Below, one piece after another: positions 1 through 64,000 of a stretch of 64,000 bases of DNA. The stretch covers positions 1 to 64,000 of the forward strand of contig CBDUQR010000012.1 of assembly GCA_965369655.1 (NCBI GenBank), in the 5' to 3' direction. The stretch's first letter is position 1. The number at the start of each line of letters is the position of its first letter. The stretch comes from an uncultured bacterium (GTDB lineage: Bacteria > Zixibacteria > MSB-5A5 > JAABVY01 > JAHJOQ01). The position numbers were made by a program, and so were the translations under genes. Below the pieces are notes generated by a model that saw nothing but the letters and a program-made list of their open reading frames with translations, made no database searches and was not told the origin of the DNA.

Positions 1-5
1 CTCCT

Positions 6-87
6 TTCGGTAACACCCAATATGAGGCAACGTAACAGTTCCCAGACTAAATCTTTCACCATTCGGTAACATTTAATGTGAGGCAAC
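6..87. repeat. Two imperfect 26-bp direct repeats (6-31, 62-87)
   Basis: TTCGGTAACACCCAATATGAGGCAAC vs TTCGGTAACATTTAATGTGAGGCAAC, 22/26 identical, 30-nt spacer. Confidence 0.7.
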
Positions 88-157
88 TCGTCCCCAGCAC
101 TCAATCCTGATTTTGGTTGATTAAATGCGGCTTCCCGCTATATTCGAGCGAGTAGTA

Positions 158-251
158 GTAGGTCATGCCCACTTGTTTAGTCCTGAGTTTGACGAAGGGG
201 GGCATGGCATTCCAGTAAGCCTCACGTCCCAAGTGGACGTGAGCTACAAGA
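158..251. repeat. GTAG-type REP doublet
   Basis: GTAG...CTAC ends, two inverted hairpins; 221-251 is the exact reverse complement of 58517-58547. Confidence 0.8.
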
Positions 252-293
252 GTATGTAATGACATGGAGTTCTATACGAACAGTATGTTTTAT

Positions 294-415
294 TCGTTGT
301 GTCAGGTCTTGATGCCGTGTGAGCGGCATTGTGACCTGACACCTAAGCACATGTCAGACATGAGCGGCAGGTCACATCAATCCGCTGACGCGGATTCACA
401 AGACCTGCCGCAACA
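294..415. repeat. ~120-bp palindromic dispersed repeat, copy 1
   Basis: Aligns end to end with 38213-38335. Confidence 0.85.
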
Positions 416-447
416 GTGTATTGTAACCTGCATAGAATGATAATAGA

Positions 448-2226
448 GTGATGAAAAAAGAAAAGGAGAAGAACTACCGCTATCCTTTCTACGACCAGAT
501 AGTGAATAGTTCGACAGCAGCTATTCGATCTGTATATGAGCATTTCGATAGGGCTGATGAGGCACCCACCGAAGAGACAGTCGCAGGTTGGATTACACTG
601 TCCTCCGATCCGAGGGCGGATGTTACGCTTCCTATGTATCGCGTTGCCAAGCACTTAGGACAGCCTCCCGCTACTGTTTCTGGGCTGGCAGTTGATGATC
701 TAAAACGTCAGGAGCAAGCACGAGAACCAACGGAACAACATTGCACTTACAATTTTGAGGGCGGTTACGTCAATCGCTTATTCAAGCCTGATCATTTCGC
801 ACAAGAACTCTTGCCAGACATCCTCTCTAGTAGCAGTTACGGTTCTGATACTGAAGGTCAGGGGAGAAATGTTGTTATCGATTTCTCCTCACCAAATATA
901 GCTAAGCCGTTTGGCGTTGGGCATCTCAGGTCGACAGTGATTGGCAACGCGCTATATCACATCTTCGAGAAACTCGGATACAATTCTATCGGCATAAACC
1001 ACCTCGGCGACTGGGGCACGCAGTTTGGCAAGATGATCGTTGCGTTCAAACACTGGGGATCGGATGAGATGCTCAAGGACGATCCGGTGCGCGCGCTGTT
1101 CAATCTCTACACGAAGTTCCACAGAGAGGCGAAGGAGAATCCTGAACTCGACGACGAAGCAAGAGCCGAATTCAAACGTCTCGAAGAGGGCGAAGAAGAA
1201 GCGACCAGACTATGGAAACGGTTCAAAGATTACTCGCTCGAAGAGTTCAATCGAATCTACGACATACTCGGAATCAGGTTCGACTATAACACGGGCGAAA
1301 GTTTCTACAACGACAAGATAGACAGCACCATCAGTCTGCTCGAAGAGAAAAACCTGCCCGAGATTTCGCAGGAAGCGCTGATTGTAAATCTCGAAAAGTA
1401 CGATCTTGGGGCGTGCCTTTTGAAGAAAGGCGACGATGCCACGCTCTATGCGACACGCGATCTTGCCGGGATTCTATACAGGCACGATGAGTTTGATTTT
1501 GCAAAATGTCTCTATGTGGTTGGAGCTTCGCAGGCGCTTCATTTCAAGCAGGTGTTCAAGGTGATCGAGCTTGCGGGGTATGACTTCTCCGATGGTCTGG
1601 TGCATGTGCCGTTCGGATGGATAAGGTTCGAGGAGAAAGCGATGTCGACGCGCGAAGGGAATATTATCTTCCTTGATGACGTGATATCGCAGGCGAAGGA
1701 GATTGCGCGAAAGATCATAATCGAGAAGAATCCGGATATCGAGGATGTCGACAAGACCGCCGAACAGATCGGGGTCGGGGCGGTTGTCTTTGCGCAGACG
1801 TCGGTCCGCAGGATGAAGGATATCGATTTCAGGTGGGAGGATGCTCTCTCGTTCGAGGGAGAGACGGGTCCGTACCTGCAGTACACTCATGCGCGTTTGT
1901 GCAGTCTTGCACGGAAGTATGACAGGCAACTTCCTGATACGATTGGCTATGATCTTTTCGTCGAGCCTGAAGAGAAAAATGTTCTGCTGACTCTATCCCG
2001 GTATCCCGACAAGATCAGTCAGGCGGCGAGTGAATATGAACCATTTGTCATTTCGGCTTACCTGATCGATCTGGCACAGGAGTTCAATACGTTCTACCAG
2101 AAGCACAGGATAATCACCGATGACGAACCTCTGACTGCCGCGCGCATGTGCCTGTCGGAAGCTGTCAGGATTGTGATTGCCGACGGTCTGGCGATTCTTG
2201 GAATTGCCGCCCTCGAAAGGATGTGA
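448..2226 (+). CDS. argS: Arginine--tRNA ligase
   Basis: DFSSPNIAKPFGVGHLRS (HIGH), NHLGDWGTQFG, MSTREG, GPYLQYTHAR, C-terminal ERM. Confidence 0.97.
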   Translation: MMKKEKEKNYRYPFYDQIVNSSTAAIRSVYEHFDRADEAPTEETVAGWITLSSDPRADVTLPMYRVAKHLGQPPATVSGLAVDDLKRQEQAREPTEQHCTYNFEGGYVNRLFKPDHFAQELLPDILSSSSYGSDTEGQGRNVVIDFSSPNIAKPFGVGHLRSTVIGNALYHIFEKLGYNSIGINHLGDWGTQFGKMIVAFKHWGSDEMLKDDPVRALFNLYTKFHREAKENPELDDEARAEFKRLEEGEEEATRLWKRFKDYSLEEFNRIYDILGIRFDYNTGESFYNDKIDSTISLLEEKNLPEISQEALIVNLEKYDLGACLLKKGDDATLYATRDLAGILYRHDEFDFAKCLYVVGASQALHFKQVFKVIELAGYDFSDGLVHVPFGWIRFEEKAMSTREGNIIFLDDVISQAKEIARKIIIEKNPDIEDVDKTAEQIGVGAVVFAQTSVRRMKDIDFRWEDALSFEGETGPYLQYTHARLCSLARKYDRQLPDTIGYDLFVEPEEKNVLLTLSRYPDKISQAASEYEPFVISAYLIDLAQEFNTFYQKHRIITDDEPLTAARMCLSEAVRIVIADGLAILGIAALERM

Positions 2227-2228
2227 TT

Positions 2229-3536
2229 GTGGAAAATTCTGCAATAGAGATAGTGCTTCCGACTTCGGGACGATTTCTCGAAATGGCTGTCTACTCGGCT
2301 CTCGTGCAGGGGAGAGAGGCAAGCATTCGCGGAATTGATGGTGATCGTATTCCATCACATCTGCGCAAGTTGTCTCAGATTGTCGGATACAATATCGAAA
2401 TAAACGACAGAGATGTCGAACTGCGAAAGTCATCCGATCCGCGTAATGCGACCACGAATTCTACTTTGATATCGAAGCATAACGGACTCGCGAATCTCCT
2501 GATTCTCGCCAGACATGGTGTCGGCATGGATTCTGATTTGTCTGACAATCTGCGCAGGGATTACGAGACGGAACTCCTGATGCTGCGCAGGTTTGGTTTC
2601 AGTCTCGTGGAACGTGAGTCGACATATGCTCCTGTGCTCAGTCCGCCATCTCACATCAAGTATACGCTCCCTCCCAAGAACTATCATATTCTCGATTTGC
2701 TGATATTGTCTGTACTCGCTACAGGGTGCGAGGTGGAGCTTCACGCCGACCACGAACTCGATTTCTCGGACTGGGGTGTTCTTACGGATATCGGGGTCGA
2801 CATAAGCAGGGTTGCACAGGATGAGGAAGAGGATGAACTCGCGCGCAGGTTACGGCGGGCGCGAAAAGCAGTTGCTGAAGAGTATTGCTATACGATAAGA
2901 AAGATCGACATCGCTGAAAACATCGATGTCGTACTTCCCTGCGATCATCTTCTCGGAATGTTTGTTGCGGGGTTGTTTATTCTCTCTGGAAACGGCTCGG
3001 TCAGGCTGACGCGCCTTCCACGAACGGCATCGGTGGCGTCGATCTCCAAAGCGCTTGCGAGAATGGGTGTGGAAACGGCGATTCAGGACGACAAAAGCAT
3101 AGACGACTACCCTGCTTCCACCATGACGGTATCACCGGGAGAACTGATCGGGAAAAGGTTCGGCGGAGGCGTGATCAGGTCCTGTCCTGAACTGCTGTTC
3201 CTTCTCGGCCCGCTCGGCATGATCGCCGATGGCAAGACCGTGATTCGAGATCTTCCGTTTGGCTCGGCGCTCTGGCGCGAGCGCGTCGGTTTTGTCAGGG
3301 AGACGCTTGAGGCGTGCGGAGCGCGCATCGGCGAGGTCGAGGACGGATTGGTCGTCGAGGGCGGCGGGGACCTGATGATGATGACGTACTTCGAGACGGG
3401 CGACCGACTCTGCGACCTCATGCAGAGTATGCTCACCCTGGCGTTGCCGCACCATTCGTCATTTCGGCCACCTGCTGAATCGACAACTTCTGCGATCAGC
3501 CGACTGTACAACCGCTTAGTCGCCGCAGTGGCATAG
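2229..3536 (+). CDS. Degenerate AroA/EPSP-synthase-fold protein, probably non-catalytic
   Basis: C-terminal half follows the AroA pattern (ADGKTVIRDL...RERV...LEACGARIGEVEDGLVVEGG...GDRL) but catalytic motifs are substituted; GTG start right after the argS stop. Confidence 0.7.
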   Translation: MENSAIEIVLPTSGRFLEMAVYSALVQGREASIRGIDGDRIPSHLRKLSQIVGYNIEINDRDVELRKSSDPRNATTNSTLISKHNGLANLLILARHGVGMDSDLSDNLRRDYETELLMLRRFGFSLVERESTYAPVLSPPSHIKYTLPPKNYHILDLLILSVLATGCEVELHADHELDFSDWGVLTDIGVDISRVAQDEEEDELARRLRRARKAVAEEYCYTIRKIDIAENIDVVLPCDHLLGMFVAGLFILSGNGSVRLTRLPRTASVASISKALARMGVETAIQDDKSIDDYPASTMTVSPGELIGKRFGGGVIRSCPELLFLLGPLGMIADGKTVIRDLPFGSALWRERVGFVRETLEACGARIGEVEDGLVVEGGGDLMMMTYFETGDRLCDLMQSMLTLALPHHSSFRPPAESTTSAISRLYNRLVAAVA

Positions 3537-3560
3537 TCACCTCACATCACCTGGAGCGAG

Positions 3561-4946
3561 ATGCCGGAAACTCATGAGAGTACCCAGCCTGAAGTCAACA
3601 AGTTTGATCTGATAACGGGTCCGATTCTTCCCACAATTATCAAACTCGCCTGGCCGGTCGTGGCGACCATGTTTGTCCACACCGCATTCCTGATTACCGA
3701 CATGATCTGGGTCGGCAGACTTGGCACGTCGGAGATGGCCGGCGTCATATCGAGCGTATTCATAATCTGGATTCTGTTTTCGGTGGCCGAGTTCGTGACA
3801 GCCGGACTCGTAGCGATCATCGCACGACATTACGGCGCGAAGAACTACGGTCGAGCAGGCTATGTCGCAGCACAGGCGATAGGCTTTTCGACGTTGCTGT
3901 CTGTCGTTGTCACGATAACAGGCTACACCTTCGCTACTGACATCATGGCTTTCATGGGGACCGAGCCGGATGTTGCCGGGTTCGGCGTCGACTATCTAAG
4001 AATTAGATTTGCGGGTGCTCTGTTTCTTCTCTGGTACGAGGTCGGCACATCGATATTCCGCGCGACGGGTGACACGAAAACTCCGATGGTGCTGTCGATA
4101 GCGGCGGTCGGTGGGAATATACTCCTCGATCCATGTCTGATATTCGGTTGGGGGCCATTCCCGGAAATGGGAGTGAAGGGCGCTGCGATCGCAACTGTTA
4201 TTGCCAACCTCTGCGCTGTGCTTGGATTCGCCTATTGCATGCTGCGCGGGCGATTGACGCTCAACATCAGGTGGATTGACACGCTCAAGATGGATGTAAA
4301 GCTCATCATCGAGATGGTCAGGATAGGGCTGCCGTTATCGCTCAACGGCGTTGTGTTTTCGATTGTCTATGTGTTCTTAAACAAGATCACAGCAGAGTTC
4401 GGGACGGAAGCGATTGCTGCCTTAGGTGTGGGCAACAGGGCCGAATCGGTCTCCTACCTGATATGCTTTGGATTTGCCGTCGCAGTATCGACGATGGTAG
4501 GACAGAATCTTGGAGCAGGCAGGCCGGATCGTGCCGAGAAAGCTGTATGGATAACTGTCGGCATCACCGGAGCAATAACGCTCGTGATAACGATGGCGTT
4601 CCTGCTCATTCCGGAACTGATTACGAGGGTGTTCATATCGGATGCGAAAGTGATCGACATATCAGTCGACTATCTGAGGATCATGGCGATTTCGCAGGTC
4701 TTCATGGCTGCGGTCATTGTGCTCGAAGGCGCATTTTCCGGCGCGGGCAACACTTTGCCGCCGATGATTATCGGCATCCCTGCGTCTGTTCTGCGAATAC
4801 CGATTGCGTACGTGCTATGCTTCGTATTTGGTTTCGGGGTCAATGGCGTTTGGTGGACGATCTCACTAACGATGATTCTCAGCGGTATCGTGATAACGCT
4901 CTGGTTCAGGCGGGGAAAGTGGAAAGACAAAAAAATTGATCAGTAG
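3561..4946 (+). CDS. MATE family efflux transporter
   Basis: ~12 TM; DMIWVGRLG, FRATGDTKTPM, NILLDP, VGQNLGAG. Confidence 0.95.
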   Translation: MPETHESTQPEVNKFDLITGPILPTIIKLAWPVVATMFVHTAFLITDMIWVGRLGTSEMAGVISSVFIIWILFSVAEFVTAGLVAIIARHYGAKNYGRAGYVAAQAIGFSTLLSVVVTITGYTFATDIMAFMGTEPDVAGFGVDYLRIRFAGALFLLWYEVGTSIFRATGDTKTPMVLSIAAVGGNILLDPCLIFGWGPFPEMGVKGAAIATVIANLCAVLGFAYCMLRGRLTLNIRWIDTLKMDVKLIIEMVRIGLPLSLNGVVFSIVYVFLNKITAEFGTEAIAALGVGNRAESVSYLICFGFAVAVSTMVGQNLGAGRPDRAEKAVWITVGITGAITLVITMAFLLIPELITRVFISDAKVIDISVDYLRIMAISQVFMAAVIVLEGAFSGAGNTLPPMIIGIPASVLRIPIAYVLCFVFGFGVNGVWWTISLTMILSGIVITLWFRRGKWKDKKIDQ

Positions 4947-5120
4947 CCACATCTTGGCAGGATAAATAAATCTGGACATTGTGAAGTCGCCGAATATATT
5001 TGTGATTCATATCTGCGGAGTCTTGTCCGTTTTTTCTCGGGAACAACTGATGATCCCGCGATTAAGATTCTGCAGGCGGGAGAAGTGGTAATTGTATTTT
5101 ATTTATTGTAAGCCTTTGAT

Positions 5121-7874
5121 ATGAGTAATCTTGACGAGTCATACGGAAGCGAACGCAGGGACTATGTGCATCTGTTGCTGGGTCTGTTCGTCTTCCTCGT
5201 ATCGCTGATCGTTTATATGATGACGGTGCAGCGGACTCTCTCGTTCTGGGATTGCGGTGAATTCATCACATGCGCGCATATTCTGGGAGTGCCGCATCCA
5301 CCGGGAACGCCGCTTTTTGTGCTTATCGGACGGATATTCTCGTTCATACCTATCGGAGATGATCCCTCGTTCAGGATCAATATAATTTCCGGAATCGCTT
5401 CGGCGTTTTCCGCGATGCTCGGCTATTTCACCGCGACCTGGCTGATCCGGAAGTGGTTCAACTCTGAATCGCTCGACGGCTGGCGGAAGATTACTGTCTA
5501 TCTGGGCGGGCTTGTCGGCGGGTTCATGTTCGCGTTCGGCAAGACGAACTGGGGCAATTCGGTCGAGGCCGAAGTTTACGGCACATCGATGCTCTTTATG
5601 ATGGCGACGATATACCTGATGCTTCTGTGGGTCGACCATCGCAAAGAGCCGCGTGGAGAAGTCTATCTGATACTGATGGCTTACCTCTCTACGCTCGCGC
5701 TCGGCATCCATATGACGTCTTTTATCGTCGTGCCTGCCGCATTTCTGCTGATTATTCTCGTCGATGGCCGGTATCGCCGAAGCTGGCAGATCTGGGTGAC
5801 ATACATTGTGCTCATGCTCGTGGCGTATGAAGTCAGACCATTCCTGGTTGCGTCGACCGCCTGGGCTGTGATCGCCTGCAGCGCATACTACTGGAAGAAA
5901 ATTTCACAGGGTTGGATCTATACAATCGTCCTGCCTGCTCTGATAACTGTTCTGTTGCTCGCAAAGGGACAGCCATTTGTACCGGTATTCGTGCTTAGTT
6001 TCTGGGGATGGTCGCTGGTGACACTGTTAGTGCACCGTCTGCAGCCGACGCGTATGTTCTGGCGCATAAGCTTCCTTGTTATCATGATGGCGATACTCGG
6101 TTACACCGTTCAGATATTCATACCGATCCGCTCCGCGCAGAATCCACCCATGAACATGAACAAACCAGACAACTGGTATTCTTTCGAGTCATTCCTCGAA
6201 CGCAAGCAGTATGGCTCGGAGGATATGATATCCCGGGCGCTCAAGAGCAGACGCGCCCTCTGGAAAAACCAGTTCGGAACGCATCCGCGCATGGGATTCT
6301 GGGGATTTTTCAGTGAACAGTATGGGTTTAACGGACGGCGATTCCTGATTCTTTTCTTCCTCGGATTATACGGTCTCTATTATACGACACGAAAACACTG
6401 GAAATCCGGCATATTTGTGTTCCTGATAACATTGGCGGGTACCGTCGGACTTGTGATATACATGAACTTTGCCGACGGCACGATCGAGAACAGATTGATC
6501 GGCGAAGGGCATCTCGAAGTACGCGATCGAGACTATTTCTGGACGCCCGGGTTTGTCATGTTCGGTCTGATGATCGGCCTGGGGGTCGCGGCCTTCTTCG
6601 ACATGATCCGACAAATCCTGAAGGAGAAGGGCATAAATCCGCGGTTGCGGGATGTCGTGCTCGGACTGTGCTGCTTGTCGGTGCTCCTGCCGAGTCTCGC
6701 ACTGGCTCGGAATTACTATGTCAATGACAGGTCTCGGAACTACATTCCGTATGACTACGCCTGGAATATCCTCCAGTCGGCGCGACCCAACGCTGTACTG
6801 TTCACTAACGGCGACAATGATACATTCCCGGTCTGGTGCCTGCAGCATGTCTATGGGGTCAGACCCGACGTGAAGATCGCGAACCTGTCGCTGATAAACA
6901 CGAATTGGTATGTCAAGCAGCTCAAGAACATTCTCGGAATCCCGATCAGCTACACGGACGAACAGATTGATCGCCTGATTCACCGACGCATGCAGGATGG
7001 AGCGGTATATCGAGTTCAGGATCAGATGATAGTCGATATTATCGATCAGAACAACCGCAACGCCGAGAAAGTCCCGATCGAGTTTGCGATTACGGTGTCA
7101 ACATCGAACAAGAATTACAAGAAACGCTCGCTTGATCCGTATCTGCAGATGGAGGGCATGGCGCTGCACTCCACATACCCGAATCCTCAGCCGGATGCTA
7201 TCGATGTCGAGAAAACACAGGATTTCTACTTGAATCAGTTCAGATACCGAGGTGTTACGGATACTACCATCTACAAGGATGAGAATGCAGCCCGGCTGGT
7301 GAACAATTACATTTCGGGATTCATGTTCATAGCGGATACGTTGCAACGTGCTGGGCGAGTCGATGAGGCTGCGGAGATGCTCTACAAGGGTATAGAGCGC
7401 GTCGGTGGGGGAGCGGAACCATGGACGTATCTCGCCCGGATGTACGCGTTGCATGGTCGCCTTGATGATGCAAGACGGGTGCTGAGCGAGGCTCCGGAGG
7501 ATGTCCCGAGAGAAGACATGAAGCTCTTTATTGGCGCCGCGCTGAATCAGAAAGGGCTCAAGGATGATGCACGGCAAGTCTACGAAGAGACATATGCCGA
7601 GTATCCGGATTCGCGGGATGCGTTCAACGAGTTGTTCAAGTTTTACTTCGACGAAAGGCTGCAAGTCGAGATGGCTCGGCTTCTTGAGGAGTACATCGAG
7701 AGGCATCCGAACGATGCACAGCTCATGAACGCCTATAATCAACTAAAGCGCGAAGCGCCGGAACTCTTCGAGCAGATTCCACCTGAGTCGTCCGAGAAAG
7801 ATTCAGGGCAGCAAATCAGGGTGATTGGGCTCGATTCCGCCTGGCAGAGTTCCGATTCAGACACCGGTCAGTAA
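5121..7874 (+). CDS. DUF2723 / TMEM260-like GT-C membrane glycosyltransferase with C-terminal TPR-like region
   Basis: SFWDCGEF, VPHPPGTPLF, EAEVY, EVRDRDYF, NGDNDTFP, NLSLINTNWY. Confidence 0.9.
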   Translation: MSNLDESYGSERRDYVHLLLGLFVFLVSLIVYMMTVQRTLSFWDCGEFITCAHILGVPHPPGTPLFVLIGRIFSFIPIGDDPSFRINIISGIASAFSAMLGYFTATWLIRKWFNSESLDGWRKITVYLGGLVGGFMFAFGKTNWGNSVEAEVYGTSMLFMMATIYLMLLWVDHRKEPRGEVYLILMAYLSTLALGIHMTSFIVVPAAFLLIILVDGRYRRSWQIWVTYIVLMLVAYEVRPFLVASTAWAVIACSAYYWKKISQGWIYTIVLPALITVLLLAKGQPFVPVFVLSFWGWSLVTLLVHRLQPTRMFWRISFLVIMMAILGYTVQIFIPIRSAQNPPMNMNKPDNWYSFESFLERKQYGSEDMISRALKSRRALWKNQFGTHPRMGFWGFFSEQYGFNGRRFLILFFLGLYGLYYTTRKHWKSGIFVFLITLAGTVGLVIYMNFADGTIENRLIGEGHLEVRDRDYFWTPGFVMFGLMIGLGVAAFFDMIRQILKEKGINPRLRDVVLGLCCLSVLLPSLALARNYYVNDRSRNYIPYDYAWNILQSARPNAVLFTNGDNDTFPVWCLQHVYGVRPDVKIANLSLINTNWYVKQLKNILGIPISYTDEQIDRLIHRRMQDGAVYRVQDQMIVDIIDQNNRNAEKVPIEFAITVSTSNKNYKKRSLDPYLQMEGMALHSTYPNPQPDAIDVEKTQDFYLNQFRYRGVTDTTIYKDENAARLVNNYISGFMFIADTLQRAGRVDEAAEMLYKGIERVGGGAEPWTYLARMYALHGRLDDARRVLSEAPEDVPREDMKLFIGAALNQKGLKDDARQVYEETYAEYPDSRDAFNELFKFYFDERLQVEMARLLEEYIERHPNDAQLMNAYNQLKREAPELFEQIPPESSEKDSGQQIRVIGLDSAWQSSDSDTGQ

Positions 7875-9005
7875 ATGAATATCCTCGCAGTAAACTGGCA
7901 GGATCCGAAAAATCCTCTCGCAGGCGGGGCAGAAGTACATCTGTGGGAAAACCTGAAGAGATTCGCGGCTGATGGTCACAATGTGACCCTGGTATGCAGC
8001 AGATTCAAAGGCGCCGAAGCCGAAGACATTTATGACGACATCAGGGTAGTCAGAAGGGGTGGTCGATTCTATTTCAATTTCATAGCTCCGTTTCTGGTTC
8101 GTCGTGAATTGCGCAGAGCGAAATACGATGTGATCCTTGAGGACATCAACAAGGTCCCGTTCTACACTTCTCTCTACACCAATCTGCCGATACTCGTTGT
8201 GATACCGCATCTTTTTGCGACGACTGTATTTCAGGAGATCAATTTCGTGATGGGCAGCTACATATACCTCGCCGAGCAGCCGATCAGATTTATCCTCAGG
8301 AATTATCCGTACTGCGTTATTTCAGAATCGACGCGACAGGACCTCGTGAAACGCGGCATACCATCCGAGAATATCCGGGTCATCGAGTGCGGCATAGACC
8401 ATTCGATGTACTGCACCGACGAGTCTGTCGGCAAGTATGATCAGCCGACTGCGCTCTATCTCGGCAGGATCAAGAAATACAAGAGTGTGCAGCATATATT
8501 GCAGGCGTGGCCGAAAGTGATGGAATCGGTCCCAAACGCGCGTCTTCAGATTGTGGGGGACGGCGACTACCTGTCGAACCTCAAGGAGATGTCGGGCAGG
8601 CTCGGTCTCAATGACGCCGTGTCGTTTCCCGGTTTCGTAAGCGCAGAATCCAAAATCGACAGGCTCAGACGGTCGCACTGCGCGATCTACCCATCGCTGA
8701 AAGAGGGCTGGGGATTGACGAATATCGAGGCGAACGCATGCGGGACACTCGCGATTGCCGCCGATGTTGCAGGCCTCCGCGATTCGGTCTCAAACGGAGT
8801 CTCGGGTACGCTGTTCAAATATGGCGACATCGACGCTCTTGCGAAAACCGTAATCAGGGTGTTCAGGGAAGATGATTACAGGCGTCGTCTCGAACAGGGT
8901 GCGCTGCAGTGGGCGTCTCGTTTCGACTGGGACAACTCGGCTGCACGCATGCTTGAACTTCTGCATGAAGTTGTAAAGAACCGGACATTGAGTTCCAGAC
9001 GGTAA
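7875..9005 (+). CDS. Glycosyltransferase family 4
   Basis: NPLAGGAE, YLGRIKKYK, EGWGLTNIEANACG. Confidence 0.93.
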   Translation: MNILAVNWQDPKNPLAGGAEVHLWENLKRFAADGHNVTLVCSRFKGAEAEDIYDDIRVVRRGGRFYFNFIAPFLVRRELRRAKYDVILEDINKVPFYTSLYTNLPILVVIPHLFATTVFQEINFVMGSYIYLAEQPIRFILRNYPYCVISESTRQDLVKRGIPSENIRVIECGIDHSMYCTDESVGKYDQPTALYLGRIKKYKSVQHILQAWPKVMESVPNARLQIVGDGDYLSNLKEMSGRLGLNDAVSFPGFVSAESKIDRLRRSHCAIYPSLKEGWGLTNIEANACGTLAIAADVAGLRDSVSNGVSGTLFKYGDIDALAKTVIRVFREDDYRRRLEQGALQWASRFDWDNSAARMLELLHEVVKNRTLSSRR

Positions 9006-9015
9006 GAGAGTAGTT

Positions 9016-10029
9016 TTGAAGCGCAAGACCAGACGAACATTGCTGATTTGCCTCGGTTACGCGATTTCGATTGTGCTTGTCTATATAGCATTTCGCAAGG
9101 TGGAGTTTCGTCAGCTCTGGGATTCAATCGCTCACGCGAACTACTGGTGGGTGATCGTGAACGCCACCGTCGTGATGATTGCTATGTGGTACCGGTCGTA
9201 TCGATGGAAATTCATGGTCGATCCGATCAAGAGAGTCGGTATGGGGAAGCTGTTTTCTTCGACCATGATCGGTTTCATGGCCTCGAATGTCCTGCCACTG
9301 CGGCTCGGCGAGTTTGTTCGCGCATGGTCGCTCGGTCGGATCGCCGATATTTCCCGCTCTGCAGTGATGGCGACTGTAGTCATCGAGCGGATATTCGATT
9401 CGTTTGTCCTGCTGACATTTCTCACGATTATTCTGCTTTTCAAGAAGATTCCGCTTCCGGATGAGATGCAGAGTTTCGGCTACTTCTTCCTGATAGCCAA
9501 TCTGGTGGCGCTGGCGATTCTGATCTTACTGCGCGTGAAACCAAAGCCTACTCTGCGAGCGCTCGATATTCCGCTTATGATATTTCCAGCGAGGCTTCGC
9601 GAGAAAGTGATGGGTGTGTTCGTGAAGTTCACAGAGGGGCTGGCGGTGATCGGTGACCTGAAGAGGGTGCTGCGCATATCGTTTCAGTCGCTGCTGCTCT
9701 GGATAATAACCGGCCTTTCCAATTACTTCGTTTTTCTCGCATTCGGATTAGATCTGCCTATCGATGCATCGTTTGTGGTGCTCGTAATCGTCTCTATCGG
9801 CATTATGATCCCTCAGTCGCCCGGCTTCGTGGGCGGTTATCATATCTGCGTCTGGTACGCGCTGAAACCTTATGGCGTGGTGCAGGATACCGCGATGGCG
9901 GTGGCCGTCGTTCTGCACGGTGCGCAGTATGTGGTTATTACACTCGTGGGATTCTATTACATGCGTCGGGAGCATCTCTCTCTGAAAGAGGCGGAACAGG
10001 AATCTATTTCGACTCAGGAAACAGCGTAA
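9016..10029 (+). CDS. Lysylphosphatidylglycerol synthase TM / flippase-like (UPF0104) protein
   Basis: RSYRW, NVLPLRLGEFVR, ERIFD, PQSPGFVG; polytopic. Confidence 0.88.
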   Translation: MKRKTRRTLLICLGYAISIVLVYIAFRKVEFRQLWDSIAHANYWWVIVNATVVMIAMWYRSYRWKFMVDPIKRVGMGKLFSSTMIGFMASNVLPLRLGEFVRAWSLGRIADISRSAVMATVVIERIFDSFVLLTFLTIILLFKKIPLPDEMQSFGYFFLIANLVALAILILLRVKPKPTLRALDIPLMIFPARLREKVMGVFVKFTEGLAVIGDLKRVLRISFQSLLLWIITGLSNYFVFLAFGLDLPIDASFVVLVIVSIGIMIPQSPGFVGGYHICVWYALKPYGVVQDTAMAVAVVLHGAQYVVITLVGFYYMRREHLSLKEAEQESISTQETA

Positions 10030-10180
10030 TCTGCGGGGATCGCGCGCGTCAGGAGAATTCTTGCATATTCCTCACGGAACTGAATTGCATCGAATGATTA
10101 ACGATCTCTATGACAGGGAAAGAAGGCTTGACATCGGCTGGGCAGGCGTCTAATTTGACCAAAATTGAAGTGAGGTTCTC

Positions 10181-11260
10181 ATGATATACGGCGTAGTGAT
10201 GGCTGGCGGCAAGGGTGAGAGGTTCTGGCCGCTTTCCCGCAAGTCGCGTCCCAAACAGCTTCTGCATATACTCTCGGACAAGTCGATGCTGCAGGAGACA
10301 ATCGACAGAGTGATCGATTTCATCCCGCTGCCAAGGATAAGGATTGTGACCGTAGACAGTCTGAGCAAACAGATACTCGGAACGATAACATATCTCAACA
10401 AAGAGAATCTGATTACGGAGCCGTTCGGCAAGAGCACATGCATGACAATCGGTCTCGCTGCAACGCATCTTTTCAGAGAGGACAAACATGCGATAATGGT
10501 TGTGCTCTCCTGTGACCACTACATCAATCCGCACGAGAAGCTGATAGAGCTTCTCCAGGCGGGATGCCATATCGCCACAGATAAGGATTATCTGATCACT
10601 ATAGGCATAACGCCGACCAGGGCAGAGACTGGCTATGGTTATATCGAACGCGGCGACCTGTACGACAAGTATGGCAATGTTTCTGTGTACCACATCAATA
10701 CGTTCACTGAGAAACCGGACAGGCTGCTTGCGCAACAGTACTACTATGGCCGCAAGCACATGTGGAATTCCGGAATGTTCATCTGGTCTGCGAAAGCTAT
10801 TCTCGACGCTCTTCATGCATACCAGCCTGAAATGGCGGCTTTGTTGGATGACTATGCTCCTAAGATTGGAACCGATCAGGAACTCGACGCCAGGCGTCAC
10901 TGCTACGAAGAGTGTGAACAGGTCTCGTTAGACGTTGCGATTCTGGAAAAAGCCGAGAATGTTCTCGTAATAGGTGGAGAGCTTATCTGGGACGACATCG
11001 GAAGCTGGCGTTCGCTCGAGCGTGTGAAGGCGCTCAATGGCGACAACAACGTCATCGAGGGAGATGTAGTCACCGTCGATACCTACGAGTCGACGATTCA
11101 CAATGATTCCAGCGGCGTGATCACAACATTGGGAGTATCCGATCTTGTTATCGTGCGGTCCGGAGATATAGTTCTCGTGGCTCACAAAGCCCGCGTGAAT
11201 GAGATCGCTGACGTTCTGAAACAACTACGGGAATCTGAGGAACATGAGAAGTACTTATAG
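10181..11260 (+). CDS. manC: Mannose-1-phosphate guanylyltransferase
   Basis: MAGGKGERFWPLSR, PKQLL, ETGYGYI, FTEKP, WNSGMF, WDDIGSW. Confidence 0.95.
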   Translation: MIYGVVMAGGKGERFWPLSRKSRPKQLLHILSDKSMLQETIDRVIDFIPLPRIRIVTVDSLSKQILGTITYLNKENLITEPFGKSTCMTIGLAATHLFREDKHAIMVVLSCDHYINPHEKLIELLQAGCHIATDKDYLITIGITPTRAETGYGYIERGDLYDKYGNVSVYHINTFTEKPDRLLAQQYYYGRKHMWNSGMFIWSAKAILDALHAYQPEMAALLDDYAPKIGTDQELDARRHCYEECEQVSLDVAILEKAENVLVIGGELIWDDIGSWRSLERVKALNGDNNVIEGDVVTVDTYESTIHNDSSGVITTLGVSDLVIVRSGDIVLVAHKARVNEIADVLKQLRESEEHEKYL

Positions 11261-11843
11261 CAAATATGTTCTCGTCTGTCTGTTGCTGGCGGCTCCACTG
11301 TTTGTTGATACAGGTTGCCTGCCCAGGCCGAGGGATAAAGATAGGGTGCGTCCCTCTGGAGAGACCGAAGCTGTGGATGACGGTATCGACTATGAGAAAG
11401 ATACGTTTATTGTTCCCGAGAGAATTCCCGAGCGGACCGAAACCGTGGGCGGGAGCGGATCGCAGCTCGACTGGGCGACGATAGATTCGCTGAGACGATT
11501 GAATCCTGAGATCGATTCAGTCAAGATACTGTACCGCGTTCAACTGTTCGCATCCCAGTATTACTCTGAGGCGGGATATGAGAAAGAAGTCGCCGAGGAG
11601 ATTTTCGATGAGCCTGTATATCTTGTCTATGAGGTACCATACTACAAAATCCTGATGGGCAACTGCACCGATCAAACAGCCGGGGAAAGATTGTTGCGAC
11701 GCGCGAGGAGTCTCGGTTATGAGAATGGCTGGCTTGTCCAATCGTCGCCTGACTCGATATACTATGAGTCACTCATGCCGCCTGATTCGCTCGGATTGAT
11801 CGATACCACGTCTGCACCATCTCTCGAAAACCCCGACGATTAG
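11244..11843 (+). CDS. SPOR-domain exported protein / lipoprotein
   Basis: Hydrophobic N-terminus with TGC; YRVQLFAS, PYYKILMG, LGYENGWLV. Confidence 0.75.
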   Translation: MRSTYSKYVLVCLLLAAPLFVDTGCLPRPRDKDRVRPSGETEAVDDGIDYEKDTFIVPERIPERTETVGGSGSQLDWATIDSLRRLNPEIDSVKILYRVQLFASQYYSEAGYEKEVAEEIFDEPVYLVYEVPYYKILMGNCTDQTAGERLLRRARSLGYENGWLVQSSPDSIYYESLMPPDSLGLIDTTSAPSLENPDD

Positions 11844-11858
11844 ACTCAGAATCGAATC

Positions 11859-12506
11859 GTGAGAACCGTAACTATCGATACCGGCACAGACATTGACGGG
11901 CTGGCGGAAGATGCCGTGCGCCTTCTGCGCAGTGGCGAGATCGTACTGATACCGACGGAGACACAGTACGGGCTGTGCTGCAACGCCGAGGATGATGCGG
12001 CCATCAACAGGCTCATCGACGTCAAGGGACGGGATCGGTCGTCGCCGATGGCGCTCCTGATTCGGGATTGGCATCACGCTGCGATCCTGGCGAAACAAAT
12101 TCCCGAGCAGGTAACAAACCTGGTCTCACAGTTCTGGCCCGGTCCGCTCACTGTAGTCGCTCTTGCATCGAAATCGAATTGGCCGGGCGTGGTCTCAGAG
12201 GATGGCAGAATTGGTTTTCGCTGTTCAAGTCATCCACTTGCGGATCGGATGGCGGAATCATCGGAGTTTTTCATTGTCCAAACGAGCGCTAACAGGCATG
12301 GCGAATCCCCGACAGCCGACCCCGACTATCTTACAAATTGGTTGGCCGACGCTGCGGCGTTGCTTATATTCGATCGATCTGTGACATCCGGGAACCTTCC
12401 ATCCACAGTTGTGGACGTGAGTGACGGAGAGTTGCGAATCGTGAGACAAGGGGCAATCGATTCGGCAATAATACGCGAGGTTTGGGAAGAGGAGATTGAC
12501 AAGTGA
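11859..12506 (+). CDS. tsaC: Threonylcarbamoyl-AMP synthase (TsaC/Sua5 family)
   Basis: PTETQYGL, KGR, WPGPLT, TSAN, PSTVVD. Confidence 0.92.
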   Translation: MRTVTIDTGTDIDGLAEDAVRLLRSGEIVLIPTETQYGLCCNAEDDAAINRLIDVKGRDRSSPMALLIRDWHHAAILAKQIPEQVTNLVSQFWPGPLTVVALASKSNWPGVVSEDGRIGFRCSSHPLADRMAESSEFFIVQTSANRHGESPTADPDYLTNWLADAAALLIFDRSVTSGNLPSTVVDVSDGELRIVRQGAIDSAIIREVWEEEIDK

Positions 12507-13000
12507 GCGGCAGGAAAAACACAATCATGTTTGTCTGCACCGGGAATACATGCCGGTCACCTATGGCAGAGGGCGTCCTGAAGGCGATGCTCGATTCGGA
12601 GAAGATCGCTGGTGTCGAAGTCATATCGTCAGGCACCGGTACGCTCGACGGCTATCCGGCGACTGCTAACTCCGTTATGGTTTCAGCGAAGGATGGGATC
12701 GATATATCCAATCATCACTCGCAGGTGATCAGCGAATCGCTCGTCGAAGGATCCGACCTGATCTTCGCTCTTGCATATGACCACTACGTATTTATCACCT
12801 CGCGCTACGCGGACAAAGCCGATAATGTTTTTATGCTGAGATCATTTCCTGATGGCGAGGCGTCTCTCGAATTGTCGATTGCTGATCCGATTGGCGCCGA
12901 TATCGAGACGTACAGCGAGGTCTACGATGAAATCAAACGGGAACTCAAGCGTGTCTGGCCCAATATAATTCAGAGGATCAATGAGAGACCTGAAGATTAA
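12503..13000 (+). CDS. Low-molecular-weight protein arginine/tyrosine phosphatase
   Basis: FVCTGNTCRSPMAE, IADPIG. Confidence 0.93.
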   Translation: MSGRKNTIMFVCTGNTCRSPMAEGVLKAMLDSEKIAGVEVISSGTGTLDGYPATANSVMVSAKDGIDISNHHSQVISESLVEGSDLIFALAYDHYVFITSRYADKADNVFMLRSFPDGEASLELSIADPIGADIETYSEVYDEIKRELKRVWPNIIQRINERPED

Positions 13001-13829
13001 ATCCACAATTGCCTTAGTATTCGCGCTTGTTGCAGTCCTGTTCACAGCGGCGTCAGCAGATGACAGCGCCGGTGTTGCGATAGCCCCCGACACGTGTCGG
13101 CCGCTCGATATGCCGTTTGATTCGGTAGAAGTCGATTCGAGTTTTCGCGATCTGATCAACGATGCGTTCGGTGTGGGCGAGTGGCTAAAGTTCGATTTGA
13201 AGTACAGTTTTGTCACTGCCGGATACGCGGAGATGTCAGTCGATTCTATATTCGAGCACAATGGACGCGAATGCTATATGATTACGACGCGCGCGCGATC
13301 TCATCCGTTTTTTGACAGTTTCTACAAAGTGCGCGATCACGGTGAGACCTGGTTCGATGCGTACGGGATGTTCCCGTGGCGTTTCGAGAAACACCTGCGA
13401 GAAGGAAGCTACGAGCGCGATGAGGTACATGAGTTTGATCAGTACAGGGGACTCGTCTATGAGGGAGACGACACGATCATGGTCATGGACTACATCCAGG
13501 ATGTCCTGTCGAGCCTCTATTACGTCCGCTCGCTCGATCTTGATGTCGGCGACAGGATCAGCGTCGGCAGCTACACCAAGAAAAAATGCCACCAACTCGA
13601 GGTCATCGTGCATGCCCGCGAAGAGATCAAGGTTGACGCCGGTAAGTTCAGATGCCTCAAGGTCGAGCCGCTACTGAAATCGGCGGGACTGTTCAAGCAT
13701 GAGGGCAAGCTGACTGTCTGGCTGACAGATGACCGCCTCAAGATGCCCGTGCTGATGAAATCGAAAGTCCTCGTCGGATCGATTACCGCCGAGCTGACGG
13801 ATTTCAGGCTGGGCGAGCTGTTGGACTAA
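12981..13829 (+). CDS. DUF3108-type exported protein
   Basis: Signal peptide; FGVGEWLKF, QDVLSSLYYVR, VDAGKFRC, VWLTDD..KMPV. Confidence 0.8.
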   Translation: MRDLKIKSTIALVFALVAVLFTAASADDSAGVAIAPDTCRPLDMPFDSVEVDSSFRDLINDAFGVGEWLKFDLKYSFVTAGYAEMSVDSIFEHNGRECYMITTRARSHPFFDSFYKVRDHGETWFDAYGMFPWRFEKHLREGSYERDEVHEFDQYRGLVYEGDDTIMVMDYIQDVLSSLYYVRSLDLDVGDRISVGSYTKKKCHQLEVIVHAREEIKVDAGKFRCLKVEPLLKSAGLFKHEGKLTVWLTDDRLKMPVLMKSKVLVGSITAELTDFRLGELLD

Positions 13830-13851
13830 TCTGCCACCCACAATATCCCAA

Positions 13852-14034
13852 TGTCATCCCGGTGAAAACCGGGAACCATCTTCTCTTAGCTGTGAAGATG
13901 GGCACCGGTTTGATCCTGAGTTTTGCGAAGGGCTTCCGCCGGTGTGACAACAATAGGTCTGCAGCGAGTAGGTCAATCGGCCTGTCCGATTGACATCTTC
14001 TCATAATTGTCAAGCGTGAGCGCGCTTGACCTAC
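13852..14034. repeat. REP cluster: GTCAT-type doublet plus GTAG-type doublet
   Basis: GTCATCCCGGTGAAAACCGGGA...CCGGTGTGACAA; GTAGGTCAATCGG...TTGACCTAC. Confidence 0.75.
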
Positions 14035-14831
14035 ACGGATTCAGATTGGTGATATCTGAAGGAATCATCCTGAATGTAAGACTTCCAGTTCTTTAACAGT
14101 TCATCCTTCGTGGCTGTTTGATCCGCAATAATCGGACTGATGAGTTTGATTTGCTCATGTGTCATGTATTTCTGATCCACTCTATCAATGAACTTGACGA
14201 GGGAATCGCGGACCCACGCAATGTATTTGCATGCGGTCTCAGCACATTTGAAGTTGAATGACGAGAAGTCATGAGGTATTCGTGAAAGCGGCCAGAAATT
14301 CAACTGAAAATCATCCATGATGACTTTGTTCGTAGCATCAGTCAAATCAATGAGGACAAGGAACGGGAAGGAGTTTCCGTGCATTATGGAATTGCGAATT
14401 TCAACAAGCTCAGCAAAAGTTCTGAATGCCGCGGATTGCCTATCGAAGTAGCAAGCAGGTGGGCTTAGGATTTCGTTGCACAACAGAGGAGCGAAGTATA
14501 CCTTGTCAATGAGTCTCCACTTTTCTAATTTCTGACCTTTCTGGGCAGAATGGAACAGCAGATTCTTGGGAATGTCCTCCTTACTTCTAATTGCATGATC
14601 AGTCAACACGTTATTGGTAAATGCTTCAATCGCAGCTATACCCATGATGAATGCTGCTCTTGCTGCCGCCTTTTCCTGCATCCACAACTGCTGATCAAGC
14701 TTCTCTGGATCATTGATATCCTGCGCATGGAGGTCTTTGTACAGCTTCTCTGCCTTATCATAGTGAATTAGCATACTGGCGAAAAGATATTGGAAAGGTC
14801 GTCGGACGTATTTCCCGAATTGATAAGGCAT
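14031..14831 (-). CDS. Putative HEPN-domain protein
   Basis: Helical; AAIEAF upstream and an R-x4-H motif (RNSIMH); AT-richer than flanks. Confidence 0.6.
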   Translation of the reverse strand: MPYQFGKYVRRPFQYLFASMLIHYDKAEKLYKDLHAQDINDPEKLDQQLWMQEKAAARAAFIMGIAAIEAFTNNVLTDHAIRSKEDIPKNLLFHSAQKGQKLEKWRLIDKVYFAPLLCNEILSPPACYFDRQSAAFRTFAELVEIRNSIMHGNSFPFLVLIDLTDATNKVIMDDFQLNFWPLSRIPHDFSSFNFKCAETACKYIAWVRDSLVKFIDRVDQKYMTHEQIKLISPIIADQTATKDELLKNWKSYIQDDSFRYHQSESV

Positions 14832-14927
14832 GCGTATTTCCTTCGTTTAAGTCGAATTGAGGTCAGGACCTGACATTCTTGGCTGCTGGTGTCGGTGACA
14901 TCTGCCCTACCGCCGGGCACTGGCAAG

Positions 14928-15440
14928 CTACTCGTGTGCATCGCTTGAGACTTCAGGTTCTTTGCGCACATACAAGACTACTTGAGTGACAGCCACAAGA
15001 AGGGCCCCTGCAACTTGGATAAGGCGGAATGGAAGCTGTGCCATGTATCGGATAATTATCAGGCAGAGTACGAACCAAAGCACGATCTTCACGATTCGTC
15101 TACTCTTGACTGAGTAGAAGGCCATTCCGCCCAAGATCAACGTTATTAGACTCGTCTCTACATCTATCGGAAAACACACAAAGAAAGGGGGATTAAGGAG
15201 AAACAGGCCAGCAGCAATCAGCATAGTCCCTGGCAGGGCTGAACCTAATGTTGACTGATTCAGTGACTCGGAATAGGAGAGAACCGGTTCCTCTTGCCTT
15301 TCAAGAGACTCTTTGAAGGCAGCATCTTCAGGAACGACGACATCAGCACCACACTGCTTGCACTTCGCGACTTCACCGACTCTTAGATACTGGACGATAA
15401 TCCTGCTCTGACATTTGGGACAATAGAACTCCAAAGCCAC
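14928..15440 (-). CDS. Zinc-ribbon membrane protein
   Basis: CPKC...CKQC followed by ~4 TM segments. Confidence 0.7.
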   Translation of the reverse strand: MALEFYCPKCQSRIIVQYLRVGEVAKCKQCGADVVVPEDAAFKESLERQEEPVLSYSESLNQSTLGSALPGTMLIAAGLFLLNPPFFVCFPIDVETSLITLILGGMAFYSVKSRRIVKIVLWFVLCLIIIRYMAQLPFRLIQVAGALLVAVTQVVLYVRKEPEVSSDAHE

Positions 15441-15580
15441 GGGACACCTCTATTAGCAAATACTTATTAGACAACTTCAACCTGTTCATCAGATAGGATA
15501 GCAGGTGCACACATGATTGTCAAGCTCACACCTACCCTGTGCTCACCCGCCCCCGGGTTCGTGTATCTCTGGATAGTCGA

Positions 15581-15683
15581 GTAGGGCAGAACCCCTTTGC
15601 AATGCTCAGGACTCCGCCTTAAGCGGTTCTGCCAATAGTATGATTGGCAGAATCACTCCGTTTCACTTCGGATTTTGCCCTAC
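15581..15683. repeat. GTAG-type REP doublet
   Basis: GTAGGGCAGAA...TTTTGCCCTAC terminal inverted repeat with internal hairpins. Confidence 0.75.
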
Positions 15684-15732
15684 CAGACTATTATGTTGAC
15701 AGTACCGTTCACTTCGCCTAATATTGGCCGCT

Positions 15733-16176
15733 ATGAAAGTGGTGTTGCAGCGGGTGAATAGAGCGTCGGTTTCGGTGGACGATGAAATCGTCGGAGAGAT
15801 CGAAAAGGGTCTCTTAATCCTCGTCGGCGCGGGCAAGGATGATGTTGAAGAAGATGTTAAGCTGATGGCGGATAAGTCCCTGAATCTCAGGATATTCGAG
15901 GATGAGAACGGCAAGATGAATCTCTCATGCCTCGACCTCGGATACGAAGCTCTGATCGTCTCACAGTTCACGCTTCAGGCCGACTGTCGGCGTGGTCGCA
16001 GGCCGAGTTTCACCGACGCAATGGAACCTGTTGAGGCCGAACGCCTTTATGAGCTTTTCATAAAGCTTTGCAGGAATGCTGGTGTCAGGACAGAGACAGG
16101 CATTTTCGGAGCTAGGATGAACATCAGTCTCGAAAACTGGGGGCCGGTTACAATCATACTGGACAGCAAGGGATGA
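15733..16176 (+). CDS. dtd: D-aminoacyl-tRNA deacylase
   Basis: MKVVLQRV, LRIFEDENGKMN, SQFTL, GRRPSF, NWGPVT. Confidence 0.96.
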   Translation: MKVVLQRVNRASVSVDDEIVGEIEKGLLILVGAGKDDVEEDVKLMADKSLNLRIFEDENGKMNLSCLDLGYEALIVSQFTLQADCRRGRRPSFTDAMEPVEAERLYELFIKLCRNAGVRTETGIFGARMNISLENWGPVTIILDSKG

Positions 16177-16811
16177 CTCAATTCGCGATAGACTATTCAG
16201 ATGATCTCAAAAAACGAATTGCCGATTTGATCGATGGACGGCCTGTACGTCTGGCATCGAAATCTCCACGAAGATCGGATATTCTCACGAAGCTCGGCGT
16301 CGATTTCGAGCTGTTCGTGACGGATGGCGAAGAGAAACTCGACTTGTCTTCAGCGACCAATGATCCGGTCGCAAGGTCCGTGATCATCACGAAGCACAAG
16401 GCATCAGAGGGCGCTCGCGGAATGGACAGCGGCATCGTTATTGCGGCTGACACGATTGTCGTGCTCGATGACAACACGCTCTCCAAGCCGCAAGACAGAA
16501 GCGAAGCTGTGTCTCACTTGACGAGACTTGCGGGTCGGGATCATCATGTGTTTACGACAATGGTATTGCGGGATGTCGATCGTGATCGGGAGGCTGTCGG
16601 TACGAGCGACAGTTTGGTGACATTTCGTGATGTCACAGGCGATGCGATTCGTGAGTATGTGGCCACCGGCGAGCCTGACGACAAGGCGGGCGCGTACGGA
16701 ATACAGGGGATGGGCAAGTTTTTAGTTGAAAAACATACTGGATATCTTGATAATATCATTGGTTTTCCGGCGTTTCTCTTCGCCGAACTGCTTGAACGAT
16801 TGCGGAAGTAG
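16173..16811 (+). CDS. maf: Maf family nucleoside triphosphate pyrophosphatase
   Basis: LASKSPRR, ADTIV, KP, DKAGAYGIQG. Confidence 0.94.
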   Translation: MTQFAIDYSDDLKKRIADLIDGRPVRLASKSPRRSDILTKLGVDFELFVTDGEEKLDLSSATNDPVARSVIITKHKASEGARGMDSGIVIAADTIVVLDDNTLSKPQDRSEAVSHLTRLAGRDHHVFTTMVLRDVDRDREAVGTSDSLVTFRDVTGDAIREYVATGEPDDKAGAYGIQGMGKFLVEKHTGYLDNIIGFPAFLFAELLERLRK

Positions 16812-16822
16812 GCTCAATACGG

Positions 16823-17857
16823 ATGATTGAATTCGCAAACGAAGGAGAAATGCTCACTGTCGGGAAGTTACTCAGGAATGAGCGAGAACGGCAGGAACTG
16901 AGTCTTGAGGATATCTCCGACCGGACCAAGATAAACGCAAAGTATTTGCAGGCTATCGAGGAGGACAGGAAAGACGGTTTTCCCGGCGGCCTGTACTGCG
17001 ATCTCTTCACCAAGTCCTACGCGGAGGCGCTCGGTCTCGAATATGCCCGGATAAAGGCCGGCACGTTCGCCCCTTCTGATAAAACTCAGGAGCGCGAGAA
17101 GAAGTCGCGCAGGGCATCCGAGAAGTCAGCCGGTGAAACGAAGAAGACTGTGCCGGATCGAAGCAGATCAGACAAGAAATCCGATGCGGTCGATCCGAAA
17201 CCGGTTGCCGAATCCGGCTCGATTTCCGGTTCGAGCGTCAAGTTGTCAGTCGAATCTTCGGAATCCGAATCGGACGAAGCGAATGGACCTGGCAAATATG
17301 ACGTGGTCAAATATCTCATCGTTGTAGCCGCCGTAGTTTTCTGCCTGCTGATTATCGTCGTATATATCAGCATCTCATCGAAGAAACAGGGTGCGGACGA
17401 TGCGGAGACTCGCGAGTCTGTGCCTGCGGAGAGTGCTCCGATGCATCAGGCATTGGATGAGCAGGCGAACATTACTGAGCGAGAGAGTTCAGAGCCTGAT
17501 GCGACGGGAACCTCGGTGATTGATTCGGGGGCTGATGGTCCGGTCATGATTTATCCGGAGAGTCTCGAGGTGATGTTTGTATCTACACGAGAGAGCTGGG
17601 CAAGCGTCGTCGCCGATGGTGATACGGTGTTCACGAGTTTCTTCAAGGCCGGAGACGAAAACCTGTTCCGAGCGGAACGAGAGCTTGATGTGGCACTTGG
17701 TCGATGGGAGTTCATATCCGGTTCCATGTATGGGCACCCGATGAAGGAGATTGCTTCGTTTCACAAGAGTGGCTGGAACTCGGTCAAGTTGAATATCACG
17801 AAGGACAACTGGGAAACATTCATAGATTCTTCAAAGCTGGATAATGAGCAGGATTAA
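16823..17857 (+). CDS. RodZ-like protein (HTH, TM, DUF4115-like)
   Basis: GKLLRNERERQELSLEDIS..TKI..YLQAIE, YAEALGL; single TM. Confidence 0.82.
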   Translation: MIEFANEGEMLTVGKLLRNERERQELSLEDISDRTKINAKYLQAIEEDRKDGFPGGLYCDLFTKSYAEALGLEYARIKAGTFAPSDKTQEREKKSRRASEKSAGETKKTVPDRSRSDKKSDAVDPKPVAESGSISGSSVKLSVESSESESDEANGPGKYDVVKYLIVVAAVVFCLLIIVVYISISSKKQGADDAETRESVPAESAPMHQALDEQANITERESSEPDATGTSVIDSGADGPVMIYPESLEVMFVSTRESWASVVADGDTVFTSFFKAGDENLFRAERELDVALGRWEFISGSMYGHPMKEIASFHKSGWNSVKLNITKDNWETFIDSSKLDNEQD

Positions 17858-18401
17858 ATCGATATTGCAGCGACTGCGGGTCGGGCTGCTCAGGAAGAAC
17901 CTGAGCGAAGCCACTGTCGATTTCGGCAGGTATTTCGGCAAAGCCGGCAGGATAGTTGTGCTTCTTCCAGCCGACAGCAGCAGGCGGACCGAAGTTCTGG
18001 GCGAATCGCAACGACTGTCGTCGGCTTTCCCGACGTCGGAGATATGTCTCATATCGATGCCGGATGACGACGTGCGAGACACCGCCCGCCGTGAAGGGTA
18101 CAGGATTTTCACGCCTAATCGAACCGAGCTGTCATGGTATGATTTTCCCAACAGCAGTTTCCTTACAAGGATCAGGAATCTCAAGAGCAGTCTTGTGCTC
18201 GATCTCGATCCGAGTCGAAGCTGCTTCAATGCAGCGGTCAGCCTTGCTTCAGGCGCTCCTCTCAGGGTCGGTGTGTTCGGCAGTTGGGGGCGACCGATTC
18301 ACAACGTAGAGATCAAGTCGGGTGGCTCCGAGAGTCAGTCGGAGGTTATCCGATCGCTGTTGAGCGTGCTCTCGACCATGGGCGCCGGAAAGACAGAATA
18401 A
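17844..18401 (+). CDS. Hypothetical protein
   Basis: Fills the operon between the RodZ-like gene and smc with an overlapping start. Confidence 0.65.
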   Translation: MSRIKSILQRLRVGLLRKNLSEATVDFGRYFGKAGRIVVLLPADSSRRTEVLGESQRLSSAFPTSEICLISMPDDDVRDTARREGYRIFTPNRTELSWYDFPNSSFLTRIRNLKSSLVLDLDPSRSCFNAAVSLASGAPLRVGVFGSWGRPIHNVEIKSGGSESQSEVIRSLLSVLSTMGAGKTE

Positions 18402-18410
18402 GAGGGCGGT

Positions 18411-21400
18411 ATGCATCTATCTAAACTCCAGTTACTGGGTTTCAAGTCATTTCCTGAAAAGACAAATCTGGTTTTCAAACGCGCCATGACGAGCATAGTC
18501 GGTCCCAACGGGTGCGGCAAGACGAACCTGCTGGATGCGATTCGATGGGTTCTTGGCGAATCCCGTATGTCGGTGCTTCGGGGATCGCGACTGGAGGAGA
18601 TCATATTCGCAGGGACCAGGGATTTCAAGCCGCTCGGCATGGCTGAAGTATCCCTCACGTTCGACAACCACGATCAGACCGTGCCGTCAGGATACAACGA
18701 GATCAATATTACGCGGAGGCTGTTCAGGTCGGGCGATTCGGAATTTCTTATCAATCGAACTCCATGTCGGCTCAAGGATATCACCGACATGTTCCTCGAC
18801 ACCGGCCTCGGCCCGTCGGCATACTCTGTCATCGAGCAGAGCATGGTGGATGTGCTTCTGTCGGATAAAACCGAAGACCGCAGATTCCTCTTCGAGGAGG
18901 CGGCGGGGATAACGAAATACAAACAGCGCAAGAGACAGGCGATTCGCAAACTCGATGCGACCGAGGTGGACCTTCTCAGATTGCAGGATGTGCTCGCGGA
19001 AGTCGGATCGCAGGTATCGTCGCTCAGGCGACAGGTCTCGAAGGCGGAGCGTCATCGCTCGCTGCTGGAAGATATCAAACGAACAGGGGTGTCGCTGAGT
19101 TCTGCGGAATGGCGCCGACTCGAAGAGAGTGAGAAACGCCTGAGTCGAGACCTGGATGACGCCAGATCGAAAACGGAGTCGCTGTCGGCTAACGAGAAGC
19201 AACTCGAACTTGAGCGAGAAAACATCTCGCTTACTCGGGCGGAGAAAGAGCAATCCTTAAGAGATGTCCAGTCTGAACTCGAACGCGCAGTCGGGAAGTG
19301 TCACAATCTCGAAAACGAATTATCTGTCTTAAAGGAAAAGGTTCGAAGCTCCAGGGAACTGTTCGCGCAGGCAGGTCAGGATATTGACAGTTTGCAGGGG
19401 CGCAGAGATTCGCTCGACGATGAAATCGACGGGAACGAGCGAGAGCAGGATAAGGCTGCGAAGCATATCGATTCGCTCAACTCCGGACTTTCAGAGAAAG
19501 AGTCGGAGTATGAACAACGGCTTCAGCGTTTCAGATCGGTCAGGGAGCAATTAGATAGCAAGCTCTCAGCGCTCGCCGAGTTGAATGATCGGCTGACTCT
19601 CAAGCGTGAGAATCAACTCAGCCTCGATCTTCAGTATGGCTCGGACAGCAGGAAACTTTCTGAACTCGATGATGACATAGATCGTCTGAAGCAGGACATC
19701 GAACGAGTCTCTTCGCAGCGCGAGGAAAAAGCGGCGACAGCCTCCGAGACCAACAGTGATCTCGAAACGATAAAGTCTGACCTGGAGAAAAGCCTGTCGG
19801 AGAAAGCGGGTTACGAGGATGCACTCGGCGCCATTGACGAACGAAGTCGTCAGCTTGATTCGAGACTGGATCGGGTGACTGGGAGATCCGAGTTCCTCGA
19901 AGGCGTTGTCTCGGAGTACGAGGGTTACGGTCCGGGTGCGGCGGCGCTTGGTCGAATCAAAGAAGAAATCCCAGGTGTGCTCGACACAGTCGCCAATCTG
20001 GTCCAGACCGATTCTGAGAACTCGCGTCTCATTCAGGCGGTACTCGGCGAGTACGCGTCGTTTTTCGTTGTTGAGGATTCCAACGTTGCCGCAAAAGTGA
20101 TCGAAAGAGTGCGGGGCGAGCAACTCGGCAGAGTCGGGCTGATAATCAAGAGCAGAGCAAAGGAACTGAGTGCGCATCGAGACTCACGGGATTCCGTAGA
20201 TTATACTCCGGTGCGATCGCTCGTGAGGGGTGATGATGATCTTTCCGAAGTGCTCGATTTCCTGTTTGCAGACCACTACCTGTGCGAGTCTTTTTCTGAA
20301 TCGCTGTCTGACGGGCTTGCGGACTGCAATCTCTGGACGCGCGAAGGTGAGTTGACAGCCTCCGGTGGCATGGTTCGCGCCGCCGGTCTGCACGAGATCG
20401 TCCTGGTCGGAAGGAAGCAGGAGATCGAGACACTCGCTGCAGATCGTGAAAAGATCGTATCAGATCTCGACGGTCTCAAGAGTGAGAGATTTGCTGAAGT
20501 GGAGAAGCTCGAACGTGTGTCGCAGCGTATCGACGAGCTTGAACTCAAATTGAGCGAAACTGAGAAGCGGTCGAGCGAAATCAGGGTGGAGATTGCCGGA
20601 TGTGAATATGAATTGGCGTCGCTGGAGCGTCAGAGAACGGAGAAAGACAGGGCGCGAAATGAGTTGACCGAAGCGCTCGAATCGATCTCTCGTGACAAGG
20701 GCGAAATAGGCGGCGAACTCGAATTGCTCCGAGGTCAATCTGGCGAAATGGAGCAGGAGGTCGAGCGACTCAGGAAGGAAGCCGCGGAAACCGAGCAGCT
20801 CAGCGCGGACTCAGAGAGGGAAAGCAACAGGCTGAAAATGGAACTCGTCGGTGCGGAAGGACAGCTCGATATACTCCGATCAAACCACCAGAAGATGACG
20901 GAACTCAGGACTGATATCGTGGAGACTCTTGCGGCTCGTGAGCAGCAGCAGTCCGAGTATCTTGCCACTGCGGTCGATTGCCGGAGATCGATCCGGGAAG
21001 GCGAGGCGGACCTCAAGAGTCGATACGAGGATGTCGAGACGAGACGTGCCGGTGTGATTGCCATCAACTCGGAGATCGCCGAATTCGATAACAAGCTCTC
21101 GATTCTGGACGGCGATCTCAAGAATGTACGGCGTGAGTTGAACGAATTCCGCGAAAGAATGCACCAACTCGATCTGGAGCTTTCATCTGTCCGTTCGCGG
21201 AAAGCAAGCCATGTGCAGGATTCAATCGAGCATTATGAATTCGATCCATCAAAGAGTTCTATGCAGTTTGAATTGTCGGATGAACAGCGCGCGGACATGG
21301 AAGAAGAGTTGGCAAAGCTGCGACAGCGTCTCGACGCGATAGGTCCTGTGAACATGCTCGCTCTCGATGAGTACGAGGAACAACGCAAGCGCCATCAGTT

Positions 21401-22007
21401 CCTCGATGAGCAGGTCAGAGATCTCATATCCGCCAAGGACGACCTCAAATCTACAATCACGAGGATCAATACTACCGCGAGGAAGCTGTTCAGCGAGACC
21501 CTCGACATGGTCCGGGCGAATTTCCAGGAGGTTTTCCAGGAACTATTCGAGGGCGGGGAAGCCGATGTCCAACTCGAAGAGGGCGTCGATCCATTGGAAG
21601 CGAATATTGTCATCAGGGCGCGTCCGCGCGGGAAGAAAATCCTCTCCATCCAGCAGCTTTCGGGGGGGGAGAGAGCGCTGACCGCGATATCCCTGCTCTT
21701 CTCGCTTTATCTTGTGAAGCCGTCGCCTTTCTGCGTGCTCGACGAGGTGGATGCCCCGCTGGATGACGCGAACATCGGCCGTTTCCTCAGGATGATCCGG
21801 AAGTTCTCTGAGACCACACAGTTTATAATTATCACGCACAACAAGATTACGATGGAAGCTGCCGATATTCTCTATGGCGTGACGATGGAGAAGCCGGGGG
21901 TCTCGCAGATCGTGAGCGTGAATCTCGATGACATCGACGAAATTGATCCGCTCATCGAAGGAAGCAAGACAGTTGACGCCGAAGAAGTTGTGAGTTCGGA
22001 AGCATGA
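18411..22007 (+). CDS. smc: Chromosome segregation protein SMC
   Basis: GFKSF, GPNGCGKTN, coiled coils and hinge, LSGGE, LDEVDAPLD. Confidence 0.98.
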   Translation: MHLSKLQLLGFKSFPEKTNLVFKRAMTSIVGPNGCGKTNLLDAIRWVLGESRMSVLRGSRLEEIIFAGTRDFKPLGMAEVSLTFDNHDQTVPSGYNEINITRRLFRSGDSEFLINRTPCRLKDITDMFLDTGLGPSAYSVIEQSMVDVLLSDKTEDRRFLFEEAAGITKYKQRKRQAIRKLDATEVDLLRLQDVLAEVGSQVSSLRRQVSKAERHRSLLEDIKRTGVSLSSAEWRRLEESEKRLSRDLDDARSKTESLSANEKQLELERENISLTRAEKEQSLRDVQSELERAVGKCHNLENELSVLKEKVRSSRELFAQAGQDIDSLQGRRDSLDDEIDGNEREQDKAAKHIDSLNSGLSEKESEYEQRLQRFRSVREQLDSKLSALAELNDRLTLKRENQLSLDLQYGSDSRKLSELDDDIDRLKQDIERVSSQREEKAATASETNSDLETIKSDLEKSLSEKAGYEDALGAIDERSRQLDSRLDRVTGRSEFLEGVVSEYEGYGPGAAALGRIKEEIPGVLDTVANLVQTDSENSRLIQAVLGEYASFFVVEDSNVAAKVIERVRGEQLGRVGLIIKSRAKELSAHRDSRDSVDYTPVRSLVRGDDDLSEVLDFLFADHYLCESFSESLSDGLADCNLWTREGELTASGGMVRAAGLHEIVLVGRKQEIETLAADREKIVSDLDGLKSERFAEVEKLERVSQRIDELELKLSETEKRSSEIRVEIAGCEYELASLERQRTEKDRARNELTEALESISRDKGEIGGELELLRGQSGEMEQEVERLRKEAAETEQLSADSERESNRLKMELVGAEGQLDILRSNHQKMTELRTDIVETLAAREQQQSEYLATAVDCRRSIREGEADLKSRYEDVETRRAGVIAINSEIAEFDNKLSILDGDLKNVRRELNEFRERMHQLDLELSSVRSRKASHVQDSIEHYEFDPSKSSMQFELSDEQRADMEEELAKLRQRLDAIGPVNMLALDEYEEQRKRHQFLDEQVRDLISAKDDLKSTITRINTTARKLFSETLDMVRANFQEVFQELFEGGEADVQLEEGVDPLEANIVIRARPRGKKILSIQQLSGGERALTAISLLFSLYLVKPSPFCVLDEVDAPLDDANIGRFLRMIRKFSETTQFIIITHNKITMEAADILYGVTMEKPGVSQIVSVNLDDIDEIDPLIEGSKTVDAEEVVSSEA

Positions 22008-22924
22008 AGTTTTCCTTCAAGCGACTTAAGAACGGACTGACCCGAACCAAGTCGAATCTGGTCGGACGTGTCAAATCGGTAATAGGTCTTCACGTGAAGG
22101 TGGACGATGACCTCATCGAGGGACTCGAACAGGTGCTCATCGAATCTGATGTCGGCGTCGGAGCAACAGCAAAAATAATCGAAGGACTAAAGGAGCGGGT
22201 GAAAGCCGACGGTGTCGCGGAGTCTGATAGCGTGCTGGAAATGCTGAAGGCGGAAGTCTCCGAGATACTCGTTTCCGAGAATCATCGGGAGAGTTTCTTT
22301 GAGACTGATGCGAGGCCGTTTGTGATAATGGTTGTGGGGGTCAACGGGACCGGAAAGACTACGTCGATCGGAAAGCTCGCCAACACATTCAAGGAGAATG
22401 GCAAATCTGTGCTTGTCGCGGCATGCGATACGTTCCGCGCGGCAGCGATAGAACAGCTCGAGATATGGACTGACAGGGTTGGATGTGAATTCGTTCGGTC
22501 GACGCCGGGAGCCGACAGCGCAGCGGTCGCGTTTGACGCTGTGCAAGCTGCGAAGTCGCGGGGGATCGATGTTGTGATTATCGACACCGCCGGACGCTTA
22601 CACACCAAAAAGAATCTCATGGAAGAATTGAAGAAGATCAAGCGAGTCGTTGCAAAGGCAGACCAGACGGCTCCTCATGAAATACTCCTGACTATCGATG
22701 CTACGACGGGTCAGAACGGCGTGCAGCAGGTGAAGGTCTTCGATGAAGCTATCAACCTGACAGGACTGCTTCTCACGAAGCTCGACGGCACCGCGAAAGG
22801 CGGGATTGTCATAGCCATCGCTGAGGAATTCGATGTGCCGGTCAGGTTCGTCGGACTCGGCGAACAGATCGATGACCTGGATGAGTTTTCCCCGCGTGAT
22901 TTTGTCGAGGCACTGTTCACATGA
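22004..22924 (+). CDS. ftsY: SRP receptor FtsY
   Basis: [31 protein letters not shown]. Confidence 0.98.
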
Positions 22925-23322
22925 TGGTGACACTCGACGTCAGGACATCTGAACGCAATCAACTGGTCGATATCACGAGTCAGATAAGAAGAGCAGTTCG
23001 AGACTCCGGCGTCTCGGATGGAGCATGCCTCGTCTATGTTCCTCACACCACTGCCGCTGTCACGATCAACGAGAATGCTGATCCGACCGTGAAGCAGGAC
23101 ATCCTGATGATGCTGGGCAAGCTGGTGCCGCTGTCTCGTGAGTTCCGCCACGCCGAAGGCAATTCCGACGCCCATGTCAAAGCAACACTCGTCGGATCGT
23201 CTGTCAGAGTCATTGTCGAAAGCGGCGACATCCTGCTGGGACGATGGCAGGGGATATTCTTCTGCGAATTCGACGGTCCCCGGTCCCGCCGCGTGCATGT
23301 GCAAGTCTCATCGAACGGATGA
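22921..23322 (+). CDS. yjbQ: YjbQ / secondary thiamine-phosphate synthase family
   Basis: [40 protein letters not shown]. Confidence 0.93.
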
Positions 23323-23789
23323 TCAGATTCAGGATCATAGATACCGGCAAGCCTCCAAAAGACTGGCGTGAGGCGGCATTCGAGCACTATGTCAAGTTGA
23401 TCTCACCTTACGCCAAAGTCGAATGCAGCTTCGTGAAAGAGCGCAAGGTTGATTCCGGCGCCGATCCTGATGCTGCGTTGCGGAAAGAGGCTGGCGATAT
23501 GATCGGGCTGCTGTCGAGCGGTTCGTATTCGTTTGCGCTGGACAAATCGGGATCAATGCGTTCGACCGAAGAGTTGTCCGATCATTTCAGCGACCTGTTG
23601 CAGAGACAGTCGAGGTTTGATTTTCTGATCGGCGGACCGTGGGGACTTCACGCTGACGTCCTCGTCGCATCCGATGAAGTCTTGTCATTGTCGAAGTTCA
23701 CGTTTCCTCACGATCTTGCACGAGTCATGCTCGCCGAACAACTCTACAGAGTCCTCTCTATCCACAACAATCTCCCGTATCACAAGTAG
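23319..23789 (+). CDS. rlmH: 23S rRNA m3Psi1915 methyltransferase
   Basis: [27 protein letters not shown]. Confidence 0.93.
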
Positions 23790-23797
23790 ACAGATGT

Positions 23798-23910
23798 AGG
23801 CTGTAGGTCAAACACGACCTACTTTTGAGACAGCCTCTCCACATTTGCCGATGTCAACGCAAGATGGGGCAGACGAGGACGCGAGCCTTGAGCTTCGAAA
23901 TATCTGCCAG
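23798..23910. repeat. REP cluster
   Basis: GTAGGTC...GACCTAC hairpin within AGGCTGT...ACAGCCT; GCAAGATGGGGCAGACGAGGACG shared with ~46386. Confidence 0.65.
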
Positions 23911-23997
23911 TCACAGATATGCCGACCTCAGAACAGAAGGGCATGACACTCCGTTTTTTGATTGGCATAAAGAGCGTTTTTTCTTAGAATAGACAGC

Positions 23998-25023
23998 ATG
24001 ACTGCGGAACGTCTCACAACACCTGATCGGATGTCGAACGAGGTCGATCTCGATGTTACTCTGCGTCCGAAGACATTCGACGAATTTGTCGGGCAGCCGA
24101 AGCTCAAAGAAAACCTGAAGGTATTTGTCCAGGCCGCGAAAGAACGTGGTGAGGCGCTGGATCATTGCCTTTTCTGCGGGCCGCCCGGTCTTGGCAAGAC
24201 AACGCTCGCGTATATTATGGGCGAGGCTCTCGGTGTGCGAGTCAGGTCGACTTCCGGGCCTGTGCTCGAAAAAGCCGCCGATCTCGCTGGACTCCTGACG
24301 AATCTCAAGGAACGGGAGATTCTTTTCATCGATGAAATACATCGTCTCAGTCGGGTCGTCGAGGAGTATCTCTATCCTGCGATGGAGGACTTTACGCTCG
24401 ATATCATGATCGACAGGGGTCCGGCCGCCAGATCGGTGAAACTGCCGCTGAAGCAATTTACTCTGATCGGCGCGACAACCCGCGCCGGACTCCTGACGTC
24501 GCCGTTGCGGGACCGCTTCGGAGTAGTCGGCAGGTTGAATTACTACGTGCCGGAGGATCTGCAGAAGATAGTGATTCGCTCGTCGACTATTCTCGGAATC
24601 GATGTCCAGCCCGATGGCGCGCATGAACTCGCGCGGCGATCGCGCGGTACTCCGAGAGTCGCGAATCGTCTTCTCAGGAGGGTGAGAGATTTCGCCCAGG
24701 TCGCGGGCGAGGTTGTCATCACGAGTCAGAATGCGAGAGATGCGCTGATACGCCTTGATGTCGACGATCTCGGACTCGATGAAATGGACAAGAGGATTCT
24801 CGAAGCGATAATCTGTAAGTTTCACGGCGGGCCGGTCGGTATCTCGACGATCGCCGTAGCCGTTGGAGAGGAGCCGGGTACGATTGAAGAGGTCTACGAG
24901 CCATTCCTGATTCAGGAGGGACTGCTCGAAAGGACTCCTCGCGGCAGAGTCGCCACACCGTTGGCATTCCGGCACCTCGGTCTTGCGATCAAATCCGATA
25001 CGGACCAGGGCAAACTGTTCTGA
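23998..25023 (+). CDS. ruvB: Holliday junction branch migration helicase RuvB
   Basis: [34 protein letters not shown]. Confidence 0.98.
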
Positions 25024-25029
25024 CCGACG

Positions 25030-25563
25030 ATGAAAATCCTGATTCATATATGCTGCGGGCCGTGTTCTGTCTATCCATTCGACAAGCTCGCCGAAGAAGG
25101 GCACCAGCTTACGGGGTACTGGTACAACCCGAACATACATCCATACAAAGAATACAGGGAGCGGCTCGGCAGCCTGAAGGAATTCGAGAGGATCAAAGGT
25201 TTCGAGATCGTATACGATGACAGGTACGAACTCGAAAAGTATCTCGAAGCTGTGATGCCGGACCTCGAAAACCGTTGCATGCACTGCTATGAATTGAGAC
25301 TCGCCGAAACCGCGAAGCACGCTTCCGAGAACGACTACGATGCTTTCACGAGTACACTTCTCGTTTCGCCATACCAGAAGCAGGCATGGATTCGCGAGGT
25401 CGGCGCTGCCATGGAACGGGAATTCGGTGTGACATTCCTCGATATAGATTTCACTCCCGGTTTCAGGGATGGAAAGCAGAAAGCTTACGACATGGGGCTG
25501 TACATGCAGAAATACTGCGGGTGTATATTCTCCGAGAAAGAGAGATACGAGAAACGAAAATGA
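25030..25563 (+). CDS. queH: Epoxyqueuosine reductase QueH
   Basis: HICCGPCS, NPNIHP, RCMHCY, QKYCGC. Confidence 0.93.
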   Translation: MKILIHICCGPCSVYPFDKLAEEGHQLTGYWYNPNIHPYKEYRERLGSLKEFERIKGFEIVYDDRYELEKYLEAVMPDLENRCMHCYELRLAETAKHASENDYDAFTSTLLVSPYQKQAWIREVGAAMEREFGVTFLDIDFTPGFRDGKQKAYDMGLYMQKYCGCIFSEKERYEKRK

Positions 25564-26585
25564 GAGTATCGGCGTTCGATTATGATCTCCCTGAGCACTT
25601 GATAGCGCAGTATCCGCCTGAGAAACGCTCCGATTCGAGACTGCTCGCTTTCGATCGCGACTCCGGCAGGATAGAGCATCTGCATTTCCAGGACATCCTG
25701 AAATTCCTCAAGTCGGGTGATGTCTTAGTTGTCAACGATACGAAGGTATTCAAGGCGAGGCTTCGAGGAAAGAAAGAAGGGACATCAGGGCAGGTTGAAT
25801 TCCTCTGCCTTAAGCCTGTCAGAGATACGATCTGGCGAGTGCTGTGCCGTCCGGCGAAACGGATCAGACGCGGAGCAACTATACTATTTGATGATGGTGC
25901 GAGTGCGCGTGTAATCGAGGAAGTCGACGGCGGCGAGAGGATCGTGGAATTCTCGGACGATCCGCTGAACATCTGCGATCGTATCGGAGAATTGCCGCTT
26001 CCGCCTTATATCAAACGAACCGCTGACGTGTCCGACCTTACGAGATATCAGACTGTTTACAGCGATCCGGTCGGCTCTGTGGCGGCTCCGACAGCCGGGC
26101 TTCATTTCACCGATCAGATGCTCGACGAAATCCGCGAATCGGGTATCGAGTTGATCCATATCACGTTGCATGTCGGCTGGGGAACATTCAAACCGGTCGC
26201 AGTCGACGAGATCGAGGATCATTCGGTTGAACGGGAGTGGTACACGGTGAGCAGTGAAGCCGCCGAAAGGATCACGCGTTTACGGAGTGGGAATAACAAT
26301 CTTGTTGCAGTCGGAACCACGACTACGAGGGCTCTCGAAAGCTGGTACAGAGATACGTTGGGTGAACTGACGGCATACTCCGGCGAGACTGATCTGTTTA
26401 TTCATCCGCCTTATCGGTTCAATCTGGTTGACAAGCTGGTCACGAATTTCCATCTTCCGAGGTCGAGCCTTCTGATGCTTGTATCGGCATTCGCGGGACA
26501 CGAGGATATCTTGCGGTGCTACCACGAGGCCGTTGAGCGTGAGTATCGCTTCTTCAGCTATGGCGACGCCATGATGCTATTATGA
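25560..26585 (+). CDS. queA: SAM:tRNA ribosyltransferase-isomerase
   Basis: FDYDLP..LIAQ, PLPPYI, AAPTAGLHF, TNFHLP, FFSYGDAM. Confidence 0.97.
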   Translation: MRVSAFDYDLPEHLIAQYPPEKRSDSRLLAFDRDSGRIEHLHFQDILKFLKSGDVLVVNDTKVFKARLRGKKEGTSGQVEFLCLKPVRDTIWRVLCRPAKRIRRGATILFDDGASARVIEEVDGGERIVEFSDDPLNICDRIGELPLPPYIKRTADVSDLTRYQTVYSDPVGSVAAPTAGLHFTDQMLDEIRESGIELIHITLHVGWGTFKPVAVDEIEDHSVEREWYTVSSEAAERITRLRSGNNNLVAVGTTTTRALESWYRDTLGELTAYSGETDLFIHPPYRFNLVDKLVTNFHLPRSSLLMLVSAFAGHEDILRCYHEAVEREYRFFSYGDAMMLL

Positions 26586-27274
26586 AAACAACCGCTGTCA
26601 TACTTGCCGCCGGCAAGAGCGAGAGACTACCGGGTGCTGTGCCGAAACAGTTCCGTCCTGTCGCGGGAATGCCGGTGCTGGCACACACGCTACGGCGATT
26701 CGAACGATGCGATGCAGTGTCGGATGTGGTAATCGTGGTCCCCGAGCAGTACCTGCCGTACACCGGCGAATCGATTGTCGAGAGATTCGGGATAGAGAAG
26801 GTGCGCGCTGTCGTAGCTGGTGGCGATTCGCGGTTCGAGTCGGTCATCCGCGGACTCGATGCGCTGCCAAAGGAGACGGAGATTGTTGTGATGCACGACG
26901 CGGTCAGGCCGCTTGTAACGCCCGACCTGATCGACAAGACTGTGCGAACATGTATTGATGAGGGCACCGCAGTCGCAGCCATAGTTGCAGGCGACGCGGT
27001 CAAGCGTGTGGAGAACGGATATGTGCTTGCGACTCTTGATCGCGAACGGATGTATCTGGTGCAGACGCCGCAGGCATTCAAACGCGGGCTTCTGGTCGAG
27101 AGCTATGCCAATGCTTCGGACCACTACTCCGATGATGCATCGGTGGTAGAGGCTGCGGGGCACAAGGTCAGAATCATCGAGGGTGATCCAATGAATCTGA
27201 AGATCATACGGCCTCGAGACCTTGATCTGGTGAGGTTCTGCTTAAGCAATTTTGATGGAGAGACGAATGGCTGA
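26582..27274 (+). CDS. ispD: MEP cytidylyltransferase
   Basis: ILAAG, PKQF, HDAVRP, QTPQAF, NLKI. Confidence 0.94.
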   Translation: MKTTAVILAAGKSERLPGAVPKQFRPVAGMPVLAHTLRRFERCDAVSDVVIVVPEQYLPYTGESIVERFGIEKVRAVVAGGDSRFESVIRGLDALPKETEIVVMHDAVRPLVTPDLIDKTVRTCIDEGTAVAAIVAGDAVKRVENGYVLATLDRERMYLVQTPQAFKRGLLVESYANASDHYSDDASVVEAAGHKVRIIEGDPMNLKIIRPRDLDLVRFCLSNFDGETNG

Positions 27275-27797
27275 ACTGAGAGTCGGTTACGGCTTCGACG
27301 TGCACAGGATGATCGAAGGCAGGAAACTCGTTCTGGGCGGGGTCGAGATCGAATTCCCGAAGGGACTGGATGGGTATTCCGATGCGGACGTCGTCTGCCA
27401 TGCGATCGTCGATGCACTTCTCGGTGCAGCGAGGCTCGGCGATATAGGCGATAATTTTCCGCCGACCGACCCGAAATACAAAGACATCGCCGGGCTGAGA
27501 CTCCTCGAACTCGTCAGGATCAAACTCGCCAACAGTGGTTACGAAGTAGAGAATATCGACGTCACGGTCATCTGCGAAGAACCGAAACTGAATGAAATCA
27601 AAGAAGTCATGGCGTCGGTGATAGCGCAGACTCTCAGAGTTGGCGCCGAGCAGGTTTCAATAAAAGCGACGACTTCCGATGGTCTCGGATGTACGGGCGA
27701 AGGGAAAGGCATTGCCGCGGCTGCTGTGACTCTTATCTCTGAGGTCCTTGTCGAAGAGGATGAAGAGGATGTCGATGAAGGGTACGAAGATGAATGA
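27267..27797 (+). CDS. ispF: MECDP synthase
   Basis: GYGFDVH, SDADVVCHA, GDIG..FP, SIKATT. Confidence 0.94.
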   Translation: MAELRVGYGFDVHRMIEGRKLVLGGVEIEFPKGLDGYSDADVVCHAIVDALLGAARLGDIGDNFPPTDPKYKDIAGLRLLELVRIKLANSGYEVENIDVTVICEEPKLNEIKEVMASVIAQTLRVGAEQVSIKATTSDGLGCTGEGKGIAAAAVTLISEVLVEEDEEDVDEGYEDE

Positions 27798-28419
27798 ATT
27801 CATCTCTCCCGGGCAAATCGATGAAGTGATTGATCTGGTGACAAGACATGGCACTGGATGGATTCTCGCCTTCGTGTTCTTCTCGATGTTTGTAGAGAAT
27901 ATCTTTCCGCCCTATCCGGGTGATGCCGTGATATTCGCCGCCGGTTTCATAAGTGGATCGGGGAAGATGAGCGTGGCGCCGCTTCTGGTTTTGTCGATAA
28001 TAGGGAGCGTTGCATCGATCATGGTTGTTTACGCCGTAGGGCGCAGATACGGCAGGGCGATATTCGAGAGGCGACTTCTCAAGTCCCTCGGACCGGACAA
28101 TCTGCCGAGGATCGAATCCTGGTTTAGCAGGCACGGCGCCCGATTGATTCTGGCGTCGCGGTTCCTCGCGGGCACCCGCGCGTTGATCGCGCTCTCCGCA
28201 GGCGTCGGCAGGATCAGCGCACCCCGAATGGCTTTCTTTTCCACTCTGTCGGTCATCGTCTGGAACTGTCTGGTCATTCTTTCGGCGTACCATCTTCACA
28301 GCAACTGGGAAGTAGTCTACGAAATCTTCTCGACATATAACCGAGCCGTATTCGTTGTCGTAATAGCTGTAGTCGCATTTTTCGTCATCAGGGGGTTTGT
28401 CAGGAGGCGGCGCGGCTGA
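27790..28419 (+). CDS. DedA family membrane protein
   Basis: ENIFPPYPGD, SRFLAGTR, AG motif. Confidence 0.9.
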   Translation: MNEFISPGQIDEVIDLVTRHGTGWILAFVFFSMFVENIFPPYPGDAVIFAAGFISGSGKMSVAPLLVLSIIGSVASIMVVYAVGRRYGRAIFERRLLKSLGPDNLPRIESWFSRHGARLILASRFLAGTRALIALSAGVGRISAPRMAFFSTLSVIVWNCLVILSAYHLHSNWEVVYEIFSTYNRAVFVVVIAVVAFFVIRGFVRRRRG

Positions 28420-29453
28420 TGAATGTACTCGTGCTTATGGGCGGGGTGTCGCCCGAACGCGATGTCTCACTCGATTCCGGCGCTGCGGTGTGTCAGGCAT
28501 TGGAGACTGCCGGACACAACGTGATCGGACTCGATACAGGAGCCGATGCGAAACTGCCGGAGATCGGAACGAACGTACTCTCACCTGCCGTCAAACCGGA
28601 TCCTCCCGACATGCGCGAGTTGACCCGGCTGGACAGGCAGTTCGCGCTCAAGAGCATTACGGCTGAATCCCTGCGCGATGTCGATGTCGTCTTTATTGCA
28701 CTTCACGGCGGAGCGGGTGAGAACGGCGAGATACAGGCGTTGCTGGAGCTTGCAGGTGTCGCATACACAGGATCACAGGTGCTCGCTTCGGCACTCGCGA
28801 TGGACAAGGATATGAGCAAGAAGGTATTCCGGAGTGAGCGGATTCCGACGCCAAAATGGGTTATGGTCGGCAAGACAGTAGATGGAGATTACTCTGAATA
28901 TGTCGCCGTGATCGCTGAGAATCTCGGCTATCCGGTGATCGTGAAACCGAGCGATGCCGGATCGACCGTCGGCCTGAGTCTCGTGAAAAGCGAAACCGAT
29001 CTGATTCCCGCACTACAGCATGCTGCGGAATTCAGCGGGAGAATCATGGCTGAAGAGTATATTTCGGGCCGTGAGTTGACCGTTGGGGTGCTTGATGGCA
29101 AGGCTCTGCCGGTCGTCGAGATAATCCCGTCGCATGAGCTTTACGACTACGAGTGCAAGTATCTGCCGGGTAAGTCTGAGTATGTCGTGCCCGCTGAGAT
29201 CGACGACGACCTCAGACGAGAGCTTCAGGCATACAGCGAGCAGGCATTTGATGCGCTCGATTGTGCGGGATATGCTCGCGTCGATTTTCGTGTCGATCCG
29301 GAGAGCAGACCGTACTGCCTCGAGGTCAACACACTCCCCGGAATGACGACGACCAGCCTTGTGCCGAAGGCGGCGAGGGCGGCAGGGATGTCCTTTGAGA
29401 AACTCGTCGAGAGAATCTGCGAGGAAGCGGTCGAAAGAAGAATAGCGAGATGA
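28419..29453 (+). CDS. ddl: D-alanine--D-alanine ligase
   Basis: GGVSPERDVSL, LHGGAGENG, MDK, LEVNTLPGMT. Confidence 0.96.
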   Translation: MNVLVLMGGVSPERDVSLDSGAAVCQALETAGHNVIGLDTGADAKLPEIGTNVLSPAVKPDPPDMRELTRLDRQFALKSITAESLRDVDVVFIALHGGAGENGEIQALLELAGVAYTGSQVLASALAMDKDMSKKVFRSERIPTPKWVMVGKTVDGDYSEYVAVIAENLGYPVIVKPSDAGSTVGLSLVKSETDLIPALQHAAEFSGRIMAEEYISGRELTVGVLDGKALPVVEIIPSHELYDYECKYLPGKSEYVVPAEIDDDLRRELQAYSEQAFDALDCAGYARVDFRVDPESRPYCLEVNTLPGMTTTSLVPKAARAAGMSFEKLVERICEEAVERRIAR

Positions 29454-30184
29454 GCATACTGGACGGCAAACGGGCCGTACTGTTTGACCTGGGCGGTACC
29501 CTGATCGAATTCGAGGGAAAGAAACCGTGGAGCGGGCTCGAACTGGACGGCATGAAGAAATGCCATGCGTACCTGACTCAACTCGGTTTCGATCTTCCGA
29601 ATGCCGATGACTTCGCGGCGCGGTTCGCGCAGCACCATAACGAGATATGGAGAGACATCGCGCAGCATCACCGGGAGGTGATGTACGATCGCAGGCTGAA
29701 TGGGTTCCTCTCGCGGTTTGCGGTCGATTTGGGCGATCACATCGAGAGGCTCATGCAGGAATTCTATACTGTCGTCTCGGTACAGCTCGTACCGATCGAC
29801 GGAAGCGTTGAAGCATTGACCACCGTGGCGAAGAGAGGCTTCAAGATCGGCCTGGTTTCAAACTCGCCATTTCCAGCAGAGTGGCACCGCAGCGAGATGA
29901 AAAAGTTTGGGTTATACGATTACTTCGATTACTCGGTATTCTCGTCGGAATTCGGCATGCGCAAACCTGACCCATCGATATTCAAGGATTGCCTCGACAA
30001 TCTCGGAGTAGCGCCCTCCGAAACCGTACACGTAGGGGACAGGCCGACTGAGGATATTGTCGGCGCAAACGGTCTCGGCATCACATCAGTGTTGATTCGA
30101 AGAAATGACAGGAAACTTCCCTCGACTATCAAACCTGATTATATTATCGATAGTGTGACAGAACTGATTTCCACTCAGGCATAA
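29450..30184 (+). CDS. HAD-superfamily hydrolase
   Basis: LFDLGGTL, VSN, KPDP.IF, HVGD...DI. Confidence 0.9.
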   Translation: MSILDGKRAVLFDLGGTLIEFEGKKPWSGLELDGMKKCHAYLTQLGFDLPNADDFAARFAQHHNEIWRDIAQHHREVMYDRRLNGFLSRFAVDLGDHIERLMQEFYTVVSVQLVPIDGSVEALTTVAKRGFKIGLVSNSPFPAEWHRSEMKKFGLYDYFDYSVFSSEFGMRKPDPSIFKDCLDNLGVAPSETVHVGDRPTEDIVGANGLGITSVLIRRNDRKLPSTIKPDYIIDSVTELISTQA

Positions 30185-30195
30185 CGGGAGAGAAG

Positions 30196-31275
30196 ATGGA
30201 CAAGACAGAACTTCTGCTGCAGGAACTGACGGATGCATACGGCGCGCCGGGTCATGAGGCCGACATCGCGAAGATCATGCGGGGGCATCTCGATCCGATT
30301 TCCGACTCGATCACTTACGACAAGCTGGGCAGCATTATCGCCGAGAAGAAAGGGACATCCGGTGATCCGAGGGTCATGATAGCCGGTCATATGGATGAGG
30401 TCGGATTCATCGTCAGCTCGTTCACCAAGGAGGGCTTCATCAAGTTTCTGCCGCTCGGCGGCTGGTGGGGACATGTGGCGCTTGCACAGAGAGTGATTAT
30501 ACTCACATCCAAAGGTCCGGTGGTGGGAGTGATCGGATCGACCGCACCTCATCTTCTGGATATGGAGGAGCGCAAGAAAGTCGTGAAGGTCGAGGACATG
30601 TTCATAGATGTTGGAGTCAAGGAAAACTACGACATTAGAAAGAAACTGGGCGTCAGGGTTGGCGATGTCATCCTTCCGTACAGCCCGTTCACGATTATGA
30701 ACCATAAGAAAATGTATCTCGCAAAAGCTTTTGACGACCGGATCGGCTGTGCCGCGATAATCGAGGTGATGCAGAAGCTCAAGCGTGCGAAGCATCCGAA
30801 CACCGTATTCGGAATCGGAACCGTGCAGGAGGAAGTCGGTCTCAGAGGCGCGGGTACCGCCGCGTTCAAGTGCGATCCGGATGTAGCCATTGCGCTCGAT
30901 GTGGGACCGGCTAAGGATACGCCGGGCATCAAGGGTGAAAACGACGACAAACTCGGAGCAGGCGCTGCCATATTTGTGTATGATGCCGGACTGATTCCTA
31001 ACGTGAAACTGAAACAGCTCGTTATCGACACCGCCGAGAAGAACAAGATTCCATACTGTCTTACTACACTCCAGCGTGGCGCGACCGATGCCGGCAGGAT
31101 TCACATGGTCAGGCAGGGCGTACCGTCGATCTGCATTGCTGTAAACACTCGCTATATCCACGGGCATACGAGCGTGATCTACCGGGACGACTATCTTAAT
31201 GTGGTCAAGCTTGTGACAGCCCTGATTAAGCGACTCGACAGAAAGACCGTCGACGGATTGACAAGACCTGATTGA
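30196..31275 (+). CDS. M42 family metallo-aminopeptidase
   Basis: GHMDEVG, KAFDDR, QEEVGLRG, TDAG, RYIH. Confidence 0.94.
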   Translation: MDKTELLLQELTDAYGAPGHEADIAKIMRGHLDPISDSITYDKLGSIIAEKKGTSGDPRVMIAGHMDEVGFIVSSFTKEGFIKFLPLGGWWGHVALAQRVIILTSKGPVVGVIGSTAPHLLDMEERKKVVKVEDMFIDVGVKENYDIRKKLGVRVGDVILPYSPFTIMNHKKMYLAKAFDDRIGCAAIIEVMQKLKRAKHPNTVFGIGTVQEEVGLRGAGTAAFKCDPDVAIALDVGPAKDTPGIKGENDDKLGAGAAIFVYDAGLIPNVKLKQLVIDTAEKNKIPYCLTTLQRGATDAGRIHMVRQGVPSICIAVNTRYIHGHTSVIYRDDYLNVVKLVTALIKRLDRKTVDGLTRPD

Positions 31276-31400
31276 TGTGAATTCAAACACTATGGCTACC
31301 GAGGTACGTATATACAGGAACATGTGCGCTTCGATCTTAATTGGAGGAGTGCGCGCTTGATGGTTCACTCCAACCTGTCAGGACAGCCGGGAGTTTCGCA

Positions 31401-32798
31401 ATGGCATTGATGTTGACCAACACCCTGACTCGACGTAAAGAAGAATTCAAGCCGCTCGATCCGGATCATGTCCGGGTGTACACATGCGGCCCGACTGTCT
31501 ATGATTTCGCTCACATCGGAAACTTCCGCGCATACACTTTCGAGGACATACTCTGCCGATATCTGAGGTTCAAGGGGTACAAAGTCACACAGATCATGAA
31601 CCTGACAGACATCGACGACAAGACGATACGAGGCTGCCAGGAGGAATCGATCTCGCTCGATGAGTATACTGCGCGATATAAGAAGGCGTTCTTTGAAGAC
31701 CTGGATGCTCTGAGAATCGTGCGTGCGGAAGTCTATCCCGAAGCAACCACGCACATCGACGAGATGGTCGCGATGATCAAGACGCTGATGGAGAAGGGAT
31801 TTGCGTACGAATCCGGTGGATCGATCTATTTCAGCATTGCGAAATTCCCTGAGTATGGCAGGCTCTCGCACATGGACCTTTCTCAACTGAAATCAGGCGT
31901 GCGAGTAGCCAGTGACGAGTATGAGAAAGATCAGGCGTCCGATTTTGCCTTGTGGAAGGGTTGGGAGGAAGCCGACGGTCCGGTCTTTTGGGAGACTGAT
32001 CTCGGCAAGGGACGTCCCGGCTGGCATATCGAGTGCTCGGCTATGTCGACGAAGTATCTCGGCACGCATTTCGATATTCACTGCGGAGGAGTCGACAATA
32101 TTTTTCCCCATCACGAAAATGAAATCGCGCAGACTGTTGCAGCCACAGGGGACAAGTTTGTCAACTACTGGATGCACAACGAGTATCTGATTGTCGAAGG
32201 CCGGAAGATGTCCAAGTCGTATGGCAATTACTATACCCTTCGACAAATACTGGAGAAGGGCTATCCTGCGGTTGCGGTCAGGTATCTTCTGATGGCGACT
32301 CACTACCGCCAGCAGCTTAATTTCACGTTCGGTGGACTCGACGCCGCAAAGGCTGCAATTGAGCGCCTCCAGGACTTCATGGATTCGATGTCATCGATCA
32401 AGGACGGCTCGCCGAATCCAGCAGTTGACGGACTGATCGACGCTGCTGTCGCGAAGTTTGAACGATCTATGGACAACGACCTGAATGTATCGCCTGCGCT
32501 TGCCGCTGTTTTCGACTTCGTGCGGGATATCAACAGGCTCGCTCATGATGGCAACCTCTCCGCCGCCGACGCTTCGAGAGTGATCGACGCCATGAACCGG
32601 TTCGATTCCGTGCTCGGCGTTATCGAGAAGGAATCCGTCGACATCGACAGCGAGATAGGGGAGATGATCGCGAAACGAATCGAGGCGAGGAAGAGTCGGG
32701 ATTTCGCTTTGTCCGACAAGATCAGGGATGATCTCCTCGCCCGTGGTATCATCCTCGAAGATACTCCCGACGGGACGAAGTGGAAAAAGAAGCTGTGA
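31401..32798 (+). CDS. cysS: Cysteine--tRNA ligase
   Basis: CGPTVY, HIGN, GRPGWHIECS, FPHHENE, KMSKS. Confidence 0.98.
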   Translation: MALMLTNTLTRRKEEFKPLDPDHVRVYTCGPTVYDFAHIGNFRAYTFEDILCRYLRFKGYKVTQIMNLTDIDDKTIRGCQEESISLDEYTARYKKAFFEDLDALRIVRAEVYPEATTHIDEMVAMIKTLMEKGFAYESGGSIYFSIAKFPEYGRLSHMDLSQLKSGVRVASDEYEKDQASDFALWKGWEEADGPVFWETDLGKGRPGWHIECSAMSTKYLGTHFDIHCGGVDNIFPHHENEIAQTVAATGDKFVNYWMHNEYLIVEGRKMSKSYGNYYTLRQILEKGYPAVAVRYLLMATHYRQQLNFTFGGLDAAKAAIERLQDFMDSMSSIKDGSPNPAVDGLIDAAVAKFERSMDNDLNVSPALAAVFDFVRDINRLAHDGNLSAADASRVIDAMNRFDSVLGVIEKESVDIDSEIGEMIAKRIEARKSRDFALSDKIRDDLLARGIILEDTPDGTKWKKKL

Positions 32799-32816
32799 GT
32801 GTTGGCACTCGAGTTA

Positions 32817-34175
32817 TCAGAAATCGATGTTCTTATCTGACATGGCTGCCGCCATTCCAAGAGTGACCCAGAAGTAATTTGCTGTCGATCCGGATCCGAA
32901 TATCGGACCTGTCTCGAACATGGAGTTCAGCAGGCTGCCCGCGATAACTGCGATTATCATCGAGAACAGGAGTCTGTGGCTTCTTTTCGTCGATCTCTGC
33001 CGACACTTGATCGGCAGCCTGAACAGGTTGAAGTAAACAATGGTCATCAGGATCAGCCCGGGAATGCCTGCGCTGACGGCGATGTGCACGTAGAAATTGT
33101 GAGCACCATAGACTTTATTGGAACCCATAGTCATAGCCTCTGAGACACCTGTCCAGGTCGCTTTCTCCCGCACATCCTCGGTGTGAACGACAAATCCATG
33201 CCCGAGTATCGGATTCTTCGCGACAGCATGCATCCCGTGCTCCCATAGTATGGACCTTCGCGTTAATCCAAACTGGAGTCTGGAGAGATCGGAGAACTGC
33301 GTGAAGATATCCGATGAGGACAGGATTACAATCGCCGATATTGTCAACATCCCCAGCAGGATAAACAGAAGTTTTCGGTTTTCCAGGATCAGGAACACAA
33401 TGATGATGCCGAATGCAGCCAGGATTGATGCGCGCGACCAACTCATCAGCAGTGTTGCCGCACCCATTGCCAGACCGAGCGCAAGGAATATCCTCACAGA
33501 GATATATCTGTATACAATCATGGCTATTAGAAGAACAGGCAGACAGAATATCATGAGAATCCCGAGCGAGTTGGGATTGTCCAGGAAACCCGAAGCTCTT
33601 CCGAAATGACCGCTCAGAACACCTGCGAATGAAAAGATCGAGGTGGTGAAGACCACCACCAGGATGATGCCGATAATTATCCGAACGTGCGAAGTTCTTG
33701 TGATAGTATACCGTGCCACAAGAAAAAGAAACGGCAGAGTCGCAAGCCTGAGAAGCGCTGCAAGGCTCTCGAACGGCCTGATTGCGAAGATTGTGCAGAC
33801 CAATCCCCACAGTATGAATGCGAGAACTGATTTTTCAATTGCGCCGAACTTTATGTCGATCCTCTCGCTCCTGCTGAGTATTCTTACTGTAGTGACCCAC
33901 AAGAGTGCAAGCAGAACCAGCCACTTTGTGAGACGTAAGGTGTCGAAGTCAATACCAGGAATCGATGAAATGTGCGAAATGAGTGTGACACAGAGAACCA
34001 GACCAATTTGTGAGAAGGCGAGGATTCCCAGAACGACAGTGCCAACGATCGCTGCGATTCCGTAGTATGTGCCTGCCAGAGAAAGGATCGAGATCACAGC
34101 CGTGTCAACCACCGCGACTGCTGATACAATGACCTTTTTGGGGATGAATGCGCTATTGTAGGAGGGCACCGCCAT
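32817..34175 (-). CDS. O-antigen ligase / Wzy-like polymerase
   Basis: Polytopic; RASGF.NPN, SWSRA, R..LW, PILGHG, AHNFY. Confidence 0.88.
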   Translation of the reverse strand: MAVPSYNSAFIPKKVIVSAVAVVDTAVISILSLAGTYYGIAAIVGTVVLGILAFSQIGLVLCVTLISHISSIPGIDFDTLRLTKWLVLLALLWVTTVRILSRSERIDIKFGAIEKSVLAFILWGLVCTIFAIRPFESLAALLRLATLPFLFLVARYTITRTSHVRIIIGIILVVVFTTSIFSFAGVLSGHFGRASGFLDNPNSLGILMIFCLPVLLIAMIVYRYISVRIFLALGLAMGAATLLMSWSRASILAAFGIIIVFLILENRKLLFILLGMLTISAIVILSSSDIFTQFSDLSRLQFGLTRRSILWEHGMHAVAKNPILGHGFVVHTEDVREKATWTGVSEAMTMGSNKVYGAHNFYVHIAVSAGIPGLILMTIVYFNLFRLPIKCRQRSTKRSHRLLFSMIIAVIAGSLLNSMFETGPIFGSGSTANYFWVTLGMAAAMSDKNIDF

Positions 34176-34191
34176 AGGGTTTGAACCGCTG

Positions 34192-35370
34192 TTATCCGAG
34201 CGGTTTCTTCCTGAGTTCGGTTGCTATATCACGGGCACGTTGAAGAGCGAGTGAGCCTTCTCCGGACTGGATTCGCTCGTACCAAAGGACAAGAAGTATC
34301 GAGAGGAAGAAGCTTAGCAGCAGCGCGGATGCGATTATGAGCAACCGGCGCGGGCTGTATGGTTCCTGTGGGGGCTTGGCAATATCGAGCACATTGATAA
34401 CAGGCATGTCCCGTCGTTCCTGTATCCGCGACATTTCTAACTGTTGGGCAATAATCTCATAGATCAGTTCCTGAATCTTGACATTTCGTTTCAGAACCGC
34501 GAACCGGAGACTGAGATCAGGAATCTTTGCGAGCGGAATATCCAGTGCAGAGATCACAGAATCCGACTTTGTCTCGGCACCCATTTCAATCTCTTTGAGT
34601 TTCCGACGAGTTTCGACAATTGTCCTCTGTTTTCGCAGTAAATCCGGGTGATCGGGACGCAACGATTTCTTTAGGATTTCGAGTTGAATCTCAGCGCTTG
34701 TGAGCTCAGCCTTATGCTGTGTGAGGTTATCGATAAGCGCTGCCGACTGAAGTTCGAGCGAGATCGCCATATTCTCTTCCTGAAACCGGCGCAATTCATC
34801 GGAGGCGTTCTGCAGTTCAAGCTCTGTATCTACAAGACGTCGGGTCAGAAAATCAACGTGCTGGCCACTCTTCCTCCTCTGTATGCTAATATTGAGAGTG
34901 TTCAATTCCTCAATCATCATGTTGGCGATTTCCGCAGCTCGTTCGGGGTTGCGGTCATCGATTTCCACCACGATGATACCGTCAGGCTCGACCTTCACTG
35001 ACTGATGCAACCTGAGTTCAGTGATAGCCTGCGAAGTAGTTTTGGTCTTATAGACTGCCACAAGATCAAGCGAATCCACGACGTGCTCCAGCACGGCATC
35101 GGATTCCAACATACTCGCGTATAGATCAGACGGTGAAGCCAACACCGGAAGGTTGAAACTCGTCACGGCCTGGGCAATTTGGGCTACTGACAAATCGCTG
35201 AAAGCGCTAAATCCCGACTGCGATTCCGGCGGAAGAATCGTGGTCCTGCTCTTGTACTCGCTCGGCAGTAAGAAACAGATGATCGCTACAAGGATTGTCA
35301 CCGCAAGCGTATTCAGGATGATGAACTTGCGGCGCTTTACTACTGTGTCGAGAAAATCAATAAACCACAT
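34192..35370 (-). CDS. Wzz/GumC-like polysaccharide co-polymerase
   Basis: Two terminal TMs, coiled coil, HPD motif, VLDIAKPP..PYSPRR. Confidence 0.87.
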   Translation of the reverse strand: MWFIDFLDTVVKRRKFIILNTLAVTILVAIICFLLPSEYKSRTTILPPESQSGFSAFSDLSVAQIAQAVTSFNLPVLASPSDLYASMLESDAVLEHVVDSLDLVAVYKTKTTSQAITELRLHQSVKVEPDGIIVVEIDDRNPERAAEIANMMIEELNTLNISIQRRKSGQHVDFLTRRLVDTELELQNASDELRRFQEENMAISLELQSAALIDNLTQHKAELTSAEIQLEILKKSLRPDHPDLLRKQRTIVETRRKLKEIEMGAETKSDSVISALDIPLAKIPDLSLRFAVLKRNVKIQELIYEIIAQQLEMSRIQERRDMPVINVLDIAKPPQEPYSPRRLLIIASALLLSFFLSILLVLWYERIQSGEGSLALQRARDIATELRKKPLG

Positions 35371-35418
35371 ATAACATTCCAATCCGTAAGAGGCACATAA
35401 TACCCCCGGGCAATATCT

Positions 35419-35622
35419 TTGTCAATGGCAATCCCGAATTCGATTTTTTACTGGGTCCGGGAGGAGCCGGGGAACATGGGTACCTGGCCGTTTGTCAGTC
35501 GCAAGTTCTCTCGATTCAACCTGAAGATCATAACCCGTCGCGAGAGTTGCAGCCCGGCGACTGCATATCAAAACCTGCACAAAGCTGAACAAAGGGATAT
35601 TGTCGAGCGGGCATTCGCCTAG
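35419..35622 (+). pseudogene. Orphan C-terminal fragment of 2-oxoglutarate dehydrogenase E1 (SucA-like)
   Basis: WVREEPGNMGTW...RRESCSPATA...HKAEQ..IVERAF matches the SucA C-terminus; only 67 codons. Confidence 0.7.
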
Positions 35623-35656
35623 CGATAGGGTGCTGACGGGAGCGAGTCAGGTGAAT

Positions 35657-35860
35657 TGAGGCTGTTCCGGAAAATCAGTTTCGCAAGGTCTTGCCGACGA
35701 TGGAGTCGTCGGTGTGACCTTGCGATCTTGTACTAACTGTTGCCTGACACAGATTCCATTAACCGGCAGTTCATCGGTCGCTGATCCCGATCCCCGAGGG
35801 ACACGCCCGCCTTTGGCGGCCGCAAGAACTACCGGAACGGGTACTTTGGGGACGGCCTTA
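35657..35860. mobile_element. MITE-like palindromic element
   Basis: Imperfect terminal inverted repeats TGAGGCTGTTCCGGAAAA / (rc) TAAGGCCGTCCCCAAAG; long internal hairpin TCGCAAGGTC...GACCTTGCGA. Confidence 0.45.
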
Positions 35861-36044
35861 ATTTTTCAGTCTTCTTCTCAGAGATCGATCATTATCCCAC
35901 ACATCGGACCTGACACCTTTGTGTTTCTGGTTGACACCTCGTTGAGCCATACATAAAATATCCTGTGTTACAGGCATGAGTCTGGCTTGACTTGTTACGA
36001 ACCATGGAACGGAATAGAGTACCTCAAGATAAGGAGAAATCGAG

Positions 36045-37118
36045 ATGATGGAATTCAGCGAGATTCAGAAGTTGCTCGGGAATGAAGCCGACGACCTGCT
36101 GAGTTACACCTGCAAGGGAGTTGCAGCCGATCAGCTTAATTCACCCGGCCCCGACTGGCTGGATAGAGTTCATGTGAACTCTGACCGCCCGATTCCGGTA
36201 CTGAGAAGCCTCAGCGCGCTGTTCAACCACGGGAATCTCGCCGGCACCGGATATGTCTCTATACTCCCGGTCGATCAGGGTATCGAGCACGCCGGAGGCG
36301 CGTCGTTTGCACCTAACCCGATCTATTTTGATCCTGAGAACATTGTGAAACTCGCGATTGAGGGTGGATGCAACGGCTTCGCGTCGACCCTCGGCGTGCT
36401 CGGAAGTATCGCGCGGAAGTATGCGCACAAGATTCCGCTTATCGTCAAGATCAATCATAATGAGATGTTGACATATCCGGACAAATATGACCAGATACTT
36501 TTTGCATCTGTGGATCAGGCTAAGGATCTCGGCGCAGTCGCAGTCGGCGCCACGATCTACTACGGCGCGCCGGAGTGCGGCAGGCAGATTCAGGAGATCA
36601 CGCAGGCTTTCGAGTATGCTCACCAGCTCGGCATGATGACAATCCTCTGGTGTTACCTGCGTAACGATGCTTTCAAGATCGATGGCAAGGACTATCACAC
36701 GAGCGCCGACATGACAGGCCAGGCGAACCATCTCGGCGTAACTATCGAGGCGGACATCATCAAGCAGAAACAGCCGACGATCAATCGCGGGTACGCGGCG
36801 ATGAATGCCGGAGACAAGTCGTTCGGCAAGTACAACAAGGACATGTACGACACGATATGTCGCGATCATCCTATCGAGATGACACGCTACCAGGTTATCA
36901 ATTGCTACATGGGGAGAGCGGGACTCATAAACTCCGGCGGGTCATCCGGCGACAACGATCTCGCACAGGCGGTACGCACGGCAGTCATCAACAAACGCGC
37001 CGGGGGCATGGGGCTGATCAGCGGACGCAAGGCGTTCCAGAAGCCGATGGATGAAGGCGTCAAGCTGCTCAATGCGATTCAGTCGGTCTATCTGAACAAG
37101 GAGATTGGTCTGGCATAA
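36045..37118 (+). CDS. fbaB: Class I fructose-bisphosphate aldolase
   Basis: [42 protein letters not shown]. Confidence 0.95.
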
Positions 37119-37209
37119 CGAAAGCACGGAGACCTGGATTGATGACGCCGAGTTCTCGAATCTGGAAGACTATTAGTCTGGCTTATCGTGGAAACAAAAC
37201 GGAGATGGA

Positions 37210-37241
37210 GCGGCGTCTCGATTGAGGCGCCGCCTGTTTTT
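37210..37241 (+). terminator. Intrinsic terminator after fbaB
   Basis: GCGGCGTCTC-GATT-GAGGCGCCGC followed by CTGTTTTT. Confidence 0.65.
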
Positions 37242-37255
37242 ATAACGGTACGGAG

Positions 37256-37849
37256 GTGACTGCTTTGGCATGGATCAGGCAGGTGAGTGAGGCAGAGGCC
37301 GAAGGAAAACTCGGTAAGGTTTATGTCGCGCTCGAACGCGCACGCGGGAAGGTCTCGAATATAATGAAAGTTCAAAGTCTCGATCCCGATGCGATGGAAG
37401 CGCATCTTCGGCTCTACTCGCGGCTCATGTTCACCGAATCAGGCGTGTCGCGCGATGAGGCCGAGATGATCGCGATCGCCGTCTCACAGACGAACCGCTG
37501 CGAATACTGCGTGAAGCATCACGCCGAAGCGCTCGCTGCGCTGTGGAATGACAAAGAAAAAATAGCGCGATTTCTCGATGATCCTGACGATGCGGACATT
37601 TCCACAAAGCAGCGCGCTGTTCTGGAATATGCGAGGAAGCTCACAGCTACTCCGCATGAAGTCTCAAAGAAAGACGTCGAGTCGCTTCGAGATGAAAGTA
37701 TCTCAGATGCAGAGATTCTAAGGATCAATATGATCGTCAGCTACTTCAATTTCGTAAACAGAATTGCTGTCGGGCTCGGCGTCGATTTCAGCGAAGACGA
37801 AATGACGGGATACAAATACGACAGCGCGCGAAAACTGGGAGGTGAGTAA
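37256..37849 (+). CDS. AhpD-like peroxidase-related enzyme
   Basis: EMIAIAVS..NRCEYCVKHH, YFNFVNRI. Confidence 0.9.
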   Translation: MTALAWIRQVSEAEAEGKLGKVYVALERARGKVSNIMKVQSLDPDAMEAHLRLYSRLMFTESGVSRDEAEMIAIAVSQTNRCEYCVKHHAEALAALWNDKEKIARFLDDPDDADISTKQRAVLEYARKLTATPHEVSKKDVESLRDESISDAEILRINMIVSYFNFVNRIAVGLGVDFSEDEMTGYKYDSARKLGGE

Positions 37850-38207
37850 GGTGCCGCTATCTGACAAAGCAAGGGAATTCAGGGAAGCTCGCGAACGTCT
37901 CAATGAAATCGTCCTGAATGAGGGCGGCCTGACGATAAAGAGGTTTTTCAATCTCGATACGCAGGCGTATGAAGAAGGTGCGCTGTCCGTGAAATCGAAG
38001 GAGCTTCTCGGGCTCGTGGCATCGCTCGTGCTCAGGTGCGACGATTGTATTATGTACCATCTGTTGCGGTGCTACGAAGAGGGCGTCACGGATCAGGAAT
38101 TCAAGGAGACCATGAGCATCGGGCTGGTCGTTGGCGGATCGATCACGATTCCGCACATCAGACAAGCATTCAAAGAGTGGGTAGATATGAAGGATGCACA
38201 AGGTTGA
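37842..38207 (+). CDS. Carboxymuconolactone decarboxylase family protein
   Basis: KELLGLVASLVLRCDDCI.YH, VGGSITIPH. Confidence 0.9.
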   Translation: MSKVPLSDKAREFREARERLNEIVLNEGGLTIKRFFNLDTQAYEEGALSVKSKELLGLVASLVLRCDDCIMYHLLRCYEEGVTDQEFKETMSIGLVVGGSITIPHIRQAFKEWVDMKDAQG

Positions 38208-38212
38208 TTGTG

Positions 38213-38335
38213 TCGTTGTGTCTGGTCTTGATCCCGCGTGAACGGGATTGTGACCTGACACGTCAAATCATGTTAGACAACGGCGGCAGGTCACACGAAT
38301 CCGCTTGCACGAATTCGCAAGACCCGCCGTAACGA
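38213..38335. repeat. ~120-bp palindromic dispersed repeat, copy 2
   Basis: Aligns with 294-415, with compensatory stem changes. Confidence 0.85.
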
Positions 38336-38387
38336 TGTAAGACGAATAGCACTCCGTCGGGCAACTTCGAACTGCAAGGATGATATA

Positions 38388-38867
38388 GTGAGCGACATCA
38401 ATGAGATGAAAGAACTCTGCGACAGATTGCTAACGCAGATTGGCGAACTTGTTGAAGCATCAATGCCGACTTCGGAGAAGTTGCAGTCTATCTGCGAAAT
38501 GCTACAGGAGCTGGTTCCTCACTACGACTGGGTCGGTTTCTACATCGTCGACAGGGAGAATCTGCGGGAACTCGTTCTTGGACCATTTACCGGTGAACCG
38601 ACCGAGCATGTTCGGATACCGTTCGGGAAAGGCATTTGTGGACAGGCTGCTGAGACAGGAGAAGTGTTCGTTGTACAGGACGTCGCGAAAGAGGGCAATT
38701 ACCTGGCGTGCAGTTTGCATGTGAAATCGGAGATCGTAGTGCCGGTTTTCAGGGGCGGCAAACTTGTCGGCGAACTGGATATAGACTCTCATCAGCCTGA
38801 GGCATTCACGCCTGAAGATACCGGATTGCTCCAGAAGGTCGCCGATATGGCTGGCAAATTGTTGTGA
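38388..38867 (+). CDS. GAF-domain protein (MsrC / free Met-R-sulfoxide reductase-like)
   Basis: WVGFY, LGPF.G, IPFGKGICG, YLAC, SEIVVP, LDIDS. Confidence 0.9.
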   Translation: MSDINEMKELCDRLLTQIGELVEASMPTSEKLQSICEMLQELVPHYDWVGFYIVDRENLRELVLGPFTGEPTEHVRIPFGKGICGQAAETGEVFVVQDVAKEGNYLACSLHVKSEIVVPVFRGGKLVGELDIDSHQPEAFTPEDTGLLQKVADMAGKLL

Positions 38868-38918
38868 AGAGTATTACTATATTTTCGTCGAAATAGAAAT
38901 TCTGACAGGAGGAGGATC

Positions 38919-39767
38919 GTGATGAAAAGGATTTTGCTGGCTCTGTTCGCAGTCGCGGCGATGTTGTTCGCCGGGTGCATCGACTATCAGGAGACCATAA
39001 CTCTCAACGATGATGGGTCAGGAACCATCAAGTTCCACTACGGCATCGACAAGATGATGATGCAGCAGATGGACAGTCTTTCATCGAGCTTCGGTGATGC
39101 AGGTGCGTCACCCGGAGGCATGGATGAGGATATTTGGACTAAAGAAGAAATCGAGACAGCCCTGAAGAAAGAGCACCCGGGAATCAAGCTTGTCGACTAT
39201 CGCGAGTTAGAGGATGAGGACTGGAAAATATGGGAACTCGAATTTACGTTTGAGAGTCTCGATAAGTTCGAAGCTTTCTCAACGGTGATGGATTCGGTAA
39301 AAGAAGAAGCGAAAGAAAGCGAGGCGGACCGGACCTATGTCAGGCAGGATGACGGCTTATGGCTGTTTACCCACAGATTCCACAGCGCCGATGATTCGGA
39401 CATGATAGCTCCTCCGATGGATTTGCCTGATTTCGATATACAGGGGACTACGGGCGAATCAAAAGATCAGCCTGTCGATGAATCGTCCGGCGAAGATTCA
39501 GAGGCTGCCGTCGAGTCCGATGATACGACTGGTTCTGAGCAGGGATTAGAGGAGTTCGGCGACGCCATGACAGGTCTCACAGAAGGCATGGGTTCGATGA
39601 TGTCGAGTATCGGAAAGGCGAAGGTGCGAATCTCCGTGACGTTCCCGGGTGAGATCGTCGAAACCAATGCGACGAGTACCGAAGGAAAGACAGCGATCTG
39701 GGAGTATTCGGGAATGGGACTGATGAACGCCAGTTCTTCCGACATGACAGCTAAGATTCGACAGTAG
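38919..39767 (+). CDS. Lipoprotein (LppM-like)
   Basis: Lipobox FAGC; ITLNDDGSG; VTFPGEIVETNAT. Confidence 0.75.
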   Translation: MMKRILLALFAVAAMLFAGCIDYQETITLNDDGSGTIKFHYGIDKMMMQQMDSLSSSFGDAGASPGGMDEDIWTKEEIETALKKEHPGIKLVDYRELEDEDWKIWELEFTFESLDKFEAFSTVMDSVKEEAKESEADRTYVRQDDGLWLFTHRFHSADDSDMIAPPMDLPDFDIQGTTGESKDQPVDESSGEDSEAAVESDDTTGSEQGLEEFGDAMTGLTEGMGSMMSSIGKAKVRISVTFPGEIVETNATSTEGKTAIWEYSGMGLMNASSSDMTAKIRQ

Positions 39768-39771
39768 TTGA

Positions 39772-39820
39772 AAAGAAAAATGCGAAGCGAGGGTGAGATC
39801 CACTCGCTTCGCACTCTTTT
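39772..39820. terminator. Bidirectional intrinsic terminator
   Basis: AAAGAAAAA-TGCGAAGCGAG...CTCGCTTCGCA-CTCTTTT; the T-tract is strongest on the minus strand. Confidence 0.8.
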
Positions 39821-39995
39821 GTCGTACCGGCTTCACTGTTGTCGATCGATAAGAGAGCCCCCCTGTCGCGAGGGCTCCCGTTGACTGAACTAACGCGCCC
39901 AGAAGCCAATCAATTGCAGGCTGCTGTTCTATTGATTGTGAGTGCAAACCTAAACAGCAGCCTGCTATCTATATGAAAAGGCAACCATCCGCACT
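39772..39995 (-). ncRNA. Candidate sigma54-dependent small RNA (~220 nt)
   Basis: -24/-12 element upstream, 13-bp perfect stem (39916-39928 / 39953-39965), second hairpin ~39855-39877, minus-strand terminator; no credible ORF. Confidence 0.4.
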
Positions 39996-40005
39996 TGTAT
40001 AGAGT

Positions 40006-40021
40006 AACAAAGCTCGTGCCA
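40006..40021 (-). promoter_or_regulatory. Sigma54 (-24/-12) promoter
   Basis: TGGCACG-AGCT-TTGT, one mismatch to TGGCACG-N4-TTGC. Confidence 0.6.
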
Positions 40022-40298
40022 ATAGAACTTGGAGCCATTGCAAGCCTGTAACCTGTTGTCCCATCGTCGATAATCATCTCAGCCCAATATAGACTTACAA
40101 GCGTGCGCCGCAATTCCTGCGCCACATATTATGCTTCCATTGCGCGTTCTTTTCGTAACTGCGTGAGATTCAGTCCGTTGCGAAAGTTCGCACATGCTGC
40201 GGTGAAAGTTGCGATTCTGCGAAATCGCTACATCGACGCAGGTGTGTCGGACAAGGATCGCGGTCTATGAAAGCACAAATGACATTTGGGGAGAATCT

Positions 40299-41591
40299 AT
40301 GCTGAAAACTCTCAGACAGTTTGCAGGCCAGATTGGAATTCTCAGGAGCGCCGGGATGAATCGCGGTGGACGGGCTGCTCTCAGAGGAGGGTTCGCGTCG
40401 AGTCCGGCATCCAAACGCGCGGCTCCGACAGGTGAGTACCAGTTGCTCTTTCCGACCGGCGTTGACGCACACGAAGCGAGAGTGCGTCTGTATCGTTTTC
40501 TGAGGAGCCATGTGCCTGTGCTGAATGCGGCGGTCTGGACATGGGTGAAGATGGCATCCGCCGAGCTGTCATATCGGGTTTTCGATCATGACGGGCAGGA
40601 AATCACCTCCCATGAAATCCGGTCGGTCGTCGACAATCTCGGATGCAGGCTCTATGAGAATCGCTACCAGAAATTCGGTGGCCTCGATGCGCTGATGATA
40701 GAGTTCTTCAACACGCTGTTCACCACTGGTTCTGTTTGCGGAGAGCTTCTCGTCGATTCGCACGGCCTGATGGTCGATCGATTCTATTTCATTGATCCGG
40801 CGACGATCCGGTTTCGTCTCGACAACGACGGCGACTGGAACATGCATCAGGAAGTCGAAGGCGAGAAGATCGATCTGCAGCAACCGACCACGTATTACTA
40901 CGGGATGGACAGCAATTCTGTGGAGCCGTGGGGGGTGTCGCTTCTGGGTGCGGTGCCGTTTGCCGCTCGTGTTGAACAAGCGCTCGTAACTGACATGAAC
41001 AGCAGCATGCACAACGCGGGCTATCATCGAATCCATGTGACAATCAAACCTCCGGATCGTCTTCCCGGTGAGGATGAGGAAGCTTATGTCTCGCGGGCGA
41101 ATGAGTATTTCGACGAGACTGTCAAGATGGTGCGGCAGTTCGACCCGGACGACAACCCTGTAACATGGAACGACGTTCAGATCGACTACATCGGACCGGC
41201 ATCGAAAATATCATCTTCGTCGTCGTGGTATCTCAATCACAAGGCGGTTCTCGAAGACATCTGCGCAGGCACGCATCTGGCACCGTTCATGCTCGGATAC
41301 TCGTACGGCGCGACGCATACCTGGGCGGAGTTTAACTTCGAGCTGATGCAGAGACAGTTGCGGACGATACAGAGCGCCGCGATCAGTTTCCTGCGATGGA
41401 TCACCGACGTGGAGTTCGCATTGAAAGGTATCGATGCGGTCTGCCGTTGGGAATTCGCTGGTTCGATAGATGTTGGACTGCTCGACAGGCGGCGTGCAGA
41501 GTCGATTCAGATCGACAATGTTCTCAAGAAACTCGATGCGAAATTGATAGACAGAGAAGCCGCACGAATTCAACTCGGCTGCGACGGTTAG
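40299..41591 (+). CDS. Phage portal protein
   Basis: ~430 aa; LYRFLR..VPVLNAA, GE, FIDPATIRF, PWGVSLL, PFMLG; adjacent to TerL; RBS GGGAG. Confidence 0.78.
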   Translation: MLKTLRQFAGQIGILRSAGMNRGGRAALRGGFASSPASKRAAPTGEYQLLFPTGVDAHEARVRLYRFLRSHVPVLNAAVWTWVKMASAELSYRVFDHDGQEITSHEIRSVVDNLGCRLYENRYQKFGGLDALMIEFFNTLFTTGSVCGELLVDSHGLMVDRFYFIDPATIRFRLDNDGDWNMHQEVEGEKIDLQQPTTYYYGMDSNSVEPWGVSLLGAVPFAARVEQALVTDMNSSMHNAGYHRIHVTIKPPDRLPGEDEEAYVSRANEYFDETVKMVRQFDPDDNPVTWNDVQIDYIGPASKISSSSSWYLNHKAVLEDICAGTHLAPFMLGYSYGATHTWAEFNFELMQRQLRTIQSAAISFLRWITDVEFALKGIDAVCRWEFAGSIDVGLLDRRRAESIQIDNVLKKLDAKLIDREAARIQLGCDG

Positions 41592-41606
41592 TGTCGCTCG
41601 GACGGG

Positions 41607-42950
41607 ATGAAGTTATCCAGGAATAATCGGTGGCGCGCTGCCGTAAGAGATCCTGTCCTGTTCTCGCGGGAGTTCGTCGAGGTCGAACCCCACGAGGGAC
41701 AGATCAGGTGGCTGACAAACTCTGTCAAGCCGGAGAATCTGCTTGTAACCGGCAACCGTTGGGGGAAATCGTTCGTTCAGTCTGTCAAGATCATCCACAG
41801 GTGTGTCTTTCGCATTCGTGCTCTCAAGTACGATACCGCCGGCAGATACAACGCGGTGACCGCATCGATCACGATGGATCAGGCGAAGATCGTTTTTCAC
41901 AACGTACTGAGGCTGATTAAAGGCAAGCCCCTGCTCGAAGCGCTTGTCAATTGCGTCAGGTGGTCGCCGTACCCGCGTTTGTATTTCGCTAATGGCGCGT
42001 TGCTGACAGCTCGTTCGACACAGAACAGAGGCGAACATCTTCTCGGAAACGACTACGATTATTTCAATTTCGATGAGGCCGCGTTTGAACTGCATCCTGA
42101 ATATGTCGTCGACGAAGTCATCGCGATGAGGCTCGCAGATCGTGAGGGCATGTTTGATCTGACTTCCACCCCAAAAGGCAGAAACTGGTATTACAGGCGA
42201 TGGCTCGACCTCTCGAAGCGAGTCGATACGGCGTACACTCAGCAGGGTCACACGCTGGAGAACACCCATGTGAGCAGGAAATATGTCGAGCGGAAAGAAA
42301 AGACTTTGTCAGACAACATAGTCAGCCAGAACATCATGGGAGAGTTTGTCGATTCCGGAGATGAGATAATATCGGAGGAGGATATACGATCCGCGCTTGC
42401 GTTGTCCACGGGATTCAGTGATCCTGTTCAGGGGCACAAGTACTGTCATGGATGGGATCTGGCAAGAAAGGTGACTCACACTGTAGGGGTGACGCTCGAT
42501 ACGACATCGAAACCGTATCAGGTAGTGGCGATCGAGCGATTCCGAGGTCGGGACTGGGACGATGTCTTCTCAGCCATAAGGAAACGCCACAGGAAATATG
42601 GCGGGCCGGTTCTCATAGACTCGACCGGTCTCGGCGATGTCGTCCTGAGCCAGGTCTCCGACATCGGCGCCACAGGGTTCAACTTTGGCGTGGGCGGCGG
42701 CAGGGCAAAGGCGGAGTTGCTGACCAACCTGCAGTTTTTGCACGAACGACGTGAGATCGCATATCCCTACTTTGAGCAGATATCCGGCGATGATTTCTGG
42801 TCGAATCTTCAGGAGTTGAGTGAGGCAACCTGGGAAGACAATACTGCTTGTGATTTTGTGATGGCGCTGGCTCTCGCCTGCTGGCATCTGCGCCACAGAG
42901 GTCAGAGCGGCAGAATCCCGGTCGTCGATCCGCGCGCAGAGAAGATGTAG
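41607..42950 (+). CDS. Terminase large subunit
   Basis: Walker A GNRWGKS, Walker B FNFDEAA, TSTPKGRNW, nuclease GWDLARK, DSTGLGD, DFVMALALA. Confidence 0.93.
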   Translation: MKLSRNNRWRAAVRDPVLFSREFVEVEPHEGQIRWLTNSVKPENLLVTGNRWGKSFVQSVKIIHRCVFRIRALKYDTAGRYNAVTASITMDQAKIVFHNVLRLIKGKPLLEALVNCVRWSPYPRLYFANGALLTARSTQNRGEHLLGNDYDYFNFDEAAFELHPEYVVDEVIAMRLADREGMFDLTSTPKGRNWYYRRWLDLSKRVDTAYTQQGHTLENTHVSRKYVERKEKTLSDNIVSQNIMGEFVDSGDEIISEEDIRSALALSTGFSDPVQGHKYCHGWDLARKVTHTVGVTLDTTSKPYQVVAIERFRGRDWDDVFSAIRKRHRKYGGPVLIDSTGLGDVVLSQVSDIGATGFNFGVGGGRAKAELLTNLQFLHERREIAYPYFEQISGDDFWSNLQELSEATWEDNTACDFVMALALACWHLRHRGQSGRIPVVDPRAEKM

Positions 42951-42976
42951 AAGCCCGGACAATTTGCCCGGGCTTT
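42951..42976. terminator. Hairpin terminator between convergent TerL and PEP-CTERM genes
   Basis: AAGCCCGG-ACAATTTGC-CCGGGCTTT directly after the TerL stop. Confidence 0.65.
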
Positions 42977-42995
42977 ATTCAAATTGGGTCACTCC

Positions 42996-43075
42996 TGTGG
43001 CCGGCAGACCTCCCGGTCTGCCGCAATAATCATCTATCGATCCGACGGGGCAGACGAGGACGTCTGCCGCCCACT
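42996..43075. repeat. REP doublet
   Basis: GGCAGACCTCCCGGTCTGCC and GGGGCAGACGAGGACGTCTGCC; the latter recurs at ~46393. Confidence 0.75.
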
Positions 43076-43078
43076 ACT

Positions 43079-43429
43079 CTACTTCTTAAATCGTCTCAGC
43101 GCTGCACCTCCAGCAAGACCGAAACCGATCAGCAGGAGCGTAGCCGGTTCAGGAACCTCGGGGGGACAGTTCGTATTATGGTCATCGCGGTCCCCATCAA
43201 TGAGCGGGTCGCTGTCAAACATCTGATTGTCAAAGCCGGAAGCGTTTAGGCTTGTGCTCTTGTCAGGTGATGGCAACTGTCCACCACTGTTTCCACCGGT
43301 CAAATTGTCGACCCGTGACATACTGTAACCGTAAGCCGGGGTCCAGGTCAGAGCCAGAAACAGCATTATGATGACCGCAGCCATAGCGATCAGATTGAAT
43401 CTTGATGTAGTATGTTCATATCTCATCAT
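43079..43429 (-). CDS. Small PEP-CTERM sorting-domain protein
   Basis: Signal peptide; VPEPATLLLIGFGLAGGAALRRFKK. Confidence 0.92.
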   Translation of the reverse strand: MMRYEHTTSRFNLIAMAAVIIMLFLALTWTPAYGYSMSRVDNLTGGNSGGQLPSPDKSTSLNASGFDNQMFDSDPLIDGDRDDHNTNCPPEVPEPATLLLIGFGLAGGAALRRFKK

Positions 43430-43464
43430 ATAACCTCGCCAATTAGTATTTGACCTTGATAAGA

Positions 43465-43480
43465 AGCAACTACTATGCCG
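43465..43480 (-). promoter_or_regulatory. Sigma54 promoter of the PEP-CTERM gene
   Basis: CGGCATA-GTAG-TTGCT, ~35 nt upstream of the start codon. Confidence 0.7.
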
Positions 43481-43670
43481 TTACTATTGGGCTTGGGGCA
43501 GTTTCATTATATGTTGTGCGCCAGCAGGTTAGGCAACCACACATAAAGACATGTGTGAAGGCTTTCTGCAGGCTGATGCATATATCATGTTGGCACCTGC
43601 GGCGTCTGGCTGTTCTCATATCCGATCGATGTTGATTCCGTTGGACGGCATGACTGTATAGGAGGTGCCT

Positions 43671-45431
43671 ATGGAATATTCATCAAGCAGTTGTCCGGTT
43701 GAGTTGACCGGCGAAATCGAGACGATTTCTCCCGACCTGCTGCAGGCTGTCGGTGAGGTCGCCGGTTCGGGACGAAATCTGAAAGCCGAGGATCTGTATG
43801 TTCGTTCGATGTTCGTAACGTCAGACAAGATCAATGCGCAGGGCGGACGATTCGGCAAGGCTGAAATGGAGACACTCTGCAGACTCATTCCGGGCGCGCC
43901 GGTCCTGGTCGGACATGATAAATCGAAACTGCCAATCGGGAGATGTTTCAAAGCGGATATAGTCGACCGCGATAGAGAGCCGTGGGTGAAAGCTCTGTTC
44001 TACTGGCTCAAGTCGACGACGGGTGCAGATGATCTTCGGAGAAATATCGATGGCGGAATCTACACGGAATGCTCGCTCGGATTCAGTTTTGGGCTTCCCA
44101 AATGCTCGATTTGTTCGGGCGATGTTCGGAAGTGCAGCCATATTCCGGGTCGTGAATATCGAAACATGTCCGGATCGATGGAGAAATGCCATTACAAGTA
44201 CTGTGACGTCAGCAGTGTAAACGAAATCTCACTTGTTTATCGAGGAGCGGTCCCGGGCACATCGGTATCGTCACAGATGTTATGCGGCGGTGATCTGAAC
44301 GTGACTCCTCACGATGTCTATCGTTCCACATCGATGGACAGCCTGCTGATAATGGAATCTGATTGTATGCTTTCTGGCTTTGATGGATCTGTCGTCGAGC
44401 CTGTCTACCACGGGATTCCGTTCGCTTTTCATCGGGACGACGGCAGTATCACCGTAAGCGCACCTGATGGCTGGAGCGACTTTGGCCCTGTGCGTTCGAT
44501 GACCGATGCGCTTCGAGGGCTTTTCGCAGAAACAGATTCAATCAGGGGGATGCTCACCTGCTATCGAGGCAAGAGCAGGATTCCTGTCTACTTGTTCGAT
44601 CAGGTTAAAGATTCCACCCGGCTCGGACCCGTGCGGTGGCGTCTCAAAGTCTGCCTCGATTCGGACTGCTCCGAGAATCTGAGCGATGGTCAAATTGACA
44701 AACTGAAGTCCCTCGGTGTGGACATAGTATTTTGCAGACACCTGAAGAATGAGCATCAACTCAGAAAGGCGCTTATCAGTGCGCCGAGAGAGGGCATGGT
44801 GGTTGTGTCCGGTGATCGTGCGGCGGTTGTCAGGTCCGGTTCTGTCTTTCGTCTCAGGGTCGGCAGTGTCAGACCAACGCGATCCGGCAAGGCTTGCTAT
44901 GATCTCTCATTCGCTGACGAATCGCTCGGCGTATTCAGAAGCTATGAGTCGTCGATCGATGCTGCTGTTGGTGATACGCTCTTCGTGCAGACGGAAATCG
45001 AATATGTCTCCGGTTCGCTCTCTCTGCGAAAGATCAGAGTTATCGACAACCTTAGACGATTCTTCGCACCCGACCTCGGAATCATACTGAGACAGGAAAA
45101 CGATCAGTCCTGCGGGAGATTCCAGTTGTTCGATTTGGGCAAGGGCGCCCGACTTCTCAACTTATCATGCGGCGATGCGAACAACTGGGTGGCTTTCCCG
45201 AATTTCTCCGAAAAGCATCTCAGAGATGGCAAGACGCTGGTGGGACACGACATTGAAGATCCGCAGATCACAGATGCTACCGTTCGTGATTCAGGTGATG
45301 CAGAGCTTCTCGAAAGCTCGGAGTCCGGAGTACGCATCGGTCTCGATGGGAGCGAATGCTCCGGTGAGTTCATCCTGAGAAAAGCGGTGATTCATGGCGA
45401 GAAGGTCGAGTTGTTCTACAAGCTATCCTGA
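43671..45431 (+). CDS. Prohead protease-like protein fused to degenerate DNA ligase and LigD-phosphoesterase-like domains
   Basis: RBS GGAGG; VGHD, ECSLGF, CSIC..C.H, EISLV; then VEPVYHGIP, EGMVV; C-terminal DSG..E...LDG..CSGEFILR. Confidence 0.7.
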   Translation: MEYSSSSCPVELTGEIETISPDLLQAVGEVAGSGRNLKAEDLYVRSMFVTSDKINAQGGRFGKAEMETLCRLIPGAPVLVGHDKSKLPIGRCFKADIVDRDREPWVKALFYWLKSTTGADDLRRNIDGGIYTECSLGFSFGLPKCSICSGDVRKCSHIPGREYRNMSGSMEKCHYKYCDVSSVNEISLVYRGAVPGTSVSSQMLCGGDLNVTPHDVYRSTSMDSLLIMESDCMLSGFDGSVVEPVYHGIPFAFHRDDGSITVSAPDGWSDFGPVRSMTDALRGLFAETDSIRGMLTCYRGKSRIPVYLFDQVKDSTRLGPVRWRLKVCLDSDCSENLSDGQIDKLKSLGVDIVFCRHLKNEHQLRKALISAPREGMVVVSGDRAAVVRSGSVFRLRVGSVRPTRSGKACYDLSFADESLGVFRSYESSIDAAVGDTLFVQTEIEYVSGSLSLRKIRVIDNLRRFFAPDLGIILRQENDQSCGRFQLFDLGKGARLLNLSCGDANNWVAFPNFSEKHLRDGKTLVGHDIEDPQITDATVRDSGDAELLESSESGVRIGLDGSECSGEFILRKAVIHGEKVELFYKLS

Positions 45432-46174
45432 TCGTGGTGGACGTATGATCGCATGAACAGATGGGTCGATCCAAACGATCCCGCGCTGTACAATCTGACG
45501 AGACCAACACCATCAGCGTAGTATTCGTACGATGTACTGAATGCCTCGTCATTCCCGGGAAGAGTTCGATCGCACTTGATGACAAAGCTGTTGAACCTGC
45601 CGGCAGGTACGAGAATGTTCTCTCGCCTGACGAATTCCCGGGTTGTCTCGAATCCCCATGAGAGAAAAAGCATGGACTCGATGACCGCATTGCCATCTAC
45701 GAACATCGGTGGAGTGTACGATTCCCAGCAATCCTCTTCGATGAAGGCAATCGGGAACAGTAACGGGAGCTCGGGGAATTCCATCAGAGAATCGCCGCCA
45801 TCAGTCCGGACGTAATATCCCAGGTTCACAATAGAATTGTCATTGATTTTCAGTGCGGCGATTGGCGCCGAATCAACAAACAGATCGATCCGACCGGGTG
45901 ATTCTGAGTTCACTCTTCCGGAGAATATATACACAGTGGTGTCGATTGTGGAATCGTACGGCGGAAATGTTTTCACCAAATCATAGCTGATATACTCGAT
46001 GTCGAAATCCTCTTGCAGTCCCAGAAGTCTTGCGGTGTTGTCGGATATGAAATTTTCTTCATCGGTCCCGGAGTCATCACACGCGCCGACAATGAAAACG
46101 AGCGATGTAACGAGTAGCAACAGTCTGCGCACGATCTGACACCTCCTGTAAATAAAACCCACCCGCCGTTTCAC
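45416..46174 (-). CDS. Putative lipoprotein
   Basis: Lipobox VGAC; VPAGRF, YYADGVGLVR; start codon uncertain. Confidence 0.7.
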   Translation of the reverse strand: MKRRVGFIYRRCQIVRRLLLLVTSLVFIVGACDDSGTDEENFISDNTARLLGLQEDFDIEYISYDLVKTFPPYDSTIDTTVYIFSGRVNSESPGRIDLFVDSAPIAALKINDNSIVNLGYYVRTDGGDSLMEFPELPLLFPIAFIEEDCWESYTPPMFVDGNAVIESMLFLSWGFETTREFVRRENILVPAGRFNSFVIKCDRTLPGNDEAFSTSYEYYADGVGLVRLYSAGSFGSTHLFMRSYVHHDQDSL

Positions 46175-46252
46175 TCTGAGTGGACTACCGGTTCAACCTG
46201 TAATTATCGATGGCTGATGTCAACAAGAACAGGGGGGGGGGTGAGTCCTGAT

Positions 46253-46499
46253 GTAGGTCGTGTTCCGAACCCCGCAGTGCGGGATGAGAAACGCGACACA
46301 TCCATATAGTTACATTGATGTCGGGTTTCTTGCAGGCTTCGCCTGCTGCGGAACGCCGACCTACTGGATACCAGCCGGTATCAGTGCAAGATGGGGCAGA
46401 CGAGGACGTCTGCCGTCCACAGGAATTTTGTGCTGCACTCGGCAGATGTAGACATCTGCCGGGCACGAGGATGGACCCCGGTTTTCACCGGAGTGACAA
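46253..46499. repeat. REP cluster with three families
   Basis: GTAGGTCG...CGACCTAC; GGGGCAGACGAGGACGTCTGCC; ATGGACCCCGGTTTTCACCGGAGTGACAA. Confidence 0.75.
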
Positions 46500-46646
46500 G
46501 TGTGAGCACCGCCGATTGTGAAAGCAGAAATCAGACAGGAACAGAGGTGATGTTCGGAATCGGCAATCAGACGAGAGACACGCTCGCCAGTTTGCGAGCA
46601 TGATCGTCAGAATAAATCCAACAGGCTAATAACCGGAGAAGAGTGA

Positions 46647-47072
46647 ATGGATCAATGCAGATTAGTTGAGGAATTAGGGGCATACCGTGATTTACTTCAG
46701 TCGGGAAAGCTGACTGAGCTTGATCTCGACGCCCTCGGAGCCTGCCTTTCAGAGGCGCTGGCATTGCTCGATATTCTAAGATCTCAGTCGGATGACGCTC
46801 GCGTCCTAAAGCAGGATGCGATAAACGAGATCGCGAACATGAGCATCGCAGCCATCGCTCTGAATGGCAGCAGGCAGATTGCCGACAAGTCGAAGCTGCT
46901 CGATGAACTGTCAGGACTCGATGCGTCAAAGTTGTTGCAGGCTCGCGCCAGGGCGAGGAAACTCGTCACCGATTTGCAGCGCTCCGGCAGGATGCCGGTC
47001 AAGACTGTCGGAAGCCAGCAGTGTCATCAATCAATCGAAGATTTCAGGATAGGAGACGAGCGGGTCGGTTGA
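46647..47072 (+). CDS. Putative capsid scaffolding protein
   Basis: Helical, 141 aa, immediately upstream of the decoration and MCP genes; positional call. Confidence 0.5.
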   Translation: MDQCRLVEELGAYRDLLQSGKLTELDLDALGACLSEALALLDILRSQSDDARVLKQDAINEIANMSIAAIALNGSRQIADKSKLLDELSGLDASKLLQARARARKLVTDLQRSGRMPVKTVGSQQCHQSIEDFRIGDERVG

Positions 47073-47121
47073 CCCAGAATGTGGGAGGGGACTCCCGTTG
47101 CAGTCTTGAAAGGAGAATTCA

Positions 47122-47544
47122 ATGAGTGTAAGAAGTCAGAATCTCGAAACGATCGCGCCAGTCTACGCGACATTCGGTATCCACCAGACGGCGGGCGCTG
47201 ATGACCTTGCCGACTCGAACATCGGTGAGGCTGTTGTGCTGACGGATGATTATGAAATCGGGCCTTCATCCAATGGCGAAGCGATCATCGGCAAGCTCGT
47301 AGCGCTGACCCTGACCGATGCGGACACGGGCAAACGCAACGCGACGGTCCAAATCGGCGGAGTCATGACGCTCCCGATCACTACCACCTACCCGCAGGTC
47401 GGCAATCGTGTCGTCTGTGGAGCAAACGGAGCTGTCAAGCAGGTGCCCGCGCTGGCCGGCGACGATCCCGCAGGCGGCAATGTCGCGCGCGGCACAGTGC
47501 TCGCAGTCAGCGGCACTTCCACCTGCACGATCTATCTTCCATAA
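47122..47544 (+). CDS. Putative capsid decoration/cement protein
   Basis: Small beta-rich Gly/Thr/Val protein before MCP; strong RBS AAAGGAG. Confidence 0.62.
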   Translation: MSVRSQNLETIAPVYATFGIHQTAGADDLADSNIGEAVVLTDDYEIGPSSNGEAIIGKLVALTLTDADTGKRNATVQIGGVMTLPITTTYPQVGNRVVCGANGAVKQVPALAGDDPAGGNVARGTVLAVSGTSTCTIYLP

Positions 47545-47559
47545 CGAAAGGAGTAATCT

Positions 47560-48660
47560 GTGGATATTAGCGAATTCATCACCGGAAACATGCCGAGCGC
47601 GCTGGTCTCGATGGAACCGGTTCGCAGCAACTCGGTCGATCTATCACGAACCAAACAAGTTGAAATCGACCGTGACATGTATCTCGAAGCACAGGCACAA
47701 GGGATGAGTCTGACAGAGCTGCTTGAGTCGGATCCTTACGATCCATCGACTCCCGGCTCTCCTCTCGATGCATTCGAGCGGCAGCTTCTGTTGAAGGGAG
47801 TGCGGACCGGCGGCAGGCGCCCCGCCACGGTTGAGCTGTTCTACAGGAACGCGGCGATGCTGCTCCCTGAGTTCATCATGCGAGAGATCAAGCATGGCAT
47901 GACGCTCCGCGCCGATTACAACCGACTGCCCGCATCATCGACGGATGTCGCGACGAATCGGTACACACCGATTTATATCGATGCTTCCGCGACCGACGAC
48001 AACATGTCACTTCGCCCGGTCGGCGAAGGGGGAGAGATTCCTCAGATTGTCGTGACCGAGCAGAAGAATACTGTCGCGATTCCCGACTACGGCATCACAC
48101 TGAAAGCGTCGTACAAGGCGTTGCGTCACAGGACGACGGCGCAGTTCAAGGTCATCCTCTGGTATATCGGTTTCAAGCTCCAGGCCGACAAAGTGTCGCT
48201 GGTGGCCGATGTAATCCAGAACGGGGACGGCAACAGCAACCCAGCGCAGGTAATCAACACGGATTCGTCGGGTTCGATTGACTATGACGATCTCGTGAAG
48301 TTCTATCTCGAATTCTTCCCGTACGAGTTGAACACCGTGGTCTGTCACAAGACGATGGTGCGGACTCTCCTGAACCTGACCGAATACAAGGACCCGACCG
48401 TCGGGTTCAAGTTCCAGACAGACGGGGAACTTGTCTCTCCGCTCGGCGCGAACATCGTCAGATGCGACGACTGCCCTGAAGACATCATCATCGGACTCGA
48501 CAATCGATTTGCTGTCGAAGAGGTCAGGAGCCAGCCGCTCATGGTCGAATTCGATAAGATCATCGAGCAGAAGTTCGAAGAAGCGGTGATATCCGAATCG
48601 GTCTCGTATGCGAAGATCATTCCGGAGGCATCGTTGGTCCTCGATACCGTTTACGCCTAA
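47560..48660 (+). CDS. Major capsid protein (HK97-type)
   Basis: 366 aa; LDAFERQL, LLPEFI, VGEGGEIP, YGITLKASY, GDGN, IIGLD; RBS AAAGGAG; strongly C/G-ending codons. Confidence 0.82.
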   Translation: MDISEFITGNMPSALVSMEPVRSNSVDLSRTKQVEIDRDMYLEAQAQGMSLTELLESDPYDPSTPGSPLDAFERQLLLKGVRTGGRRPATVELFYRNAAMLLPEFIMREIKHGMTLRADYNRLPASSTDVATNRYTPIYIDASATDDNMSLRPVGEGGEIPQIVVTEQKNTVAIPDYGITLKASYKALRHRTTAQFKVILWYIGFKLQADKVSLVADVIQNGDGNSNPAQVINTDSSGSIDYDDLVKFYLEFFPYELNTVVCHKTMVRTLLNLTEYKDPTVGFKFQTDGELVSPLGANIVRCDDCPEDIIIGLDNRFAVEEVRSQPLMVEFDKIIEQKFEEAVISESVSYAKIIPEASLVLDTVYA

Positions 48661-48680
48661 GTCACATTCGGCACATAACT

Positions 48681-48707
48681 CGCCCGTCCTGATAATCGGG
48701 GCGGGCG
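48681..48707 (+). terminator. Hairpin after MCP (attenuator or mRNA stabiliser)
   Basis: CGCCCGTCCTGA-TAA-TCGGGGCGGGCG, no T-tract. Confidence 0.5.
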
Positions 48708-48720
48708 CTGAGGATGCATT

Positions 48721-50136
48721 ATGATTAAGGAAATCGCAACGACGAACGCATATTACGGCGGCGGTCTGTCGATCCAGAAAAAGCTGTTTGTCGTGCCGTC
48801 CGGCGCATATCAGGGCAGAGCGATCATCGTCTTTCCGACGTCGTCGAGCCAGATTGTGTTCGTGTGGGCCGATCCGCCGTACACCTTATGGTCGTCGGAG
48901 ACAATCGTTGCATCGGACTCGGCGGACTATCCGGCCTGCGCACACATGGATGATGACGGGAATGTCTATGTCGCGTACACGGTGCAGAGTTCTCTCGACC
49001 TTGCGGAGAAGAAGCTGACTTTTTCGGACGGCGTCTGGCAGGCCGGTTCCAAGAATGTCGTGTACAACGCGGATTCCAATTACTTTCCGTCGCTTTACAA
49101 GGATGTTTTCGACCGTCTGTGGGTGAGTTTCACCCGGGAATCGGGAGGTGTATACTACGTCAATGTCAAGAGATCGACCGACGACGGCGTGACATGGGGT
49201 ACAGGTCCTTCGGATCCCGGTACTGCTCTTACGTCAGGAGCCGATTCGTGCTACAGCCAGCTTGTCTACAGGCCGAACCATGTCTACTGCATTTACACCG
49301 AGGGCGGCACCAAGCTCGCATATCGCAGGCGAAACATCGCCGCTGCGCTGTACGACGACGAAGTCTCACTGTATACCGGCACCGGTCTTGGCGCGAATTT
49401 CTCCGGGGCGGCATCCGAGGACTTGCGGCTGGGCATAGCCTTCTGCGACAGCTCGAACGTATACTACAAAGAATTCGACGGTTCGCTCTGGTCTGGTATA
49501 GAGACAATCGACACGTCATACTCGGTCAATCCGAATCTCAGTTTCAGGCAGAATGTCCCGTATGTCGTTTTCGCCAGACAGATCGGCACAGATCAGCAGC
49601 TTCCGTATTTCAGCTATCGCGAGGGAAGCGAGTTCGTGAGCCCGATCCCGATGTCTGTGGAACTGAGTACATTCGACAAAGTTCTCTGTTACAGGCCATC
49701 GTCCGCAGTGCAGTTCATGGACAAGACAAGCGCTGCTGCGGATGATACTTCGGCTGATGTCTATCACGATGACTCGAACAAGCTGATGCTGTCCGCCGGC
49801 GATGGGGTTTACATCGGCCAGTCGGAGCCATTCACAACCGTAGCCGTTAATCTGTCGACGACCGGCGGCGGCGGGAATGTTTCATGGTACTACTGGGATG
49901 GTTCGGACTGGAAAGTCTTCACTCCGGCATCCGGAGCGTACAACTTCGACAGTTCACCCGCGCTGGTCAGGCTCTGGGAGGATAGCGATGATCTTCCGGG
50001 CGACTGGCAGCTATCGGTCGTCTCCAATTCCGCGAAATTCTGGGTCAAGGCGGTCGCGTCATCCGATTTCAGCACAGCGCCGGTCGGGTCACAGATAACC
50101 GGTGTAACAAATCTTTCATACATCATTTCCGGGTGA
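48721..50136 (+). CDS. Beta-propeller / Asp-box protein, probable particle accessory protein
   Basis: KRSTDDGVTWG Asp-box; C-terminal WYYWDGSDW beta domain; no signal peptide. Confidence 0.6.
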   Translation: MIKEIATTNAYYGGGLSIQKKLFVVPSGAYQGRAIIVFPTSSSQIVFVWADPPYTLWSSETIVASDSADYPACAHMDDDGNVYVAYTVQSSLDLAEKKLTFSDGVWQAGSKNVVYNADSNYFPSLYKDVFDRLWVSFTRESGGVYYVNVKRSTDDGVTWGTGPSDPGTALTSGADSCYSQLVYRPNHVYCIYTEGGTKLAYRRRNIAAALYDDEVSLYTGTGLGANFSGAASEDLRLGIAFCDSSNVYYKEFDGSLWSGIETIDTSYSVNPNLSFRQNVPYVVFARQIGTDQQLPYFSYREGSEFVSPIPMSVELSTFDKVLCYRPSSAVQFMDKTSAAADDTSADVYHDDSNKLMLSAGDGVYIGQSEPFTTVAVNLSTTGGGGNVSWYYWDGSDWKVFTPASGAYNFDSSPALVRLWEDSDDLPGDWQLSVVSNSAKFWVKAVASSDFSTAPVGSQITGVTNLSYIISG

Positions 50137-50144
50137 GGTAGGGC

Positions 50145-50963
50145 ATGTCGTTTACAAACATAGAACTGGTACGAAAGCATCTGCAGGAGTCGATCAGAGT
50201 ATCCGGCGAAGTTGAAAACTATCTCCTGAAGTTGAGCGGTACGGAAACAGTGAGGCTGCCGAATGCCGGGCTGGTGGACGATTCCGAGATAATCAAGGGG
50301 AAGACACAGGTGACGCCGCATCGGGAGTCATTCGTCCTGGCTGACGTCGCGCATTCTCTGACTCGCAGCGAACTCACGCCTGAGAGCGTGGTGCTGGCGA
50401 AGGACGACTCGCTGAGTGAAATCTACGCTGAGAATATCGACTACACCGTTGACTACTCGGACGGTAAGATCACTCGCATCGCAACGGGCGCCATCGAGAG
50501 CGGTCAGAGCGTGACAGCCTGGTACGGTGCGTTTACTGTCTATACCCGGCAGACGGATTATCAGGTCTCTTACCGCGACGGCGAACTTACCAGAATCGAG
50601 TCGGGGAGTATCGGAGACGGTCAGCTTCTCTGGATCGACTATCGGATCGAAAGCTCGGTCTTCAGCGATGACGCGATATTCAACGCTATCGTCGAGGCTT
50701 CCGCGCAACTCGATTGCCAGATCGATCAGGCAATCGCCGGTGATGCATCGTCGATCCTGACTGTTGCAGAGACCTACCTGACAGTATCGCTCCTTGCCCA
50801 GATTCGGGCGCTGGAGGTACTCCAGTCAAGTTCCCTGGCGGACAGGAGCAGAATATCGGCAAGCCTGCTGGAGATATCGAACCGGTACAGAGAGAGCTTC
50901 GCTGAATTGATCAAGCCATATCGATCCAGAAAGCCGACGCTTGCCGGTCCCGTACGGTCTTAG
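50145..50963 (+). CDS. Head-tail adaptor-like protein with a duplicated beta insert
   Basis: FTNIELVRKHL start; SDDAIFNAIVEASAQLD helical C-terminus; two DY.V.Y.DG..TRI..G.I..GQ repeats. Confidence 0.55.
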   Translation: MSFTNIELVRKHLQESIRVSGEVENYLLKLSGTETVRLPNAGLVDDSEIIKGKTQVTPHRESFVLADVAHSLTRSELTPESVVLAKDDSLSEIYAENIDYTVDYSDGKITRIATGAIESGQSVTAWYGAFTVYTRQTDYQVSYRDGELTRIESGSIGDGQLLWIDYRIESSVFSDDAIFNAIVEASAQLDCQIDQAIAGDASSILTVAETYLTVSLLAQIRALEVLQSSSLADRSRISASLLEISNRYRESFAELIKPYRSRKPTLAGPVRS

Positions 50964-50978
50964 TCAAAGGAGCAAACA

Positions 50979-51353
50979 GTGAACAGTACTCTGGCATATC
51001 TGCGAGGCAGGCGGTTGTGGGTTGTTGAAAACGTGTCGGTATGGGGGAAACTCTCGGCGTTTGCCGGCAATTTTCTTGTCACCGAGGAATATGGCGGTAC
51101 AAAACGGTTGCTGTTCTGGCAGGTGATGCTCGGCGGCGACAGGCAGCAAGTCAGTTTCGGCGATCTCGTGGATATCAACGGCAATTCACTGCCGGAGGAA
51201 ATATCCAGGCCGAAGGTGATTGTGATGCCGAAGACAGATGTCGACGTCGTTGTTGTCGGCAGAGAATCCAACAGATCATTTACAATCGCCAAGACTGGCG
51301 AGACTTCATCATCGGGTCTCGTTGACCTGATGATCTTCGAGGTGGGATCATGA
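50979..51353 (+). CDS. Hypothetical protein of the phage-like cluster
   Basis: RBS AAGGAG; operonic. Confidence 0.7.
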   Translation: MNSTLAYLRGRRLWVVENVSVWGKLSAFAGNFLVTEEYGGTKRLLFWQVMLGGDRQQVSFGDLVDINGNSLPEEISRPKVIVMPKTDVDVVVVGRESNRSFTIAKTGETSSSGLVDLMIFEVGS

Positions 51354-51496
51354 TTACAGAAAGCCTGACACTTGTGGTGTGTCCCGCATGCGGGCAAATC
51401 AATGTCTGTGTCGACGGTGGCGACGTCTGCGTATGTCCCGTATGCCATCAGGGAAACACCGTGACCGACGAAATCAGGATCGAGCTGTCGCGTTAG
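51350..51496 (+). CDS. 48-aa zinc-ribbon microprotein, absent from the ORF track
   Basis: MITESLTLVVCPACGQINVCVDGGDVCVCPVCHQGNTVTDEIRIELSR; ATGA overlap with the upstream stop; ends 3 nt before the next ATG. Confidence 0.7.
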   Translation: MITESLTLVVCPACGQINVCVDGGDVCVCPVCHQGNTVTDEIRIELSR

Positions 51497-51499
51497 CGT

Positions 51500-51769
51500 A
51501 TGAATGCAGGCAGCAAGGTCACTCGAAAGAAAGCAAAGTCGAGACGTCCTTCCGACTCCGAGATGCTCGAAGAGGTCCTGCAGGGGATCCACGAGAAGCT
51601 CAAGGAAAAGGGGTACGAACCAAAGGTCGCCGACTTTCTGAAAGTGCTCGAAATGAAGTACAAGCTCAAGTTGACCGACGACGGCAGACAAAAACTGCTC
51701 GATCTGATCGAGTCGGCTCGCCAAAAAGAGCTTGGCGGGAATGAGGAGGATTCTGATGAGGCTGATTAG
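51500..51769 (+). CDS. Small charged helical protein (candidate small terminase)
   Basis: 89 aa, basic N-terminus, helical; function inferred only from context. Confidence 0.55.
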   Translation: MNAGSKVTRKKAKSRRPSDSEMLEEVLQGIHEKLKEKGYEPKVADFLKVLEMKYKLKLTDDGRQKLLDLIESARQKELGGNEEDSDEAD

Positions 51770-52541
51770 ACTTGCGTCGGCTTGCTGTGCTGTTATCCTG
51801 TTGACATTCCCGGCAGTTGCCGAGACGCTGGTGCTTAATGACACGCTGACAGTGTTCGACGGTGAGATGTACGGCAGCACTGGATGCGATTCCGAATTCC
51901 CGGCCCGGAACTGTCAGTTCCTCAATCGAGGTGGTGCAGACTTCTTCACGGTCGGGAAAAGAGCAGCCCATGTCTCGACCGTCTGGCGGTCCCTCATGGG
52001 ATTCGACTTCTCAGACTTGCCAAACCATGAACTCGTCGAACTCGACTCCGTCATACTCACTCTCAAATGCATCGTCGTCTCACAATCAGACACAGTCCTG
52101 CACCTCGGCTTTCAGTCGCTGAAACACAACGTCATCGAAGGCTTCATCACCGGTTATATGGAATGGACTGACTCATCGTTCACATGGAGCGCGAGAAGCT
52201 TCGCCTTGAACATCGATACCGTTCTATGGCAGACCGGCGGAGTGAAGGGAGACGACGACCGTGAAGCGACCTATTACACAGCATCGACTCCGATCGACAC
52301 CGTCGGAACGTACAGAATCGATCTGACCGGTCTCTTCGAGCACTGGCTCGACAGTTCCGCAACTGAACGTTGGTGCGTCCTCGGCGATACTATCGCTCTT
52401 GCAGGGGGGCGACCTTACGCGCGAAAAGCATTCTGGTCATCGGAGACGACAACCCCGGCCGACCGACCCAAACTCGAAATATTTTACAAGACAACGGGGC
52501 GTCGTCATGAACATGTGCTTTCCGGAGGAATACTCAAATGA
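51756..52541 (+). CDS. Exported DNRLRE-like domain protein
   Basis: Signal peptide (..FPAVA-E); RSLMGFDFSDLP, FWSSE....RPKLEI. Confidence 0.65.
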   Translation: MRLIRLASACCAVILLTFPAVAETLVLNDTLTVFDGEMYGSTGCDSEFPARNCQFLNRGGADFFTVGKRAAHVSTVWRSLMGFDFSDLPNHELVELDSVILTLKCIVVSQSDTVLHLGFQSLKHNVIEGFITGYMEWTDSSFTWSARSFALNIDTVLWQTGGVKGDDDREATYYTASTPIDTVGTYRIDLTGLFEHWLDSSATERWCVLGDTIALAGGRPYARKAFWSSETTTPADRPKLEIFYKTTGRRHEHVLSGGILK

Positions 52542-54040
52542 ATACGTCTGCAAGACTGAAAATGCTGGCAATCATGCTGCTGTTGACGGCGATCATCATT
52601 CAGCGCGACGCCGCAGGCTTCGGAGTGTCGCCTGAGTTTGTCGGCAATGGGTCGGGTGACTCTGTTTATGTCACGTTCGTATCGATCGATACGACTTACT
52701 ATTCGGAGGTCAGAAATCTCGACAGTCTCGATATTCTCAGATACAAACCGGATGGTGTTTTGCTCGACTCGACATCGGAGGATGCCTCGAACGTGCTGAA
52801 TCCAACCAAGGGATTCTACAGGGCGGCCTTTCGCGCATCAGACGGCTCAGGCACAATGGGCGTCTACACGGTGGTTGTCCGCGGCTGGCTCGCCGGAAAG
52901 GAGAGAGGCATCGCATCCGGTGTGTATGAAGTGATCGATGAGAATATGGATGGATACCTCGGCAATCTCGATGCTGCGATCTCGTCGCGCGGGACCAGCA
53001 ATCTTACAGCGGCAGACAACATCGGAATCAACCTGGACGATGTCACCGGTACGCTCGATGCCTCTGAGATCGGGGATGACGCAATTACCAGTTCCAAGAT
53101 TGCTCCAGATGCTATCGGATCATCGGAGTTGGCGGATGGAGCCATCGGATGGACTGAGATCGCATCGAGTGCGCTGTCGTCGGTCAAGTTCCAGAGCGGC
53201 ACATTCACAGCGGAGAAGTTCGATACAACGTTCTTCAACGCCATCAGCGATACACTCTTCGGCGCCGACACCGCGCGCTATGCGACGGCTGGGACATACG
53301 GAGAACTGCTCAGTGAGCTCTTTACCCGTGACGACTTCGATTCAGCCTCTGTCGCCAGATCAGTCTGGGATAACGACGTTGTCGCTGAGATCGATCGAAG
53401 GATTCGCTATGCCGACAGCGTGGGGACGGTCCTGAATGTTCCGACATCCGGCTCGGGAGCCTATGCATGCAGCCTGTTCTATTTCGAAGCGAACGATACG
53501 ACCGCGATCCAGGGAGTATTCTCGAGGGCGATGAACAATACTCAGACTGCAACGGCAGGAGTAGGGCTCACGAATTCGGACGGTCTTGTGGTGATGTCCC
53601 TCGATGCAGCCATGTATCGGATATGGTCATATCTGACCGGATATACATTTGCGCCGTTACCTGACTCTGTGAGCGTTGCGAGTCCGTCAGTGGTGGATAC
53701 GATATGGGGAACGACGTTCGATCCGGGTGACCCGGTTTATCCATCGCTGTGTCGAGTGTATGGATGGGTGCGGGATCTCTCAGGCGTAGCGATCAGCGGG
53801 GCAACCGTTACAGCGAGCGTGAAACAAAGCCCGTTGAGATACGGATCGATTATCGTCTCGCCATATTTCAGGTCGACGGTATCCGACTCGACAGGGTATT
53901 GGTATCTCGATCTGCTGCCGTCTGCGAACCTTGACCCCGTGACAACAGCGTATTCGTTTTCGATCTACTACCTGACCGGAGCAATCGCTGTGAAAGAGGT
54001 CGCGGTACCTGATGAATCGAACTGGGAACTAAACTGGTAA
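52538..54040 (+). CDS. Exported protein with fibre-like repeats
   Basis: N-terminal hydrophobic signal; DAITSSKIAP/DAIGSSELAD/GAIGWTEIAS repeats; C-terminal CRVYG...SDSTGYW domain. Confidence 0.65.
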   Translation: MNTSARLKMLAIMLLLTAIIIQRDAAGFGVSPEFVGNGSGDSVYVTFVSIDTTYYSEVRNLDSLDILRYKPDGVLLDSTSEDASNVLNPTKGFYRAAFRASDGSGTMGVYTVVVRGWLAGKERGIASGVYEVIDENMDGYLGNLDAAISSRGTSNLTAADNIGINLDDVTGTLDASEIGDDAITSSKIAPDAIGSSELADGAIGWTEIASSALSSVKFQSGTFTAEKFDTTFFNAISDTLFGADTARYATAGTYGELLSELFTRDDFDSASVARSVWDNDVVAEIDRRIRYADSVGTVLNVPTSGSGAYACSLFYFEANDTTAIQGVFSRAMNNTQTATAGVGLTNSDGLVVMSLDAAMYRIWSYLTGYTFAPLPDSVSVASPSVVDTIWGTTFDPGDPVYPSLCRVYGWVRDLSGVAISGATVTASVKQSPLRYGSIIVSPYFRSTVSDSTGYWYLDLLPSANLDPVTTAYSFSIYYLTGAIAVKEVAVPDESNWELNW

Positions 54041-54063
54041 TCAATGATAGAAGGAGGATTCCA

Positions 54064-54402
54064 ATGATGTGGATCACAGATAACAGCGGACCAGCCATTG
54101 CGGTATTCGTCTGCTCTCTCCTGACGTCGGCACTGTATCTCGTCAGGAAGTACGTGATGCCGTTACTCAAAGTCGAACGGAACAGGAGATACGCCGAGTG
54201 GATCGCGAAGATAGCGGATGAGGTCACCGACGATCTGGTTGGGCGATATCCAGAGAAGGATTGGGCGAGGATGCTCGATGAGTTGGTCGATGGCGTTATC
54301 AGAATCTGTGGCGTGTCGCCTGAAACCGCCAGACGTGCAGCAGGCGCGGCTGTCGGCAGACGAAATGCAAAAGGACCAGACTCATCAGGCGGGAATAGTT
54401 GA
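54064..54402 (+). CDS. Holin-like single-TM protein
   Basis: RBS AGGAGG; one N-terminal TM then a helical charged domain; last gene of the cluster. Confidence 0.55.
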   Translation: MMWITDNSGPAIAVFVCSLLTSALYLVRKYVMPLLKVERNRRYAEWIAKIADEVTDDLVGRYPEKDWARMLDELVDGVIRICGVSPETARRAAGAAVGRRNAKGPDSSGGNS

Positions 54403-54942
54403 CTTGCGAAAATGTCTCGCGAACCTTATGCCATAGCTGGCAGCGGATATCCCGATCATTGCTGCGGCCAGTAGCAGCGAAGGCATCTTGAGAAGGCCGT
54501 AGTCTAATACGTAGACGAATGTCATAATGGCCATAGTCAGCGCAGTGAATTTGCCGATCATGTTCGAGGGGAGGATCAGATGCTGCCTGCTCATGAAGGC
54601 GAGAGAAAGTATCAGGACTGCGGTCTCGCGAGACAGGATGAGAATCAACGCCCAGAGCGGAAAGTCGGCGTAGATATGCAGGAAGATCAGCATCACACCG
54701 ACAGTCAGCTTGTCGGAGATCGGGTCGAGTAGCTTGCCGAGGTCCGAGCACTGATTGAGCTTGCGAGCCAGCACGCCATCGAGAACATCGGTTATGATCC
54801 CATACGCGATCAAAGCCGCCGTGTATATCCTGAGGTCGGGATTCTGCGTGCTGACAAAATATGCGGGCAGCGGCAACAGCATGATCCTGGTACTTGACAG
54901 GATGTTAGGTATGAGCAGGAAATCTCTGAGCCGTACTTGCAT
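54385..54942 (-). CDS. CDP-alcohol phosphatidyltransferase (PgsA-like)
   Basis: IPNILS..R, TDVLDGVLARK, GKLLDPISDK. Confidence 0.93.
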   Translation of the reverse strand: MQVRLRDFLLIPNILSSTRIMLLPLPAYFVSTQNPDLRIYTAALIAYGIITDVLDGVLARKLNQCSDLGKLLDPISDKLTVGVMLIFLHIYADFPLWALILILSRETAVLILSLAFMSRQHLILPSNMIGKFTALTMAIMTFVYVLDYGLLKMPSLLLAAAMIGISAASYGIRFARHFRKSTIPA

Positions 54943-55018
54943 TTCCTGAAGCTACAATCAGCATGCCGCTCAGTCAATTCAAAACATCGGGATATCCTGG
55001 ACAGGAGTAGCGGCCTCA

Positions 55019-57187
55019 TCAGCAGGGAGGCGGGCCGCCTCCGAAGATGTAGTTGATAATATAGACAATATCGTCGATGTCTATATTCCCGGAGCAGTCC
55101 GCATCGCCCGCCGCCAATTCCGGTATCGGTTCCGGTCCACCTCCGAAGATGTAATTGATGATGTAGACGACATCGTCGATGTCAACGGCGCCTGACCCAT
55201 CTGCGTCGCCCTTGACATAGCTGAGCGGGCATTCCCGCCGGAACCAGGCTGTTCCCTCGCCGAAGTTTCCGGTTATATCTATTCCTGTAGCGGAGAGCAT
55301 GTAAGCGCCCTCCGGTTTTACCGATGCGTCCCAGAAATATGACCAGCCATCGGATGGGTTGAAATCGCCGCCGATCACCTCGCGTGCGGTCGTGTCGACC
55401 CTTGTGTGGACTACCACGATTCTATCGACCGCGCGCATATTCCCCTGATACTCTACTGCCATAGTCGGTGTGTGGCGCAATGTCGAAGCGATCGACGCGC
55501 CTCCTCGGGTATCGTACAACATGCAGTCGAGATTATCGCCGTCCGGCGGCATTCTCAATTCTGTCAGCGCCAGCCAGTGGCCAATGGGTTCGCTTATGCC
55601 GAGAAGCAGCACGCCGTGACGGTATGCCATGTAATAGAGAAGTTTGTTCAGGTCGCATTCATCAAGCGTTTCCAGGATAAACTGATTTCCCTGTCTGTGG
55701 ATATGATCGTTCATCGTGGCGAGGAGATTATCATCCTGCGAACCGAGATTGAGCCTCACCCTCGACGAATCAGCTATCGCCTCGACCATTTCTCTTTCGG
55801 AGAGCGTGACCCCGCCAGACTGCATGAGTGCAGGATAGCCTCTGTCTGCGAAGTAGCTCAACAGACTCGCCATCACTGTCGGCCCGTTGTAGTAGTCGCC
55901 GAATTCACCCTGAGTATGCTGGTTGAGATCGAGAGTGTCGCCGTCGACATCGCCGTACCTGAACTGATTCAACAACGGAAGCGGAATGACGATCGTATCC
56001 GTCGTTTCACGAAGTTCAAACTGAACGAATGAGACATCTTCATCTGGAATAGTTGCCGCAAGAGTGATCGTATCGCATATCGCATCTACGTCCTGCGGAT
56101 TTGTGAGAACGGGACGCAGGGGAGTGTTATCAATAAAAAGATCTATGGTGTCCGCCGTGAAGTCCTGCGGGGTCCTGTAGAGCAGCGCCCTGACGGAGTA
56201 CCCGCCTTCTGCGACCCCGGCCAGATTCCACGTGACCGAGAATCCCGGGTTGATTGCCGCCGGACCGAATCCTCCACGGAGTGTCACCTCGGAAGAGTAA
56301 TCATCGCCGATCGGCAACCACTCGGCAATATTATAGTACTCGAAACTGCATTTCTCGTATGAAATCGTATCTTCGAGTTCTGCAGCATACAGCACGACGC
56401 TTCCCGCAACTTTCGAGCTGTCGAATGGGGAGTAGAGTCTGACAGCCGCCGATTCCGACTGACCTCCGCAGTTGTATCCACGCGTGTACATGACAATGTT
56501 GCCGGGAAAGTTGTAGTATGGGTTCGATACAAGATCGACATAGCCCTGACCCCAGTCGTTCCACGAGACACAGAGATACGGATCATTGTCGGCGATCAGA
56601 GACGGACCGAGAAGATACGTGTCGCCACCGAAGTAGCATCCTGCAAAATATGGGCCGTCGACTATGACCGGCTCATCCAACGGGACGACGATGAGAAAAT
56701 ATCCCTCACCCGGAATCTCGAAAGATTGATCTCCAGTTATCCCAAGAACCGGTCCCGGATATGGACAGTCAGGAGTTGATCCGAGCGAATCGATATCCTC
56801 TATGTCGGCTTGCACCCAGAGTATCCCGGCACTCAGGAACTGCATCTCGAAGATCAGTTCGGTCACGCAGAACGGGTAGGAGCAATCATTTCCGAGCAGA
56901 TCAACATCCTGATAGACTTTGTAAATCTCATCACCGGCGAGCCAGCTATCGATTGCCCAGTAGGACGATCCGACCATGCGCACGGTGCACTGCACTTCGG
57001 ATGTGAATGTTGGGCTAAGTTGCGGCCGCTTGTAGTCAATCGGAAAGAGCATTTCCGGGACAGCGAGAGTGTCGATCTGATTCTGAATTGATGATCGCTT
57101 GATCTCCGAAATTGTCTTTCGCTCTGCAATAGCCGATGATGCTGTCAGAAAGACGAGCATGATGATGAGAAATCGTTTCCAATCCAT
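55019..57187 (-). CDS. Secreted protein: Ig-like domains, C39-like domain lacking Cys, dockerin
   Basis: Signal peptide; YNGPT..A, GHW; duplicated GDAD.SG..DIDD.VY. Confidence 0.8.
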   Translation of the reverse strand: MDWKRFLIIMLVFLTASSAIAERKTISEIKRSSIQNQIDTLAVPEMLFPIDYKRPQLSPTFTSEVQCTVRMVGSSYWAIDSWLAGDEIYKVYQDVDLLGNDCSYPFCVTELIFEMQFLSAGILWVQADIEDIDSLGSTPDCPYPGPVLGITGDQSFEIPGEGYFLIVVPLDEPVIVDGPYFAGCYFGGDTYLLGPSLIADNDPYLCVSWNDWGQGYVDLVSNPYYNFPGNIVMYTRGYNCGGQSESAAVRLYSPFDSSKVAGSVVLYAAELEDTISYEKCSFEYYNIAEWLPIGDDYSSEVTLRGGFGPAAINPGFSVTWNLAGVAEGGYSVRALLYRTPQDFTADTIDLFIDNTPLRPVLTNPQDVDAICDTITLAATIPDEDVSFVQFELRETTDTIVIPLPLLNQFRYGDVDGDTLDLNQHTQGEFGDYYNGPTVMASLLSYFADRGYPALMQSGGVTLSEREMVEAIADSSRVRLNLGSQDDNLLATMNDHIHRQGNQFILETLDECDLNKLLYYMAYRHGVLLLGISEPIGHWLALTELRMPPDGDNLDCMLYDTRGGASIASTLRHTPTMAVEYQGNMRAVDRIVVVHTRVDTTAREVIGGDFNPSDGWSYFWDASVKPEGAYMLSATGIDITGNFGEGTAWFRRECPLSYVKGDADGSGAVDIDDVVYIINYIFGGGPEPIPELAAGDADCSGNIDIDDIVYIINYIFGGGPPPC

Positions 57188-57272
57188 ACTTTGGTTATCG
57201 CAAGAATCGCAGTTTTACTTTAGGGTTTGAGAGAAACCTGTGATCGTGAATGAGCGAAGGCTGTCTCTGTTA

Positions 57273-57395
57273 TGTCGTCCCCGTGCAGACCCATCGCAAG
57301 GCTCAGGATCGTACGGGGACCCATTGGAATGCGATACTGCTAAAATAGATTCCCGTGATATCCTGAGCACAGCGAAGGGCCTGCGCGGGAATGAC
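57273..57395. repeat. GTCAT/GTCGT-type REP doublet with two nested 19-bp inserts
   Basis: GTCGTCCCCGT...ACGGGGAC and ATTCCCG...CGGGAATGAC. Confidence 0.75.
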
Positions 57396-57500
57396 GGGTG
57401 CTGATTCGGTCACGAAGCGGGGGAGTCCTGATATGCAGGTGCACAGCCATGTCCGTGACGGCTGCACACCTGTGCGCAATGGCGGATCAGGGGATGCGCT

Positions 57501-57740
57501 CTAAGCCGCTGATACTCTATGCATTATCGCTGCTCTGGCCTGTCTCAGCCCTGATGCAGGAAACCTGATTTTGCGAAATGCTCTCAGGCATCGCAGAATT
57601 CTCTTGTGGCAATCCAGTCTGGCTTTCAGGGACGGATCGCTCCTGAGCATTTCCTCGAATCGCATCCGGTGCGATTCGGACAGCTCACCATCGAGATATT
57701 TGTTAATCATCTCATCCACGTTGCGGCAGTCTTTGGGCAT
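57501..57740 (-). CDS. Small anti-sigma-domain protein
   Basis: C....I..YLDGEL pattern directly downstream of the ECF sigma gene. Confidence 0.72.
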   Translation of the reverse strand: MPKDCRNVDEMINKYLDGELSESHRMRFEEMLRSDPSLKARLDCHKRILRCLRAFRKIRFPASGLRQARAAIMHRVSAA

Positions 57741-57759
57741 ATACGGTTCTCTTACTTCT

Positions 57760-58335
57760 CTACATGAAATCCTTTAGTTTGTTTTGCAACTTCTTCCTTG
57801 CGATATGCAAGTTCGATCTGACCGTTCCCTGCGGACATCCCATGATCTTTCCGATCTCGGACTTGGGCAGGCCGTCGATATCGTGAAGGATCAGGGTCGT
57901 CCTCTGTCTGTTCGGCAGCCCGGCAACCGCATGTTTCAGCGCCGCCCAGAGCTCGTTTCGTTCGACGACGGCGTCAGGCTTCATCCTGTGATCAGAAAGC
58001 TGAAGTCTGACGGAGGCCGGAAGCTCCGCTTCGTCATCGAGCGAGATATGTCGCCCATTGCGACGTCGCTTAACATCAATCGAGTAGTTCGTGGCGACCT
58101 TACAGACAAAGCTGGCGAATCCGGCCTCGTTTTTCAGTCGTCCAAGACTCTTGTAGACCCTGTAGAATGTCTCCTGCATCACCTCCAGAGCTTCCTCGGA
58201 GTTGCCGAGGATGGAGTACGCGATTGCCAGCACGCGGCGTTCGAAGGCTCGAACGATAATCTTGAATGCCCCTGAGTCGCCGTTCCTGCAGCGACTGATG
58301 GCGTCATGCAACTCCTCGCTCGACATAGCTACCAC
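57760..58335 (-). CDS. ECF RNA polymerase sigma factor
   Basis: GDSGAF, region 2 EVMQETF...ATNYSID, region 4 LPNRQR...GTVRSNLHIAR. Confidence 0.92.
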   Translation of the reverse strand: MVAMSSEELHDAISRCRNGDSGAFKIIVRAFERRVLAIAYSILGNSEEALEVMQETFYRVYKSLGRLKNEAGFASFVCKVATNYSIDVKRRRNGRHISLDDEAELPASVRLQLSDHRMKPDAVVERNELWAALKHAVAGLPNRQRTTLILHDIDGLPKSEIGKIMGCPQGTVRSNLHIARKKLQNKLKDFM

Positions 58336-58516
58336 CCGCCTTCCATCAGATATGACGCGGCAGACGTTATTATGTTGAATGGAATTGGGCGTAAGGTTTT
58401 GGGCTATGCGGCAGTAGCATTAATATGCTAATAAATATACGTTGATATGTCAAGGTTTAATTGGGGGAATTTCAAGACAACTGCCTCTCCCCCGAATTAG
58501 TGGACACCTCGATAAG

Positions 58517-58600
58517 TCTTGTAGCTCACGTCCACTTGGGACGTGAGAAAACCGTAATCCACTGGAAACCCACCCGACGCTTTGGCTATGGGTGGGCTAC
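58517..58600. repeat. GTAG-type REP doublet
   Basis: 31-bp exact reverse-complement match to 221-251; ends GGGCTAC. Confidence 0.8.
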
Positions 58601-58788
58601 CGGTTTTGCTTCGCAGAAGTGATTTCAACCGCTCATTGTCACTACACCAGTCCCAAATAGTCGAGTCTGAGTTAAGAACGATTATCTCTGTTCTTGAGCA
58701 ATACAATCTCATTACGATTGAGAATGATGAAGTGATATCTGTTACTGATTTGGGAGGCCGATATCTTATGAGTAGGAGAATGGTATAA
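58601..58788 (+). pseudogene. Possible winged-helix C-terminal gene remnant
   Basis: IISVLEQYNLITIE...VTDLGGRYL; no good start; abuts a REP. Confidence 0.35.
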
Positions 58789-58838
58789 TTGCGCACATGA
58801 AACCGCCAGTATTCATGCGGGGAAATTCAAAGTCAGCG

Positions 58839-59387
58839 CTACTTTTTCAATCTTTCCTTCTTCGTTGCCTTTCGCCTATCTGCACGGTTCATTCCCTTCG
58901 ATTTGCGGATTTTATCAGCAACCTTCTCTGGAAGCTCGGACATTCTCAGATCAGAGCATGGTATATCTAAGCTGAAAAGCCCGCTCTTCCCATGATACAG
59001 AAGTCGGGCATGTGCAAGAATATCGCGACCAATTAGCATGCCGTAAGGCTGATCCTTCAGGTTGGCATCTGTTACTCTGATCCTGGGGACATAAATTGGA
59101 CTGCCAGGAAATGCTACATCAACCACGTATTCGTTGGCTTCATATAGTCCGCTCGCACACAAACGTGACACACGTCTGATCGGTACCAACTCCAGCAACC
59201 CTGCTATATGATCAGAAATGACCGTCGAGGATGCCCCTGTATCGATGAGTGCCGTGGTCTTATGCCGAGGCTGCTCTCCTCTGGATTGTACTGCCACCTC
59301 AGGCAAGATAATTTCGGCCTCCATACACGGACCAGCTGCCTGAAGAACACTCTGATTAGTGATCCTGGTGTACGTGTTCTGCTGCAC
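58839..59387 (-). CDS. Retropepsin-like aspartyl protease
   Basis: ALIDTGAS, LIGRDIL. Confidence 0.88.
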   Translation of the reverse strand: MQQNTYTRITNQSVLQAAGPCMEAEIILPEVAVQSRGEQPRHKTTALIDTGASSTVISDHIAGLLELVPIRRVSRLCASGLYEANEYVVDVAFPGSPIYVPRIRVTDANLKDQPYGMLIGRDILAHARLLYHGKSGLFSLDIPCSDLRMSELPEKVADKIRKSKGMNRADRRKATKKERLKK

Positions 59388-59634
59388 TCAAAAGTCCAAG
59401 AGTAAGGTTGACGGGTGGTTCATGAGATTCTTCATGTCTGACGATCTGTCGGATAAGTATTTTCTCGGTGCCTGCTTCACTGACACCCTTCTCGTAAGCC
59501 TCAGAGAATTCGTCATACGCACCTATCAAATGTTGATCAAGAACCACACCCCACTTGCCTTCATGATCTCTCAGCAGTTCATCAAGATGTTCGTTGAACC
59601 ACTTATTTGCTACGTCCAGATAATCAGTGCTCAT
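59356..59634 (-). CDS. DUF5678-like small protein
   Basis: WF.EH..ELL..HEGKW.VV....IGAYD.F.EAYEKG. Confidence 0.7.
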   Translation of the reverse strand: MSTDYLDVANKWFNEHLDELLRDHEGKWGVVLDQHLIGAYDEFSEAYEKGVSEAGTEKILIRQIVRHEESHEPPVNLTLGLLSAAEHVHQDH

Positions 59635-59681
59635 ACGGAAAGCCTCGTTGTTGTTCATTAGAATGATACACTATAAGTATC

Positions 59682-59822
59682 GGTCTGTCCAGCAAAATCA
59701 TGAAGTCAACCCCCGCCTTCTTCGATTTCGCGCCGCCAGGAATCCTTTCCTGGCGGATTCCTGCGTCGGGAAGGGATTCCCGACGCCGCGTAACGCCGCG
59801 CACGGGTTTTTCAACAAACCCC
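59682..59822. repeat. Palindromic REP/MITE-like element
   Basis: Mutually inverted hairpins CCGCCAGGAA...TTCCTGGCGG and GCGTCGGGAA...TTCCCGACGC. Confidence 0.6.
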
Positions 59823-59851
59823 AGGTAGTAAGTCACCCGACGAGTCTAACG

Positions 59852-61924
59852 TCAGCATTCTCCACATGGTGCGGGGCCACCAGCGAAGATATACTCGATC
59901 AGGTAGACGACATCGTCAATGTCGATCGCACCGGTGCAGTCAACATCACCCGTCCAGGATGGATCAGGCTCGGGACCGCCGGCAAAGATGTACTGGATCA
60001 AGTACACGACATCATCTATGTCAGAGGTGCCGCTACCATCAGCGTCGCCATGCATTTCTCCGCAGGGTGTGAAACTCCATGCGGAAGTGTACGGAGTAGC
60101 ACCGCAATCGTTGATCGCTTTGAGTCGCCAGTATTGAGTGTAGCCGGAGACAAATCCTGATGCAGTGTAGGTCGCCTGTTCGACCGTGTCGATAATCTCC
60201 GGACTCTCGAAAAGCGGGCTGTCGTCGATCTCGACGATGAAGCTATCGATCACCTGAAAGTCCTCCCATTCGAGGACGATGTCTGGCAATGGAACGAGAG
60301 CGGAATCGGCAGGCGAAAGATGTCCTGGTTCGGTCGGTTCACCGGGCGCCTGACCGATCCATGTTGACCATGCGTGGTTTGCCGTCGCCCACTCGTGGAA
60401 AATCCAGACCGATTTCTGCGATGGATCGACTGAGATGCCGCCGTAATCGCCCCACCTGGTTGGACCGCTCGATCCGAAGTAATTGAGTCCAATTTTCAAA
60501 CCATGCGATGTGTTGTCCTTCTCGTAGGCGTCAACGTAGAATATGCTCGGGTAATCCTCGCTCCCTGAAACGCTGAACACGATGTAAATCCGATCTCTGT
60601 AGTCGGTCGCGATAGTAGGGAAGAAATAGTGTTTGCCGTCTGCGCCGTAAATCTCGTTCAGGAATGGGCTGGCCGTGGCGACATCGATCCCGATCAGTCT
60701 CAGGGACGCGACATAGCCGCTTCCCCAGTTGAAACTTTGAGCAAAAGCCGTATAGAGTTTCTCGTTTCTGAAGAAGACATCCTGAGTCATCGGACCGATA
60801 GCCTGGAGTGTTGCGCTCGTGTACGGCTGGGTCGGATTCGGCGGCGGGGTGTACGACGCGATCAGGTTTACCTGCGGCATGAGTTGGATTGTCGGGTCAT
60901 CCGTTCCAGCGTCTGTGATCTTCCAGTACGTAGTGAAGTTCGCGCCATACCAGACATTGCTAAGGCAATATTCACCTCCTGCGTCACTGAGTGTCACGGC
61001 GGGCTTGACTGTAAAGGCGGTTTCATTGTTGTTGTATCTCATGCGCCAGAAGTCATGCCATCCCGTTATCGCACCGGAATAAAGCTCGGCTTTTTTCAGT
61101 ATTCTGATCTTGGACCACTGGAAGCCTGTGGTGAATCCCCAGTCGTTTGATGTGATATAGACGGCATCCGAATAGTCAAATCCGAGACCGGGGTAGTCGG
61201 GCCAGACATCGGCAGGGATATCGCCTGTGAGAGTCGCATCGAGGTTATAGAGCCACCACTCTCCCATCGCGTCACCGGTCTTGGAGACAGCCACAAGATA
61301 CGATGCCTGAGAGACATCATTGGTGCAGAGGAAGAGTATGATGAATCGATCCTCGAACGGATCGTAGACTACTTTCGGGTCGAATATGAATGTGCTCGGC
61401 GGGCTGACAGGCGCGAAGAAGCTCTGCGATGTCACCTGATAGAGCGGCGATCCTGATTCCTTGTGAAATACGGCAATGGAACTGTTGACAACGACGACGA
61501 CATGATCTGTGCCAACTGCGACATGCGGATCGGGCGGATTCCATCCGGTTGAATTGATGCCGTTGTAGGATCTGCACGGCACGCCGTCGATGTCATCGTC
61601 TTTCGACCTGTTCAGCGCGCCCGGGTCCTGTTTGGCGATTGCAATGCCGTCACGCTGACCAGCTTCCCGGAGCTGCTCAATGTACGCTTTGTCGACTCTG
61701 AACGGTCTTGGATGGTGCTTGATTCTCTTGCTCGGCTTAGGCGTCTGGGCATCGAAATCGAGTGAAATCGATCGCATGGAGACTGTGGCGGCGTTGATGG
61801 TTTCTGAGTGCTGAGCAGATTCCGCGCGTGTGCCGGGAGCGGTCTTGCCGAACAGTGCATCGCACGCCATGATGTTGATGAGCATCAGACATGCTGTAGC
61901 GCCTGTTGCGAGTTTCCTGGTCAT
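59852..61924 (-). CDS. Secreted beta-rich protein with C-terminal dockerin
   Basis: Signal peptide; PPDPHVAVG, FDPKVVYD, DYPGLG, RWGDY; FN3-like segment; duplicated dockerin. Confidence 0.82.
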   Translation of the reverse strand: MTRKLATGATACLMLINIMACDALFGKTAPGTRAESAQHSETINAATVSMRSISLDFDAQTPKPSKRIKHHPRPFRVDKAYIEQLREAGQRDGIAIAKQDPGALNRSKDDDIDGVPCRSYNGINSTGWNPPDPHVAVGTDHVVVVVNSSIAVFHKESGSPLYQVTSQSFFAPVSPPSTFIFDPKVVYDPFEDRFIILFLCTNDVSQASYLVAVSKTGDAMGEWWLYNLDATLTGDIPADVWPDYPGLGFDYSDAVYITSNDWGFTTGFQWSKIRILKKAELYSGAITGWHDFWRMRYNNNETAFTVKPAVTLSDAGGEYCLSNVWYGANFTTYWKITDAGTDDPTIQLMPQVNLIASYTPPPNPTQPYTSATLQAIGPMTQDVFFRNEKLYTAFAQSFNWGSGYVASLRLIGIDVATASPFLNEIYGADGKHYFFPTIATDYRDRIYIVFSVSGSEDYPSIFYVDAYEKDNTSHGLKIGLNYFGSSGPTRWGDYGGISVDPSQKSVWIFHEWATANHAWSTWIGQAPGEPTEPGHLSPADSALVPLPDIVLEWEDFQVIDSFIVEIDDSPLFESPEIIDTVEQATYTASGFVSGYTQYWRLKAINDCGATPYTSAWSFTPCGEMHGDADGSGTSDIDDVVYLIQYIFAGGPEPDPSWTGDVDCTGAIDIDDVVYLIEYIFAGGPAPCGEC

Positions 61925-62048
61925 CTGTATTTCCTCGTATGCTTGAATATTCGAAGTATCATAACAAAAGATACAGCAAGACGTTCAAAAAACAAGGCAT
62001 ATTACAGCATCGGAAGATGGGTGGTGTTGGTTGAGGAGGGTGCTCTAA

Positions 62049-62080
62049 GTCGTCACCCCTGCGAAGGCAGGGGTCCATCT
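62049..62080. repeat. REP hairpin
   Basis: GTCACCCCTGCGAAGGCAGGGGTCCA. Confidence 0.65.
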
Positions 62081-62174
62081 TGTAGTTTCGACAATTCGCG
62101 CAAAGCGCGAAAAGGAAGAAAGACTGTCAAGTTTGTCGGCTCGCTTCGCGAACTCCGAGATTTGATCTACTCAG

Positions 62175-63998
62175 TTAAAACCTCTTGAAGTGCCGCCTGA
62201 ATGCCACTACTATGAACGACAGCATCACAACAGTGAAAAGTTTCTCACCTATGAGGAATAAGTACCACCCACGATCGCAACAACCGGACTCGAATCTCTC
62301 GCAAAAAACACCGTCCTGCATGAAGAATATGCTCCTGAGGTTGCGTGTCAGATGATCAAGCCATCCGTCGAAAGCCCCTCTGATATGATCGAGGTTTCCT
62401 GTCCACGAGAACGTTGGATCGCCCATCCAAAGCATTGTTACTATCGGTGCCAGAGCGCAGATTACGAGTATGAGAACAAGAATGGGGACCCATATGCGCT
62501 CACAGTAGTATGCAAGCCACATGTAGAGAGCGTGCTTGCTCAGAAGCCACTGTCCAAATGGTCCATGCATCTCCCGCCGGAGATCCATTTCTCTCGCATG
62601 AAATGCACCTGCCATCTCGTAGTTCTTTGACGAATTCATGTTTGATTGCAATCTCTGATAGCACTCGATTACGTTGAGATAGCGTTGTCTAAGAGTTCCC
62701 ATCTTTCTGCCCGTAAGCGATTGAACAGACGCGATTACAAGGCTTCTGATAGCTTCAAAGTTTCGCCTTGAGAAATCTTGTGAATGCGGTACTACATCGT
62801 GAACAAGCTCATTTGCGGATTGAGGTCTCCCTCGCACGATGAAGTTATATAGCGCTCGGATAAGCCCCTTGATTCTCGCGAACCATCGAGGAAAGGCAAG
62901 TCGAACGTACTTGAGAGCAAGGTCATCTCCGATTCTGAGGTCTGACTTGTTGCTTGTTACCACAGGAGTTGTGATACTAATGCCCTTGACATCGCACCCC
63001 AAGAGAATGATCTGTGGGAAGTACAGTGTCTTAATGTGGGTCGACTGAGGATTCTCGAACACTGCTCTTGCAAGCGAAATATTTCCACCTTCTCCTTCAC
63101 GTTTGAAATCTCGTATGAGCAAGGATTTCATGAACCTGCATTCTGAGAGGTTGATCCGGTCTTTGAAGGAATTTGATCGAAAGCTCGCACGCCTTTCAAA
63201 TACACAGGAGTTCATATCCAGAATTCCAAAATCTGAAATGGTAATCTCGCAGTCACCTTTGATGATCATGTTTTTTGCTTCTACGGAGACATCCTCAAAA
63301 TGACAGAGGCGAAATACCAGTCCTTTGTTGAACACGCATCCGGACAATGATGCGTCCGACTTGAGAGTGACATCATCAAGGAGGAGCACGCAGTTGAATA
63401 CAGAAAAATCGAAAATAGACTTATAGTTGAACGTCAGACCTTTCTGAAACGCGAAGTGATCTGGGAAGACGAACCGAGTGAAATCGTGAAGATCACCACA
63501 TGCAAGAGTCTCGTTTACGGCTTCACTAAACTGTTCAAGTGGCTTATCCTCTGCAGAGGAATGGCATATACACTTATCTCCTCTAAAGGCAGGTCTACCG
63601 CATGAAGAACCGTCACTCATAATAGCAGAGCAATCACCAGTGGGTTCTTCTTGAGCTACTCCGTCGGGTATTGGTGTCAACTCCCTAACTGTATCTCTTT
63701 CGGCGACTTGCTCCGACACAAGGTAATGGATGATCTCATTGATTCTTGGAAGCCATTGTGCTTCCGCTATACGCTCACTGGAGTCAAGTGTATAGTGACG
63801 GATGATACTATTCTGCTGGAAGAACTCAACTGAGGATTTGATCTCAGATGGTTGGATCATCAAAGAGCTTTGAATAAGCTTTTCGACGTTGACGACACTG
63901 CGCGGATTCGCCTTGAAGAATGTTCGTAAAACCTCTCCTATTTTGATTAACTGGTCATTTTTTGTCCATTCAGGGTACTTGAAGACATCAGGAGTGGT
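62175..63998 (-). CDS. Pentapeptide-repeat-like membrane protein, 5' end outside the window
   Basis: Frame stays open to the window edge; C..C..C.CH motif, F-x4 periodic repeats, C-terminal TMs; AT-rich. Confidence 0.7.
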   Translation of the reverse strand, partial: TTPDVFKYPEWTKNDQLIKIGEVLRTFFKANPRSVVNVEKLIQSSLMIQPSEIKSSVEFFQQNSIIRHYTLDSSERIAEAQWLPRINEIIHYLVSEQVAERDTVRELTPIPDGVAQEEPTGDCSAIMSDGSSCGRPAFRGDKCICHSSAEDKPLEQFSEAVNETLACGDLHDFTRFVFPDHFAFQKGLTFNYKSIFDFSVFNCVLLLDDVTLKSDASLSGCVFNKGLVFRLCHFEDVSVEAKNMIIKGDCEITISDFGILDMNSCVFERRASFRSNSFKDRINLSECRFMKSLLIRDFKREGEGGNISLARAVFENPQSTHIKTLYFPQIILLGCDVKGISITTPVVTSNKSDLRIGDDLALKYVRLAFPRWFARIKGLIRALYNFIVRGRPQSANELVHDVVPHSQDFSRRNFEAIRSLVIASVQSLTGRKMGTLRQRYLNVIECYQRLQSNMNSSKNYEMAGAFHAREMDLRREMHGPFGQWLLSKHALYMWLAYYCERIWVPILVLILVICALAPIVTMLWMGDPTFSWTGNLDHIRGAFDGWLDHLTRNLRSIFFMQDGVFCERFESGCCDRGWYLFLIGEKLFTVVMLSFIVVAFRRHFKRF

Positions 63999-64000
63999 CG

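Follow-up and report, generated by a model that had tools for sequence, protein, structure and literature searches.

The locus described here raises the question of whether a set of phage head genes in an uncultured bacterium of the Zixibacteria belongs to a virus or to the cell that carries it. The window is the whole 64,000-nucleotide stretch of DNA that was analyzed, and at positions 40299 to 54402 it holds a cluster of phage-derived capsid and DNA-packaging genes, with intact frames and without a long tail (Table 1). The preliminary description had placed a phage head and packaging cluster at this position, and the open reading frames (ORFs) and family matches confirmed it. Its gene list was right for the main head genes but did not name the tail-fiber-like protein p500 or the beta-propeller p471, and it did not list the small conserved genes p124 and p89. 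Its labels of protease and holin are best read as putative, neither protein having a Pfam or PDB sequence match.

Table 1. Features of the cluster. The phage-derived gene set runs from the portal to the small membrane protein; host-type genes and a repeat element lying within it are included.
Feature	Position	Strand	Evidence or remark
Portal	40299-41591	+	phrog_3753, 4e-30; phrog_30703, 2e-14
TerL, ATPase and nuclease domains	41607-42950	+	phrog_2, 2e-32; Terminase_6N PF03237, 26.2 bits (cut-off 22)
REP-like 31-nt palindromic element	43044-43074	not assigned	Repeat family D3
PEP-CTERM secreted protein, host-type	43079-43429	-	PF07589, 30.4 bits (cut-off 20.7)
p588, fusion protein	43665-45431	+	N-terminal ~200 aa prohead-protease-like; C-terminal ~380 aa ligase/phosphoesterase-like
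DUF3108-like lipoprotein-type gene	45416-46174	-	PF21347, 30.7 bits (cut-off 27)
p141, scaffold-like helical protein	46647-47072	+	Putative role, from position
p140, cement/decoration protein, Phage_cement_2/DUF2190-like	47122-47544	+	Protein-atlas features; hhalign
Major capsid protein (MCP)	47560-48660	+	phrog_3922, 3.6e-66
p471, beta-propeller with C-terminal beta-sandwich	48721-50136	+	AF2 mean pLDDT 93.2
p272, gp6-like head-tail adaptor with inserted beta domain	50145-50963	+	AF2 mean pLDDT 86.5
p124, 124 aa	50979-51353	+	tblastn, 16/16 loci, 34-75% identity
p89, small charged helical protein	51500-51769	+	tblastn, 11/16 loci
p269, secreted protein restricted to this host family	51732-52541	+	N-terminal hydrophobic segment
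p500, secreted tail-fiber-like protein	52538-54040	+	phrog_892 (tail fiber), 5.6e-11
p112, small single-pass membrane protein	54064-54402	+	One N-terminal hydrophobic segment

The host-type genes that had been reported on the opposite strand within the cluster are real, the PEP-CTERM and DUF3108-like genes both scoring above their family cut-offs. The PEP-CTERM slot between cluster genes is also filled in the loci L025, L020, and L183, and the DUF3108-like gene occupies the same slot in 5 of the 16 loci compared, with several families represented. As first described, the p588 gene overlaps the convergent lipoprotein-type gene by 16 bp (45416 to 45431), and the last cluster gene overlaps its own convergent neighbor by 18 bp (54385 to 54402). 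The GC content is 0.52 to 0.56 in the cluster and 0.47 to 0.56 across the window. The REP-like family D3, with four copies at 71 to 100% identity, lies in gaps of the cluster at 43044 to 43074, 46390 to 46420, and 46436 to 46466 and once outside it, at 23863 to 23893. The absence of att-like repeats and of an integrase also held up: a search for direct repeats bracketing the cluster found none, and the contig has no tyrosine recombinase, the four in this genome all lying on other contigs. Family searches of the cluster ORFs returned no replication, integration, or lysogeny families, and the PADLOC anti-phage defense models matched 0 families among 10 cluster proteins.

Portal and TerL are contiguous in the window, with the portal preceding TerL. 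The portal ORF opens at a TTG at 40209, and conserved sequence starts near the Met at 40299. In 11 of the 16 loci the portal lies no more than 20 kb from the MCP, and in all five genomes that were searched further it was found elsewhere in the genome; in G036, G106, and G199, portal and TerL sit about 100 to 400 kb away from the capsid block. TerL is present, with no internal stops, in 37 of 41 relatives. Its ATPase and nuclease motifs, noted earlier in the window, proved invariant in 29 of 29 aligned genomes, the residues being G49-K54, D156/E157, S187-T188-P189, and D284, D338, and D344, which we take to be the Walker A, Walker B, STP, and nuclease acidic motifs, respectively. No small terminase was recognized, and upstream of the portal a conserved ORF is absent. 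The invariant motifs of TerL, its dN/dS of 0.05, and the conservation of portal and TerL to the same degree as the MCP point to DNA packaging, and we consider it probable that the system packages DNA.

Within the capsid block, the p141 slot holds a same-strand ORF of 133 to 188 aa in 12 of 16 loci, with weak mutual similarity that is pairwise only, and searches of Pfam and PHROG gave no match to p141. The cement protein p140 occurs in all 16 loci at 52 to 73% identity. Its direct PHROG matches are weak; its language-model (protein-atlas) features lie at 0.97 to 0.98 to DUF2190-named and Phage_cement_2-bearing clusters, and it aligns (hhalign, 90.9%, E 1e-6) with the gene directly upstream of the MCP in the L185 phage, which itself matches phrog_4588 (1e-16). 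The MCP reached 25 bits against PF25209, under the cut-off of 27, and did not match PF05065, presumably the accession of the HK97-type capsid family, at E 0.01.

The N-terminal part of p588 was found in 15 of 16 loci, and His84, Ser137, Cys147, Cys150, Cys157, and His159 are invariant in 16 of 16. The motifs at His84 and Ser137 resemble what we take to be those of the HK97-type prohead protease (Peptidase S78); residues 1 to 205 matched no Pfam family, Peptidase S78 included, even at E 1, and a PDB profile search also gave no match. N-terminal homologues, at 24 to 33% identity, lie between portal and MCP in seven of the nine IMG/VR phage contigs that have them. The C-terminal part is, in the window, a degenerate module resembling an ATP-dependent DNA ligase and a LigD phosphoesterase. 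The orthologue from G040 matches PF01068 (5.8e-29) and PF13298 (1e-4), and a profile of eight other long orthologues aligns with it (hhalign, 98.3%, E 2e-14) and with PDB DNA ligases at E 0.007. At the catalytic-lysine site of the ligase, the window has V-Y-H-G where G040 has K-Y-D-G, as part of the PF01068 adenylation-domain feature that G040 does show. With PF01068 unmatched and the K-x-D-G lysine lost, an active assignment of the window protein as an ATP-dependent DNA ligase was rejected. Two host families keep the module intact; in the others, that of the window among them, it has degenerated. The fusion of a protease-like protein to a DNA-ligase and LigD-phosphoesterase module is new here.

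Four genes downstream of the MCP include two found in all 16 loci with folds that could be modeled. For p471, in which no membrane or signal segment is predicted, Foldseek returned sialidases and lectins, with one chain from the portal-tail complex of phage LME-1 at rank 8, and a structure search (VIA) matched a propeller lectin at Z 26.8, followed closely by many other propellers. Its alignment consensus carries the motif S-x-D-x-G-x-T-W, which we take to be an Asp-box, and p471 is a candidate for the particle's spike or nozzle. In the p272 model, the helical part matched many phage neck and adaptor chains at Z 7 to 9.3 (VIA), among them phiCD508 (9.3), T4 gp13/14 (9.1), GP4 (8.7), Mu (8.5), HK97 gp6 (7.9), and RcGTA (6tba_2A, 7.0), with helical prenyl synthases appearing among these matches at similar Z. 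The tblastn score of p124 exceeds that of an antisense ORF at 50960 to 51880 wherever both match, and PHROG and PDB searches with p124 gave no match. A predicted complex of p124 with p272 scored 0.37, against 0.15 for the best control, lending weak support to the idea that p124 may pair with the adaptor as a stopper or neck protein. The matches of p89 are weak and all to PHROGs of unknown function.

The genes at the end of the cluster encode secreted and membrane proteins. An orthologue of p269 was found in L025 only among the 16 loci. The C-terminal ~200 aa of p500 are present in 14 of 16 loci, and a comparison of p500 with CarboxypepD_reg gave 20.6 bits, under the cut-off. An N-terminal hydrophobic, signal-peptide-like segment is present in all 14 p500 orthologues, which makes the protein a poor fit with assembly onto a cytoplasmic particle; a fiber-like protein with such an N terminus throughout its orthologues is new here. 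Orthologues of p112 occur in nine of 16 loci, with the hydrophobic segment above threshold in six of those nine, and family searches gave no match. It is the sole lysis candidate in the cluster, where no endolysin was recognized.

The head genes are of phage ancestry. In a phage collection and IMG/VR, the nearest phages have MCPs of 27 to 35% identity, with portals of 19 to 23% in the IMG/VR contigs, and the nearest head modules are those of uncultured siphovirus-like phages (the IMG/VR contig behind L185; GenBank MT835508 and relatives). Among 13 IMG/VR phage contigs, eight have a portal homologue and nine a homologue of the p588 N terminus, and six have portal, p588-like gene, and MCP in that order. 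The one phage inspected, L185, shares with the Zixibacteria cluster the order portal, p588-like gene, cement-like protein, MCP, but downstream of its MCP it has Neck1, genes for tail completion, a protein with an Ig domain, and a tape measure. No counterparts of Neck1, the Ig-domain protein, or the tape measure were found in the Zixibacteria cluster. Homologues of p471, p272, p124, and p500 were not detected by tblastn in the IMG/VR phage contigs. The conserved cluster yielded no tail tube or terminator, and a genome-wide search for two tail families, PF10145 (tape measure) and PF04984 (sheath), left both unmatched; since it covered two families, a divergent tail locus may lie elsewhere. The preliminary description had called the system apparently tailless, which stands as far as a long tail is concerned; given the conserved adaptor, possible stopper, and propeller, the particle may have a neck or a very short tail. 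No DNA-conducting tail was found that could serve as a delivery route. One IMG/VR record, L183 (MCP 63% identity), files the same gene set as viral.

The distribution of the cluster in its hosts is near-universal. The MCP was found in 190 of 201 sampled Zixibacteria genomes, in 103 of 108 genera and 18 of 19 families, at one place per genome in nearly all, with MCP relatives known from at least 287 species-level genomes. Gene order is preserved across the 16 loci compared. Patchiness in relatives and pseudogenization in sister genomes had both been named as signs against host maintenance; the former is not seen (MCP in 35 and TerL in 37 of 41 relatives), and the latter is rare. The MCP is missing from 11 of the 201 genomes, eight of them among the 180 of high quality. 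Five of these 11 were looked at: two were without all four genes searched and three had deletions. In G042, G111, and G178, portal and TerL are intact and MCP and p471 are missing, in G111 through a clean internal deletion. The complete genome G037 keeps portal, MCP, p140, p471, and p272, and TerL was not found in it; searches of family f6 genomes turned up neither MCP nor TerL. The system is dispensable, and its genes do not always travel together.

These losses bear on the reading that cells keep the capsid for a use other than transfer, as a protein or DNA container (encapsulin-like, or for DNA storage or export) with the p588 tail as tethered cargo. We consider this unlikely. It would suit the absence of any recognized tail, small terminase, or lysis enzyme, the capsid block of G037 with no TerL detected, and the linked fiber-like and neighboring proteins that are secreted or membrane bound; the p588 C-terminal module, kept across families even after loss of the catalytic lysine, fits a structural or cargo role. 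However, conservation of portal and TerL equals that of the MCP, the ATPase and nuclease motifs do not vary, constraint is strong (dN/dS 0.05), a head-tail adaptor is present in 16 of 16 loci, and encapsulins are not known to have a portal or terminase. Held with similarly little confidence is the reading of an organelle-like DNA-packaging head of an undescribed kind, without a long tail, in which a protease-tethered LigD-type end-joining module (active in f12 and f15) would work with the secreted fiber-like and membrane proteins. Such a head would export, protect, or hand over DNA and rejoining enzymes and would not be a classical transducing gene transfer agent (GTA).

The genes have been inherited vertically with their hosts. 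The preliminary description had asked whether they nest among extant phages, and they form one tight clade: all Zixibacteria MCPs fall in a single 50%-identity cluster, with the next full-length relatives at most 40% and phages at most 35% identical. Identity of the MCP to that of the window is 75 to 84% within the family, 60 to 68% within the order, and 54 to 64% within the class, and that of RpoB is 80 to 83%, 73 to 74%, and 66 to 69%, respectively. Trees of MCP (30 rows), TerL (29), and RpoB (30) each recover all eight families with more than one member, and on each tree the family labels require the minimum possible number of changes, which 0 of 200 shuffles reached. Among deeper clades, f1+f2+f5 is common to MCP and RpoB, and f12+f7+f15 is common to all three. 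Pairwise distances are correlated with those of RpoB (Mantel r 0.805 for MCP and 0.761 for TerL, with 0 of 2,000 permutations as high), the MCP protein distance being 1.21 times that of RpoB. The cluster genes are under purifying selection, as the suggested dN/dS check showed: values from the unsaturated pair G007-G009 range from 0.05 to 0.15 (MCP, 0.054; TerL, 0.050; p471, 0.086; p140, 0.152; RpoB, 0.032), with a dS of 0.17 to 0.40 for cluster genes and 0.38 for RpoB.

Temperate phages or satellites of one family could instead infect Zixibacteria again and again and look conserved only through their commonness. This reading would fit genes that are unmistakably phage-like and the filing of L183, at 63% MCP identity, as viral. 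It is nevertheless very improbable, as the genes are single-copy and syntenic with host-type genes embedded, trees and distances follow RpoB with a dS like that of RpoB, and no integrase, bracketing repeats, or replication or lysogeny genes were seen in cluster and contig. Furthermore, the loci are split 100 to 400 kb apart in three genomes, no phage in the phage collection or IMG/VR exceeds 35% identity, and L183, only 11 kb long, shares its PEP-CTERM gene and m722-like flank with the chromosomal loci. An integrated prophage was likewise rejected, with integrase, att repeats, and lysogeny and replication modules absent from cluster and contig, a distribution that is not patchy, and co-divergence with RpoB. 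Least credible of all is a cryptic prophage in decay that no longer serves any function. Such a remnant would suit the losses, the internal deletions, and the ligase-like domain degenerated in most families, but not open frames across 19 families at dN/dS 0.05 to 0.15, an MCP distance just 1.21 times that of RpoB, or invariant catalytic residues, and neutral sequence would not outlast a divergence at which RpoB is 66 to 69% identical.

Because the system is near-universal in the phylum and evolves in step with its host, it most probably represents a virus-like particle that belongs to the host and has not been described before; our literature searches found no paper on this Zixibacteria phage-head system. 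The idea of a host-maintained, phage-derived module, with which the preliminary description began, is supported, the refutation tests that it named having been run with none going against it. That the system is domesticated and host maintained we regard as very likely. Taken as a whole, we favor a domesticated phage head and packaging system that was acquired before the sampled families diverged, has been vertical since, and for which we propose a GTA-like particle. That it acts as a gene transfer agent is plausible, if a little short of an even call. We infer the assembly, DNA content, release, and delivery of the particle as follows. MCP, scaffold-like p141, cement protein p140, and portal would build a procapsid in the cytoplasm, which the protease-like domain of p588 would mature, and the ligase/phosphoesterase-like tail of p588 may ride inside the shell. 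TerL would drive DNA through the portal, which the gp6-like adaptor p272, perhaps with p124, would close. The cytoplasmic propeller p471 may make a spike or stub, with no long tail being made, and some of the cells would release the particle with host DNA inside, as for gene transfer agents.

The GTAs that we found described come from few cultured lineages, and here a whole uncultured sediment and subsurface phylum keeps head and motor, with a capsid protein that nearly matches RpoB in its slow evolution. Should host DNA prove to be their cargo, the particles would form a major unrecognized route of gene flow in anoxic sediments. They would also contribute bacterial DNA to "viral" fractions and give rise to false calls of prophages and viruses, of which one is already in IMG/VR. 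With its protease-ligase fusion and without a long tail, the system provides a test case for the uses of a domesticated capsid.

Among known systems, encapsulins to our knowledge have no portal, terminase, adaptor, or cement protein. The Zixibacteria set is like them in that a virus-type capsid protein is kept by the cell, and cargo may be tethered to an assembly protein in both. An encapsulin was rejected as an identification, portal and TerL being present, conserved, and linked, and the adaptor and cement protein being present too. BaGTA, VSH-1, Dd1, and VTA are independent domestications of tailed phages by host lineages. All described GTAs and viriforms known to us make tailed particles and occur in genus- to order-level clades, whereas the Zixibacteria set lacks a long tail and is spread through a phylum, in 18 of 19 sampled families. 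According to PMC11841831, GTAs have tailed-phage-derived structural genes, are maintained by the host, and are without replication or integration genes of their own; their particles are DNA-filled capsids with a tail, holding mostly host DNA in pieces of 4 to 14 kb, too small to encode the system, and are released by lysis and deliver DNA to recipients, from a core cluster with parts at other loci. Here, too, the structural genes derive from tailed phages, inheritance is vertical under purifying selection, the cluster is without replication and integration genes, and parts lie at other loci in some genomes. Homology to an RcGTA-like cluster (g2-g5 orthology) was rejected, the MCP matching PF25209 (below cut-off) and phrog_3922 and not PF05065. 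In contrast to RcGTA, neither a tail tube nor a tape measure, a terminator, or a small terminase could be found in the Zixibacteria set, and it has the portal before TerL, a protease-ligase/phosphoesterase fusion, and a secreted fiber-like protein. It resembles the RcGTA of Alphaproteobacteria (Rhodobacter capsulatus, Caulobacter), as described in PMC11841831, in being a phage-derived head and packaging cluster without replication or integration genes that is vertical in a large host clade, under purifying selection, with some parts at separate loci, and the likeness extends to a gp6-like adaptor, the p272 model matching 6tba_2A at Z 7.0.

The plus-strand run of open reading frames (ORFs) spanning 40.2 to 54.4 kb of the window was matched to PHROG profiles at the portal (phrog_3753, 4e-30), TerL (phrog_2, 2e-32) and MCP (phrog_3922, 3.6e-66), and Pfam Terminase_6N also scored above its cut-off on TerL. 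The run is interrupted by two minus-strand genes of host type, PEP-CTERM and DUF3108-like, both exceeding Pfam cut-offs. The GC content of the cluster resembles that of the remainder of the window, and a 31-nt palindromic REP-like element occurs in three copies in gaps of the cluster and in one copy 20 kb off. A repeat search of the window found no direct repeats bracketing the cluster, and ordinary genes border it: DeoC aldolase, CMD, GAF and LppM upstream and PgsA downstream. The preliminary description had reported portal, TerL and MCP genes cut into by opposite-strand host genes, with host-like composition, gene overlaps of 16 and 18 bp and no att-like repeats; because the ORFs, family matches, overlaps, GC and absent bracketing repeats all agree with it, we regard that observation as confirmed.

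Positions of the cluster genes and other features (window coordinates unless a locus is named)
Feature	Position	Strand	Description
portal	40299..41591	+	
TerL	41607..42950	+	
p588	43665..45431	+	protease-like fusion
p141	46647..47072	+	scaffold-like
p140	47122..47544	+	cement-like
MCP	47560..48660	+	
p471	48721..50136	+	beta-propeller
p272	50145..50963	+	adaptor-like
p124	50979..51353	+	small gene opposite the shadow ORF
p89	51500..51769	+	small gene opposite the shadow ORF
p269	51732..52541	+	
p500	52538..54040	+	fibre-like
p112	54064..54402	+	membrane protein
shadow ORF	50960-51880	-	306 aa
secreted-type proteins	55019-57187; 59852-61924	-	D1-repeat C-terminal module
127-nt direct repeat	294-420; 38213-38339		
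slot B gene	L019:7710-8033; L022:12371-12673; nine further loci		between protease-like gene and scaffold slot
ligase fusion gene of G040	L022:12708-15041		example from families f12 and f15
475-aa ORF of G037	L030:3692-5119		in the place of TerL

A 306-aa antisense ORF considered as a fourth inserted host gene was rejected as a shadow ORF, the conserved frames being those of p124 and p89 on the plus strand; p124 matched 16 of 16 loci versus 9 for the antisense ORF, and outscored it in all nine loci matching both. Within 1.2 kb upstream of the portal, no conserved ORF that could be a small terminase was found in 16 loci, the sole recurrent gene there being the family-specific LppM. PADLOC and NCBIfam models gave no match, save two sub-threshold ones on the p272 insert and one on p89. 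A look for expression at positions 46600-50200 of the window found no RNA run; the twelve sequencing runs matching there are all DNA, and 3 of the 12 contained at least half of the sampled words. Downstream of the cluster lie two large secreted-type proteins with a common repeated C-terminal module, which corresponds to the 79-nt repeat family D1 and has a weak dockerin-like match. Paralogues of this C-terminal domain cluster near the capsid locus in several other genomes (at least four in locus L014). Two copies of a 127-nt direct repeat (80% identity) are separated by 38 kb, and the second copy closely precedes the GAF gene.

The cluster is widespread. An MCP was present in 35 of the 41 nearest genomes and an intact TerL in 37 of them; across the phylum, the MCP was found in 190 of 201 genomes, corresponding to 172 of 180 high-quality genomes, 103 of 108 genera and 18 of 19 families, and the match was single and without an internal stop in nearly all positive genomes. 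A pattern scan identified an MCP relative in 287 species-representative genomes. Synteny was compared in 16 loci of 16 genomes, none longer than 20 kb, and the recurrent order was portal, TerL, p588, p140, MCP, p471, p272, p124, p500 and p112. The genes for p140, MCP, p471, p272 and p124 were present at all 16 loci, p588 at 15, p500 at 14, TerL at 12 and the portal at 11; where portal and TerL were absent from the locus, they were found about 100 to 400 kb away (genomes G036, G106 and G199).

Trees of the MCP (30 genomes), TerL (29 genomes) and an RpoB fragment (30 genomes), built as quick LG+G4 trees with SH-aLRT support only, each recovered all eight multi-member host families. The number of family label changes was at the possible minimum in each tree, which 0 of 200 shuffles attained. 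A deeper grouping of families f1, f2 and f5 was common to the MCP and RpoB trees, and one of f12, f7 and f15 to all three. Pairwise distances correlated with those of RpoB (r of 0.805 for MCP and 0.761 for TerL; 0 of 2,000 permutations as high), the mean MCP distance being only 1.21 times the RpoB distance. In G007 and G009, the one pair with unsaturated dS, dN/dS was 0.054 for MCP, 0.050 for TerL, 0.086 for p471 and 0.152 for p140, with 0.032 for RpoB; values were similar in more distant pairs, in which dS is saturated. In the same pair, dS was 0.17 to 0.40 for cluster genes versus 0.38 for RpoB, and the cluster genes therefore diverged when the hosts did. By these sequence comparisons, the cluster is a host locus and not a prophage. 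The earlier proposal of host maintenance is thus upheld by distribution, synteny, RpoB-congruent trees and distances and low dN/dS, which support the reading of a host-maintained, phage-derived DNA-packaging capsid system in nearly all of the sampled phylum.

Relatives among phages are few and distant. Only five records of the phage collection, uncultured gut phages at 31 to 35% identity, matched the MCP. In a library clustered at 50% identity, full-length Zixibacteria MCPs collapse into one representative, with no other full-length relative above 40% identity. One relative at 40% bears the name of a Candidatus Hinthialibacter antarcticus MAG; its cluster, P0125, occurs on contigs of up to 309 kb, and a further chromosomal capsid locus may thus exist in a different phylum. 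Fourteen related loci were found in IMG/VR, one at 63% identity (L183) and 13 at 27 to 33%. L183 (11,112 bases) holds the whole Zixibacteria architecture (portal, TerL, PEP-CTERM, p588, p140, MCP and p471) together with a flank resembling m722, a flank protein of the window, and is probably a chromosomal fragment misfiled as viral. Among the remaining 13, a portal homologue was present in 8 and a homologue of the p588 N-terminal domain in 9, and the order portal, p588-like gene, MCP was seen in 6. In the one locus inspected in detail, L185, which comes from a 43-kb contig, the MCP is followed by genes for a Neck1/tail-completion protein, an Ig-domain protein and a tape measure (phrog_991, 2.9e-23). 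Because the phage relatives share the head module and L185 continues into neck and tape-measure genes, the ancestor was probably a long-tailed phage, of which the head was kept and the L185-type long tail probably was not kept in the Zixibacteria set. Genome-wide searches with two tail families, PF10145 (tape measure) and PF04984 (sheath), matched control genomes and gave no match in the genome of the window. The preliminary description had called the system apparently tailless; this holds for a long tail only, as the cluster probably encodes a neck and may also encode a stub or spikes.

The small head-associated proteins were assigned with varying firmness. Among the small proteins, p140 is conserved best (mean column identity, 70%). 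Its language-model features pointed to clusters automatically named DUF2190 and to a viral cluster with Phage_cement_2 in 24% of members (score, 0.97 to 0.98; recognition, 2374), and hhalign paired its profile with the gene of phage locus L185 that immediately precedes the MCP (90.9%, E of 1e-6); we call it a putative cement or decoration protein. PDB profile searches were empty for p140 and p124. p141 is taken as a putative scaffold from its position alone; in 12 of 16 loci its slot is filled by a helical ORF of 133 to 188 aa that evolves fast. In the predicted fold of p272 (pLDDT 86.5), a beta domain is inserted into a helical bundle. Matches of this bundle include at least 15 neck or adaptor chains of phages, HK97 gp6 and the RcGTA adaptor among them, at middling Z values of 6.7 to 9.3, and prenyl synthases match equally high; Foldseek against the PDB gave just weak matches, to the beta insert, and a PDB sequence profile gave nothing useful. 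Because adaptors recur among the fold matches and the gene position agrees, a gp6-like adaptor is the best reading of the p272 model.

p124 follows the p272 gene in every locus (16 of 16), and profile searches placed it in no recognisable family. Co-folding of the two gave a score of 0.37 versus 0.15 for the best control, weakly supporting an interaction in a range, 0.60 or under, that held 7 of 80 solved complexes and both of the mismatched pairs that reached the mark (58 of 80 complexes and 2 of 110 mismatched pairs reached it overall). The runs agreed in at least 93% of contacts, with partner pLDDT of at least 74, and a predicted p272-p124 contact is a lead. For p471, the predicted fold (pLDDT 93) is a beta-propeller with a beta-sandwich; similar structures include sialidases, lectins and glycan-cleaving enzymes and, at rank eight, a chain from the portal-tail complex of phage LME-1; the wide fold search returned generic propellers with no stand-out match. 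The best PDB sequence profile match of p471 was only E of 0.1 (sialidases), the phage collection held no match, and no membrane or signal segment was predicted.

Two proteins complicate a simple GTA reading. The first is the fusion protein p588. Conservation extends over its N-terminal 200 residues, and 16 of 16 orthologues share invariant His84, Ser137 and a Cys3-His cluster. This part, earlier designated a protease, is a candidate protease: it is homologous to the gene that occupies the protease position in phages, but neither Pfam nor the PDB yielded a sequence match. The C-terminal part is, by profile comparison, a DNA-ligase-like and LigD-phosphoesterase-like module. The G040 orthologue matches PF01068 (5.8e-29) and PF13298 (1e-4). 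Eight other long orthologues, including that of the window, match the G040 orthologue (98.3%, E of 2e-14, 360 columns) and archaeal PDB DNA ligases (E of 0.007). The window protein has V-Y-H-G where G040 has K-Y-D-G, and the usual catalytic lysine is therefore absent. Among the 201 genomes, the full, well-conserved ligase form was found in 9 of 10 members of f15 and 4 of 4 of f12, a shortened form in 8 of 8 of f7 and a weakly matching form in 8 of 21 of f17; the remaining ligase matches, at loci elsewhere, were stand-alone enzymes of about 330 aa. In f12 and f15, ORFs of 730 to 790 aa combine the protease-like part with what looks like an intact ATP-dependent DNA ligase and with a LigD-type phosphoesterase domain, and three of these fusion matches (G158, G112 and G152) contain one in-frame stop. 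Prohead proteases become part of the procapsid, and the module could therefore, speculatively, travel inside the shell.

The second is the fibre-like p500 (phrog_892, 5.6e-11), a predicted secreted protein with an N-terminal hydrophobic, signal-peptide-like segment in 14 of 14 orthologues. Secretion of a fibre is at odds with virions being assembled in the cytoplasm; p500 could have a role at the envelope, during release or uptake, or could be just a linked neighbour. p269 likewise has an N-terminal hydrophobic segment, and p112 has a single N-terminal membrane segment. A "slot B" gene of about 100 aa, encoding one N-terminal membrane helix and a coiled coil, occurs in many families and is conserved in 11 other loci; no homologue was found in the genome of the window.

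Five of the 11 genomes (of 201) without an MCP were examined. Two (G052 and G015) were also without TerL, portal and p471, and three (G042, G111 and G178) had an intact portal and TerL with MCP and p471 missing, by a clean deletion from the scaffold slot to p124 in G111. In the complete genome G037, the capsid block and portal were kept and TerL was not found; in its place, adjoining the portal, is a different ORF of 475 aa, and the end of its product matches a C-terminal domain of roughly 65 aa that the 722-aa and 690-aa proteins of the window have. Because of the MCP-less genomes, the G111 deletion and the apparently TerL-less G037, we consider the capsid system dispensable and sometimes decaying.

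We found no published account of the Zixibacteria capsid cluster, supplements aside, including in literature pairing the phylum with GTAs or with capsid and terminase. The titles and abstract openings of papers on Zixibacteria and prophages revealed none on the cluster, and no GTA literature concerning Zixibacteria was found. The present analysis contributes the ligase/phosphoesterase fusion with its distribution, the predicted secretion of the fibre-like protein, two small conserved genes that the shadow ORF had masked, the long-tailed character of the phage relative L185 and the pattern of partial loss. The features that define a GTA include DNA content, lysis and delivery (PMC11841831). Gene transfer would be a candidate role for the capsid system. 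Alphaproteobacterial GTAs are likewise reported to be dispensable and sometimes to decay. The Zixibacteria cluster is not homologous to the RcGTA cluster.
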